Position numbers and translations under genes: made by a program
The notes under the pieces: model-generated
The model's database searches: none
What the model was told of the DNA's origin: nothing
Seen by the model: the letters and a program-made list of their open reading frames with translations, nothing else
Part shown: piece after piece, positions 1-32,000 of the stretch
How positions within the stretch are numbered: position 1 is the first letter of the stretch
How the letters are laid out: each line of letters begins with the position of its first letter
Assembly (NCBI GenBank): GCA_963846905.1
Contig: CAWJYB010000056.1
Location: 1 to 32,000, forward strand
Length of the DNA: 32,000 bases
Source: an uncultured Actinomycetota bacterium
GTDB lineage: Bacteria; Actinomycetota; Actinomycetes; Mycobacteriales; Mycobacteriaceae
Reading direction: 5' to 3'

Positions 1-63
1 AGCGAGGAATACGGCGGAATCGAATACGGCGGGTTACCAGTAAACCACTGCATATTGCATCTG
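1..63. repeat. Composite repeat, copy 1 (possibly cut by the window edge)
   Basis: Reads gaGGAATACGGCGGAATCGAATACGGCGGGTTACCAGTAaaCCACTGCATATTGCATCTG. The left arm is the 11-mer GAATACGGCGG twice in a 15-bp register, the core is GGTTACCAGTA, and the right arm is CACTGCA-TATT-GCATCTG. The unit recurs at 8542, 9640 and 18468, and in part at 7749, 9847 and 19141. Confidence 0.8.
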
Positions 64-364
64 ATGAGGGCTCGTCTTCGATCCTCACTGTTCTGTCTCG
101 ATCCGTGGGTCACGGTGATCGATGCTTGGCTCATCGCGGACAAGGACGCGCCGCGCAAGCAGCGCCATACTGCCCGGCGGGTCTGGCAGCGTCTGGTCGT
201 CGAGCATCGGGCGACGCTCGCTGAGGTGACGGTGTCGCGTTACGTGGCGCGGCGTCGGGTCGAACTCGGGGCTGGCGACTCGTGAAGTGTCGATCCGCAG
301 ACGTATCTGGCGGGGGCCGAGGCGGAGGTCGACTTCGGCGAGTTCTACTCGACGATCGCCGGTG
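55..364 (+). pseudogene. istA: IS21-family IstA transposase fragment (N- and C-truncated, in-frame stop)
   Basis: The translation LDPWVTVIDAWLIADKDAPRKQRHTARRVWQRLVVEH...VSRYVARRR matches the conserved APRKQRHTA region of IstA. An in-frame TGA lies at 283-285, and the same frame continues QTYLAGAEAEVDFGEFYSTIAGG (the IstA xEAQVDFGE motif). Similarity stops abruptly at 364/365. Confidence 0.7.
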
Positions 365-1825
365 GGGAGAGATGGTCGAGCGGCCCGCACCGTACGCCGT
401 ATCGTTCGCGGATCCTGTCGAGCGTCTTGCGGTTGTTGTCCGCTCACGGCGGTGGTTGAGCTGGAATTTCATGAGGGCGGCCAGCCGCCGCGGTAGCGGG
501 TACCAGAGCAGCAGGTCGGATCCGAACCCGGCGAACACCTTCTTGGGAAGGTGGTCGAAGGCGAGGCTCAAGTTGTACCCGGTCAGCGGAAATACAATCG
601 GCATCGGCGATTTCCCGGTTTTAGCGCCCAACTCTTCGGCATCCGCCTCGTACAACGGCAGGGTGGTGAGCCCGCCGGTGAACATCAGGTGGGTCAGGAA
701 ATAGCCCGCCTGCAGCGTGAGCGGGATAACCGCCGATCGGGACTGTATCGACAGCGTCCGGCCCGACGGCGACACGAACGGTTCGTACGGATGCGAGCTG
801 CGCAGCATCAGACCGGTGCAGTTGACTATCCAGGTGCCGTCAACGACGCGCTCGGTGTTGCCGCTGCGGAACACGAGTTCAGCGGCACCGTCGCGATCGA
901 CTATATCGGCGAGGTGTTCGTTTTCGGCTCGGCGCAGGCCTTGGTTGATCACGGTCATCTCTGCGTCGGACGTACAACCTCCGAAGCCATGGGCGAACTC
1001 GCATTTGTCGCCCGTCGGGCCGGTCCCGAGAATGGAGTAGTACCAGCGCCGGACCTCCTCTTCGTTGGTCCCGTCGTACCGCTTGGCGAACTCAGTGGCC
1101 AGCGTGGGGAACGGTAGGCCGCCGAACCAGCACCTGACTCCGGTGGCGAACAGGACATCGCGCCGCAGTGCTATCGACCCGCTGCCGACCAGCATGTTCA
1201 CTTCGCGTCCCGGGCATTGCGTGATGAGTGTGTGGGCGGTGTCGAGCCCGGTCTTGCCACCGCCGATGATCCATACTGGGGCATCGGAGTCGACAATCCG
1301 GTGCATGTCGTTCGGGGTCGCCGATTTCACGCGGGCGCTGGAGACGGTCAGCGGCGGGTTCGGCTCAACTTGAAATCCGAAGGCCTTGATCAGCCGCTTG
1401 GCGGTAATAACCCGGGTCTGCCCATCGGGAGCCTGCAACGTGACCCAGACCAGGCTGCCGGTCTCCTCGTGCGATACGTAGTTCCAGCCAAAGCGCTCGT
1501 CGACCTCCACGCGCTTGGAGATGACGTTCAGGCAGTGCCGCAGGTGGTCGAGGATCTCCGGCTTGGTCGCGAGGTAGCTGCGCTCTTTACCGAGCGTCCA
1601 CTTGATATTCCCGGCGGTGAACAGTTGATATGGCTGGTGTAATCGGACGTAGTCGTAGGTGTCGGTCCACATCCCACCGACGCGCGTACGGCGGTCGACG
1701 AGCACCACCCGGTCGTTGCGGCCCAGGTACTGGCTTGCTGCGAAGAGGGCGTTCAGGCCGGCGATTCCCGCGCCGACAATGCAGATTTCGCACTGATCGA
1801 TTTGTAGCGTGTCCATGGCTGCCAC
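345..1825 (-). CDS. FAD/NAD(P)-binding oxidoreductase (flavin-monooxygenase-like), paralogue A; C-terminal frame disturbed
   Basis: It has an N-terminal dinucleotide fold (CIVGAGIAGLNA) and a second fold (WIIGGGKTGLDTA). By eye it is about 85% identical in protein to the ORF at 4550-6037. Relative to that paralogue, 1 nt is missing near 431-441. As a result the given ORF runs on to 131 with an Arg/Pro-rich nonsense tail. In the paralogue's frame it would stop at 345-347. Confidence 0.7.
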
Positions 1826-1873
1826 CCTTCCCCGCAGTTGGTCCTGGGGTTCAGTGTCTCGCAGACCGTTCCG

Positions 1874-1892
1874 GCCGATTAGAGTAATCGGC
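1874..1892. promoter_or_regulatory. Inverted repeat upstream of FMO-like gene A (possible operator)
   Basis: GCCGATTA-gag-TAATCGGC is an 8-bp perfect inverted repeat about 50 bp upstream of the ATG at 1825. The homologous position upstream of paralogue B (about 6086-6104) keeps only the outer 6 bp. Confidence 0.25.
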
Positions 1893-1989
1893 TACTCAAT
1901 TTCTGGACGCATTATCGCAGCTTTGTCGGCTCTAATGTCGCGTGTTGTTGAAACGTTTACGATTGATGTTGACGAGCAATTGATCAGCG

Positions 1990-2180
1990 GTCTTGGTTCC
2001 GACGAGCTGCTCGTGGCTGGTCGGGCGTGTGCTACCGGTGCATTCGGCGATCGGTTCTCGGTGTTTGGGCACCCCCTCGGCGGCCAGCAGCACGATCCGC
2101 ACCTGGGTGGCCAACCCCGCCCGTACCGTCGACGCCCGCGTCAACACCTCCAATCGCGCCCGATCCCCATCACGCAACAC
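1990..2180 (-). pseudogene. IS630-like HTH transposase N-terminal fragment
   Basis: The translation LRDGDRARLEVLTRASTVRAGLATQVRIVLLAAEGVP..IAECTGSTRPT resembles the N-terminal HTH region of IS630-family transposases. It lies in a ~420-bp block (about 1935-2355) that is present in unit A and absent from the homologous unit B. Confidence 0.45.
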
Positions 2181-2574
2181 TAGGTGAACTGACCTGGGCT
2201 CGACAGAGAGCGGCGCCGGACTGCGAACCGTGGAGTCGCACGGGTGTCAAGGGCATCGGCGAGGACTGATCGCCTTCCCGGCTCGCTCTTGCTGATGTGG
2301 CGCAGCGCCAGTCAGCGCGCGCCGGCAAGCCACTACGATGCCCGCAGCTAGCCGACCACCTTGGGCTACCATCACTCCCCCTCGTCCAGTACAGCTGCCA
2401 CGTGTCCGGAGCCGCCAATTAGATTGAGACATAACAGCCCTCACCGTCTCCAAACAACTGGCGGTTACCAGCAACCGCCCGCCAACCACATTGAGACCGG
2501 ACACTCGCCGCGCAACGTGATGGACATGACGCGGTCGTGTATACCGTCGTCCCGCCGGCACCACGCCGAAGATG

Positions 2575-3317
2575 ATGATGCTGCCGATCCGCGACAGCCA
2601 CGACCCGTCGCCGCAGTGGCCGATCACGGGGAGTCTGCGGTTGGACTTGGCGCGGAACAGCAGATCGGCGCCCGTGGCCGCGACCTGGCCGATCAGGTCC
2701 GCGGCGGCGAAGTTGCGGTCGGCGAGCAGCAGCATGCCTTGGTGGAGGCAGCCCAGAAGCTTTGGTGCATAGTTGGTTTCGCCCACGCGTAGGGTGCCGA
2801 AGACGGCGTCGAGTACGGTGCGGGTGCCGCATGCGACCACGGTCAGCATCCGCAGCATCGGATACCCCGACGGGCTGTTGCCGCCGCCGGCCCGGCCGAA
2901 CGCGGCCAGGTTCGCCGGGGTGTCGGGGGTGAACATCGACGTGCCGTCGATCGCGCATACCAGCAGGCCACGCCATCGCGCCGCACCGGCGGCGGGGCCG
3001 CGGACCAGGTCGAACAGCTCCCGCAGCGGTTTGACACCGATACGGCGACGGGCTTGGGCCAACGCCGAGGACACCGGATCGGCGACATCGATGCCATCCA
3101 GGCCCGCGGTCATCCGAGCCCACACCTGGCCGTAGCCGAGCTCAGCGAACAGCGCCGCCGCCAGCAGCAGGTACACCACCACCCGCGACGGCAACGCCCG
3201 GACCCTGGCCTGCACCGTCCGGGTCGATTCCAGCACCGCATCGACCATCTCGAACGGGACGATCTGGGTCAACTCGCCGAGGTGACCGGGCGCGAACCGA
3301 CCCGCAGCAACCACCAC
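2575..3317 (-). pseudogene. IS4-family transposase, C-terminally truncated (about 245 of an expected ~450 aa)
   Basis: The N-terminus is IVPFEMVDAVLESTRTVQARVRALPSRVVVYLLLAAALF (IS4 N-terminal domain type), followed by LLVCAIDGTSMF..LLLADRNFAA (first DDE aspartates). Protein-like sequence ends after ..GSWLSRIG near 2583. The element's outer end lies somewhere between 3317 and ~3485. Confidence 0.65.
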
Positions 3318-3484
3318 CGAACCACGAATGACAGACTGAACAGACAGCGGAACTCCCAGGTGAAAGGTCGTCTTGCGAGGACACCCATCAATACCGGGAG
3401 TTCCGCTGCCCTAACTCGCCGACACGCCGCACTCGTCACACTTGACCCAACAGCCACACCCTTAACTGAACGACATTGACACTA

Positions 3485-3757
3485 GTCCTCGGCATCGAAG
3501 CACTTCTGCCCCGGCGCCACGCCGCGGGATCCCTGGAAACCGAGGTGGCCTACCTGTATGACCGCACCGGCGGATCAATCGGATCACTGCGCGCGCTGCT
3601 CAGCGACGCCGCCATCGCCGCGATCCTAGGTGGCGAGGAACAGGTCGGGCGCAAGCTGCTCGACATGACCTCCACCGACTACGCCGCCGAGGAGTACGGA
3701 AGCCGCACAGCCGAGGGTGAACCCGCTTCACCGACGCCGTTGAGGAAAGCCGAATGA
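3485..3757 (+). pseudogene. tniB: TniB-like AAA+ transposition ATPase, C-terminal fragment only
   Basis: IEALLPRRHAAGSLETEVAYLYDRTGGSIGSLRALLSDAAIAAILGGEEQVGRKLLD matches the C-terminal TniB pattern (..RTGGxIGxL..LL..AA..AI..G.E.I....L). The fragment is 5'-truncated where the IS4 remnant begins. Its stop overlaps the next ATG (ATGA at 3754-3757). Confidence 0.6.
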
Positions 3758-4575
3758 CACTGGCGCCGTTGCCAATCCCCACCCGGATCTGTCACGGCGA
3801 GAACATCGACTCCTACAGCCGCCGCCACGCCGCCCACACTCATTGCGCACCCGCCGACGTCGACCGCGCATTGTGCGAACACAGAATCCTGACCACCATG
3901 GCGCGACGGCACCCCGCACGGTTGCAAGCGTGGCGGACCCTGGGCAGACTACGCGACACCGCATTCACCGCACCCCAGCACATCCTCGACGAAGAAGTGA
4001 CCGAGCGAGCACTGTGCCGGCGCTGCTCTCGCGGCGAACCCGCCCGCGGCAGGCTCCCCGACCTGGGTATGGTGTGCCTCCGACACCGACAATGGTTCGG
4101 ATCACCCCAGACCGACCTCCACGACTACCACCCGGCATTGGCCGCCGAATGCCACTTCAGACACGACCTAGCGGCCCGCAACGTCCTGCACGATTCGCTA
4201 CCCATGCTCATCGGCCGCGAATGCGCCAGCCCCGCCATCATCGGCGAAGACGAAATCACTCATCGGCGAGACCAAACGGGCATCGAAAACCCTGGGCGCT
4301 AACCTGTCCAGAACAGTTCAAGATCGCACGCCTGCTGACCCGCGCCACCTTTCTGCGGGCCGTGACTGATCCAGACGTCGCCGACGCCCAACGCCACGCC
4401 CTCGCCACCAGAGAAGTCGAGAAAATCATCCCCGACCGCGACGACGCCGACCCGTGGCGAGCCACCAACCGAGTATGGACGGCGATCACCCACCTCACCG
4501 ACCGCCGACGAGACGCCCGCATCTACGGCGTCCCCATCCGCGACACCTACTACAACATGCTGCGCCTCATCTGCC
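3754..4575 (+). pseudogene. tniQ: TniQ-family protein, frameshifted (~4290-4302) and 3'-truncated at 4575
   Basis: The N-terminus APLPIPTRICHGENIDSYSRRHAAH is the typical TniQ start (pattern: 'P..P.pGEsl.Syl.RlA'). The reading continues in another frame (ALTCPEQFKIARLL...YYNMLRLICRE) and ends exactly at the unit-B boundary, 4575/4576. Confidence 0.6.
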
Positions 4576-6037
4576 GGGAGAGATGGTCGAGCGGCCCGCA
4601 CCGTACGCCGCATCGCTGGCGGATCGTGTCGAGAGTCTTGCGGTTGGTTTGACGTTCGCGACGGTGGTTGACTTGGAATCTCGCGAAGGCAGCCAGCCGC
4701 CGCGGTAGCGGATACCAGAGCAGCAGGTCAGAGCCGAAACCGGTGAATACTTTGGTGGGGAGGTGGTCAAATGCGAGGCTCAGGTTGTACGCAGTCAGAG
4801 GGAATACCGCTGGTATAGGCGATTTCCCTAATTTGTCCCGCAGGTCTTCCAGATCGAGTTCATACAACGGGAGGGTACTGAGCCCGCCGGTGAACATCAG
4901 GTGGGTGAGGAAATAGCCCGCCTGGAGAGTGATCGGGATGACCGCCGATCTGTGTTGTATCGACAGCGTCTGGCCCGACGGCGAGACGAATGGCTCGTAC
5001 GGATGCGAGCCACGCAGCTGTAGACCGGTGCAGTTGACGATCCACGTGCCCTCGGCGACGCGCGTGGTCTGCCCGCTCCGGTACACGAGTTCGGCGTGAC
5101 CATCGCGATCGACCACATCAGCGAGGTATTCGTTGTCGGCTCGCCGCAGGCCGGTGTCGATGACGGCCATCTCGACATCGGACGTACAGCCGCCGATGCC
5201 ATGGGCGAACTCGCATCGCTCACCCGTTGGACCTGTCCCCACGGCTGAGTAGAGCCAGCGCCGGACCTCGTCTTCGTTGGTCCCGTCGTAGCGCTTCGCG
5301 AACTCGGTGCTGAGGGTGGTGAACGGCAGGCCGCCGAACCAGCGACTCGCTCCCGTACTGAACAGGACATCGCGGCGCAGCGCCATTGACCCGCTGCCGA
5401 CCAACATGTTGACCTCACGGCCCGGGCATTGCGTGATGAGCGTGTGGGCGGTGTCAAGACCGGTCTTGCCACCGCCGATGATCCACACCGGGGTGTTGGA
5501 GTCAACGATCCGGTGCATGTCGTTCGGGGTCGCCGACTGCACGCGTGTACTGGAGACCGCCAGCGGCGGATTCGGCTTCATCTCAGATCCGAACGCCTTG
5601 ATGAGCCGCCTGGCGGTAATCACCCGGGTCTGCCCGTCAGGAGCCCGCAACGTCACCGAGACCAGGCCACCGGACTCCTCGTGCGACACATAGTCCCAGC
5701 CCAAACGCTCATCGATGTCCACCCGGCGCGAGAGGACGTTCAAACAGTGCCGCAGATGGTCGAGAATCTCCGGCTTCGTCGCCAGGTAGCAGCGGTCCTT
5801 GCCGAGCGTCCACTTGATATTCCCGGCGGTGAACAATTGATACGGCTGGTGCAATCGGACGTAGTCGTAGGTGTCGGTCCACATCCCACCGACGCGCGTA
5901 CGGCGGTCGACGAGCACCACCCGGTCGTTGCGGCCAAGGTACTGACTTGCTGCGGAAAGGGCGTTCAGGCCGGCGATTCCCGCGCCGACAACGCAGATTT
6001 CGCACTGATCGATTTGTAGCGTGTCCATGGCTGCCAC
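4550..6037 (-). CDS. FAD/NAD(P)-binding oxidoreductase (flavin-monooxygenase-like), paralogue B
   Basis: This is a 495-aa intact ORF with the same two dinucleotide-binding motifs as paralogue A. The last 8 codons (RQMRRSML) lie beyond the A/B homology boundary at 4576, in antisense tniQ DNA. Confidence 0.75.
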   Translation of the reverse strand: MAAMDTLQIDQCEICVVGAGIAGLNALSAASQYLGRNDRVVLVDRRTRVGGMWTDTYDYVRLHQPYQLFTAGNIKWTLGKDRCYLATKPEILDHLRHCLNVLSRRVDIDERLGWDYVSHEESGGLVSVTLRAPDGQTRVITARRLIKAFGSEMKPNPPLAVSSTRVQSATPNDMHRIVDSNTPVWIIGGGKTGLDTAHTLITQCPGREVNMLVGSGSMALRRDVLFSTGASRWFGGLPFTTLSTEFAKRYDGTNEDEVRRWLYSAVGTGPTGERCEFAHGIGGCTSDVEMAVIDTGLRRADNEYLADVVDRDGHAELVYRSGQTTRVAEGTWIVNCTGLQLRGSHPYEPFVSPSGQTLSIQHRSAVIPITLQAGYFLTHLMFTGGLSTLPLYELDLEDLRDKLGKSPIPAVFPLTAYNLSLAFDHLPTKVFTGFGSDLLLWYPLPRRLAAFARFQVNHRRERQTNRKTLDTIRQRCGVRCGPLDHLSRQMRRSML

Positions 6038-6318
6038 CCTTCCCCGCCCCTGTCCTACTAGCGGTCCAGTGTCTCGCAGACCGATCCGGCCGATCAGAGC
6101 AATCGGCTACTCGTTTCCTGGAAGTATGCTGGCAACTTTGTTGGCTCTCGGTGATCATCAACCGGGCTACTACTCCCGTTGTCCAGTAGTCGACCACCTG
6201 TCCGGAACCGCCAAGCAAACTGAGACATAACAGCCACTGATAATCTCAAAATAACTGGCGGTCGCCAGCGGCTGGCCTTCCCCCGAAACCGTGGAGGCAT
6301 CAGCTATAAGGAGTAGCG

Positions 6319-6609
6319 ATGTCAGAGAAACGGAAGAAGTACGACCGGGAGTTCCGTGAGGGGGCTGTTCGGATTGTGCGTGAGACGGGTAAGTCGATCG
6401 CGCAGGTGGCTCGGGATCTGGGGATCCATGAGGGCACTCTGGGCAATTGGGTTGCCCAGGACCGCGAGGCTCGGGAGGGTCGTGGGGAGTTGACCCGCGA
6501 CGATCTCGAGGAGCTCAAACGCCTGCGCAGCGAGAACGCCGAGTTGCGGATGGAGCGCGATGTCCTCAAGCGATCAGTGGTCCTGTGGGTGAAGGAGGCG
6601 ACGAAGTGA
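6319..6609 (+). CDS. IS3-family transposase OrfA (HTH)
   Basis: The 96-aa product is MSEKRKKYDREFREGAVRIV..SIAQVARDLGIHEGTLGNWV followed by a leucine-zipper-like LEELKRLRSENAELRMERDVLK. An SD-like aaggag lies upstream. Confidence 0.9.
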   Translation: MSEKRKKYDREFREGAVRIVRETGKSIAQVARDLGIHEGTLGNWVAQDREAREGRGELTRDDLEELKRLRSENAELRMERDVLKRSVVLWVKEATK

Positions 6610-7541
6610 GCGTGGCACGTTTCATCGCCGACCAGAGGACCAAATATCTAGTGCCACATGTGATTACGTGCGTGTTGTTGGGTGTCAGCGTGTCGTGGTT
6701 CTACAAGTGGATCGCCCGTGCTGAGTCGACCGATGGGTTGCATACCGACACCGATCGGCGCCGCGCGCGCCTCGATACCGCAGTCGCCGCGGCGTTCGCG
6801 GCGGCCAAGGGATTGCATGGTTCGCCGCGGCTGATCGCTGACCTGCGCGATCTGGGTTGGGAAGTGTCGGAGAAGACGGTGGCCGACTCGATGCGCCGCC
6901 AGGGTTTGGTGGCGCGCCGCATAAAGCGCCGCAATGGGCTCACCAAGCAGGACAAGACGGCACCGAAGTTTCCTGACCTGGTCAAACGGGACTTCACCGC
7001 GGCGGCGCCGAACCGCAAATGGGTCGGCGACATGACCGAGATCCCCACTGAGTCCGGGCAGAAACTGTATCTGGCGACGGTGATTGACCTCTATAGCCGC
7101 CGACTGCTGGGGGCGGCCATGGGCCTGCACCCGGATGCCGACTTGGCGTGTGCGGCGATCAAAATGGCCGTGGCCGCGCGCGGCGGCCGTCAAGCGATCT
7201 GGCGGGCTGAGGAGTCCGACCGGGTCATATTCCATACCGACCGCGGTAGCACCTATACCGCACACGCGTTCACCAAGCTGTGCCGGCAGTTGGGGATTCG
7301 GCAGTCGATGGGCCGGGTCGGATCGTGTTTCGACAACGCCGCCGCGGAGGCGTTCTTCTCCTCGTTGGAATGGGAGGTGCTGTCCCGCAATCGTTTCCGT
7401 GATACGATCCATGCGCAGGCTGTGGTTATCGACTGGTGCTACACGTTCTACAATCACCAACGCCGGCACAGTGCCGCCGACGGGCTATCGCCCGTCAACT
7501 ACGAGATCAGGGAATCCAAGACCAAGCCGGAAGCGGCATAG
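6606..7541 (+). CDS. IS3-family transposase OrfB (DDE/rve integrase core)
   Basis: GTG at 6606 overlaps the orfA stop (GTGA). The product contains WVGDMTEI, FHTDRGSTYTA and NAAAEAFFSSLEWE (DDE triad context). I saw no canonical A6G slippery heptamer in the orfA/orfB overlap. Confidence 0.85.
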   Translation: MSVARFIADQRTKYLVPHVITCVLLGVSVSWFYKWIARAESTDGLHTDTDRRRARLDTAVAAAFAAAKGLHGSPRLIADLRDLGWEVSEKTVADSMRRQGLVARRIKRRNGLTKQDKTAPKFPDLVKRDFTAAAPNRKWVGDMTEIPTESGQKLYLATVIDLYSRRLLGAAMGLHPDADLACAAIKMAVAARGGRQAIWRAEESDRVIFHTDRGSTYTAHAFTKLCRQLGIRQSMGRVGSCFDNAAAEAFFSSLEWEVLSRNRFRDTIHAQAVVIDWCYTFYNHQRRHSAADGLSPVNYEIRESKTKPEAA

Positions 7542-7748
7542 GAAACCCTCCACGATTTCGGGGGAACCACACGGTCGCCAGCGGCCGCCCGTCAGTTTGG
7601 ATTGAGACCGGACAACTCGATCAGCGACTGACGCTATGTTGGCTGACGCACAAGGGGCGCAAGCCTGTCGAGCGCGCGGCCGTCAAGTGCGTCAGCGAGG
7701 CCGGTCGAGTTGACCCGACTTGCCGACAAACTACCGCTCCGCCTTGCT

Positions 7749-7788
7749 GGTTACCAGTAGAGCACTGCGTATTGCACTGCGACCCAAC
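7749..7788. repeat. Composite repeat, copy 6: right half only
   Basis: Reads GGTTACCAGTAGAGCACTGCGTATTGCACTGCGACCCAAC. It matches the core and right arm of copies 1 and 4. The sequence immediately to its left (ccgctccgccttgct) has no similarity to the GAATCGAATA arm. It ends 46 bp from the vapC stop. Confidence 0.7.
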
Positions 7789-7834
7789 ATGTTCCGCCTG
7801 TTGTCGTCCTGCTTGCGCGAAACCGCCTCGAGAT

Positions 7835-8233
7835 TCAAACGCGCAGGACAGTCAATCCAGCGACTCCATTGAGGGGATGGAAATCTTCGTCTTGCGTGAC
7901 CACTGGTAGTCCGCGGGAAGCGGCAATGGCCGCGATCCAAAGATCGTTGATACGCACTCGCTGACCCGTCTCCGCCAAGTGCATGCGAAGACGCGCCCAC
8001 ATGCGTGCTGCGTCGTCGTCGACCGGAAATACAAGTAGGTCGGCAATTGCGTCGAGCGTTGCCAGTCGTTGCGCGCGAACATCTGCCGACGCAGCTGCAA
8101 GGACACCAAGGTTGAGTTCAGCCACGGTGACCACGGTCGTCGCAACCTCGTCCGGCACTCCGGATGCGTCGAGTCGGCGGCCACTCTCCTGTGCGATGAA
8201 CACGGACGTATCGAGAACGCCGATGGAGGTCAC
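7835..8233 (-). CDS. vapC: VapC toxin (PIN-domain ribonuclease), module 1
   Basis: The 132-aa product starts GVLDTSVFIA (first PIN acidic residue) and includes ..TVAEL.. and ..NDLWIAAIA..VVTQDEDF. Its GTG start overlaps the upstream antitoxin stop. Confidence 0.85.
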   Translation of the reverse strand: MTSIGVLDTSVFIAQESGRRLDASGVPDEVATTVVTVAELNLGVLAAASADVRAQRLATLDAIADLLVFPVDDDAARMWARLRMHLAETGQRVRINDLWIAAIAASRGLPVVTQDEDFHPLNGVAGLTVLRV

Positions 8234-8490
8234 GAAAGCAGCCCGGGGTCATCGGTGGTGTCGCCGGCCAGTTCGGCGAGTTCCGCACGCAACGCAGGGT
8301 CCGCCTGCGCACGCTCAAGCCTTCGTAGCAATTCCTCCCGACTCAGCAATCTGCGCCGGGTTGGCTGCAGGGCCGTCAGGCGTGCGACCGCCTTACCGCT
8401 GACGGTGACGATGATTTCTTCGCCCGCCTGGACGCGCCGTAGCAGTCCTGCGGTGTCGTTGCGCAGTTCTCGGGAAGCGACTTCAGACAT
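8230..8490 (-). CDS. vapB: VapB antitoxin (Phd/YefM type), module 1
   Basis: The 86-aa product is MSEVASRELRNDTAGLLRRVQAGEEIIVTVSGKAVARL, a typical Phd/YefM N-terminus. It lies directly upstream of, and is translationally coupled to, the PIN gene. Confidence 0.8.
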   Translation of the reverse strand: MSEVASRELRNDTAGLLRRVQAGEEIIVTVSGKAVARLTALQPTRRRLLSREELLRRLERAQADPALRAELAELAGDTTDDPGLLS

Positions 8491-8504
8491 GCTACGAATG
8501 TAGC
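8491..8504. promoter_or_regulatory. Palindrome abutting the vapB1 start (putative operator)
   Basis: GCTAC-gaat-GTAGC lies directly next to the ATG, and the nested TACGA...TCGTA extends to 8513. Confidence 0.3.
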
Positions 8505-8541
8505 ATAATCGTAGAATACCGTCTTCTGGGGTAGAACCGAA

Positions 8542-8608
8542 GAAGATACAGGAATCGAATATGGAGGGTTACCAGCAGACTACGCCGTTTTCGTCGGATG
8601 AATCACGG
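8542..8608. repeat. Composite repeat, copy 2 (degenerate, full length)
   Basis: Reads gaagatacaGGAATCGAATATGGAGGGTTACCAGCAGAC, then tacgccgttttcgtcggATGAATCACgg. The second part parallels the tail of copy 3 (gtgcgccacatccaccaggTGAATCACca). It sits ~50 bp upstream of vapB1. Confidence 0.65.
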
Positions 8609-8726
8609 ACGTTCGGATTCCTACATGAGTGATTCCCGGTGATGTTACTGGTGTGGCTCCTGTGATTGGGGCGAGGGTGGCCATGATCGGCGTTGGAATA
8701 CCGACGCTGAACCGAAAGGGCCCTTC

Positions 8727-8820
8727 GTGGACACCGACCTGGACACCCTCGCCACTGCACTGTATGTGACCTGCGACGACTTGCTCGACACCTATCCCGG
8801 ACGCGCGCCGTATCGGCCGG
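8727..8820 (+). pseudogene. IS982/IS5-like transposase, N-terminal ~30 codons only
   Basis: VDTDLDTLATALYVTCDDLLDTYPGRAPYRP resembles the conserved N-terminus (DLDTLxTALYVxxDD) of IS982-family transposases. Similarity ends near 8820, inside the 3' end of vapC2 on the opposite strand. Confidence 0.45.
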
Positions 8821-9205
8821 TGTCAACGAAGTCACTGCGGTTGCGCGTCGCGAGTCCGGCGTTCCAGTTGCGGCAAATTGCGGCGATCTGCCCATCGGCC
8901 ATACTGATCTGGAGTCCGCTACGCTCCCGGTCCGCAACGATATCTGCATAGCGGGTTGCAGCCAGCGCATCGAATGGCAAAATCCTGTCCCGGAAATCCT
9001 CCGCCAGCAGTCCGTCGATCTGTGCGCGAAGCTCACGTCTGCGTCGCCCGTTCGGCAATTGGGCGACGCCGTACATCAGTTCGGCCGCCGTCACTGCGGT
9101 CAGCAATATGTCGGACACATCCAAACTGTCGACCCAACGAGTGACGCCAGGTTCCGGCGCTGGGCGCATCAGCTCCGAAACGACGTTGGTGTCCAAGATG
9201 ATCAT
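8792..9205 (-). CDS. vapC: VapC toxin (PIN domain, FitB-like), module 2; last ~7 codons are foreign
   Basis: The 137-aa product starts MIILDTNVVSEL and includes ..TAAELMYG.. and ..DGQIAAIC..GLATRNRSDFVDTG. The tail RYGARPG* is encoded by the antisense of the IS982-like fragment. Confidence 0.8.
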   Translation of the reverse strand: MIILDTNVVSELMRPAPEPGVTRWVDSLDVSDILLTAVTAAELMYGVAQLPNGRRRRELRAQIDGLLAEDFRDRILPFDALAATRYADIVADRERSGLQISMADGQIAAICRNWNAGLATRNRSDFVDTGRYGARPG

Positions 9206-9446
9206 CCGTCAAGGACCGCAGCACGTGGACGCTCGGTCCGGCTGGGCAGGTCAAGCTCCACCCCCCCGCTCCCCGAGAAGCGCTGCCGAATCCGCGTCGC
9301 CATCCCAGGACCACCCCAGGGCGTTCCAATGCCGTGCCCAAGATCTCCCGCACTTCCGATTCCATCGACCGGCTGTGCTCTGCTGCGCGAACACGCAGTG
9401 CCGCTTTGAGCTCGTCGTCAAAATCGCGAATCGTCAAGGTCGCCAT
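9202..9446 (-). pseudogene. vapB: VapB antitoxin (RHH, FitA/Arc-like), module 2, frameshifted in a C7/G7 run
   Basis: It starts MATLTIRDFDDELKAALRVRAAEHSRSMESEVREIL (RHH). After the homopolymer at 9261-9267, the expected end GVELDLPSRTERPRAAVLDG* lies in the other frame and stops at 9202-9204, overlapping the vapC ATG (ATGA). As given, the ORF reads through to 9033. Confidence 0.65.
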
Positions 9447-9464
9447 CAGTCACCCCTCGCCCAT

Positions 9465-9490
9465 TGCTTGCATTGCAGTCAATGCAAGCA
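9465..9490. promoter_or_regulatory. 11-bp perfect inverted repeat upstream of vapB2 (putative operator)
   Basis: TGCTTGCATTG-cagt-CAATGCAAGCA lies 19 bp upstream of the vapB2 ATG (9446). Confidence 0.4.
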
Positions 9491-9639
9491 GCCTGTCTGG
9501 CGCTTGGCGTGATTTTCTATCCACAAACTCTGCGCACGGTTGATGGGTCAGGACCGAGGATTGAAACGACGACCCCCGGCTGGCGGATGACGACTCCCCT
9601 GCGTACCAACTGGCCAACCCGCTGGCGGTACCTTCAATG

Positions 9640-9720
9640 GAGGAATACGGCGGAATCGAATACGGCGGGTTGCCAGTAGAGTGCGCCACATCCACCAGGT
9701 GAATCACCATCCGTGTCCGG
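9640..9720. repeat. Composite repeat, copy 3 (full length)
   Basis: Reads gAGGAATACGGCGGAATCGAATACGGCGGGTTGCCAGTAGAGtgcgccacatccaccaggtgaatcacc. Its left arm is identical to copy 1. Confidence 0.8.
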
Positions 9721-9846
9721 TCATCAGCAAATTGCGGACTATGCCCCTCGCTACCTACACTTGACACCCTACCGAGGTTGATCGCGACAAGGATCCGGGC
9801 TCTCCCTGGCTCGACCGGACCGCACAACCCCGGGCGCCTAGGCCCG

Positions 9847-9874
9847 GGAGTAACGGTGGAATCGAATATTGTGG
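9847..9874. repeat. Composite repeat, copy 5: left half only
   Basis: GGAGTAACGGTGGAATCGAATATTGTGG matches the left arm (compare GGAGTACGGCCGAATCGAATATGGCGG in copy 4). Similarity stops where the GTTACCAG core should begin. It is preceded by the hairpin CCCGGGC-gcctag-GCCCGGG (9823-9842). Confidence 0.6.
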
Positions 9875-9879
9875 CCACA

Positions 9880-10118
9880 GACACGCGCCGTGCATCCACG
9901 ACGATTCATCCGCCAGAACGTCGAGCTGGTGCTGGTGGTGCCGTTCTGCCCGCAATGCCACCAGGCCACCGCCGTACTGGCGCGTGCGCTGGAAGCCGGC
10001 GGGCTGCCTACCCTGATGCTGTCCACCCTGCGCGACATCTCCGAGGCCTACCAGCCCCCCCACCGCCCTGGTCGGCTACCCCATCGGCGCACCATGCGGC
10101 CGCGTCGGCGACCCCGTG
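9880..10118 (+). pseudogene. Gene fragment, possibly glycine/betaine-reductase-B-like family; 5'-truncated, frameshifted and split by the intron
   Basis: VELVLVVPFCPQCHQATAVLARALEAGGLPTLMLSTLRDISEAYQPP is followed, after the C7 run at 10055-10061 and in another frame, by RTALVGYPIGAPCGRVGDPV. This pattern recalls GrdB-like proteins (..E.aGIPTv.is....i.....PPRal.v.fPlG.P.G.p.d). The family assignment is from memory only. Confidence 0.3.
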
Positions 10119-10182
10119 GTGAAAGTCGGCCCGGAGCGCGGTGACAGCCTTGCGGCTGTTCCGTTTCTCCGGGCCGCTTCCC

Positions 10183-10216
10183 GAATCCGGCATGCATCTT
10201 TCAATGCACCGGGCTC
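10183..10216 (-). ncRNA. Group II intron domain V
   Basis: The minus strand reads GAGCCCGGUGCAUU-GAAA-GAUGCAUGCCGGAUUC. It is 34 nt long, with the AGC triad, a GAAA tetraloop, a 2-nt bulge (UG) on the 3' strand and one C/A mismatch. The RT stop codon (10201-10203) lies inside it. Confidence 0.8.
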
Positions 10217-10986
10217 TCCACAAGACCCGTCGTGGTGTCGTGGTGCTCCTCGTCGCCGATGAGCGGCCAGGGTGTCGGGATGACCGAGCCGCGGTAGCGG
10301 TATCGGGTCGTGCCGATCTTGGACAGATCGATCAGTGTCATCTCGTGCCCGGCTGGCCACCATCGTCCGCCGCAGTACTGCCGGCGGAGGTGTTTCCAGG
10401 TCGATTTCGGGTGTTTACGGCGTATCCATCGCCAAACCGTATGCCACACATAGTGGTTGAGGTAGGAGAAGACAGCCGAGGACACCCCGGCCCGGAAATG
10501 CCCAGCCCAGCCCCGCAGCGTCGCGTTCAAGCGGCGCAGCAGTTCATCGAGCGGCTGGGTGGTCGAGACCTGTCGTGAAATCGTCTTGACCTTCCGCGTG
10601 GCGGCCTGAACGGCTTTCTTCGACGGATAGGTGTAGACGTAGTAGCGGCTGGTTCCCCGCTTGCGGTGACGCTGGATGTGCCACCCGAGGAAGTCCAGGC
10701 CCTCGTCGATATGGGTGATCAGGGTCTTGTCCGGCGACAGACGCAATCCCATCCCCGCCAACACGGTGGTGATCTGCTCCCGTAGCGCCTCGGCATCGGC
10801 TTTGGTGCCCTTGACCATCAGACACCAGTCGTCGGCATAACGGACCAACCTAAAATTCGGCAGTCCGTGGCGAAGCCGTTTAGCCCGCTCCACCTTGCCG
10901 GTGCTCGGCCCACCAGGAGCCTGGGCGATGTACTCGTCCAGCACCGACAACGCGACATTAGCCAACAATGGCGACAAGATTCCACC
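10201..10986 (-). pseudogene. Group II intron reverse transcriptase/maturase, C-terminal part
   Basis: GG-ILSPLLANVALSVLD...RYADDWCLMV (RT5 YADD)...FLGWHI...LNATLRGWAGHF (X/maturase region). No HNH endonuclease domain is evident. The frame continues from the fragment at 15762-16478 once the RIT is removed (..GTPQGG|ILSPLL..). Confidence 0.85.
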
Positions 10987-11069
10987 TTATGAACAGTGCC
11001 GGGTTATGCGCAGCGCCGGCCGGCTTGGCCTGGTGACGGCGATTTTGGGGGTCGATCACTGCGCATAAC
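10987..11069. repeat. RIT left terminal inverted repeat
   Basis: TTATGAACAGTGCCGGGTTATGCGCAGCGCCGGCCGGCTTGGCCTGGTGACGGCGATTTTGGGGGTCGATCACTGCGCATAAC matches the reverse complement of 15654-15735, with about 5 differences. Internally it carries GTTATGCGCAG and CTGCGCATAAC as a nested inverted pair. Confidence 0.9.
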
Positions 11070-11131
11070 GCGGATCCTCTGATCGGGAGGCCCGGTATGG
11101 TGCCGGGCCGCATGGTCGGAGGTCAGTTGTT

Positions 11132-12361
11132 ATGGCGACTTTGTCTGCGTTGGTGTCGGGCCTGGAGGCGGAGTTACAGCGTTTGGGCTACAAGGATTCG
11201 ACGCTGGTTTGGTACCGGGGTTGTTGGCGGCGGATGCAGAAGTACTTCGCTGCGCGTGGTGTCGAGGAGTTCTCCCTGGATGCGGCGATGGCGTGGGTCG
11301 ACGACGCGTGTGGGTTTTTCGGCAAGGAGCAGGCCGGCACCCTGAAGCGCACCGATGTGTATTTGTTCAGGGTCGCTCAGATGCTGGGGGATTACGCGGT
11401 CCACGGGGCGGTGCTGCGCCGCTATAACCGGTCGGTGAGCAAGCTGGACGGGGCCGGTGCCGAGACGGTCGCCCGGTTCCAGGCGCACCTGCGCTCGGCT
11501 GGGCGCTCGGCCTCGACCGTGCGGACCTACGGGACGCTGGCCGGGGAGTTCGTCGCGTTCACCGGCACCCGCGGAGGGCTGGGCTGCTGCGACGCCGCCA
11601 TGATCGGGGCGTTTGTTGCCACGCTGACCGGATACCAGTTCAAGACTGTCGAGCAGAAACTGTGTGCGGTGCGGTCGTTCCTGCGGTTCGCCTGCGCCGC
11701 CGGCCTGGTCGACGGGGCGTGTCTGGAGGCGGTGCCCGCGGCGCGCTCGGCCAGGCAGGCCAGGATTCCGTCGGTGTGGGATCCGGGCGAGGTGGCCAGG
11801 ATCGTGGAAGCGATCGACCGCGGCAACCCGTGCGGGAAACGGGATTACGCGATCATCCTGCTGATCACCAGGCTCGGGCTGCGCGGCGTGGACATCAAGC
11901 GGCTGGAGTTCGCCGACTTCGACTGGCCGGGCAACCGGCTATTCGTGACGCAGGCCAAGACCGGTCACCGGGTGCAGTTGCCGCTGCTGAAAGATGTTGG
12001 CTGGGCGGTGATCGACTACATCCGCCACGCCCGGCCGGACTGCGACTGCCGGCAGGTGTTCGTGCGGCACACGGCCCCGATCGGCCCGTTCTCCGACCAG
12101 GATCATCTGCATCAGGTTCTGGTCAAACATGCCCGCGCAGCACACGTTGCGGTGAGCGAGAAACGCCGCCATGGCATGCACTCGCTGCGGCATTCGCTGG
12201 CGACCCGGCTGATGGAAAGCGGCACACCGGTCGAGCAGATCGCCGACATCCTCGGTCACCAGTCCGTCGAGTCGACCGGTGTCTACCTGAAATCCTCGTT
12301 GGGCCTGCTGGCCAAGTGCGCGCTGGACCCGGACGCACCGGCGAACGGGGCGTCGCGATGA
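11132..12361 (+). CDS. ritA: Tyrosine recombinase RitA-like (409 aa)
   Basis: It has GLRGVDIKRLEF (Arg I), HSLRHSLATRL (HxxR) and LGHQSVESTGVYLK (His/Tyr). It is the first and longest of the trio, with a GGAGG SD-like sequence 9 nt upstream. Confidence 0.85.
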   Translation: MATLSALVSGLEAELQRLGYKDSTLVWYRGCWRRMQKYFAARGVEEFSLDAAMAWVDDACGFFGKEQAGTLKRTDVYLFRVAQMLGDYAVHGAVLRRYNRSVSKLDGAGAETVARFQAHLRSAGRSASTVRTYGTLAGEFVAFTGTRGGLGCCDAAMIGAFVATLTGYQFKTVEQKLCAVRSFLRFACAAGLVDGACLEAVPAARSARQARIPSVWDPGEVARIVEAIDRGNPCGKRDYAIILLITRLGLRGVDIKRLEFADFDWPGNRLFVTQAKTGHRVQLPLLKDVGWAVIDYIRHARPDCDCRQVFVRHTAPIGPFSDQDHLHQVLVKHARAAHVAVSEKRRHGMHSLRHSLATRLMESGTPVEQIADILGHQSVESTGVYLKSSLGLLAKCALDPDAPANGASR

Positions 12362-13338
12362 GCCCCGCCCTCACGATGACCGAGGCGATCACCGCCCTGG
12401 TCACCGAAAAACGTGCCACGGGTTACAAATACCACGCCGAGCAGCGGGTGCTGACCCGGTTCGCCGCGTTCTGCGCCAGGGAGTTCCCCGGGCAGCAGGC
12501 GCCCACCCGGGCCTCAGTCGAGGCCTGGATCGCGGCCGCCCGCCGGCGCGGAGTCACCCCGGCGACCCTGCACAGCTTGGCCGCGCCGGTGCGGGAGCTG
12601 GCCCGCTGGCTGGGCCGCCGGGGCGTGCCGGCCTACGTCCTGCCCGCCAGGGCACTGCCCCGCCCCGCCCGCTACGTCCCGCACATCTACACCGACCAGG
12701 AACTGGCGGCCCTGTTCACCCAAACCGACCGCTGCCACTACGACTCGCAGGTCCCGTTCCGGCACCTGGTCATGCCGGTGCTGTTCCGCACGATCTACGC
12801 CTGCGGCCTGCGTGCCTCCGAAGCCCGGCTGCTGCGCTTCGACGACGTCGACCTCGACGCCGGGGTCCTGACAATCCGCGACGGCAAGGGCGGCAAAGAC
12901 CGGCAGGTCCCGGTCAGCGCCGGGCTGCGCGACAGACTGGCCGGCTACCACGCCCGCGTCGCCGGGCGCACCGGCGGGGACTGGTTCTTCCCCGGCACCG
13001 CCGGGCGCCCGCTGACGATCGGCAACATCGACAAGAACTTCCGCCGGTTTCTGTGGCAGGCCCGCATCCCCCACGGCGGCAGGGGCCATGGCCCCCGCGT
13101 GCATGATCTGCGACACGCCATGGCAGTCAACAATCTTCGGTCGTGGTTCGCCGGCGGCGAGGACGTCGCCGCGTTGCTGCCGGTCCTGCAGACCTACCTG
13201 GGCCACGCCTCCCTCTCCGACACCGACTACTACCTGAGGCTGACCGCCGAGTCCTACCCGCACATCACCACCTGCATCCAGCGTGCCCACGGCGACGTCG
13301 TCCCACCCGTCACGGAAGGCCCCTGTGATGGCAACTGA
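12358..13338 (+). CDS. ritB: Tyrosine recombinase RitB-like (326 aa)
   Basis: ATG at 12358 overlaps the ritA stop (ATGA). It has CGLRASEARLLRF, HDLRHAMAVN and LGHASLSDTDYYLR. The 232 codons upstream in the same ORF overlap ritA out of frame and are not counted. Confidence 0.85.
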   Translation: MSPALTMTEAITALVTEKRATGYKYHAEQRVLTRFAAFCAREFPGQQAPTRASVEAWIAAARRRGVTPATLHSLAAPVRELARWLGRRGVPAYVLPARALPRPARYVPHIYTDQELAALFTQTDRCHYDSQVPFRHLVMPVLFRTIYACGLRASEARLLRFDDVDLDAGVLTIRDGKGGKDRQVPVSAGLRDRLAGYHARVAGRTGGDWFFPGTAGRPLTIGNIDKNFRRFLWQARIPHGGRGHGPRVHDLRHAMAVNNLRSWFAGGEDVAALLPVLQTYLGHASLSDTDYYLRLTAESYPHITTCIQRAHGDVVPPVTEGPCDGN

Positions 13339-13757
13339 TTTCGCGGTGTTGCTGGCCCGCTTCCTCACCTCGCACCTGGCCGGGCTGCGCGGCTGCTCAC
13401 CCCACACGATCGCCTCCTACCGCGACACCTTCAAGCTGCTGATCGCCTGGTTCCGCGACTGCAGATCCATCCCGCCCGACAAACTCACCCTCGATCGCAT
13501 CGACGCCGACGCGATCACCGCGTTCCTGGACTGGCTGGAAGCCGAACGGCACAACAGCATCTCGACCCGCAACCAGCGCCTGGCTGCGGTCAGCTCGTTC
13601 TTCCGGTGGCTGCAATCCCAGGACCCGACCAGGATGGCCGGCTGCCAGGACATCCTCGCCGTCCCCGCCAAACGCAGGGCCCAGCCGAGCGTCAATCACC
13701 TCACCATCGAGCAGACTCGCCGTCTGCTCGCCCAGCCCGACCGGTCCACCCGGTCAG
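13328..13757 (+). pseudogene. ritC: Tyrosine recombinase RitC-like, N-terminal part (interrupted by IS3 copy 2)
   Basis: MATDFAVLLARFLTSHLAGLRGCSPHTIASYRDTFKLL..ITAFLDWLE..RNSISTRNQRLAAVSSFFRW is a SAM-like N-terminal domain. It is broken after ..AQPDRSTR at the IS end. Confidence 0.8.
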
Positions 13758-13787
13758 TGTGGTTCCCCCGAAATCGTGGAGGGTTTC

Positions 13788-14723
13788 CTATGCCGCTTCC
13801 GGCTTGGTCTTGGATTCCCTGATCTCGTAGTTGACGGGCGATAGCCCGTCGGCGGCACTGTGCCGGCGTTGGTGATTGTAGAACGTGTAGCACCAGTCGA
13901 TAACCACAGCCTGCGCATGGATCGTATCACGGAAACGATTGCGGGACAGCACCTCCCATTCCAACGAGGAGAAGAACGCCTCCGCGGCGGCGTTGTCGAA
14001 ACACGATCCGACCCGGCCCATCGACTGCCGAATCCCCAACTGCCGGCACAGCTTGGTGAACGCGTGTGCGGTATAGGTGCTACCGCGGTCGGTATGGAAT
14101 ATGACCCGGTCGGACTCCTCAGCCCGCCAGATCGCTTGACGGCCGCCGCGCGCGGCCACGGCCATTTTGATCGCCGCACACGCCAAGTCGGCATCCGGGT
14201 GCAGGCCCATGGCCGCCCCCAGCAGTCGGCGGCTATAGAGGTCAATCACCGTCGCCAGATACAGTTTCTGCCCGGACTCAGTGGGGATCTCGGTCATGTC
14301 GCCGACCCATTTGCGGTTCGGCGCCGCCGCGGTGAAGTCCCGTTTGACCAGGTCAGGAAACTTCGGTGCCGTCTTGTCCTGCTTGGTGAGCCCATTGCGG
14401 CGCTTGATGCGGCGCGCCACCAAACCCTGGCGGCGCATCGAGTCGGCCACCGTCTTCTCCGACACTTCCCAACCCAGATCGCGCAGGTCAGCGATCAGCC
14501 GCGGCGAACCATGCAATCCCTTGGCCGCCGCGAACGCCGCGGCGACTGCGGTATCGAGGCGCGCGCGGCGCCGATCGGTGTCGGTATGCAACCCATCGGT
14601 CGACTCAGCACGGGCGATCCACTTGTAGAACCACGACACGCTGACACCCAACAACACGCACGTAATCACATGTGGCACTAGATATTTGGTCCTCTGGTCG
14701 GCGATGAAACGTGCCACGCTCAC
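13788..14723 (-). CDS. IS3-family transposase OrfB (copy 2)
   Basis: The protein is the same as 6606-7541, and the mirror coordinates within the IS agree. Confidence 0.85.
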   Translation of the reverse strand: MSVARFIADQRTKYLVPHVITCVLLGVSVSWFYKWIARAESTDGLHTDTDRRRARLDTAVAAAFAAAKGLHGSPRLIADLRDLGWEVSEKTVADSMRRQGLVARRIKRRNGLTKQDKTAPKFPDLVKRDFTAAAPNRKWVGDMTEIPTESGQKLYLATVIDLYSRRLLGAAMGLHPDADLACAAIKMAVAARGGRQAIWRAEESDRVIFHTDRGSTYTAHAFTKLCRQLGIRQSMGRVGSCFDNAAAEAFFSSLEWEVLSRNRFRDTIHAQAVVIDWCYTFYNHQRRHSAADGLSPVNYEIRESKTKPEAA

Positions 14724-15010
14724 TTCGTCGCCTCCTTCACCCACAGGACCACTGATCGCTTGAGGACATCGCGCTCCATCCGCAACTCGGCGTTCTCGCT
14801 GCGCAGGCGTTTGAGCTCCTCGAGATCGTCGCGGGTCAACTCCCCACGACCCTCCCGAGCCTCGCGGTCCTGGGCAACCCAATTGCCCAGAGTGCCCTCA
14901 TGGACCCCCAGATCCCGAGCCACCTGCGCGATCGACTTACCCGTCTCACGCACAATCCGAACAGCCCCCTCACGGAACTCCCGGTCGTACTTCTTCCGTT
15001 TCTCTGACAT
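14720..15010 (-). CDS. IS3-family transposase OrfA (copy 2)
   Basis: The 96-aa product is identical to copy 1 except for one residue (DLGVHEG versus DLGIHEG). Confidence 0.9.
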   Translation of the reverse strand: MSEKRKKYDREFREGAVRIVRETGKSIAQVARDLGVHEGTLGNWVAQDREAREGRGELTRDDLEELKRLRSENAELRMERDVLKRSVVLWVKEATK

Positions 15011-15056
15011 CGCTACTCCTTATAGCTGATGCCTCCACGGTTTCGGGGGAAGGCCA

Positions 15057-15634
15057 CAGGCCGCCGTGACGCGACCCTGCTGGCCACCCTCTACGACACC
15101 GCCGCCAGGGTCCAAGAACTCGCCGACCTGACCGTACGCGACATCCGCCCCCAGCCCCCTGCCCTGGCCGTGCTGACCGGCAAGGGCCGCAAAACCCGCC
15201 ACGTCCCGCTCGGCGACAACACCGCAGCACTGCTCAACGCCTACCTGACCGAACACGGCCTCGACAAACCCGGCCACGACGACCACCCACTGTTCACCAA
15301 CCAGCATCGCAACAAACTCAGCCGCGGCGGCATCGCCTGGATCATCGGCAAATACCAAGCCCAGGAAGCCGATCCGACGCTCACCAACGCTCGCCTCAGC
15401 CCACACATTCTGCGGCACAGTCGGGCCATGCACCTCTACGAAGCAGGCGTGCCGCTGCCCTACATCCGCGACATCCTCGGACACGTCGACCTGACCACCA
15501 CCGAGATCTACGCACGCGCCTCCACCGAGGCCAAACGCAAAGCCCTCGAAGCCACCTACACCGAAATCGTCACCGACGAGCTACCCGAATGGAACCACGA
15601 CAGCGGGCTGCTCACCTGGCTCGCCAGCCTGTGA
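15057..15634 (+). pseudogene. ritC: Tyrosine recombinase RitC-like, C-terminal catalytic part
   Basis: ..GRRDATLLATLYDTAARVQELADLTVRDI (Arg I), HILRHSRAMHL (HxxR), LGHVDLTTTEIYAR (His/Tyr). Confidence 0.8.
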
Positions 15635-15653
15635 GCTCAGCACGCACCACGAG

Positions 15654-15735
15654 GTTATGCGCAGTGATCGACCCCAAAATCGCTGTCACCAGGCCTTGCC
15701 GGCCGGCGCTGCGCATAACCCGGCGCTGTTCATAA
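15654..15735. repeat. RIT right terminal inverted repeat
   Basis: It is the reverse complement of the left TIR. It is followed by 26 extra bp (15736-15761), ggcggcTTATGTTCAGCTGAACATAA, which contain a perfect 20-bp palindrome related to the TTATGAACAG terminus. Confidence 0.85.
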
Positions 15736-15761
15736 GGCGGCTTATGTTCAGCTGAACATAA

Positions 15762-16478
15762 TCCACCCTGCGGGGTGCCGGCGGTGGTGTCCTCCAAGTG
15801 GCGTTCCTCGGTGAGGATGCCCGCCTTGAGGAACTCCTTCACCAGAGCCAGAACGCGTTTGTCTCCGACTCGTCGCCGCACCCGGTCCATGAGTGCCGGA
15901 TGCGAGATTTCGTCGAAACAGGCTTTGATGTCGCCCTCCACGATCCACTCGTAGCAACGAGGGCGGGTCGTGAAGAAGCGAACCTCGGCCACCGCGTCAT
16001 GAGTCCGGCGTTTCGGGCGGAAACCGTAGGAACACGGCAGAAAATCCGCCTCGAAAATCGGCTCCAACACCAGCTTCAACGATGCCTGGACCACCCGATC
16101 CGCCACGGTGGGAATCCCTAGACGACGCAGCCGTCCATTCGCCTTCGGGATCATCCGCTCACGCACCGGCAACGGGCGGAAACTACGGTCCTTCAAACTG
16201 TTCCGCAGCTCGTCGAGGAACTCCTCGACACCCTGCAACGCCGCAATCGAACGAGCGGTGCGCCCGTCCACTCCGGCCGTTGCGGCACCCTTGTTTCCGC
16301 TCACCCGATCCCACGCGACCAACAAGAACGCGGGGTCGGCAACGAGGTTGAACAGGTCGTCGAACCTGCGATGAGGATCATCGCGAGCCCAACGGTGCAG
16401 CTTGGTCTGGATCTTCAGTACCCGTTGTCGCGCCAGCATCAGCGCCAGCTCGAGTTCGTCGGTATTCACCGGCGACAT
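15762..16478 (-). pseudogene. Group II intron reverse transcriptase, N-terminal part
   Basis: MSPVNTDELE..WDRVSGNKGAATAGVDG (RT0/1), RMIPKANGRLRRLGIPTVADRVVQ (RT2), YGFRPKRRTHDA (RT3), DIKACFDEI (RT4), ..GTPQGG. The likely ATG is at 16478; the longer listed ORF begins inside the intron RNA leader. Confidence 0.85.
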
Positions 16479-17131
16479 CACACTCCTCCTGACCTTCCAG
16501 AACTTCCACTGCTGTCTTGCTGGCCCCCTTCGCCCTGCGGCCGCCTCTCGCGACCTCCACGGCGGGTCGTTACGCCCGCGACTACTACGGGACCTCCGCC
16601 CCACCACAGCACTCCTCGGCCGGACACGGGCCTTCCACCCGAACCGGACCGGCTGCCCGGACCGAGTGGGCGGAGCGCAGGATGGTTCCCACGTTCACCG
16701 AACGATCGATCGGTCAGGGAGGCACCCAGCTCTACCCCGGCAGCATCGCCACGCCTACGCCGCAGTCCTTCGACGCGGCCTCCCCACCGCCGATCAAAAA
16801 CGGCTTCGGAGTCACCCGCCACCACAGGTCCCCATGAGGGCTTTATGGTGGCGGCTGTGCGCTGCATCCCGGCCCATATCCGCCAGATTCGAGCCGGCAG
16901 AGAGGTTACGGGGCGTCGACCACTGGTTCGCTCACGCTGTACCTTCTGACCTTGCTCGGCCAGCCCGCGCCGTCTGGCAGTGCCGGCACGTCTGGCCTTT
17001 GTCGGGGCCGCTTGCCACCCTCACCGGCGTTCCCCGGATCGGGCTGCCCCCAGCTTCACCCGGACCGCTGCGACGGCCCGAGGGAGACGGTCTCTCACCA
17101 CCTCTCGATCTATCAGCGCCTCGTGGCGCAC

Positions 17132-17197
17132 TTGACCGTCTCTCGGGATGACGACCACGGGTGTTGTGCCGTCGTTGATCTTGCCGATGGCTACTAG
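17132..17197 (+). pseudogene. 3' remainder of the intron-split gene fragment
   Basis: With the intron removed, 10116-10118 (GTG) joins 17132 (TTG) in frame, giving ..GRVGDPV|LTVSRDDDHGCCAVVDLADGY*. Whether this is the native C-terminus cannot be verified. Confidence 0.25.
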
Positions 17198-17392
17198 CCA
17201 TCAACGGAGACGTGGTGGATCCGGACGTGACAACCGAGACCGGATCGCTGGGCGAGATCGTCATCCCCACAGCGTCAAACTAGGCGGCCACGGACCCGCT
17301 CGGTCAGCGTGAATCCTGAGTGCCTGGCCACCGATTCCTCTCGGCGGCCCCGGGCACTCAGCACGTCGCTCGACATCCCCCGAGCAGTCGAG

Positions 17393-17460
17393 GCCTATAG
17401 TCGAGCCGGTAGGAACGTGACTCCGCCCTGGCTGTGCGCCAGTCTCAGCACTACCTATCG
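17393..17460. repeat. Conserved ~65-nt block 'X' (paralogue of 18283-18358)
   Basis: CCTATAGTCGAGCCGGTAGGAACGTGACTCCGCCCTGGCTGTGCGCCAGTCTCAGCAC aligns with CCTAATAGCCGAGCCGGAGGGAACGTGCCTGGCCCCTGGGGTTGGTGCGTCGGTGTCAGCAC, about 75% identical by eye. Confidence 0.55.
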
Positions 17461-17504
17461 TTTTCATCCGACAACGACGGTGATGCCACTCCGAGAGTTG
17501 GGCA

Positions 17505-17855
17505 TCAGAGATCTAGGACGAAACGCAGCGCTTGGTCAATGGCTTGCATCTGTCCTGGACTAATCATTCCTTGGCGAGATGACAGACGTTCGACGGACAC
17601 CACTCGCAGTTGGTCGCAGCGAGCGTAGGAAATATGGTCCAGCCCGCTGCTCGCTGGCTCAAGTTCGACGTGGCTTCGCAGGCCGTAACCAGCGGTCGTG
17701 ATCGGGACAATGACCACTAGACCGCCCGGTCCGTTGTTGAGAATGTCGACCGACACCACCACCGCCGGGCGGTAAAAGGCCGGTTCGTGTCCGACTGGCT
17801 GTCCGAGGTCGACGTGGTGCACTTCCCCTCGCCAGATCAAGCCAGTGAGTCCCAC
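17505..17855 (-). CDS. mazF: MazF/PemK-family toxin (endoribonuclease), module 3
   Basis: IWRGEVHHVDLGQPVGHEPAFYRPAVVVSVD...VIVPITT... is the typical MazF N-terminus and core. The start is either the GTG at 17855 or the TTG at 17840, which overlaps the antitoxin stop (TTGA). Confidence 0.8.
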   Translation of the reverse strand: MGLTGLIWRGEVHHVDLGQPVGHEPAFYRPAVVVSVDILNNGPGGLVVIVPITTAGYGLRSHVELEPASSGLDHISYARCDQLRVVSVERLSSRQGMISPGQMQAIDQALRFVLDL

Positions 17856-18070
17856 TCGTGACGCTCGGCCAGGTATTGCTCCCAGAGTTCGGGGTCGTTG
17901 CGCAGGCGTTGGTAATCCCCGTTGAGCCCTCGCAAGAATTCCTGCCTTTCCAAGGCGTCGATGGCTGCGTGCACGACGTCGACAACGGCGGTTTGACGAG
18001 CCTTGGCTAGAGATTGCAGCCGCTCAGAATCGGGACGGCGGACTCGGACGGTTGTGGTTTCTGCTGCCAT
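17837..18070 (-). CDS. mazE: MazE-like antitoxin (RHH type), module 3
   Basis: The 77-aa product is TTVRVRRPDSERLQSLAKARQTAVVDVVHAAIDAL plus an acidic/aromatic C-terminus (DYQRLRNDPELWEQYLAERHEWD). It lies immediately upstream of, and overlaps, the MazF gene. Confidence 0.7.
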   Translation of the reverse strand: MAAETTTVRVRRPDSERLQSLAKARQTAVVDVVHAAIDALERQEFLRGLNGDYQRLRNDPELWEQYLAERHEWDSLA

Positions 18071-18078
18071 GGAATCAG

Positions 18079-18096
18079 TGTAGACGAATTGTAGAC
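18079..18096. promoter_or_regulatory. Direct repeats TGTAGAC-N4-TGTAGAC upstream of mazE3 (putative operator)
   Basis: Two identical 7-mers sit 11 bp apart (one helical turn), 9 bp upstream of the mazE3 ATG. Confidence 0.35.
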
Positions 18097-18282
18097 ACAG
18101 GACATGTTGGCGGATCGTCCCATGTGTTCAGCAAACGAACGCTGGGCAATTTCGAGTACCACCGGACCTCGCCCTCCCGCTTGAGCAGGACGACTCCCAG
18201 GTTCTACATCCAGGCGTCGATGGCGATTCCGCTGGCCTGCCTGGCGCCTCGCCGCGCTGATGGCCGCGCACTGCGTCTCAGT

Positions 18283-18358
18283 CCTAATAGCCGAGCCGGA
18301 GGGAACGTGCCTGGCCCCTGGGGTTGGTGCGTCGGTGTCAGCACCTCTAGCAAACGAT
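18283..18358. repeat. Conserved block 'Y' (paralogue of 17393-17460)
   Basis: See the alignment under 17393-17460. It lies between the mazE3 promoter region and repeat copy 4. Confidence 0.55.
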
Positions 18359-18467
18359 CGCAATGCAGGCCAGCCGATCCGCGCGGGCCAAAGTGGGTCA
18401 GGTACTGCCGCCGGGCCGTCGGGCGTCGCCTCGTCTCATCAGCCGAAGTCACCGATGGCGAGTCGAA

Positions 18468-18532
18468 GGAGTACGGCCGAATCGAATATGGCGGGTTACC
18501 AGTAAACGTCGCCTTTGCACTGCGGCCCCAAC
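18468..18532. repeat. Composite repeat, copy 4 (full length)
   Basis: Reads GGAGTACGGCCGAATCGAATATGGCGGGTTACCAGTAAACgtcgcctTTGCACTGCGGCCCCAAC. It ends 8 nt from the mazF4 stop codon (18541-18543). Confidence 0.8.
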
Positions 18533-18540
18533 GAGTTTCA

Positions 18541-18885
18541 CTACCGAGCAAGGCCGAGGAAGGCCATCATTGCCCGCTCGATCTCGACGAGTTGCTCCGC
18601 CGTTAGTCGGCCCACCCGGGCATGGAGATCCGACCTTCTGACCGTTGTGAGCTTGTCGACCATCACATCGCTATCGTGATCGAGTCCCGAAAGTCGCCCG
18701 TCTCCGCCGTTGATGCGGATGCGTATCAGCGGCGCATCCAACAGCGTGCTGGTCATCGGCGCGACAGTTACCGAACTCGTCGCATCGAAGAGGTCATCCT
18801 GAACGATCACCGCCGGACGCGGCTTCGCCGCGTAGACCCCCCCTGCGACCGTCCAAATCTCCCCTCGATTCACTCCTCGTCCCAC
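18541..18885 (-). CDS. mazF: MazF/PemK-family toxin, module 4
   Basis: [41 protein letters not shown]... is a PemK-like fold signature. It overlaps the upstream small antitoxin gene by 16 nt. Confidence 0.8.
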
Positions 18886-19076
18886 CGTGTCGAGACTGCC
18901 TCGAAGAAGTCCTGGTCGTCGTTGTTTTCGTCTGCTCGCGCGACCAGCGAGGACTGCTTGTGCGCCTCGACCGCGAAAGTCTCAGTCCGTACGTCAGGCA
19001 CCCAGACCTGCAGTGGCCGGAGGCCGCGCTCACGCATCCGTCGTCGGTACTCGCCGACTCTTTCCCTCACCGCCAT
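18870..19076 (-). CDS. mazE: MazE-family antitoxin (DUF3018-like), module 4
   Basis: The 68-aa product [55 protein letters not shown] matches the pattern I associate with DUF3018 antitoxins paired with PemK toxins. Confidence 0.7.
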
Positions 19077-19084
19077 GGTGCGAT

Positions 19085-19096
19085 GTTACATGTAAC
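19085..19096. promoter_or_regulatory. Perfect palindrome GTTACATGTAAC upstream of mazE4 (putative operator)
   Basis: It lies 9 bp from the mazE4 ATG. It is followed by two direct repeats, TTGGGCCGATGG (19102-19113) and TTGGGGCCGATGG (19121-19133). Confidence 0.35.
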
Positions 19097-19140
19097 GCTG
19101 ATTTGGGCCGATGGGCTGAGTTTGGGGCCGATGGATAGTC

Positions 19141-19192
19141 AGGCGGTCGCGCCAGCGAACAAGGCGGTAAACGTGATTGCGCTACGTCAACA
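19141..19192. repeat. Possible degenerate composite repeat, copy 7 (core deleted)
   Basis: gccagCGAACAAGGCGG|TAAACGTgaTTGCGCTACGtCAAC resembles copy 4 (CGAATATGGCGG-gttaccag-TAAACGTcgccTTTGCACTGCGgccccAAC) but lacks the 8-nt GTTACCAG. The similarity is weak. Confidence 0.3.
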
Positions 19193-19254
19193 CCACCGCC
19201 GTCCTCGACGTAGTCGCCCGTGGCCGTCCGGAGTCCGGTCCGGCGGAAAATGCA

Positions 19255-19932
19255 CTACCTTGCCTGCGTGACAACCACTGTCTGGGTGGTTGCCGCCGCG
19301 GCGCGGACCAGCATCGCCAGCGGGCCGATCAGGTCGGGGTGCAGCGACGTTTCGGGCTCATTGAGCACCATCAGCGAAGGCGGTTCCGGGGCAAGCAGTG
19401 CGGCTGCCCACAACAGAAATCGCAGAGTGCCGTCAGACAGTTCAGAAGCCCGCAATGGCCGCAACATCCCGGGTTGTCGCACCTGCAGGTCAAACACCCC
19501 GTCCGTGGCCACCACCGAGACTGAAGCGCCGCTGAATGCGTCAGCCACCGCACGTTGCAGCTCACCGGAACCGGCGCCCGAACCTGCCTCGACGATCGTC
19601 TGGATGGCTGCGGCCACATCGGCGCCGTCATCGGAGAGCGTCGGCGTGCGAGTGCCCACTTTCACGCGCCGTGACGGCGGCCTCCAGTCGGCGCGGCGGG
19701 CTGGACCGATGAACAGCCGGTGCGGCGCTGCGGCGCGCTTCGACGCTGGTAAGGGGTCACGGGCCAACGATCCGATGACTTCGCCGCGGCCGCAATCGGC
19801 CAAGAGTCGCAGAGCCCGGTAGACCGACGACTTGCCGGTGCCGTTGGCTCCGGTGACCAGCGTCAGCCGGCCCAATGGCAATACGACATCGCGCAACGAC
19901 CGATAACCACGAAAAGCGACCGTGGACAACAT
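19255..19932 (-). CDS. AAA/ABC-type ATPase (RecF/SMC-like Walker A protein), probably shortened
   Basis: It has Walker A LVTGANGTGKSS, an ABC-signature-like LSDGTLRFL and Walker B SLMVLNEPETSLHPD. At 225 aa it lacks the usual C-terminal segment after ..VVVT, and its middle is a low-complexity Arg/Pro stretch. This suggests an internal deletion or frameshift. Confidence 0.6.
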   Translation of the reverse strand: MLSTVAFRGYRSLRDVVLPLGRLTLVTGANGTGKSSVYRALRLLADCGRGEVIGSLARDPLPASKRAAAPHRLFIGPARRADWRPPSRRVKVGTRTPTLSDDGADVAAAIQTIVEAGSGAGSGELQRAVADAFSGASVSVVATDGVFDLQVRQPGMLRPLRASELSDGTLRFLLWAAALLAPEPPSLMVLNEPETSLHPDLIGPLAMLVRAAAATTQTVVVTQAR

Positions 19933-20002
19933 GCTTCCGACCGTATCGAGCGGGTGCGGCCTTTTTCCAATGACCGTCCAGTCCTCACGGCGGTGCCAGG
20001 CG

Positions 20003-20563
20003 TCAGGGCACCATCGTCGGTGACTCCGTCATCGGGGGTTCAGCCGCATCGGGCGCCGGCACGGGAGCTTGCGCTGCCCCCGGCAGCGGGCCGGGCGCAA
20101 ACCCCGGCATCGAGCCGGTCGAGGACTCGGGGGCCGTCAGCGATACGAAACCGGGTGGCAGTTTCGGCGGCGGACCAGCTCCAGGGGGCGCCCCCAGTGC
20201 CTGTTCCGGCGGCGCCATGAATGCGTCGAGCGGGTTACCGCTGTTGAAGGTGTGCCACATATCCCTGAGATACCCCAGCTGACCTGGACTCTGACCGCGG
20301 CCGTAAGCGGGGTTCTGTATCTCGGGCACCGGTGGTGCGCCGACAGGCGGCGGTGCAGGCAAAGCTACCGCCGCTTCCACGGCCGCCGCCGCGGATTGAC
20401 CGGGCGCGGGAGTGGCCGCACCGGGCACAGCGGGTGTCGGCGTCGGTCCGGGTACCGCCGGATCCGCCCCTGCCTGGCCGGCCATAGCCAGCGCACCTGC
20501 CGCAGCGATCACTGCCGTCAGGGCGGCCCTTGCGGGTGCCCTGTTGTGCTGTCGTTCGGTCAT
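20003..20563 (-). CDS. Secreted proline/alanine-rich protein
   Basis: It has the signal-peptide-like N-terminus MTERQHNRAPARAALTAVIAAAGALAMAGQAGA|DP, followed by a Pro/Ala-rich low-complexity sequence with a central YLRDMWHTFNSGNPLDAF block. Confidence 0.6.
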   Translation of the reverse strand: MTERQHNRAPARAALTAVIAAAGALAMAGQAGADPAVPGPTPTPAVPGAATPAPGQSAAAAVEAAVALPAPPPVGAPPVPEIQNPAYGRGQSPGQLGYLRDMWHTFNSGNPLDAFMAPPEQALGAPPGAGPPPKLPPGFVSLTAPESSTGSMPGFAPGPLPGAAQAPVPAPDAAEPPMTESPTMVP

Positions 20564-20752
20564 GGCTTCCGGTGCCTTTCTCGTTTGGCCGGCTCGGATC
20601 TATCACCGAATCGGCGCTGTGCACCGAAGCGACTCGCAAGCAAAGGCTAGCGCCTCCCAGGTGCACCGTCCCGTTTGCGTCACGAAATGATTCCGCCACC
20701 GAATCGGATCACCGCCTGTGACACATTTGTTCACGCGGACCAGTGAAATGGT

Positions 20753-21986
20753 GTGGTGTGTCTTTCAAGCGTTCCTACGATAACGGATCTGACAACCGGC
20801 CAGGTTCCGATTGCCGGGTTCTGCGCGCCCGAGTTCGACGAGGTTCGTGAAGAGTTCGAACGGAATTTCGCCCTGCGCGGCGAAGTAGGCGCCGCAGTGG
20901 CTGCCTGGGTCGACGGCGATCTGGTCGTCAACCTGTGGGGCGGCTGGCAGGATGCCGACACCGAACGGCCTTGGCAACAGGACACTTTGGCCAGTGTGTT
21001 CTCCGGGTCCAAGGGATTGACCAGCACCTGCGTACACCTACTGGCCGAGCGCGGCGAGCTCGACCTGAACAAGCCGGTGGCAGCCTACTGGCCGGAATTC
21101 GCCCAGTCGGAGAAGCAGTCCATCACCGTCGCGATGGTGATGTCACACCGCTCAGGCGTCATCGGGCCGCAACGCAGAATGAGCCCAACCGAGTCCTTGG
21201 ACTGGGACGGCGTTTGCGCGAGGCTCGCCGCAGCTGAGCCCTGGTGGACGCCCGGGACCGCACAGGGCTATCACATGGTCACATTCGGCTTCATCCTCGG
21301 TGAATTGGTCGAAACGCATCACAGGCCGGACCGTGGGCGAGTTCCTGCGGGACGAGATCGCCCGGCCACTGAACGCCGACGTGTTCATCGGTCTGCCGGA
21401 ACGAGATCACGACCGATGCGCGGAGATGATCAACAAGCCGCACATCCGCGACGTGCTGGCCGCAGGCGGCGCACCAGAGCATCCCACCTCGTTGGCCGAG
21501 CACGAAAAGGCCGGATTGGCCGTGGCAATGGGATTCATCCCTGATGACGAACTGAGCTCGCAGGCCATCGCCAGTTGGCGTTCGGCAGAGTTCCCCGCAA
21601 CGAACGCACACGTCTCGGCATTGGGCATGGCCACGTTCTACAACGCCATGGCTCAGGAGAAAGTCGTCAGTCGCGCGCTGATGGACACCTGCCGGACGCC
21701 GCAGGGCGGACTGGAGACCGACGTGGTTTTGGGACCGCGCGTGGCTGACCACGGGTGGGGCCTGGGCTACATGCTCAACCAGCGAGGTGTGGCCGGCCCG
21801 AATCCGGGCATCTTCGGTCACGGGGGTTCGGGTGGCTCGTACGCCTTCGTCGATCTCGAGCACCGAATCGGATACGCGTACGTAATGAACCGGTTCGATG
21901 CCACCAAAGCAAGTGCGGATCCGCGCAGCGTCGCACTCTCGAACGAGATCTACGCCGCCCTGGACGTCACGCCCGCATGCAGCTGA
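20753..21986 (+). pseudogene. Serine hydrolase of the beta-lactamase/esterase family, frameshifted near 21308-21315
   Basis: The first frame has the SxxK motif (FSGSKGLTS) and runs to ..GYHMVTFGFILGELVE. The second frame (from 21300) continues ..KRITGRTVGEFLRDEIARPL...GHGGSGGSYAFVD. One extra base around GTCGAAACGC would explain the shift. The GTG start at 20753 is uncertain. Confidence 0.7.
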
Positions 21987-23278
21987 CCGCTGTCGAGAGC
22001 AGGCCATCCGAATCAGGTGCGCATTTCCGGTGGAGCACCCGCGTCGTCGCCCAGTTGGCGGTGTTGGCTCTTGCGGCCTACGTCTACGTCCTCGCCGAGC
22101 TGGCTCCCATCGGGGCCATGCCCGCCATTGCGTCCGATCTCCATGTCAGTGAAGCGCACGTCGGAATGCTCACCGCTGCTTACGCTTTCATCAGTGTGAT
22201 GACCACTCTGCCGCTGGCCCGATGCACCGCACAGTGGCCTCGGCGCCGTGTGCTCATCCTGACTCTGATGTGTCTGACGGTGTCGCAGGCCCTCTCGGCG
22301 ATCGCTCCGAGCTTGGCGCTGCTCGCCGTGTGCCGGGTGGTGTGCGCAACCACGCACGGTCTGATGTGGTCGACTGTTGCACCGCTCGCGGCCCGACTGG
22401 TCCCGGCGACGCACACCGGGCGGGCTACCACGGCGGTCTACCTCGGAACGTCGGCGGCCTTGATCGTCGGCAACCCCCTGACCTCCGCCATGAGCCAGGC
22501 CTGGGGTTGGCGGCCTACCGTGGCGGTGATGGCGATCGCCGCTGCAACGATCACCATGCTGGCAAGGATCGTCCTACCTGCCATGCCTGTCGTACCCCTT
22601 GTACCCGGCCGGGCCGACGCCGCCCGGGTGAGGAGACGGTGGCCGCACCCTGGCGCCCAGCTCGGCGCGTTGTGCGTGTTGACGCTCATCGGCGTCACGG
22701 CCCACTTCGCCTGCTACACCTACATCGTCGCAGTCATCAGGGACGTCGCTCGCGTCGATGGCGGGATGGAATCCGTGGTGCTCGCCGCCTACGGGGTTGC
22801 GGGGCTCATCGCGATGACGCTGCTCGCACGAGCAATCGACCAACGCCCGCATGCCGCGGTAGCAACCGGCCTCGCCGTTTTGTGTCTCGCATTCTGGAGC
22901 CTCGGCGCGCTGGCATTCACGGGCGCGGGCCCGTTGCGCTCTGCTGTCGGCATCGGGGCCGTCATCGTCTGGGGGGCATCGGCGGCCACGTTGCCGCCCA
23001 TGCTGCAATCGGCCGCGATACGCACGTCGCCCGACGACCCCGAGGAGGCTTCGGCACTGTACGTATCCGCATTCCAAGTCGGCATCGTCGCCGGATCGAC
23101 CGCAGGTGGATTCCTCTACGCGCATTGCGGCATATCGATCGTCGTCGCCACGTCGTCTATCCTGTTCGCCGTCGCACTCGCCGGCGTGCTCGCGCGCAAG
23201 GATGTCTTCTGCTCCCCTGCTCCGGCCAACTCGATGTCGACCGACATCGATCTCAACGATTCCGTCTCCAGCCCCTGA
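21977..23278 (+). CDS. MFS transporter (about 12 TM, sugar/drug-efflux-like)
   Basis: This hydrophobic 433-aa protein starts MQLTAVES at the ATG at 21977, overlapping the hydrolase stop by 10 nt. It has the MFS loop motif-like WPRRRVLILTL. The longer listed ORF (from 21755) overlaps the hydrolase gene out of frame. Confidence 0.75.
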   Translation: MQLTAVESRPSESGAHFRWSTRVVAQLAVLALAAYVYVLAELAPIGAMPAIASDLHVSEAHVGMLTAAYAFISVMTTLPLARCTAQWPRRRVLILTLMCLTVSQALSAIAPSLALLAVCRVVCATTHGLMWSTVAPLAARLVPATHTGRATTAVYLGTSAALIVGNPLTSAMSQAWGWRPTVAVMAIAAATITMLARIVLPAMPVVPLVPGRADAARVRRRWPHPGAQLGALCVLTLIGVTAHFACYTYIVAVIRDVARVDGGMESVVLAAYGVAGLIAMTLLARAIDQRPHAAVATGLAVLCLAFWSLGALAFTGAGPLRSAVGIGAVIVWGASAATLPPMLQSAAIRTSPDDPEEASALYVSAFQVGIVAGSTAGGFLYAHCGISIVVATSSILFAVALAGVLARKDVFCSPAPANSMSTDIDLNDSVSSP

Positions 23279-23511
23279 CGGTCGGATGAACGGCACGCAG
23301 ACATCGCGAGCCCGCATACGGTCCCGCTACCAATGGCCAAAACCATGGTGTACACGCACCCGCGGTCTCCAGCCACTACAAGAATTCGACCGGCGACGTA
23401 CCGACCCTGCTGCCCTGGCGGATGGTCGACTACTGGAAGTGGACCAACCGACCCAACCCGGACGACTACGAACTACGATCCTGAAACGCATCGAGGCAAC
23501 GGGAGGAAGCC

Positions 23512-24294
23512 ATGTACGGACGTTTGGCGGGAAAGGTCGCACTGGTCAGCGGGGGCGCCCGGGGAATGGGTGCCTCGCATGTGCGGGCCATGGTGGCCGA
23601 AGGCGCCCGAGTGGTGTTCGGTGACATCCTCGATGACCAAGGTCAGGCGCTGGCCGCCGACCTGGGCGACGCGGTCCGCTATGTCCACCTCGACGTCACC
23701 CAGCCCGACCAGTGGACGTCCGCAGTCGACACAGCGCTGACCGAATTCGGCGGGGCGCACATCCTGGTCAACAACGCGGGCATCCTGAACATCGGCACTG
23801 TCGAGGACTACGCGCTGAGCGAATGGCACCGCATCCTCGACATCAATCTGACCGGCGTCTTCCTTGGCATCCGGGCGGTGGTCGCACCGATGAAGCAGGC
23901 CGGCCAAGGGTCGATCATCAACATCTCCTCCATCGAAGGGCTTGCCGGCACCATCGCCAGCCATGGCTACACCGCCAGCAAGTTCGCCGTGCGCGGACTG
24001 ACGAAGTCGACGGCTTTGGAATTGGGGCCCAGCGGTATTCGCGTCAATTCGATTCACCCCGGCCTGGTCAAGACCCCGATGAGCGACTGGATTCCCGAAG
24101 ACATCTTCCAGACCGCCCTCGGCCGGGCGGCCGAGCCGATCGAGGTGTCCAACCTTGTGGTCTACCTGGCCAGCGACGAGTCGAGCTATTCCACCGGGTC
24201 GGAGTTCGTCGTCGACGGCGGTACGGTCGCCGGACTGGGGCACAAGGATTTCAGCGCCGTTGCGGTCGACCAGCAGCCGGAGTGGGTGACGTAA
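23512..24294 (+). CDS. fabG3: Short-chain dehydrogenase/reductase, FabG3 (3-alpha/20-beta-hydroxysteroid dehydrogenase)-like
   Basis: It has the TGxxxGxG fold VSGGARGMG, NNAG, and the catalytic S..YxxxK (YTASK). From memory, the whole length closely resembles M. tuberculosis FabG3 (Rv2002). A GGGAGGAAG SD sequence lies 4 nt upstream. Confidence 0.8.
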   Translation: MYGRLAGKVALVSGGARGMGASHVRAMVAEGARVVFGDILDDQGQALAADLGDAVRYVHLDVTQPDQWTSAVDTALTEFGGAHILVNNAGILNIGTVEDYALSEWHRILDINLTGVFLGIRAVVAPMKQAGQGSIINISSIEGLAGTIASHGYTASKFAVRGLTKSTALELGPSGIRVNSIHPGLVKTPMSDWIPEDIFQTALGRAAEPIEVSNLVVYLASDESSYSTGSEFVVDGGTVAGLGHKDFSAVAVDQQPEWVT

Positions 24295-24420
24295 CCCGAC
24301 GCGCAGGCGCCGCCCCGAGGATCTGCCGGGCCGCGCCGGGCACGATGTCGACGTCCCGGCAGCAATCCCGCACAGTCGCTATGCTGGCGCATTCCGATGG
24401 GGCTCGACCGAGGAGCGAAG

Positions 24421-25697
<1,277 letters not shown>

Positions 25698-25701
<4 letters not shown>

Positions 25702-26954
25702 GCCTGGCCGACCCGACTCCCTTTGCGGATCCCGTTGCCAACGCGAATTTGCCGGCGGGGGCGGCTGCGGTGTTGCGCAGCACCGCAGCGATCCGCGATC
25801 GTGCCGGGCACCTGCTCGGACGGGCGCGCGCGGGACAGTCGCACTGGTTCACCGTGCACGATGAGGCATTACCCGCGGCCGCGGCTGTGGTCACCGACAT
25901 CATGCGCAGGCGGTACCCCGATCTGGCCGTCCCCTATCACAGTCGCTGGCGCCACTTCGAGACAGGCGGGATTGATCGCCGCGCGGATCTCGACCACAAA
26001 TTGTCGGGATGCGACCCGCCGACTCGCGCCCGCGCCCACATCGACCTCGCCGTGGTGAGCGTGCTTCTCGACGCCGGAGCAGGAGCCCGGTGGCACTACC
26101 GCGAAGCCGGCAAGGACTACCCCCGGTCGGAAGGGCTGGCCGTCGCGACCTTTCATGCTTTCACCGCGGGCCTGTTCTCCGCAGACCCCACCCGCCCCCT
26201 CCAAGTGGACGCATCGGGACTGCGGGCCCTGACCGCCGACAAGTTGGCCGGGGCATTACAGGTGCGCCCCGACAATCCGCTTGTCGGCCTGCATGGGCGG
26301 GTGGCGCTGCTGCACAGGCTGGGCGACGCGATGGCACGCCAGCCGCAGGCATTCGGACCGGCGGGGCGCCCCGGCGGGCTGCTTGACGTGCTGGCCGACG
26401 GTCCGCCGGTGACCGCGGATGCGATCCTGAACCACCTGCTGACGTCGTTTGCGGCCGTCTGGCCGGCCGGCAACGTCATCGGCGACCAGCACCTGGGTGA
26501 TTGCTGGCGACACGATGCCGCGCCCGGTCCGGGCCTGACCCGCGGGTGGATGCCGTTCCACAAGCTGTCGCAATGGCTCACCTACTCCTTGATCGAACCA
26601 CTGCAGTGGTGCGGTGTTCACGTGACGAGGCTGGACTCGCTGACCGGCCTCCCCGAGTACCGCAACGGTGGCCTGCTGCTCGACACCGGGGTGCTTCAGC
26701 TGCGTGACGCGGGCCTTTCCGTGCGGCCCTGGAAGGTCGGCGACGAGTTGGTGGTGGAGTGGCGCGCGCTGACCGTTGCGCTGCTGGACGAATTGGCCGT
26801 ACTGATCCGAGCCGGGCTCGGTACCGACCAGCAACAGATGCCGCTGGCCTGCGTGCTGGAGGGCGGAACCTGGGCCGCCGGGCGGGCCACGGCGCAGCGC
26901 CTGCGTGACGGCCGACCGGCCCTGAACATCGTCAGCGACGGTACGGTCTTCTAG
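25698..26954 (+). CDS. DUF1688 / URC4-family protein
   Basis: The 418-aa product contains [25 protein letters not shown], the HSRWRHF signature I associate with DUF1688. Its GTG start overlaps the upstream stop (GTGA), which implies co-translation with the URC1-like gene. Confidence 0.6.
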
Positions 26955-26955
26955 A

Positions 26956-27597
26956 ATGGCGGCGAGCATGCAGAACGTACATCTGGTCGACCACCCCCTG
27001 GTCCAGCACAAACTCACTTTGATGCGCCGAAAGAGTGTCTCCACCAACAGCTTCCGGCGGCTGTTGAACGAGATCTCGGCCTTGATGGCCTATGAGGTGC
27101 TGCGGGACTTACCGCTGCACGATGTCGAAGTCGAGACTCCGCTGGAGTGGACGACCGGGCGGGTAGTGGACGGTAAGAAACTGGTCTTCGTGTCGATCCT
27201 GCGTGCCGGAACCGGCATCCTCGACGGCATGCTCGGTGTGGTTCCCGGCGCCCGGGTCGGTCATATCGGTCTGTACCGCGACCCCAAAACGCTTGTGGCC
27301 GTCGAATACTACTTCAAGATGCCGGCCGGTCTGAACGAACGCGACGTGGTGGTGGTCGATCCCATGCTGGCAACCGGCAACTCGGCGGTGGCCGCGGTCG
27401 ACCGGCTCAAGGAGCAAAGCCCCAAGTCGATCAAGTTCGTCTGCCTGCTGACGTGCCCCGAGGGCATCGCGGCGATGGGCGACGCCCACCCCGATGTCCC
27501 CGTCTTCACCGCCGCCGTCGACCGCCGGCTCGACGAGCACGGTTACATCCTGCCCGGGCTCGGCGACGCCGGCGACCGGATCTTCGGGACGAAATAG
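26956..27597 (+). CDS. upp: Uracil phosphoribosyltransferase
   Basis: [30 protein letters not shown], the PRPP loop [15 protein letters not shown] and the C-terminal [17 protein letters not shown] span full-length Upp. The start is at 26956 or at the ATG at 26968. Confidence 0.9.
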
Positions 27598-27761
27598 TCC
27601 CAAATAGTCATGGCGATCCCGGGCGATACGGCGCATACCCGCCGTCCGCCGGGGGCAGATCTGTTTGGGTCGAGTCCGTGACGCTGAAGGACCTGTTCAC
27701 CTATCGTCCCCGACAGCTAAGTACTGTCTCTCGGAGATCACTCGCCTCAGGAGGTTGAGCC

Positions 27762-28652
27762 ATGACGCAGGTGATCGTCGTTGTGCTCGCGCTGCTTGCC
27801 GCACTCTGCGCTGCGGTCGGGATCGTCGTGCGTCAGCTGGCCACCCGGCATGTCCCCGCCGAGCACGGCATGACTCCGGTCATCGTGGTCGCGTTGGTGC
27901 GCAACCCGCTGTGGTGGGCCGGCACCGGGAGCGCGTTCTTGGGGTACGTGTTCCAGGCGTTGGCCTTGACCCACGGCTCGCTGTTGCTCGTGCAGCCGCT
28001 GCTGGCGTCGGCGTTGATGTTCGCCCTGCCGATCAGTGCCCACATCGCCGGCGACCGTGTCACCCGTGCGGAATGGGCATGGGCGGGGCTGCTGACCCTC
28101 GGTTTGGCCATTTTCGTGCTGGTGGGCCGCCCGCAGGAAGGCAGTTTCCAACCCAGCCTCGCAACCGCGCTCACCGTCGGCGCGGTCTGCATATCGCTGC
28201 TCACTTTCTGCGTGGTCGGAGCCGCGCGCAACATTGGCACCCGTCGCGCGGTGCTGTTGGCGATTGCCGTAGGGACGATGTTCGGATTGGTCGCGTTACT
28301 GACCAAGATCTGCACCCACCGACTCGCGGCGGATGGGTGGCAGGCCACGCTGGCCACACCGGCTCCCTATCTGTTGATCATCGTGGCCGTCACAGGCACG
28401 TTGCTCCAGCAGTCGGCGTTCCATGCCGGCGCCCTGCAGACATCGGTGCCGACAATGCTGGTCCTGGAGCCCGTGGTGGCGGTCGTGCTGGGCATCCTGG
28501 TATTGGATGAGCAGTTCACCGCCCGCGGGCCGGCACTGCTTGCGCTGCCGATCGCGGTGGCTGCAATGCTGGCCGGCACCGTCCTCTTGGGCCGCGACAC
28601 CGGCGCCCGTGACGAGAAGATCGCGCGGGGCCGCGCCCGAGACTCAGCGTGA
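27762..28652 (+). CDS. DMT-superfamily (EamA/NIPA-like) membrane transporter
   Basis: This 296-aa protein has about 9-10 hydrophobic segments. An AGGAGG SD sequence lies 7 nt upstream of the ATG. Confidence 0.65.
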   Translation: MTQVIVVVLALLAALCAAVGIVVRQLATRHVPAEHGMTPVIVVALVRNPLWWAGTGSAFLGYVFQALALTHGSLLLVQPLLASALMFALPISAHIAGDRVTRAEWAWAGLLTLGLAIFVLVGRPQEGSFQPSLATALTVGAVCISLLTFCVVGAARNIGTRRAVLLAIAVGTMFGLVALLTKICTHRLAADGWQATLATPAPYLLIIVAVTGTLLQQSAFHAGALQTSVPTMLVLEPVVAVVLGILVLDEQFTARGPALLALPIAVAAMLAGTVLLGRDTGARDEKIARGRARDSA

Positions 28653-29156
28653 TCGAGCCGGCCGGGATGGGTCGGCGCGGGCCGCTCGGGCGTCCGACAT
28701 CGCGCCTGGACGGTCCGGCACGGCAGCGCAACCATCGAAGCGCAACTGCACCCGAGTTCCCTGCGGTGAGGATTCGATCGTGGCGCCGTCGGACAGTGCG
28801 CGCATCAAGGGAATCCCCCGGCCGCGGGTGTGTCGGCGTTCGGCGGGCTCCACGTGACGCCAGACGCCGCGATCGGACACCACCACGACCAGGCTTGCGG
28901 CCGCCGCACTGTGGATCGCTTCTATCGCTACCGTTCCTGATTCCGGGAATGTGATGTAGGCGAACTCCGCAGCATTCGCCAAAGCCTCGTTGACGGCGAG
29001 CACGACATCGCTCGTGCGCTCCTCGTCGAGGGCCAGGTGGCCTCGAAGCCACTGTGCGAATTCGGACCTGATCGACCCCACTGTCCGGGCGTCAGCAGCC
29101 ACGACACGGACGAAGGATGCGTCCGCACTGTCCACTGCCTGCCCCGGGGTCTCCAT
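28644..29156 (-). CDS. Anti-sigma factor / serine kinase (RsbW/SpoIIAB-like HATPase)
   Basis: It has an N-box-like LAVNEALANAAEFAY and a G-box-like VVSDRGVW...RGRGIPLMRALSD. It lies directly downstream of a STAS-domain gene on the same strand. Confidence 0.65.
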   Translation of the reverse strand: METPGQAVDSADASFVRVVAADARTVGSIRSEFAQWLRGHLALDEERTSDVVLAVNEALANAAEFAYITFPESGTVAIEAIHSAAAASLVVVVSDRGVWRHVEPAERRHTRGRGIPLMRALSDGATIESSPQGTRVQLRFDGCAAVPDRPGAMSDARAARADPSRPARSR

Positions 29157-29187
29157 GGTGCCTTGTGACTACCCGCTCCCGCTGTGC

Positions 29188-29604
29188 TCACACCGCGACA
29201 TTTTCCAGTGCCTCGTCGAGAGTCGGATACAGGTCGATGATGTCGGTGATGCCCGTGATTTTCAGTGGACGACTGGTGGCCGGCCCGTCGGCTGCCACAA
29301 CCAACCGCGCACCGGATGCCGCCTCATGGGCGGCCACGAGAACCTGCATGCCGGCCGAAGCCAGGAAATCGACATCGGTCAGGTCGACGACCACAGCTTT
29401 GGGCTGCTTGAGCAATGTCGCCTCGATGCGGTGCGCAAGTTCGGGCGCCGTGAGCATGTCGATAGCTCCCGACGCGGATACCACCGCGACGGAACCGATC
29501 CACTTCTCGTCGAAGTTTGCCAGTTCGGGATTGGTAGATGGCGTACCGTGCTGCGCGTCCAAGAGACCCACCTCGTTTCTGGTAACCGCGAATTGGAGTT
29601 TCAC
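29188..29604 (-). CDS. Anti-sigma factor antagonist (STAS domain)
   Basis: VAVVSASGAIDMLTAPELAHRIEATLLKQPKAVVVDLTDVDFLASAGMQVLVAAHE...LKITGITDIIDLYPTLDEALE is the SpoIIAA-like pattern, including the conserved DFLASAG serine. The start is uncertain (GTG 29604 or 29571). The rest of the listed 324-aa ORF is not counted. Confidence 0.65.
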   Translation of the reverse strand: MKLQFAVTRNEVGLLDAQHGTPSTNPELANFDEKWIGSVAVVSASGAIDMLTAPELAHRIEATLLKQPKAVVVDLTDVDFLASAGMQVLVAAHEAASGARLVVAADGPATSRPLKITGITDIIDLYPTLDEALENVAV

Positions 29605-29799
29605 ATGTCCTGTCTCGCAAGGCTGTGATCTGAACCAGGCAAGTGATCGTGGTGTCCACGACTGCACATAGGCTATCCCACACGCGCCCAGCGTCGGTGC
29701 GTGAGCCATGTCGTTCTGTAGGGCCGCTCTGGTGAGTGCGAGGTACCTCAGACTCCTGAACAACGCCGTTCGCGGCAACGACTTGCTCGTTAGGATCGC

Positions 29800-30207
29800 G
29801 TGGCAATGAGAGCGATCGTATTGCTGGCGCACAGTGGCGAATTGGACCAACGCGGAACAGTGCACGCCCTCGGCCTGGGCTGGACCACAACTCCAACGCC
29901 AGTTCCCCAGCACGCACTGATCATTTTCGTCGAGGTGAACTGGTCCGAGCTTGGAACGTCCTTCCCGATCCGCGCCGAACTCGTCGACAGCGACGGTCTG
30001 CGCGTCGCTCGAACGGAGCACGGGGTCATCAAAGCCCGGCGCCAGCCCGTCCATCCCGAGGGGACACCGGTGACGATCCCCTTCATCGCGACCATTCCCG
30101 TGCTGAACCTGCAAGAGGGTCAGCGCTATCAGTGGCGGGTGCTGATCGACGGCGGTATGCACGAGGACTGGCTGGCCGGGTTCACCGTGACCCGCCAGCA
30201 GCGCTAG
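29800..30207 (+). CDS. Hypothetical protein (135 aa)
   Basis: The frame is open with coding-like third-position GC. The sequence looks protein-like (LGLGWTTTPTPVP..ALIIFVEVNWSELGTSFPIRAELVDSDG). I cannot assign a function. Confidence 0.5.
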   Translation: MAMRAIVLLAHSGELDQRGTVHALGLGWTTTPTPVPQHALIIFVEVNWSELGTSFPIRAELVDSDGLRVARTEHGVIKARRQPVHPEGTPVTIPFIATIPVLNLQEGQRYQWRVLIDGGMHEDWLAGFTVTRQQR

Positions 30208-30767
30208 ACGCCCGTCCAGGCCGTGTCGATCATGTGCTCGACATTGATGACCTGCGCTTCTTTCGACTCGGGTGCGTCGATTTGATTTGCGACGTGTGCG
30301 GCGGTGAATCGCCGGATCTCACCGTCGACGCCGCCGATGATGCGCACGATCTCTCCGCGGATCGACCGTGACGACACATGCACGCTGATGTCGGTCGGCC
30401 GCGGCTTGGCGACGTCGATGACCAGGATCAAGGGACGGGCCGCCCGGGCCGTTGCACGCAGCGCCACCTCGCCGTCCACGGTGAAACGCTGTTTGTCCAG
30501 ACGCAGGTCGACGGTCAGGTCGAGGTCGAGCGGGATGCGGATGTCGAAGGTCATGGTTTCGCCGAGGTGCCGGGTGGCCTGAGGTTCGCCGATCATCACT
30601 TTCGCCGTGACCTTGGCGATCCGCCCCGGGCCCTGGGCCATCGGACCCAACACGAATTCGTCACCGGCGATCGCGGCGAACGCTGCCGCGACGCGTTGTT
30701 CGGTCACGGCCACCTCGAAGAATCGGCGACCCCACTCCTCGTAGGTCAAGTAATCGAACGTGTCCAT
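30204..30767 (-). CDS. Hypothetical protein (187 aa)
   Basis: This is a clean ORF with a balanced composition (MDTFDYLTYEEWGRRFFEVAVTEQR...). It is convergent with the previous gene, with a 4-nt overlap. I recognise no domain. Confidence 0.55.
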   Translation of the reverse strand: MDTFDYLTYEEWGRRFFEVAVTEQRVAAAFAAIAGDEFVLGPMAQGPGRIAKVTAKVMIGEPQATRHLGETMTFDIRIPLDLDLTVDLRLDKQRFTVDGEVALRATARAARPLILVIDVAKPRPTDISVHVSSRSIRGEIVRIIGGVDGEIRRFTAAHVANQIDAPESKEAQVINVEHMIDTAWTGV

Positions 30768-30934
30768 AGTGCAGATACCGTCTCACGCCGGGGAGCCGCA
30801 ATCGACCATTACGCGCCGACGCACACCCGGCGGGATGCCGGCACCGTCGAAGTCAACAGGCCGCATTCGCCACCCTCCCGCTGAAGTGCCGCCAGTGCAA
30901 TCAAAAGTAAGCCCGCCCGCAGTATCGTCAGCAT

Positions 30935-31981
30935 ATGGGCCGTGACCACGATCGCCGCCCGGGGCGCGAATTACCGCCGGGGATGGTTGAGCAGCTCGAG
31001 ATCGCGTATTCGGGGATGGTGTCGTTCGGGCATCGACCGTTTCTGACCGAACCGGAACAGCTGGACTCGTGGCGCCCTGACGTCGCGATCGTCGGGGCGC
31101 CGTTCGACGTGGGCACCACCAATCGCCCCGGCGCCCGCTTCGGCCCGCGGGCGATCCGGGCCACGGCATACGAACCCGGGACCTATCACCTGGACCTCGG
31201 TCTGGAGATCTTCGACTGGCTGGAGGTCGTCGACTTCGGTGACGCCTACTGCCCGCACGGCCAGACCCAGGTCTGCCATGACAACATCCGCGAGCGGGTC
31301 TACACCATCGCCTCGCGCGGCATCGTGCCGGTGATCCTGGGCGGTGACCACTCGATCACCTGGCCGGCCGCCACTGCCGTCGCCGACGTGCACGGCTACG
31401 GCAACGTCGGCATCGTCCATTTCGACGCGCACGCCGACACCGCCGACATCATCGAGGGCAACCTCGCCAGCCATGGCACGCCCATGCGCCGGCTAATCGA
31501 GTCCGGCGCAGTGCCCGGCACCCACTTCGTCCAGGTCGGCCTCCGCGGATACTGGCCTCCCCAGGACACCTTCGAATGGATGCTCGAGCAAGGCATGACC
31601 TGGCACACGATGCAGGAGATTTGGGACCGCGGCTTCAAGGAGGTCATGCACACAGCGGTCGACGAGGCGTTGGACAAGGCCGAGAAGCTGTATCTCTCGG
31701 TCGACATCGATGTCCTGGACCCGGCTTACGCACCCGGCACCGGCACACCTGAACCCGGCGGAATCACCAGCGCCGACTTGCTTCGGATGGTGCGGCAGCT
31801 CTGTTACGAGCACGATGTCGCGGGTGTGGATGTCGTCGAGGTGGCACCGGCATACGACCATGCGGAGTTGACCGTCAATGCCGCCCACCGAGTCGTGCTC
31901 GAGGCGCTGTCCGGCATGGCCGCGCGCCGTCGCGACGCGGCCGGTCACAAAGCCGGACCTCCCTCACCTCAGGCATCCTAG
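30935..31981 (+). CDS. Agmatinase / ureohydrolase (arginase family)
   Basis: The Mn-binding motifs are GGDHSIT, HFDAHADT and SVDIDVLDPAYAPGTGTPEPGG, followed by a C-terminal EVAPAYD. The substrate (agmatine or a guanidino acid) cannot be told from the sequence. The start could be 30935 or the ATG at 30986. Confidence 0.85.
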   Translation: MGRDHDRRPGRELPPGMVEQLEIAYSGMVSFGHRPFLTEPEQLDSWRPDVAIVGAPFDVGTTNRPGARFGPRAIRATAYEPGTYHLDLGLEIFDWLEVVDFGDAYCPHGQTQVCHDNIRERVYTIASRGIVPVILGGDHSITWPAATAVADVHGYGNVGIVHFDAHADTADIIEGNLASHGTPMRRLIESGAVPGTHFVQVGLRGYWPPQDTFEWMLEQGMTWHTMQEIWDRGFKEVMHTAVDEALDKAEKLYLSVDIDVLDPAYAPGTGTPEPGGITSADLLRMVRQLCYEHDVAGVDVVEVAPAYDHAELTVNAAHRVVLEALSGMAARRRDAAGHKAGPPSPQAS

Positions 31982-32000
31982 GTCCGAAAGGGGCATCGAA

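Follow-up and report, generated by a model that had tools for sequence, protein, structure and literature searches.

A two-part repeat between toxin-antitoxin operons of Mycobacteriaceae as a probable site of cassette exchange

The conserved repeat that separates the toxin-antitoxin (TA) operons of an uncultured member of the Mycobacteriaceae is probably a two-part att-type recombination site. As judged from sequence comparison, it would delimit small mobile gene cassettes, in a site-specific system that is common to this family and apparently undescribed so far. The cassette array behaves like an integron, yet it is not an integron. The DNA analysed, called here the window, is a stretch of 32,000 nucleotides of contig CAWJYB010000056.1. 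An earlier note on it had weighed a cassette system against a decayed MITE/REP family. The present checks favour the cassette system: arrays and block exchange were confirmed, whereas a proposed scar, the absence of an integrase and an IS982-like fragment were not. The earlier reading is only partly supported, since recombination is inferred from comparative patterns, no recombinase was identified for it in the genome and some details were wrong.

In the proposed model, a cassette would consist of a tail, the genes and the next core. Read along the TA genes, the core would come first, ahead of the promoter that belongs to the cassette, and the tail would lie just past the toxin stop. The conserved core goes with the cassette to its left, which is downstream in the TA-gene direction, and not with the toxin gene preceding it, a point that the earlier note missed. 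Strand exchange at the core/tail boundary, in or beside the TTAC-CA-GTA palindrome, would join any core to any tail, so that cassettes could be excised, inserted and reshuffled while the orientation of the array stays constant. Circular cassette intermediates presumably exist, although none of their junctions was seen. The enzyme would be a tyrosine recombinase supplied in trans and encoded outside the array.

Structure and distribution of the site

Copies were gathered with an exact 24-nt core pattern, followed by a profile search of blocks of up to 8 kb; collection with an exact pattern leads to an overestimate of their conservation. The pattern occurred in 95 DNA stretches from Mycobacterium, Mycolicibacterium, Mycolicibacter and Gordonia. 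The core is also present on plasmids (five from Mycobacterium, one from Rhodococcus), and the pattern is absent from phage and viral collections.

The conserved part of the repeat, the core, is 38 bp long (GGAATACGGCGGAATCGAATAYGGCGGGTTACCAGTA). On the plus strand it comprises two direct 11-bp repeats, GAATAYGGCGG, starting 15 bp apart, followed by G-TTAC-CA-GTA. In the collected copies, the 38 nt of the core carry a high information content, which drops abruptly after CCAGTA and defines a sharp boundary. The tail beyond it is variable. It usually opens with the 11-bp repeat in inverted form (CGCCGTATT), for which no clear covariation with the direct repeats was detected, and then takes one of two forms, ..GCACTGC.GCCCAACGGTTTTCA or ..TTCATCTGATGAATCA.

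The earlier note had asked whether copies cluster in arrays, and they do. Within blocks of up to 8 kb, two to four copies occur in 47 of 95 blocks, none with mixed orientation, and a single copy in the other 48; copies scattered singly through the genomes may thus exist as well. All 67 adjacent core pairs share the same orientation, with a spacing peak at 650-800 bp (19 of 67 spacings). Most of what lies between copies is MazEF and VapBC operons, and every TA reading frame inside the units, whether PemK (10), PIN (6), MazE or Phd, runs on the strand opposite to the core. Other cargo is found on both strands and includes CBM_2 (a cellulose-binding protein), SDR, GMC oxidoreductase, methyltransferase, TetR and IS3.

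The decayed array of the window

A profile built from 97 copies found outside the window was scored on it. The four full copies described earlier proved real (E = 3.5e-17 to 1.3e-11), and the consensus occurs with at most one mismatch at 6-44, 9642-9680 and 18468-18506, against none expected from 100 shuffles. The features of the array are as follows.

4-63, plus strand: site c1, left end of the array; consensus match, profile hit 4-57 (E = 3.5e-17)
6-63, plus strand: parts of c1; core 6-44 with two direct 11-bp repeats GAATACGGCGG, then GTTACCAGTA; tail 45-63
64-7745, minus strand: large non-TA unit between c1 and c2 (Pfam, internal repeats)
2247-3317: IS4 transposase inside the c1-c2 unit (Pfam)
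6273-7572: IS3 copy inside the c1-c2 unit; 13-bp direct repeat on both flanks
7746-7788, plus strand: truncated site c2; 7749-7773 matches profile positions 30-54 (E = 0.008)
7835-8490, minus strand: vapBC1; PIN toxin 7835-8233, Phd/YefM antitoxin 8230-8490 (Pfam)
8538-8608, plus strand: site c3; profile hit 8542-8592 (E = 1.3e-11)
8792-9446, minus strand: vapBC2; PIN 8792-9205, FitA-type RHH antitoxin ORF 9033-9446 (Pfam)
9639-9712, plus strand: site c4, full core and type-B tail; consensus, profile hit 9640-9691 (E = 6.4e-15)
9723-9874, plus strand: remnant of the upstream region of a cassette and truncated core c5 (9853-9874); homology to a M. vaccae site, profile
10119-17300, minus strand: group II intron in the mazEF3-carrying unit, 5' boundary approximate; Rfam RF00029 at 10119-10218, RT/maturase fragments, inverted repeats I2 and I5
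10982-15740: recombinase-in-trio (RIT) element interrupting the group II intron; three tyrosine recombinases
13757-15056: IS3 copy carried by the RIT element
17505-18070, minus strand: mazEF3; PemK toxin 17505-17855, partner 17837-18070 (Pfam)
18467-18532, plus strand: site c6, full core and type-A tail (..TTTGCACTGCGGCCCCAAC); consensus, profile hit 18467-18516 (E = 1.3e-15)
18541-19076, minus strand: mazEF4; PemK 18541-18885, MazE-like 18870-19076 (Pfam)

In c3 the first direct repeat has diverged and the tail is of type B (..TTTTCGTCGGATGAATCAC). The two half copies are also genuine, and both are truncated. Site c2 has lost its core except for the 3' end (GGTTACCAGTAG), which is followed by a type-A tail (..TTGCACTGCGACCCAAC). 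In c5, 9853-9869 matches the 5' part of the core with E = 0.12, weak on score alone; it was accepted as a copy because window 9723-9869, which takes in its left flank and the first part of the core, shows 82% identity to the corresponding part (left flank plus core start) of a M. vaccae site (L043). The unit without an ORF (9713-9852) was correctly described, and it is the remnant of a deleted cassette. The possible scar at 19141-19192 neither aligned with the copies nor gave a profile hit.

Pfam confirmed four TA operons, all on the minus strand. A repeat had been placed upstream of each; this holds for three operons, with the core 52, 194 and 398 nt upstream, and fails for mazEF4, upstream of which no site is detectable in the window. 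The toxin stop lies 46 nt from the c2 tail in vapBC1 and 8 nt from the c6 tail in mazEF4. In vapBC2, the C-terminus of the PIN protein is altered and the FitA-type RHH frame extends into the toxin gene; this cassette is apparently degenerate. Window 8819-8893 is missing from a relative (L098), with no genes called there, and the IS982-like fragment is unsupported, as the ORF 8727-8951 has no Pfam hit. A tail-like GTTTTCATCC was read at 17462-17471 in the mazEF3 cassette, which recurs at 83-93% identity in 10 other genomes, every time with sites at its borders and with other neighbours. Homologues of mazEF4 with 80-87.5% identity, also beside other neighbours, occur in five genomes (L011, L026, L016, L031, L087); the homologous cassettes in L011 and L026 carry one site at each end, and homology ends at about window 19098-19109.

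The array has been heavily decayed by IS3, IS4, the group II intron and the RIT element, which the earlier note missed. The c1-c2 unit contains FAD oxidoreductase paralogs (131-1825 and 4550-6037) and a segmental duplication, and shows the repeats D1, D3, D6 and I1. Fragments of the RT and maturase of the intron lie at 15612-16607 and 10201-10977, and none of its 5' domains was found. The statement that no intI-like gene is present was inaccurate as worded, in view of three tyrosine-recombinase genes at 11132-15634. These form the RIT element nested in the intron, and nothing connects them to the repeat. No IntI occurs nearby, and no recombinase recurs as a neighbour of cores within the 8-kb blocks or, the RIT element aside, in the array of the window. 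Disrupted by four other mobile elements, this array may be an inactive relic. The system itself may still be active in the source genome, where the array has decayed.

Flank exchange at the core/tail boundary and element E

Units between repeats are exchanged as blocks, both between species and at an orthologous locus, with shared left and differing right flanks. From species to species, one and the same left flank is followed by different right flanks, and the break falls exactly after CCAGTA. A CzcD/ArsR block of up to 6 kb is 99.9-100% identical between species and ends in CCAGTC in all seven copies, followed by seven different continuations. About 12 genomes share the CBM_2 cassette flank and six a P450 flank, with right sides that differ in each set. 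Where two sites share the left flank but not the right (70 pairs), their cores differ by a median of 2.5 mismatches, compared with 7 in unrelated pairs, and their tails look unrelated (17 of 24). Where they share the right flank but not the left (12 pairs), the cores look like those of unrelated sites (7.5) and the tails are more alike (13). Core variants thus follow the left flank and tail variants the right, which places the breakpoint between core and tail. No pair of genomes differing by a single cassette, filled versus empty, was found. At the locus of the window, which is anchored downstream of an SDR gene, the 1.8 kb to the left of c1 were recovered from a 99%-identical contig (L098). 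They match M. peregrinum and M. septicum at 97.1% identity, which stops at the last base of the c1 core; beyond it, the DNA that follows in the three genomes is unrelated. These patterns suggest that flank exchange is enzymatic and site-specific.

The same boundary is targeted precisely by an element of about 3 kb, designated E, which encodes two proteins of tyrosine-recombinase type (357-365 and 414-430 aa) and, between them, a 107-aa HTH protein. A filled and an empty site (L035 versus L007) differ by a 2964-bp insertion of E after CCAGTGA. The element sits exactly at the core/tail junction of at least six different cores, and the junction GGTTACCRGTNN|GTTTYYCGTG recurs in M. avium and in four soil contigs, beside complete cores whose flanks differ. 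Four nucleotides at the junction vary (GTTA, GGCA, AGTA, CTTA). By eye, the end of E (CAATCCGGCTGAAC, TGAAATC) resembles the tail blocks (CAATACGGCGTAC, TGAAAAC). The best candidate for the recombinase family would be that of E, acting in trans, and an E-type or related enzyme may carry out the exchange. E is also widespread among Actinobacteria in which no core was seen, and it carries none itself; it may therefore do no more than exploit the site.

The core could alternatively be a conserved functional element, such as a regulator or nucleoid-protein site upstream of small operons, with occasional homologous recombination at 38-bp identities producing the mosaic. Direct 11-bp repeats are typical of protein-binding sites, the core shows linkage to the region upstream of the operon to its left, and no recombinase was found near cores. 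This explanation is unlikely. A stretch of 38 bp is a poor substrate for RecA-type exchange, and cores following the left and tails the right flank concentrate the exchange at one edge, not across the 38 bp. The identical CzcD/ArsR blocks end at one base in all their contexts, and E, an independent tyrosine-recombinase element, uses exactly that edge. The leftmost cores, moreover, have no operon to act on; they face housekeeping genes of the plus strand (SDR, P450) at the 3' ends of these genes.

An equally small probability is given to the reading that each unit is a small, non-autonomous transposon. Its right end would be the conserved 38 bp, its left end would be weakly conserved, and it would insert in tandem immediately after a resident right end. 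Insertion would take one orientation, as in the IS200/IS605 or Tn554 type, and arrays would grow by accretion, not by reciprocal exchange. The asymmetric ends, fixed orientation and lack of terminal inverted repeats and target duplications agree with it. E acts in this way at the same position with variable junction nucleotides, and Tn554 likewise carries over core nucleotides that vary at the junction. TTAC, which occurs in the core, is the target of IS608; the junction, however, lies 5-6 nt beyond it, and the stable subterminal hairpins that IS200/IS605 ends need are missing. Accretion and reciprocal att recombination predict the same "tail...core" unit, and the patterns described here fit either.

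A decayed MITE/REP-type family located between TA loci by chance, already disfavoured, is highly improbable. Its copies would be short, intergenic, multi-copy and partly truncated, as in the window. The repeat fails the tests for such a family and does not correspond to the end of any known IS or MITE: it has no terminal inverted repeats and no stable hairpin, it keeps a strict orientation relative to its neighbours and to TA cargo, its flanks are exchanged precisely at one base, and it is highly conserved across genera. Least probable of all is an integron remnant, an attC cluster without integrase (CALIN), which is likewise disfavoured: the array logic and TA cargo resemble sedentary chromosomal integrons and GCCCAAC in type-A tails fits RYYYAAC, but, as the earlier note had recognised, the site is not attC-like, being built of direct repeats with single-strand folds no more stable than shuffles (z -1.8 to +1.3).

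Comparison with known systems

Sedentary chromosomal integrons, such as the Vibrio superintegron with its VCR-type attC sites, also present highly similar sites in the same direction with single small operons between them. As here, TA cassettes are numerous, one cassette may occur in several array contexts, and arrays without an adjacent integrase (CALIN) are possible. Complete integrons were found in none of the Actinobacteria genomes surveyed by IntegronFinder (PMC4889954), and the present host is an actinobacterium. Unlike integrons, the system described here has neither IntI nor folded attC, its crossover motif is TTACCAGTA and not GTTRRRY, its strongly conserved half is upstream of the cassette and not behind the ORF, and its TA cassettes have their own operator/promoter.

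Integrative elements and cis-mobilizable elements (CIMEs) accrete in tandem, flanked by att repeats; examples are found at tRNA genes and in the ICESt1/CIME system. As in the present arrays, direct repeats of att identity flank units that have no integrase of their own and would need one in trans, and arrays grow at one chromosomal anchor. The units described here are far smaller (0.65-2 kb), their identity block is no tRNA or other recognisable gene end, and arrays occur at several loci and on plasmids.

The pdif modules of Acinetobacter plasmids depend on XerC/XerD and have 11-6-11 Xer sites in alternating orientation. They share with the cassettes a small size, frequent TA content, short conserved sites, varied contexts and a recombinase encoded outside the module. 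All sites here are direct, and there is no dif-like ATAA-N6-TTAT core.

For element E, the comparison is with the Tn554 family and its att554 site (Bastos & Murphy 1988, as cited in PMC8138268). The gene sizes and order of E are different, and its att site is present in multiple copies within cassette arrays. Like Tn554, E uses one specific site in one orientation, has asymmetric ends, and lacks inverted repeats and target duplication; both comprise three genes, two of them of tyrosine-recombinase type, and in both a few junction nucleotides vary between copies.

Site anatomy, arrays and cargo

The repeat consists of a conserved core of 38 bp, with two direct 11-bp repeats followed by a boundary motif, and a variable tail to the right of the boundary. 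The full copies described for the window in an earlier note were borne out. A 39-nt consensus matches positions 6-44, 9642-9680 and 18468-18506 with at most one mismatch (none expected by chance), and the copy at 8542-8608 was recovered, with the same repeat families, by de novo repeat finding. A profile built from 97 copies in other genomes detects the four full copies with E values of 1e-11 to 4e-17, as well as the two half copies proposed, at 7749-7773 (3' part and tail) and 9853-9869 (5' part). The latter scores weakly in the profile search when taken alone, but is regarded as genuine because 9723-9869, which comprises a left flank and the start of a core, is 82% identical to the matching part (left flank and beginning of the core) of a site in M. 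vaccae. A presumed scar at 19141-19192 neither aligned with the copies nor gave a profile score, and an IS982-like fragment was not confirmed. The four toxin-antitoxin (TA) operons, vapBC1, vapBC2, mazEF3 and mazEF4, do lie on the minus strand. Toxin stops are found 8-46 nt from a tail, and a core stands upstream of the next operon. The claim that no integrase-like gene is present proved inaccurate, as three tyrosine-recombinase genes occupy 11132-15634.

Parts of the site
TTACCAGTA, two direct repeats, inverted repeat

The 11-bp repeat usually reappears in inverted form (CGCCGTATT) at the start of the tail, which continues in one of two styles, ..GCACTGC.GCCCAACGGTTTTCA or the palindromic ..TTCATCTGATGAATCA, both of which are present in the window. 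The centre of the site, TTAC-CA-GTAA, is a small palindrome, with the direct repeats on its left and the inverted repeat on its right. Such an arrangement resembles that of a duplex recombinase site to which further binding sites have been added. The direct repeats of the core are also reminiscent of DR1/DR2 of attI1, which we take to be an analogy only. A hairpin between the second direct repeat and the inverted repeat received no clear backing from covariation: over 50 comparisons the tail repeat matched the adjacent core at a mean of 6.98/11 positions, versus 7.16/11 for the core bounding that cassette on its other side. At 12 or more loci additional conserved blocks (CCGATAA, GTCCGGTCTCA-N7-CTGGCGGTTTTCGCA) lie on the tail side, which there extends over about 100 nt, compatible with an arm of several putative protein-binding sites. 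The non-coding block GTCCGGTCTCA-N7-CTGGCGGTTTTCGCA, often preceded by CCGATAA, lies about 60-90 nt to the right of the core, before unrelated genes, and was seen in the site-bearing contigs L015, L029, L032, L044, L049, L052, L054, L061, L081 and others. A copy in the opposite orientation at 7590-7612 of the window is an IS3 insertion target.

Copies were gathered among species-representative genomes with an exact 24-nt core pattern, so that conservation within the pattern is overestimated. The pattern was found in 95 stretches, nearly all from Mycobacterium, Mycolicibacterium or Mycolicibacter and one from Gordonia. It is also carried by six plasmids, and no integrase was located beside the site in either of the two plasmid contexts inspected. 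In the aligned copies the 38-nt block is very highly conserved and its right edge is abrupt, after CCAGTA. Several origins of the core could be discarded. A phage attP was rejected, the core being absent from 50,697 phage records and from IMG/VR. A coding origin had been suggested by the window variants, which recur at intervals of three bases; over the larger set such a periodicity is artefactual, because the search pattern is degenerate at exactly those three positions, and it is absent from the first repeat, which lies outside the pattern bias. Inspection by eye of 150 aligned sites revealed no consistent -10/-35 box of a promoter on either strand. A structured RNA or tRNA-derived att site was rejected for lack of any Rfam family in the core, at gathering or permissive thresholds, and of any tRNA or tmRNA at the site.

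The clustering of copies in arrays, as supposed from the window, was also found elsewhere, with 2-4 copies in 47 of 95 blocks of up to 8 kb; further, more diverged copies were detected beside the seeds by the profile search. None of the 95 blocks has mixed orientation, and all adjacent pairs (67/67) face the same way. Spacing is 650-800 bp in 19 of the 67 pairs, the size of a TA operon with its flanks. When the ORFs within units were scanned against Pfam strand by strand, PemK (10), PIN (6), MazE and Phd appeared only on the strand opposite the core and never on the same strand, while non-TA genes occurred on either. A yaeQ-like gene, 89-96% identical between species, stands directly to the right of the site at five loci. 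It was recorded in L009, L028, L049, L077, L093 and others, and two sites bracket it in L009; it could be a conserved array anchor or a cassette itself.

Evidence for exchange at the core/tail boundary, and element E

Comparative patterns indicate that units have been exchanged between species at this boundary. A CzcD/ArsR block, 99.9-100% identical between species over up to 6 kb, ends at CCAGTC in 7/7 copies and is followed by different DNA in each; on the left it is irregularly limited. About 12 genomes contain the flank of a 1.1-kb CBM_2 cassette, with four or more different neighbours on the left and many on the right, and four genomes share one vapBC cassette, which has three different neighbours per side. 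mazEF3 and mazEF4 recur among other neighbours in ten and five other genomes, respectively, at 80-93% identity. Breakpoints fall at the end of GGTTACCAGTA. Among 70 pairs of sites whose left flanks are homologous and whose right flanks are unrelated, the median core difference was 2.5, versus 7 for unrelated pairs, and the tails were unrelated. In 12 pairs with homologous right and unrelated left flanks, the cores were as different as unrelated ones and the tails were closer. This linkage of cores to the left and tails to the right places the exchange point between core and tail, and not anywhere in the 38 bp.

L098, a 99%-identical metagenome relative found through a vapB1 protein match, extends the window leftward by 1.77 kb, in which an SDR gene ends 173 nt before the first core. 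The 97.1% identity of this stretch to M. peregrinum and M. septicum runs through to the core's final base, beyond which the comparison with relatives that the earlier note had proposed showed unrelated DNA in the three genomes. The left flank places the source organism near the M. fortuitum group. No pair of empty and filled cassette sites was encountered among 164 sites, as expected because each species is represented by one genome.

A separate mobile element, E, uses the same junction.

Element E
L035 4251-7214; also L107, L100-L105 and L109-L113: about 2.96 kb

One flank family occurs both with and without an insert: M. nebraskense, M. helveticum and M. gordonae have the empty site, and a 2964-bp insert lies exactly between its core and tail in Mycobacterium sp. 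WUMAC-067 and M. parascrofulaceum. The element encodes a clear tyrosine recombinase of 365 aa (357-365 aa among copies), an HTH_26 protein of 107 aa and a protein of 423 aa (414-430 aa among copies) with weak tyrosine-recombinase similarity. The recombinase family occurs very widely in Actinobacteria, with 75-90% identity among members from Mycobacterium, Nocardia, Arthrobacter, Streptomyces and Amycolatopsis, and often resides on contigs of about 3 kb, as expected for a multi-copy mobile element. Another copy occupies the same position in a different core in M. avium 10-5581, and a copy in M. persicum lies within a degenerate site-like sequence, TTACCGGCAAGA|AGTACCCCGT. A search of metagenomes for the end of E fused to 10 nt of the core end yielded five contigs, all with a complete core (5/5) and with four different left flanks; junction contigs that have one flank in common differ in the other.

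Insertion of E is precise, after CCRGTNN, at six cores or more, without inverted repeats or target duplication. The 4 nt beyond its far end vary (GTTA, GGCA, AGTA, CTTA), presumably in the manner of the carried-over core of Tn554, and two blocks at its core-side end were recognized by eye in cassette tails as well. The position of E at the exact boundary indicates that a tyrosine recombinase recognises and cuts the core/tail junction. Enzymes of the E type may also move the cassettes. A tyrosine recombinase beside the core in L096 has a full-length homolog in M. austroafricanum without a core nearby and was set aside as a coincidental or truncated neighbour.

From these flanks and junctions, the repeat is probably an att-type site of a cassette system, in which one cassette would comprise a tail, its genes and the next core, exchange would take place at the core/tail boundary, and a recombinase would act in trans. 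The core might instead be a binding site of a host protein, with flanks shuffled by homologous recombination; this is unlikely, because the linkage is one-sided, the ends are precise to the base and E uses the junction independently. Spread of units of the form 'tail...core' by target-specific tandem transposition is held equally improbable; the patterns observed would fit it as well as reciprocal exchange.

Disruption of the window array

The array in the window, whose sites are numbered c1 to c6 from left to right, has been strongly disrupted by other elements.

Elements inserted in the window array
10119 to about 17300, minus strand: group II intron within the mazEF3-carrying unit, domains V/VI at 10119-10218 (Rfam)
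10982-15740: RIT element with three tandem tyrosine-recombinase genes, inserted in the RT ORF of the group II intron
11132-12361; 12364-13338; 13283-13822 + 15029-15634: RIT recombinase genes (Pfam Phage_integrase)
10982-11069 and 15654-15740: RIT inverted repeats of about 88 nt
6273-7572 and 13757-15056: IS3-family copies, 100% identical, in inverted relative orientation

The RT/maturase of the intron is in two pieces, 15612-16607 and 10201-10977; its 5' end was not located in the window, where no D1-D4 model matched. Group II intron domains also lie near a site in a second site-bearing contig, L088 (M. innocens). The stretch 10982-15740 combines three tandem tyrosine recombinases with long inverted repeats, which is the definition of RIT elements by Ricker et al. 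2013 in the form cited in PMC8138268. Its recombinases were rejected as the enzyme of the array, since they have no homologs near other sites beyond general family resemblance. The IS3 copy at 13757-15056 interrupts the third RIT recombinase gene. The copy at 6273-7572 has a 13-bp direct repeat (GGTCGCCAGCGGC) on both sides, long for an IS3 target duplication.

The 7.7-kb unit to the right of the first site contains duplicated FAD oxidoreductase genes and an IS4 transposase. A segmental duplication there (365-2440 versus 4576-6235, 80-93% identity, offset about 4212 nt) carries two FAD/NAD oxidoreductase paralogs, the first of which is called as two genes in L098, suggesting a frameshift. L098 further lacks 75 nt within vapC2 (window 8819-8893) and has an extra 1052-bp insertion (DUF6431/HTH gene, IS-like) in the group II intron at window 10347; its cassette order is otherwise the same.

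Between the upstream region of mazEF3 and c6, the segment 18242-18466 (about 225 nt) is missing from the homologous mazEF3-type cassettes of L066 and L079, in which homology reaches the core; it may be what is left of a deleted cassette. An AAA_21/AAA_15 ATPase ORF of 225 aa (19255-19932) abuts the array where the upstream site of mazEF4 would be expected. Only its two ends match Pfam and it looks internally deleted, which fits a deletion removing the last site of the array. The window array may be an inactive relic. To the right of 19932 the genes look ordinarily chromosomal, with no recombinase among those in the window. A PF00144 beta-lactamase-family gene at 20753-21986 appears divided into two overlapping ORFs, 20753-21544 and 21300-21986, and is probably frameshifted or a pseudogene.

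Meaning and comparison with known systems

Mycobacteria are known to possess very large and variable TA sets. For the acquisition of these sets, a conserved site bracketing TA operons in same-direction arrays, in several genera and on plasmids, offers a concrete, testable mechanism. A wider reading is offered tentatively, with slightly less than even confidence: Mycobacteriaceae would have a previously undescribed gene-cassette platform, integron-like in working and independently evolved, with a duplex att site of 38-bp core. Its cargo would be mostly self-regulated TA operons with some metabolic, metal-resistance and secreted-protein genes, a tyrosine-type recombinase would act in trans from a Tn554-like 3-kb element or a relative, and the platform would be a main route of TA gain and shuffling in mycobacteria. 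If true, the design of cassette arrays with site-specific exchange would exist in an integron-free phylum, on another kind of site. The core also provides a simple marker for locating variable regions, and what they carry, in genomes and metagenomes of mycobacteria, and together with its recombinase might become a genetic tool for mycobacteria. Culturable carriers include M. vaccae, M. peregrinum, M. septicum, M. gordonae and M. avium 10-5581; M. smegmatis seems to be without the site. Full-text literature searches turned up no account of the core or of arrays like these, and the arrays go unmentioned in a survey of the Mycolicibacterium mobilome (PMC8190616).

A MITE/REP family is a very improbable explanation, since the site has no terminal inverted repeats and no stable fold, and its orientation is uniform within every locus. 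An integron remnant is more improbable still, its defining features being absent. No integron integrase (IntI with its specific extra domain) was identified beside the array among the window genes in Pfam or NCBIfam, the window tyrosine recombinases (11132-15634) score far below integron-integrase cut-offs, and no recombinase family recurs within the 8-kb blocks around sites. The view that the repeat is not attC-like held, as the core has two direct repeats and not imperfect inverted ones; single-strand folding of both strands of the four window sites, a check advised earlier, gave structures no more stable than those of shuffles (z values of -1.8 to +1.3). The GTTRRRY crossover of integrons is not the breakpoint here, which is the end of GGTTACCAGTA; a RYYYAAC-like GCCCAAC occurs in type-A tails, 25-30 nt from the junction. 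No complete integron was present in any Actinobacteria genome surveyed with IntegronFinder (PMC4889954). The feature common to integrons and the array is that sites in the same direction (67/67 pairs) bound cassettes exchanged as units.

The pdif modules, with 28-bp XerC-6-XerD sites in alternating orientation, differ in that the aligned sites inspected by eye contain no dif-like motif and are all direct. Closer are CIME-like elements, with direct att repeats at both unit ends, as seen for complete units in the interval c3-c4 and in 67 site intervals elsewhere; element E is no more than a candidate source of the cognate integrase for the units described here. In Tn554-like transposons, a pair of tyrosine recombinases and a third, small protein drive site- and orientation-specific insertion without inverted repeats or target duplication. 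Element E, which may be of this kind, inserts precisely and is known from an empty/filled pair, and has one clear and one weak tyrosine recombinase and an HTH protein. By analogy, the closest functional counterpart of the array would be a sedentary chromosomal integron, and att-flanked non-autonomous integrative elements and Tn554-type site-specific tyrosine transposons would be mechanistically nearer. On the features tested, the repeat system is a member of none of these. The principle of cassette arrays with site-specific exchange is known; what has not been known is the site and the range of its hosts, along with the rules for its cargo and the likely enzyme.

What the first reader, a model, noticed from the sequence alone, without database searches (positions are those of the whole stretch)
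365..7620. Two diverged copies of a ~2-kb FMO-gene unit end at the same nucleotide against two different truncated transposition genes
Units A (365 to ~2500) and B (4576 to ~7620, excluding the IS3) are homologous. Their FMO-like proteins are about 85% identical by eye. The homology covers the FMO-like gene, ~110 bp upstream, and a distal segment with GAGACATAACAG...ATTGAGACCGGACA. Both begin at exactly GGGAGAGATGGTCGAGCGGCCC. Beyond that point, unit A abuts a cut IS21 istA fragment and unit B abuts a cut tniQ. In both copies the FMO-like ORF runs off the end of the homologous block, so its last codons are supplied by whatever lies outside. This is behaviour typical of a gene at the extreme end of a mobile unit. 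I found no convincing terminal inverted repeats and no transposase inside the unit. It may be a cargo cassette moved by an unrecognised mechanism. Alternatively, the FMO-like protein may have a role in the element's biology.
Basis: partly seen in the sequence, partly recalled or inferred. Interest (0 to 1): 0.65.

Follow-up and report, generated by a model that had tools for sequence, protein, structure and literature searches.

The report
Two decayed Tn7-like transposons carrying a flavoenzyme
The two "FMO gene units" are the cargo gene and left end of two diverged, decayed copies of an ordinary (though uncharacterised) mycobacterial Tn7-like transposon, one nested inside the other, so the shared boundary is a deletion breakpoint and not the end of a new kind of mobile cassette.

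Summary
The homology is real: 365-1933 matches 4576-6148 at 84.5% nt, and a ~100-nt distal block is also shared.

- **Boundary 365/4576.** Related contigs show it is a breakpoint of copy A alone. A-type copies elsewhere (97.5-98% identical) continue past it into a tniQ-like gene, as copy B does.
- **tniQ-like gene.** In B it is not cut. It is full length (273 codons, its stop mutated TGA>TGC) and converges on the FMO-like gene, overlapping its 3' end.
- **Distal block.** It is the left end of a Tn7-like transposon. It has three 19-nt repeats (CCGCCAAnTAGATTGAGAC) and the terminus ...GAGACCGGACA| at 2503 (A) and 7614 (B). Six elements with different cargo end at this nucleotide.
- **Complete relatives.** M. 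abscessus and metagenome contigs have R end-tnsA-tnsB-tniB-tniQ-like-cargo-L end.
- **Nesting.** Element A (89-2503) has termini TGTTCTGTCTCGAT...CCGGACA. It sits inside tnsA of element B with a 5-bp duplication (CTCAC/CTCGC). Its core genes were lost, leaving an IS21 fragment.
- **B decay.** B lacks its R end, most of tnsA, tnsB and part of tniB. It carries IS4 and IS3 insertions.
- **Cargo status.** The FMO-like gene is passenger cargo. Orthologues sit in ordinary chromosomal synteny.

This is a new member of a known kind and of modest interest.

The parts
1..61 (+). att-like repeat (copy 1). This sequence family lies just outside the R ends of related elements. Here it is fused directly to the tnsA start at a shared TGATGA, so B's own R end is missing.
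   Evidence: It is similar to the flanks outside the R termini in L038, L040, L041 and L024. Other copies in the window are at 7746-7779, 8535-8606, 9636-9715 and 18462-18507.
62..88 (+). 5' end of tnsA of element B (codons 1-9, MRARLRSS..). Positions 84-88 (CTCAC) are the left copy of the 5-bp target duplication made by element A.
   Evidence: 24/24 nt identical to the L041 tnsA start. L041 TnsA hits PF08722 weakly.
89..110 (+). Right-end terminal site of element A (TGTTCTGTCTCGAT..).
   Evidence: It matches the R/L terminus consensus TGTnCnnTCTCRAT of L038, L040, L041, L024 and both L ends. It lies directly after the target duplication. The inner limit is approximate.
111..364 (+). Internal fragment of an IS21 istA gene, filling the deletion that removed tnsA-tnsB-tniB-tniQ of element A.
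   Evidence: NCBIfam transpos_IS21, E 9e-7. The IstA motif GAEAEVDFGEF is read directly from the sequence.
365..1816 (-). FMO-like FAD/NAD(P) oxidoreductase gene, copy A. It has lost its last 8 codons and its stop. A 1-nt deletion near 440 is absent from L013 and may be an assembly error.
   Evidence: It is 97.5-98% identical to the intact copies in L022-L031.
1817..1934 (-). Conserved upstream (promoter/leader) region of the FMO-like gene, copy A.
   Evidence: Conserved in A, B, L001, L002 and L014.
1935..2179 (-). 245-nt IS630-family fragment flanked by TA/TA. It is present only in the window and L013.
   Evidence: tblastn hits IS630 transposases. It is absent from L022, L025, L027, L030 and L031.
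2180..2398 (.). A-lineage upstream segment, including a ~200-nt stretch absent from B, L023 and L032.
2399..2503 (+). Left end of element A. It has 19-nt repeats at 2412-2430 (direct), ~2444-2464 (inverted) and 2479-2497 (direct, terminal). The terminus ...GAGACCGGACA is at 2503.
   Evidence: Six elements end at this nucleotide and then diverge.
2504..2534 (+). Continuation of tnsA of element B (codons 8-18). Positions 2504-2508 (CTCGC; CTCAC in L013) are the right copy of the target duplication.
   Evidence: 26/27 nt identical to L041 176-202. The L013 flank is read.
2534..2583 (+). Internal piece of tniB of element B. B has lost everything from tnsA codon 18 to this point.
   Evidence: 92% identical to L041 3304-3354.
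2584..3480 (-). IS4-family element truncated in its transposase gene, inserted in tniB of element B. The limits are approximate.
   Evidence: Pfam Nterm_IS4 + DDE_Tnp_1, NCBIfam transpos_IS4_1. Plasmid hits cover 2613-3428.
3481..3757 (+). C-terminal 92 codons of tniB (tnsC-type ATPase) of element B.
   Evidence: 72% aa identity to M. abscessus TniB residues 253-344. 93% nt identity to L041.
3754..4574 (+). Complete tniQ-like gene of element B (273 codons). The stop is mutated TGA>TGC, so the ORF reads on to 4652. A window-specific 1-nt gap lies at ~4292.
   Evidence: It is the gene after TniB in L033, L038, L040 and L041. Pfam TniQ matches below threshold in 13/29 relatives.
4550..6028 (-). 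Intact FMO-like oxidoreductase gene, copy B (492 aa from the ATG). Its last 8 codons overlap the tniQ-like 3' end on the opposite strand.
   Evidence: The C-terminus ...LDHLSRQMRRSML* is shared with P0002-P0005. DNA homology continues past the stop.
6029..6193 (-). Upstream region of FMO-like copy B.
6194..6272 (+). Left end of element B, inner part. Repeats lie at 6208-6226 (direct) and 6243-6261 (inverted).
6273..7571 (+). IS3-family element inserted in B's left end. It is flanked by a 14-nt duplication, CGGTCGCCAGCGGC.
   Evidence: 99.85% identical to the second copy at 15056-13757. Pfam rve/HTH_21.
7572..7614 (+). Left end of element B, terminal repeat and terminus ...GAGACCGGACA at 7614.

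Best explanation
Units A and B are the cargo-proximal parts of two diverged copies (~85% nt) of one family of mycobacterial Tn7-like transposons. The family is organised as R end - tnsA - tnsB - tniB - tniQ-like (273 aa) -> <- cargo - L end. In this sub-lineage the cargo is a single FMO-like FAD/NAD(P) oxidoreductase gene that converges on tniQ.

Element B spans from left of position 62 to 7614. It has lost its R end, most of tnsA, all of tnsB and part of tniB. An IS4 fragment sits in tniB and an IS3 sits in the L end.

Element A (89-2503) transposed into codon 8/9 of B's tnsA and made a 5-bp target duplication. An IS21-associated deletion then removed A's own tnsA-tniQ, running from just inside A's R terminus to the base next to the tniQ stop codon. 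That deletion is the boundary at 364/365.

Shown here: the homologies, the ends, the target duplication, the nesting and the gene order in intact relatives.

Inferred: the order of events; that movement was catalysed by TnsA/TnsB/TniB with the TniQ-like protein choosing the target; and that A's insertion was directed by the att-like sequence at 1-61.
For: (1) A-type copies in other samples (L022, L024) are 98% identical to A. They continue past 365 into tniQ and tniB that are 86-88% identical to B's 3670-4576.
(2) The tniQ-like family is 273 aa. B has all 273 codons.
(3) Intact cores with the order TnsA(PF08722)-TnsB(Mu-transpos_C)-TniB-TniQ-like occur in L038/L039 (M. abscessus), L040 and L041. 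L033 has the same core but with tnsB truncated and no tnsA. Cargo differs between these elements.
(4) Three 19-nt repeats and an identical terminus ...GAGAYYRRACA| are followed by unrelated flanks in A, B, L031, L032, L033 and L036. Inverted copies of the terminus lie 120-190 nt upstream of tnsA in L038, L040, L041 and L024.
(5) Window 62-85 and 2508-2534 are contiguous tnsA codons in L041. They are separated in the window by 89-2503 and bracketed by CTCAC / CTCGC (CTCAC in L013).
(6) The TniB C-terminus at 3481-3757 is 72% identical to M. abscessus TniB.
(7) A is closer to copies in other genomes (88-98%) than to B (84.6%), so A and B arrived separately rather than by local duplication.
Against: - No complete FMO-carrying element with both ends and a target duplication was found. 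L032 and L024 are also decayed.
- Only ~22 nt of A's R end survive, and they overlap the stretch that an IS21 profile aligns to (LDPW), so its inner limit is uncertain.
- The right copy of the target duplication differs by one base in the window.
- The TniQ assignment rests on gene position and sub-threshold Pfam hits. The AlphaFold model was too poor to use (pLDDT 59).
- Nothing here is experimental.
Confidence: 0.85

Rival explanations
1. One reading: a ~2-kb FMO cassette is itself the mobile unit. It has a precise end at 365/4576 and is moved by an unrecognised mechanism into other mobile-element genes.
For: Both copies lose homology at the same base, and mobile-element genes lie beyond it. 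Among close relatives the FMO-like gene is found in several different contexts: L001, L002, L014 and L032.
Against: B, L001, L002, L014, L022, L023, L024 and L032 all continue past that base. The A lineage has tniQ beyond it. The true breakpoint in A is 364/365. The sequence beyond it in B is the element's own intact gene. The variable contexts are explained by decay of Tn7-like elements: tniQ remnants of 40-50 nt persist in L001, L002 and L014.
Confidence: 0.03
2. A and B arose by a local segmental duplication of an FMO-containing chromosomal segment. They then diverged and were hit by IS elements. No transposition of the unit itself was involved.
For: The two copies lie in tandem, in the same orientation, 4.2 kb apart.
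Against: A is 97.5-98% identical to copies in unrelated soil metagenomes but only 84.6% identical to B. B's tniQ is 92-93% identical to L041. A is bracketed by a 5-bp duplication inside a gene (tnsA) whose two halves are contiguous in L041. Both copies end in transposon termini shared with elements that carry other cargo.
Confidence: 0.05
3. The FMO-like gene is native chromosomal DNA. The Tn7-like element (tniB-tniQ) merely inserted next to its 3' end, so the gene is a target-site neighbour rather than cargo. The distal repeat block would then be an unrelated MITE.
For: Tn7-like elements do insert next to the 3' ends of conserved genes. FMO orthologues exist in transposon-free synteny.
Against: The L end with the family's repeats lies beyond the FMO-like gene in A, B, L031 and L032. 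It has the same structure as the L ends that close the cargo region of L033 and L036. tniQ is at the cargo side of the core, not at the R end that faces the target. In A the target duplication encloses the FMO-like gene.
Confidence: 0.05

Closest known systems
Tn7 and Tn7-like transposons (TnsA-TnsB-TnsC/TniB-TnsD/TniQ), specifically the uncharacterised, Actinobacteria-dominated clade of the survey of Benler et al. 2021 (PMC8649781)
   Same: The gene order in intact relatives is tnsA (PF08722), tnsB (Mu-transpos_C), tniB (PF05621), then a fourth gene with weak TniQ similarity. The termini are TGT...ACA with several transposase-site-like repeats, closely packed and direct at the R end. There is a 5-bp target duplication. 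Cargo lies between the targeting gene and the L end and varies between elements (R-M + TIR, catabolic genes, an oxidoreductase). R ends lie at a fixed short distance from a conserved flanking sequence.
   Different: The fourth protein is short (273-281 aa) and does not reach the Pfam TniQ threshold. The apparent target is a multi-copy ~60-100-nt repeat rather than a single-copy essential gene. The copies in the window are defective and nested. No member has been tested experimentally (the paper says this for the whole clade).
Tn5053/Tn402 family (TniA-TniB-TniQ-TniR)
   Same: It shares a TniB ATPase, a TniQ-type protein and a Mu-like DDE transposase.
   Different: Intact relatives here have a TnsA-like endonuclease and no resolvase next to the core. 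Tn5053-type elements lack TnsA and use TniR with a res site.
Class B flavoprotein monooxygenases / COG2072 'CzcO-like' FAD-dependent oxidoreductases
   Same: The cargo protein has two Rossmann-type dinucleotide motifs (VGAGIAG, GGGKTG). It hits Pyr_redox_2 and NAD_binding_8, with weaker hits to Pyr_redox_3 and Lys_Orn_oxgnase. Some sources name relatives CzcO or thioredoxin reductase.
   Different: There is no hit to the Pfam FMO-like family, no NCBIfam equivalog and no PDB relative by sequence. The substrate and reaction are unknown, so 'FMO-like' is only a loose label.

Membership tests
Tn7-like transposon | Core operon with TnsA-type endonuclease, TnsB DDE transposase, TnsC/TniB AAA+ regulator and a TnsD/TniQ-type target selector, in that order | tested here: met
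   The order is met in intact relatives L038/L039, L040 and L041. The window keeps only tnsA codons 1-18, two tniB pieces and the whole fourth gene.
Tn7-like transposon | Termini 5'-TGT...ACA-3' with multiple repeated transposase-binding-type sites at both ends | tested here: met
   The L end has three 19-nt repeats in six elements. The R end has 2-3 direct repeats in L024, L038, L040 and L041. The shared terminus is TGTnCnnTCTCRAT. Protein binding was not tested.
Tn7-like transposon | 5-bp target-site duplication | tested here: met
   Element A is flanked by CTCAC (84-88) and CTCGC (2504-2508; CTCAC in L013). The uninterrupted tnsA of L041 has CTTAC at this point. This is a single case.
Tn7-like transposon | Orientation-specific insertion at a fixed distance from a recognised attachment sequence, with the R end proximal | tested here: inconclusive
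   R termini lie 21-25 nt after an (A/G)TGA preceded by CTGCATATTGCA and/or GGTTACCAG in the window, L038, L040 and L041. L024 is similar. There are few independent sites, and no empty site was compared.
TniQ/TnsD family (PF06527) | Significant match to the TniQ profile (N-terminal domain with zinc ribbon) | tested here: inconclusive
   The window protein has no hit. 13 of 29 relatives match PF06527 below threshold, best E 0.0017. The profile search of the PDB found nothing. The AlphaFold model had pLDDT 59 and was not usable.
Flavin-containing monooxygenase (FMO, PF00743) / class B flavoprotein monooxygenase | Match to the FMO-like profile with FAD and NADPH motifs plus the FMO-identifying motif | tested here: not met
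   Only the generic Pyr_redox_2, NAD_binding_8 and DAO profiles exceed their thresholds. Pyr_redox_3 and Lys_Orn_oxgnase fall below threshold. There is no PF00743 hit. The two GxGxxG motifs are seen directly in the sequence.
IS21 / IS630 / IS4 / IS3 families (flanking debris) | Transposase profile matches | tested here: met
   IS21: NCBIfam E 9e-7, fragment only. IS630: tblastn to annotated IS630 transposases. IS4: Pfam + NCBIfam. IS3: rve/HTH_21, with two 1.3-kb copies 99.85% identical.

The most novel reading that the evidence does not exclude
This mycobacterial Tn7-like family may use its short, Pfam-invisible TniQ-like protein to home to a multi-copy ~60-100-nt sequence. That sequence reads GGAGGAATACGGCGGAATCGAATAYGGCGGGTTACCAGTA...CTGCATATTGCA..(A/G)TGA, and the window holds five copies, two of them upstream of divergent vapBC operons. 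Insertion would occur 21-25 nt beyond the motif. Elements would then pile up and nest in one another to build the IS-rich island seen here. A would have been able to insert into B's tnsA because deletion of B's R end placed that motif next to tnsA.
Probability: 0.3. Interest if true: 0.5.

Novelty: new member of a known kind. Interest (0 to 1): 0.3.

Why it matters
This result removes a candidate 'new mobility mechanism'. The behaviour is explained by Tn7-like transposition followed by nested insertion and deletion.

It has modest positive value in three ways.
- It delimits both ends, the repeat sites, the target duplication and a probable attachment motif for an actinobacterial Tn7-like family that the literature says is uncharacterised. 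The family also occurs in Mycobacteroides abscessus, where it carries defence cargo.
- It shows that an FAD-dependent oxidoreductase found in the chromosomes of the Mycolicibacterium mucogenicum group has been captured as single-gene cargo and spread among soil mycobacteria.
- It is a reminder that a 'shared boundary' between only two copies carries no information without an outgroup.

Tried and rejected
- **Plasmid collection.** The FMO-like gene has no match by DNA or protein. Only the IS3 and IS4 parts match.
- **Rfam.** Over the window only a group II intron domain at 10119-10218 matched. Nothing matched the repeat blocks. Around the M. abscessus R-end flank only chance miRNA hits appeared.
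- **PDB by sequence.** No relative was found for the oxidoreductase or for the tniQ-like profile.
- **AlphaFold on the tniQ-like family.** The model had pLDDT 59, so no fold search was run.
- **B intact / tniQ cut at ~4530.** I first read B as intact and tniQ as cut at about 4530. I revised this when the family length (273 aa) showed that tniQ runs to 4574 and overlaps the oxidoreductase gene tail to tail.
- **Window 1-62 as B's R-end inner repeats.** I first took this stretch to be the inner repeats of B's R end. I rejected that when L041 showed a different tnsA leader and placed the repeat outside R ends instead.
- **Distal block as a free-standing MITE.** I rejected this because the same structure closes the cargo region of elements with a full core.
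- **Frameshifts in copy A (near 440) and tniQ (near 4292).** These differ between the window and L013. They cannot be told apart from assembly errors.
Full report
**1. The observation**

- Self-comparison of the window confirms two homologous stretches. 365-1933 matches 4576-6148 (84.5% over 1578 nt), and 2398-2472 matches 6194-6269 (80%).
- After a 1.3-kb IS3 (6273-7571, delimited against its second copy at 15056-13757), the second block continues at 7572-7614.
- Both copies begin the homology at GGGAGAGATGG....
- The shared gene, on the minus strand, encodes a ~490-aa FAD/NAD(P)-binding oxidoreductase. It hits Pyr_redox_2, NAD_binding_8 and DAO but not the Pfam FMO family.
- A second, independent assembly from another sample (L013) carries the same arrangement. 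Outside the IS3 it differs by 24 substitutions and nine 1-nt indels in 7.5 kb. The structure is therefore real.

**2. The boundary at 365/4576 belongs to copy A only**

- The protein family is large (1402 hits at E <= 1e-10), and its members are 485-500 aa long.
- Copy B's C-terminus (...RCGPLDHLSRQMRRSML*) is shared by its closest relatives P0002-P0005. Copy A diverges.
- At the DNA level B stays homologous to loci from other samples (L001, L002-4, L014) to 4526-4536 on one side and to 6157/6176/6215 on the other. That is past both A/B boundaries. A stops at 365/366 and 1933.
- Soil-metagenome contigs carry copies 97.5-98% identical to A.
  - In L022 and L024 these copies run on past A's breakpoint into sequence 86-88% identical to B's 4145-4576 and 3670-4576.
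  - In L022, L025, L027, L030 and L031, A's 1934 is joined directly to 2180.
  - In L031 the homology continues to 2503.
- So the ancestral shared segment was tniB-tniQ-oxidoreductase-upstream-distal block.
- Relative to its own lineage, A's breakpoint is at 364/365, next to the complement of the tniQ stop codon.
- A is nearer to copies in other genomes (88-98%) than to B (84.6%). The two copies therefore did not arise by recent local duplication.

**3. The neighbour of B is an intact core gene, not a cut one**

- The ORF downstream of B's oxidoreductase gene aligns without gaps to a Nocardia plasmid protein, up to five residues from that protein's end.
- A database search shows a family whose usual length is 273 aa (also 276 and 281).
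- B has all 273 codons. The stop is TGA in L014, L022-24 and L032. It is TGC in B, so the ORF reads on to 4652.
- The two genes converge, and in B they overlap by about 25 nt. A 1-nt insertion relative to L002, L032 and ST-F2 moved the oxidoreductase stop 24 nt into tniQ. This explains the 8-codon tail.
- Remnants of this tniQ 3' end (40-50 nt) persist downstream of the oxidoreductase gene in L001, L002 and L014, each followed by different DNA.

**4. The element is a Tn7-like transposon**

- The 273-aa gene follows TniB in every informative locus.
  - L033: a truncated TnsB, TniB, then this gene, with PucR/arginase/permease/nitrilase cargo.
  - L038/L039 (Mycobacteroides abscessus): TnsA-like, TnsB, TniB, then this gene, with type I R-M + TIR cargo.
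  - L040 and L041: TnsA (PF08722)-TnsB-TniB-this gene.
  - An Arthrobacter plasmid annotated TnsA-like/Mu transposase/TniB.
- The window's 3481-3757 is the C-terminus of TniB (72% identity to M. abscessus residues 253-344).
- Thirteen of 29 family members match Pfam TniQ below threshold (best E 0.0017).
- Profile search of the PDB and an AlphaFold model (pLDDT 59) gave nothing usable.
- The TniQ assignment is therefore positional plus weak similarity.

**5. The distal block is the transposon's left end**

- It contains three copies of CCGCCAAnTAGATTGAGAC, arranged direct, inverted, then direct at the tip. It ends ...GAGACCGGACA at 2503 (A) and 7614 (B).
- The same structure and the same terminal nucleotide are found in L031 and L032 (oxidoreductase cargo), L033 and L036/L037 (other cargo). 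Each is followed by unrelated DNA.
- The inverted counterpart, TGTnCnnTCTCRAT followed by 2-3 direct repeats, lies 120-190 nt upstream of tnsA in L038, L040, L041 and L024.
- The oxidoreductase gene is thus the only gene between tniQ and the L end, which makes it single-gene cargo.
- Orthologues at 72-75% identity in Mycobacterium sp. ST-F2, M. mucogenicum and M. llatzerense lie in conserved, transposon-free synteny (MST/DinB, hydrolase, cutinase, Rieske, WS/DGAT). This is a likely source of the captured gene.

**6. Nesting**

- L041, the closest complete core (tniB-tniQ 93% identical to B's), shows four things:
  - window 62-85 is tnsA codons 1-8 (24/24 nt);
  - 2508-2534 is tnsA codons 9-18;
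  - 2534-2583 is an internal tniB piece;
  - 3481-4564 is the end of tniB plus tniQ.
- Hence 89-2503 is an insertion in B's tnsA. It begins TGTTCTGTCTCGAT and ends ATTGAGACCGGACA. It is bracketed by CTCAC (84-88) and CTCGC (2504-2508; CTCAC in L013). L041 has a single CTTAC at this point.
- That is the signature of Tn7-like transposition of element A.
- Inside A, only about 22 nt of the R end remain. They are followed by an IS21 istA fragment (NCBIfam E 9e-7), which abuts the oxidoreductase gene at 364/365.
- The simplest history is an IS21 insertion near A's R end, then a deletion that removed tnsA-tniQ.
- A also acquired a 245-nt IS630 fragment flanked by TA.
- B lost its R end. The att-like sequence at 1-61 meets tnsA at a shared TGATGA. 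B also lost tnsA codon 18 through part of tniB, received an IS4 that is now truncated, and has an IS3 in its L end.

**7. How it works**

- Shown: the architecture, the ends, the duplication, the nesting and the variable cargo.
- Inferred from established Tn7 biology:
  - TnsA and TnsB cut both strands at the TGT/ACA termini;
  - TniB couples them to a target-bound TniQ-type protein;
  - insertion is orientation-specific with the R end proximal to the recognised sequence.
- In line with this, R termini lie 21-25 nt beyond an (A/G)TGA preceded by CTGCATATTGCA and/or GGTTACCAG in the window, L038, L040 and L041. L024 is similar.
- The sample is small, and no empty site was compared.
- Neither copy in the window can move by itself.

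**8. Comparison and novelty**

- Benler et al. (PMC8649781) describe a clade of Tn7-like transposons that is dominated by Actinobacteria and has no characterised member. I did not place this family on their tree. The assignment rests on host phylum and TnsA-containing core gene content.
- The finding is a new member of a known kind. It is not a new mobility mechanism.
- The one less ordinary aspect is the apparent multi-copy target and the resulting nesting. That part remains a hypothesis.

**9. Verdict**

- Confidence in the Tn7-like explanation is about 0.85.
- Interest is 0.3.

Noticed in passing
window 1-67, 7746-7779, 8535-8606, 9636-9715, 18462-18507 (also L002 8501-8538, L024 2176-2229, flanks of L038/L040/L041): A ~60-100-nt repeat family reads GGAGGAATACGGCGGAATCGAATAYGGCGGGTTACCAGTA...(A/G)TGAATCA. 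It lies just outside the R ends of related Tn7-like elements and may be their attachment sequence. Copies at 8551 and 9652 sit upstream of divergently transcribed vapBC operons. There is no Rfam match.
   Followed up: partly
window 9716-9745: Directly after the repeat copy at 9636-9715, 21 nt past its GTGA, comes TGTCCGGTCATCAGCAAATTGCGG. This looks like the terminus of yet another Tn7-like element. A similar end faces the L end 10 nt away in L032 (12561-12600).
   Followed up: no
window 6259-6272 and 7572-7585: IS3 copy 1 is flanked by a 14-nt direct duplication (CGGTCGCCAGCGGC) of a hairpin-forming part of the transposon L end. The 3-bp duplication (CTG) is seen at copy 2. The hairpin stem shows compensatory changes between A (GGCGGTT/AACCGCC) and B (GGCGGTC/GGCCGCC).
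   Followed up: partly
window 10119-10977 and 15612-16607: A group II intron is split. Its domain V/VI (Rfam hit) and the RT C-terminal half plus maturase lie at 10119-10977. The RT N-terminal half lies at 15612-16607. They are separated by ~4.6 kb holding two tyrosine recombinase genes (11132-12361, 15029-15634) and IS3 copy 2.
   Followed up: no
window 440, 1472, 4292 (vs L013): Single-base indels that frameshift oxidoreductase copy A and tniQ differ between the window and the near-identical contig L013. Outside the IS3 there are nine indels against 24 substitutions. That ratio suggests long-read assembly errors rather than real pseudogenisation.
   Followed up: partly
window 1935-2179: A 245-nt IS630-family fragment encodes only the N-terminal HTH part and is flanked by TA/TA. 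It looks like a MITE-like deletion derivative inserted in the oxidoreductase upstream region. It is absent from all related metagenome copies.
   Followed up: partly
L038/L039 10871-18346 (Mycobacteroides abscessus): The same transposon family in M. abscessus carries a type I restriction-modification system plus a TIR-domain protein as cargo. This is a defence island on a Tn7-like element in a clinical species.
   Followed up: no
L014 1060-1090: In contig L014 the first ~20 nt of the L-end block are followed by a solitary 25-nt IS3-type inverted repeat (CCTCCACGATTTCGAGGGAACCACG). Downstream of the oxidoreductase gene, a truncated amidohydrolase gene is fused to a 36-nt tniQ remnant. This is another heavily decayed copy.
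   Followed up: partly

Follow-up and report, generated by a model that had tools for sequence, protein, structure and literature searches.

What are the short repeats strung along one strand of this mycobacterial contig, and do two half-copies of them record a recombination crossover? The window, meaning the whole 32,000-nt stretch analyzed here, contains the left-arm pattern 6 times and the core pattern 8 times against an expectation of about 0.8. None of 100 shuffles reached these counts, and every copy lies on the + strand. The repeat family described in the first-pass annotation is thus real. We compared it with 217 related loci holding 345 sites; some profile and neighborhood counts were made on 96 loci, and dif counts on 222. 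The repeat is known from Mycobacteriaceae chromosomes and large plasmids, and a search of a phage collection returned no match.

The site has a conserved anatomy. Its left arm consists of two direct 11-mers, GAATAYGGNGG, 15 nt apart, with the core GGGTTACCAGTN to their right. Across the family the right arm is the left 10-mer inverted at a fixed offset: the inverted copy (CGCCGTATTC) begins 8 nt past CCAG in about 40% of copies, and in 41 of 96 copies the inverted 10-mers stand 16 bp apart, with the cassette junction 3 nt right of the dyad center. The doubled CACTGCG first taken for the right arm is confined to one copy, copy 6. Single-strand folding of the site is no better than that of shuffles (z -1.8 to +1.3), with no hairpin, and its arms do not covary; the repeat is therefore a predicted double-stranded protein-binding site. 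Rfam and tRNA scans of the window gave no known RNA for the repeat, the sole Rfam match being a group II intron. We also considered an insertion-sequence end, prompted by matches about 100 nt from contig ends, and rejected it on finding that the short contigs carry ordinary genes.

Copies are strictly ordered and bound units that vary between genomes. Adjacent sites are co-oriented in 135 of 135 pairs (86/86 and 49/49), typically 0.65-1.9 kb apart and never closer than 109 bp. The same cassettes recur across genomes with different neighbors. A 1.09-kb CBM_2 cassette, 94-97% identical in 11 genomes, is site-bounded, and the DNA after it differs in every case. After a MazF cassette comes the CBM_2 cassette in 2 genomes and some other cassette in 2. 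Two loci (L044 and L051) share a left flank that is 100% identical up to CCAGTA, then differ (4.2 kb versus 1.7 kb) before a common right flank. Another, L093, reads cassette Z, site, yaeQ, and at that site L049 has 5.3 kb and L028 3.1 kb of extra cassettes. MazF (12) and PIN (7) cassettes are joined by diverse enzymes, and MazF genes run against the site orientation 20:1. The only recombinase genes inside cassettes are IS3-type transposases. No excised circle was captured, nor any empty/filled pair in which one cassette was the sole difference. The first-pass preference for a recombination site over a structural REP element is borne out by the co-oriented copies, the mobile cassettes they bound and the lack of single-strand folding; the sequence comparisons support a role as a site-specific recombination or insertion site that bounds mobile cassettes.

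Where homology ends locates the exchange. Among 66 informative pairs with a common left flank and an unrelated right flank, homology ends directly after CCAGTN (that is, after GGGTTACCAGTN) in 41, and in the remainder it runs on in a short tail to the right; in none does it end earlier. This recurrent junction lies 10 nt to the right of GG/GTTACC (the slash marks the break), the point that the first-pass annotation had proposed as the common crossover. The base N belongs to the left flank, being C wherever the context is group B (8 of 8) and G in group D, which speaks against homologous exchange within the arm. Just right of the junction, 7 nt are hypervariable in one cassette family, and the right arm is far more diverged over its first ~25 nt than the cassette body is. 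At locus L035, an element X is joined by CCAGTG/AGTTT on one side and TTGGTT/AACTACC on the other.

We think it probable, from these comparisons, that this repeat joins mobile gene cassettes to one another in one-directional Mycobacteriaceae arrays, the cassettes being moved by a site-specific recombinase acting in trans. A cassette would extend from just after the CCAGTN of one site to the CCAGTN of the next, and would comprise a right arm, then genes encoded on the other strand, for the most part MazEF or VapBC pairs, and last a left arm and core. The trans-acting recombinase would gain, lose and reshuffle cassettes with exchange fixed directly after CCAGTN. The enzyme would be of tyrosine type, either host XerC/XerD or a dedicated Int-HTH-Int module.

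The window holds one such array, with both ends visible and later insertions throughout:

1-71, + strand: site c1, full, the first site of the array; left arm of two GAATACGGCGG, core GGGTTACCAGTA, cassette junction between 42 and 43, then right arm
2456-2475, + strand: site-like remnant TGGCGGTTACCAGCAAC in unit A, without left arm
6273-7572, + strand: IS3-family insertion sequence, with an identical inverted copy at 13757-15056
7573-7748, + strand: unit-B flank abutting copy 6, without left arm
7749-7802, + strand: copy 6, right-only half site, core GGTTACCAGTA plus type-i right arm, beginning at profile position 36
7760-8577, - strand: cassette with PIN toxin (7835-8233) and Phd/YefM antitoxin (8230-8490)
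8535-8621, + strand: site c2, full, variant core CCAGCA, type-ii right arm
8578-9678, - strand: cassette with PIN toxin (8792-9205) and FitA-like RHH antitoxin (9202-9446)
9636-9716, + strand: site c3, full, core GGGTTGCCAGTA, type-ii right arm
9679-9874, + strand: short cassette without ORF; its L043 ortholog has a normal site at the end
9847-9874, + strand: copy 5, left-only half site, degenerate (GGAGTAACGGTGGAATCGAATATTGTGG), core lost
9875-10118, + strand: PrdB-like pseudogene fragment, frameshifted
10119-17131, - strand: group II intron inserted in the array and interrupted by a RIT element
10982-15740: RIT element with three recombinases, inside the group II intron and itself interrupted by IS3 (13757-15056)
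17132-18504, - strand: cassette remainder with MazF toxin (17505-17855) and putative antitoxin (17837-18070)
18462-18547, + strand: site c4, full, type-i right arm
18505-19100, - strand: last cassette, MazF (18541-18885) and MazE (18870-19076), with no left arm after it

The left flank of c1 (group E) is conserved in L044, L051 and L001. The unit-B counterpart of the 2456-2475 remnant, GGTCGCCAGCGGC, is duplicated on either side of the IS3 copy. A Pfam scan of the ORFs found no dedicated integrase in the array; the only tyrosine recombinases in the window are the trio nested in the intron, which stand in tandem between long inverted repeats and so identify a RIT element. That element is a passenger in the array, distinct from the repeat under study, and we judged the resemblance of its inverted-repeat motif to the site arms to be chance. 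A near-identity plasmid search with 7580-10118 gave no match.

The two half-copies exist as first described. Copy 6, which consists of core and right arm only, matches the family profile no earlier than position 36, beginning at GGTTACCAG (E = 4.9e-5; 96 loci plus the window). Copy 5, which keeps the left arm only, aligns only through ..GAATCGAATAT. The orthologous cassette of M. vaccae (L043) ends with a normal GAATATGGCGGGTTACCAGTA, so the window copy has lost its core. Two right-arm profiles and pairwise tests detected no right arm after copy 5 (all p > 0.1), and a right arm masked there by a 4-nt deletion was not significant. Copy 6 indeed adjoins unit B, which continues past the IS3 copy as its left flank. 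On the other side, copy 5 does abut a gene fragment, the frameshifted PrdB-like pseudogene cut by the group II intron, although the 5' truncation first ascribed to it is not demonstrable: a search of 5.8 billion proteins yielded a single homolog of the fragment, and this too starts at that point.

The coincidence of the two breaks carries less weight than their positions suggest. Both map at GG/GTTACC, as claimed, 1-2 nt apart. A break is recognizable only over ~16 nt in a left-only copy and ~11 nt in a right-only copy, and because these ranges overlap, we estimate the probability of two breaks falling within 3 nt of each other at roughly 0.2-0.4. The agreement stands, but not as one beyond chance, and the match is weak evidence of a common crossover. 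Half-copies in other genomes make up ~5% of copies, and their breaks scatter over index 24-42 with no single peak, close to the spread of end points that the first-pass annotation had said would point to random erosion. Copies 5 and 6 themselves break at index 34-36, where two more left-only copies also break (L002 at 550 and L218). Most likely copies 5 and 6 are damaged joints, broken 10 nt left of the normal exchange point, rather than normal attL/attR products. The array is old and dense with insertion elements, and two illegitimate or deletion events in it would most likely account for them.

Many arrays, although not this one, adjoin the chromosomal dif site, which bears on the enzyme. 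The canonical mycobacterial dif occurs in 30 of 222 loci, where about 0.01 is expected, and there the array starts directly at dif on its XerD-arm side. In 22 of 22 genome loci dif is co-oriented with the sites and lies to their left, with the cassette right arm directly after it. No dif site occurs in the window, and many other arrays likewise do not adjoin one; array anchors are several, namely dif, yaeQ upstream, and flanks B and E. We considered yaeQ as the enzyme and rejected it, since, of the 68 array ends visible, it is present at just 9. Int-HTH-Int modules of paired tyrosine recombinases recur near or at sites, and within 8 kb of most sites no recurrent recombinase or transposase family was found (96 loci). 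Because arrays commonly begin at the XerD-arm side of dif and recombinase modules recur beside sites, the cassette recombinase is probably of the tyrosine/Xer type.

The exchange point itself fits classical Xer chemistry poorly. That chemistry cuts at the borders of the 6-bp center of dif, whereas the junction lies at the XerD arm's outer edge, outside that center. Site joints resemble dif weakly, being a distinct ~45-nt sequence rather than a 28-bp dif-like one; no dif/site hybrids were found. The left partners at the junction (CCAGTA for the site, CAAGT for dif) have only ..AGTN in common. Should the site be a pseudo-dif, composed of AATCGAATA, YGGNGG and GTTACCAGTA, then YGGNGG would be its 6-bp center and GG/GTTACC the XerD-side border, which would rescue the first-pass reading of that point.

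We weighed this joint model against three other explanations. Copies 5 and 6 could be attL/attR-type hybrids of one event in which the three-cassette block 7749-9874 was excised as a circle and re-inserted through GG/GTTACC into a non-canonical target. The block does carry a right-only copy at its left and a left-only copy at its right, so that joining its ends rebuilds a full site. Both breaks fall at index 34-36 together with those of L002 and L218, and the pseudo-dif interpretation would put them at a center border. Yet the junction that recurs in the 66 informative pairs lies 10 nt further right, half-copies elsewhere break at scattered positions, and breaks within 3 nt of each other are likely given how half-copies are ascertained. 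The sequences bordering copies 5 and 6 on the outside (...CCGCCTTGCT and CCACAGACACG...) were in no other genome searched, L001 being a near-identical strain, so they are not demonstrably contiguous anywhere. Hybrids of dif and site that cross over in the putative center were not found either. We regard such a single event as unlikely.

Two further explanations were considered. The repeat might be a passive REP/MITE-like or regulatory intergenic element, its cassettes exchanged by homologous recombination of ~45-bp arms and then slowly eroded. The left arm and core are conserved enough for short-homology exchange, cassettes could be lost between direct repeats without a dedicated enzyme, most arrays have no adjoining recombinase, and half-copy breaks are scattered. 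We nevertheless find this very improbable: homologous exchange would unlink the base after CCAGT, a linkage kept in every group-B context, and would have to accommodate unrelated cassettes gained at the same joint, cassette flanks that vary on both sides between genomes, strict orientation in all 135 pairs, no hairpin and arrays anchored at dif. Alternatively, each cassette could be a non-autonomous transposon with a conserved end (left arm and core) and a variable end (right arm), inserted by a transposase encoded elsewhere, one-sidedly and target-specifically, beside an existing end or the dif XerD arm, as in IS200/IS605-like or Tn7-like elements. Insertion at one phosphodiester without duplicated overlap, as at the element X joints of L035, and left partners alike only in ..AGTN would suit this account. 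It too holds little probability in our judgment, given that no transposase family recurs, subterminal hairpins are absent and it is tyrosine recombinases that recur nearby.

The joint model places these arrays beside several known systems without matching any. Like integrons, they consist of small, mostly single-operon cassettes between co-oriented recombination sites, with polar gene orientation, the same cassette in different arrays, a junction fixed within the site and, as in sedentary chromosomal integrons, many toxin-antitoxin cassettes; attI1, like the present site, has extra direct-repeat binding motifs beside an inverted pair. Unlike integrons, no IntI gene adjoins the mycobacterial array, the site conserves sequence rather than structure and forms no single-strand hairpin, its core is GTTACCA where attC has GTTRRRY, and its conserved part lies upstream of the cassette genes. 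We know of no integron reported in Actinomycetota, the host clade here.

IMEX and dif modules (CTX/TLC at Vibrio dif1, the gonococcal GGI, pdif of Acinetobacter plasmids) resemble the 30 loci whose array begins at a canonical dif and grows on one side, a subset of the 222 loci to which the window does not belong. They share frequent toxin-antitoxin genes and a recombinase in trans, but mycobacterial internal joints are ~45 nt long rather than 28-bp dif-like with crossover in the 6-bp center, and all point one way, unlike pdif modules, whose orientation alternates. SCC at staphylococcal orfX also forms tandem units at a conserved chromosomal anchor, separated by direct repeats, and SCC units without a recombinase are moved by trans-acting Ccr encoded elsewhere; SCC, however, uses serine recombinases and has much larger units, and the mycobacterial arrays have several anchors. 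The internal resolution site of Tn4430 TnpI, an inverted binding-motif pair with direct repeats on one side, matches the mycobacterial site in architecture but occurs once per element and is not a cassette joint. REP/BIME elements with RAYT differ in that the mycobacterial site has no hairpin, and no HUH (RAYT) gene appeared in cassette or neighborhood scans.

The best reading of the loci compared is a dif-associated, integron-like cassette system, and literature searches by motif and by concept found no description of such an arrangement. More tentatively, it may be a Mycobacteriaceae integron analogue with a ~45-bp double-stranded site, often dif-anchored, that is driven by XerC/XerD outside the classical cleavage points or by an Int-HTH-Int pair, with GG/GTTACC as a second strand-exchange point. 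The system makes it testable whether Xer-type recombinases build cassette arrays, and the site is a natural, sequence-defined docking point for genetic tools. If true, dif-anchored mycobacterial cassette arrays would be a second, independent solution to integron-type cassette capture, and would shed light on the spread of toxin-antitoxin and accessory genes through mycobacteria and their plasmids.

The repeat probably marks a fixed point of DNA exchange. We compared 66 pairs of sites (repeat copies with left arm, core and right arm) that share a left flank and have unrelated right flanks. Homology ended directly after GGGTTACCAGTN in 41 pairs and earlier in none; in the remaining 25 it ended a few bases further right, and many right arms begin with A. 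BLAST segment ends, counted independently, gave the same peak (107 of ~220). N, the base after CCAGT, stayed with the left flank, being C in 8/8 contexts of one set of sites with a common left flank (group B) and G in another (group D). Because homologous exchange within the conserved arm would unlink N from that flank, the events are site-specific. In this respect the first-pass annotation, which took the repeat for a site-specific recombination site, is supported: the repeat behaves as a site of recombination or insertion.

The repeat appears to separate mobile cassettes. Neighbouring sites in a locus were co-oriented in 86/86 and 49/49 pairs, typically 0.65–1.9 kb and at minimum 109 bp apart, among the matches listed. 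One unit of 1.09 kb, which codes for a CBM_2 protein, recurs in 11 genomes at 94–97% identity with a site at either side, and the DNA downstream differs in each genome. A MazF cassette precedes the CBM_2 unit in two genomes and different cassettes in two. The left flanks of M. peregrinum and M. septicum are 100% identical up to CCAGTA; beyond it come 4.2 kb in three cassettes and 1.7 kb, respectively, and after that a right flank common to both. One genome reads cassette Z, site, yaeQ, and two others hold extra cassettes of 3.1 kb and 5.3 kb at that joint. MazF (12) and PIN (7) were the most frequent products of 117 cassette ORFs, the remainder being diverse enzymes and regulators; IS3-type transposases were the only recombinases among them. 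MazF genes opposed the direction of the sites 20:1.

The gene yaeQ (PF07152) lies right of the last detected site in nine loci (L043 of M. vaccae, L028, L009, L051, L081, L042, L077, L049 and L093), co-oriented with the sites in 8/9 genome loci. Its start is 66–175 nt from the core in L077, L093 and L049, and the yaeQ of L009 lies between two sites.

The repeat extends across mycobacteria and beyond. Searching a single genome of each species with a 24-nt pattern yielded 95 loci from Mycobacterium, Mycolicibacterium, Mycolicibacter and one Gordonia, and a left-arm-only pattern hit at least 120 metagenome contigs. The repeat is also carried by plasmids, four from Mycobacterium and one from Rhodococcus, and no copy turned up in phage records. 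The combined sample comprised 345 sites across 217 loci among the matches listed.

Each site is a putative double-stranded protein-binding site. The left arm, described earlier as a doubled element in a 15-nt register, indeed consists of two direct 11-mers, GAATAYGGNGG; the core follows, then an inverted 10-mer, CGCCGTATTC, that begins 8 nt past CCAG. This 10-mer is recognisable in 41/96 copies versus 8 by chance, 32 of the 41 at the exact offset. The polymorphic position of the left 10-mer did not covary with its presumed partner and single strands of the sites folded no better than shuffles, which points to recognition as duplex DNA. Right arms fall into types that end in ..CCCAACG..TTTCA, contain the palindrome TTCATCNGATGAATCA, or carry GTCCGGTCTCA at +48 to +53. 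The last arrangement was seen on the same strand at 13 sites (e.g. L029 743–754, L145 1615–1626); inverted GTCCGGTCTCA copies lie beside an IS4 remnant at window ~2490 and 7609. Copies of cassette T, the MazF cassette (L075/L080/L082), differ by 5 mismatches in the first ~25 nt after CCAGTA and are 99.7% identical over the next 340 nt, which points to the joint as a place of local exchange or hypermutation. The overlap region could lie in this opening stretch of the right arm.

Candidate enzymes come from a recurrent module and from the Xer system. Most sites had no recurrent recombinase within 8 kb, and neither end of the window array has one. Near some sites lies a module in which a small HTH protein accompanies two tyrosine recombinases, the first Xer-like and the second divergent, 400–800 aa long and without a Pfam hit. 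Modules occur in or beside arrays at L098 2221–6190, L219 17218–21073, L221 6361–7834 and 8473–11248, L035 (element X), L119 and L195. Two plasmids carry modules, and on one metagenome contig a module lies 262 nt right of a core. A 2,968-bp relative is inserted in two species precisely between CCAGTG and AAC. Homologs of the second protein, many labelled 'recombinase XerD' by NCBI, were co-oriented with the sites at all 13 loci among the matches listed. ATGATTCAT motifs are repeated upstream of the module's first gene, and the same 8-mer occurs in the type-ii right arm.

The motif CGATAA-N6-TTATGTCA was exact in 30/222 loci among the matches listed, versus ~0.01 expected, and is absent from the window. 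Its consensus, TGCCGATAAGCGACATTATGTCAAGT, agrees with the M. tuberculosis dif for Xer-mediated marker excision (primers, PMC5364183) and with predicted actinobacterial dif (PMC3025954). In all 22 genome loci having dif, it is co-oriented with the sites and 0.5–2.6 kb to their left; none of these loci has sites on the XerC side, and a cassette right arm directly follows the XerD arm. By this placement many arrays are anchored at dif, in the manner of elements that exploit Xer recombination. Xer fits poorly with an exchange point on the outer border of the XerD arm and with the divergence that cassette T shows at the start of its right arm (~25 nt); the sample also held no dif/site hybrids.

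The repeat family in the window is real. In this high-GC mycobacterial DNA the left-arm pattern GAATCGAATAYGG occurs 6 times and the core GGGTTACCAGTA 8 times, each versus ~0.8 expected and with 0/100 shuffles reaching as many. All copies lie on the plus strand.

Repeat copies and other elements of the window array
1–71, plus: full repeat copy
8535–8621, plus: full repeat copy
9636–9716, plus: full repeat copy
18462–18547, plus: full repeat copy
7749–7802, plus: copy 6, right-only half site; profile match from position 36
9847–9874, plus: copy 5, left-only half site; match through GAATCGAATAT only
6273–7572: IS3 copy; 13-bp direct repeat GGTCGCCAGCGGC at 6260–6272 and 7573–7585
10119–17131, minus: group II intron; Rfam domain V/VI at 10119–10218, 5' GTGCG at 17131
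Minus: PIN + Phd operon
Minus: PIN + FitA-like antitoxin operon
Minus: two operons with MazF; MazE recognisable in one of them

Toxin–antitoxin operons on the minus strand lie between the copies, and IS3, IS4, the intron and a RIT element load the array. The RIT element (10982–15740; three recombinases, 69-nt inverted repeats) splits the intron's reverse-transcriptase gene, and an IS3-family copy (13757–15056) splits its third recombinase, a triple nesting. Window 365–1933 recurs imperfectly in tandem at 4576–6148 (84% identity, period 4.2 kb); the duplicated stretch holds a FAD-dependent monooxygenase gene with the region upstream of it, and one unit carries an IS4-family transposase remnant (2247–3317). 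GGTCGCCAGCGGC exceeds the usual IS3 target duplication; in unit B it corresponds to the site-like core TGGCGGTTACCAGCAAC at 2456–2475. Another short repeat, ..GAGCCGG.AGGAACGTG.C.., occurs at 17400–17450 and 18290–18345, downstream of one MazF operon and upstream of its neighbour. At the array's right end (19255–20563, minus), an AAA_21/AbiEii-like ATPase (225 aa) and a 186-aa protein without family match may form a small pair of defence genes.

Copies 5 and 6 most likely record two illegitimate or deletion events in this old, element-loaded array. Alignment to a site profile built from 96 related copies upheld the observation that both break between GG and GTTACC: the copy 6 match begins at position 36, GGTTACCAG, with nothing earlier matched, and neither right-arm profiles nor pairwise tests found a significant right arm after copy 5. 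The orthologous short cassette in M. vaccae ends in the usual GAATATGGCGGGTTACCAGTA, so copy 5 has lost its core. Copy 6 does adjoin flanking DNA of unit B, the second half of the duplication, carried on across the IS3 insertion. Beside copy 5 lies the gene fragment that the first-pass annotation called 5'-truncated; it is PrdB-like, is frameshifted and ends at the group II intron. Only one homolog of this fragment (9875–10118) turned up among 5.8 billion proteins, and similarity begins at the same point, TGGTGCTGGTGGTGCC, in the window and L097 173–550.

The first-pass annotation read the shared break as a crossover point; on that reading a three-cassette block would have been re-inserted through it. 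This is unlikely, although it would be somewhat more attractive were the site a pseudo-dif (AATCGAATA / YGGNGG / GTTACCAGTA), since the break would then be the XerD-side border of the centre. The recurrent exchange junction sits 10 nt further right, and a wider set of copies has no common breakpoint. In the metagenome sample, regarded as unbiased for half-copy frequency, the core was complete in 81/103 distinct left arms among the matches listed and the rest were mostly point or indel variants; true core loss affected ~5%, with breaks at index (profile position) 30, 33, 35 and 41. In genomes, left-only copies break at ~index 28–42 and right-only copies begin at ~24–39, with small clusters at 35, 38 and 41–42 and no single junction. 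Half-copies can be recognised only if the break falls in a short interval around the core, so the agreement is weak evidence; we estimate its chance probability at ~0.2–0.4. The outer flanks of copies 5 and 6 were absent from every other genome in reach.

Full-text searches by motif and concept found no description of the repeat or of mycobacterial cassette arrays. Among known systems, the arrays come closest to integrons, to Xer-exploiting elements and dif modules, and to the accretion of SCC at orfX. Unlike integrons, these arrays lack IntI and their sites lack a folded attC. They resemble Xer-exploiting elements in that many are anchored at dif, and share the defining properties of those elements only in part.
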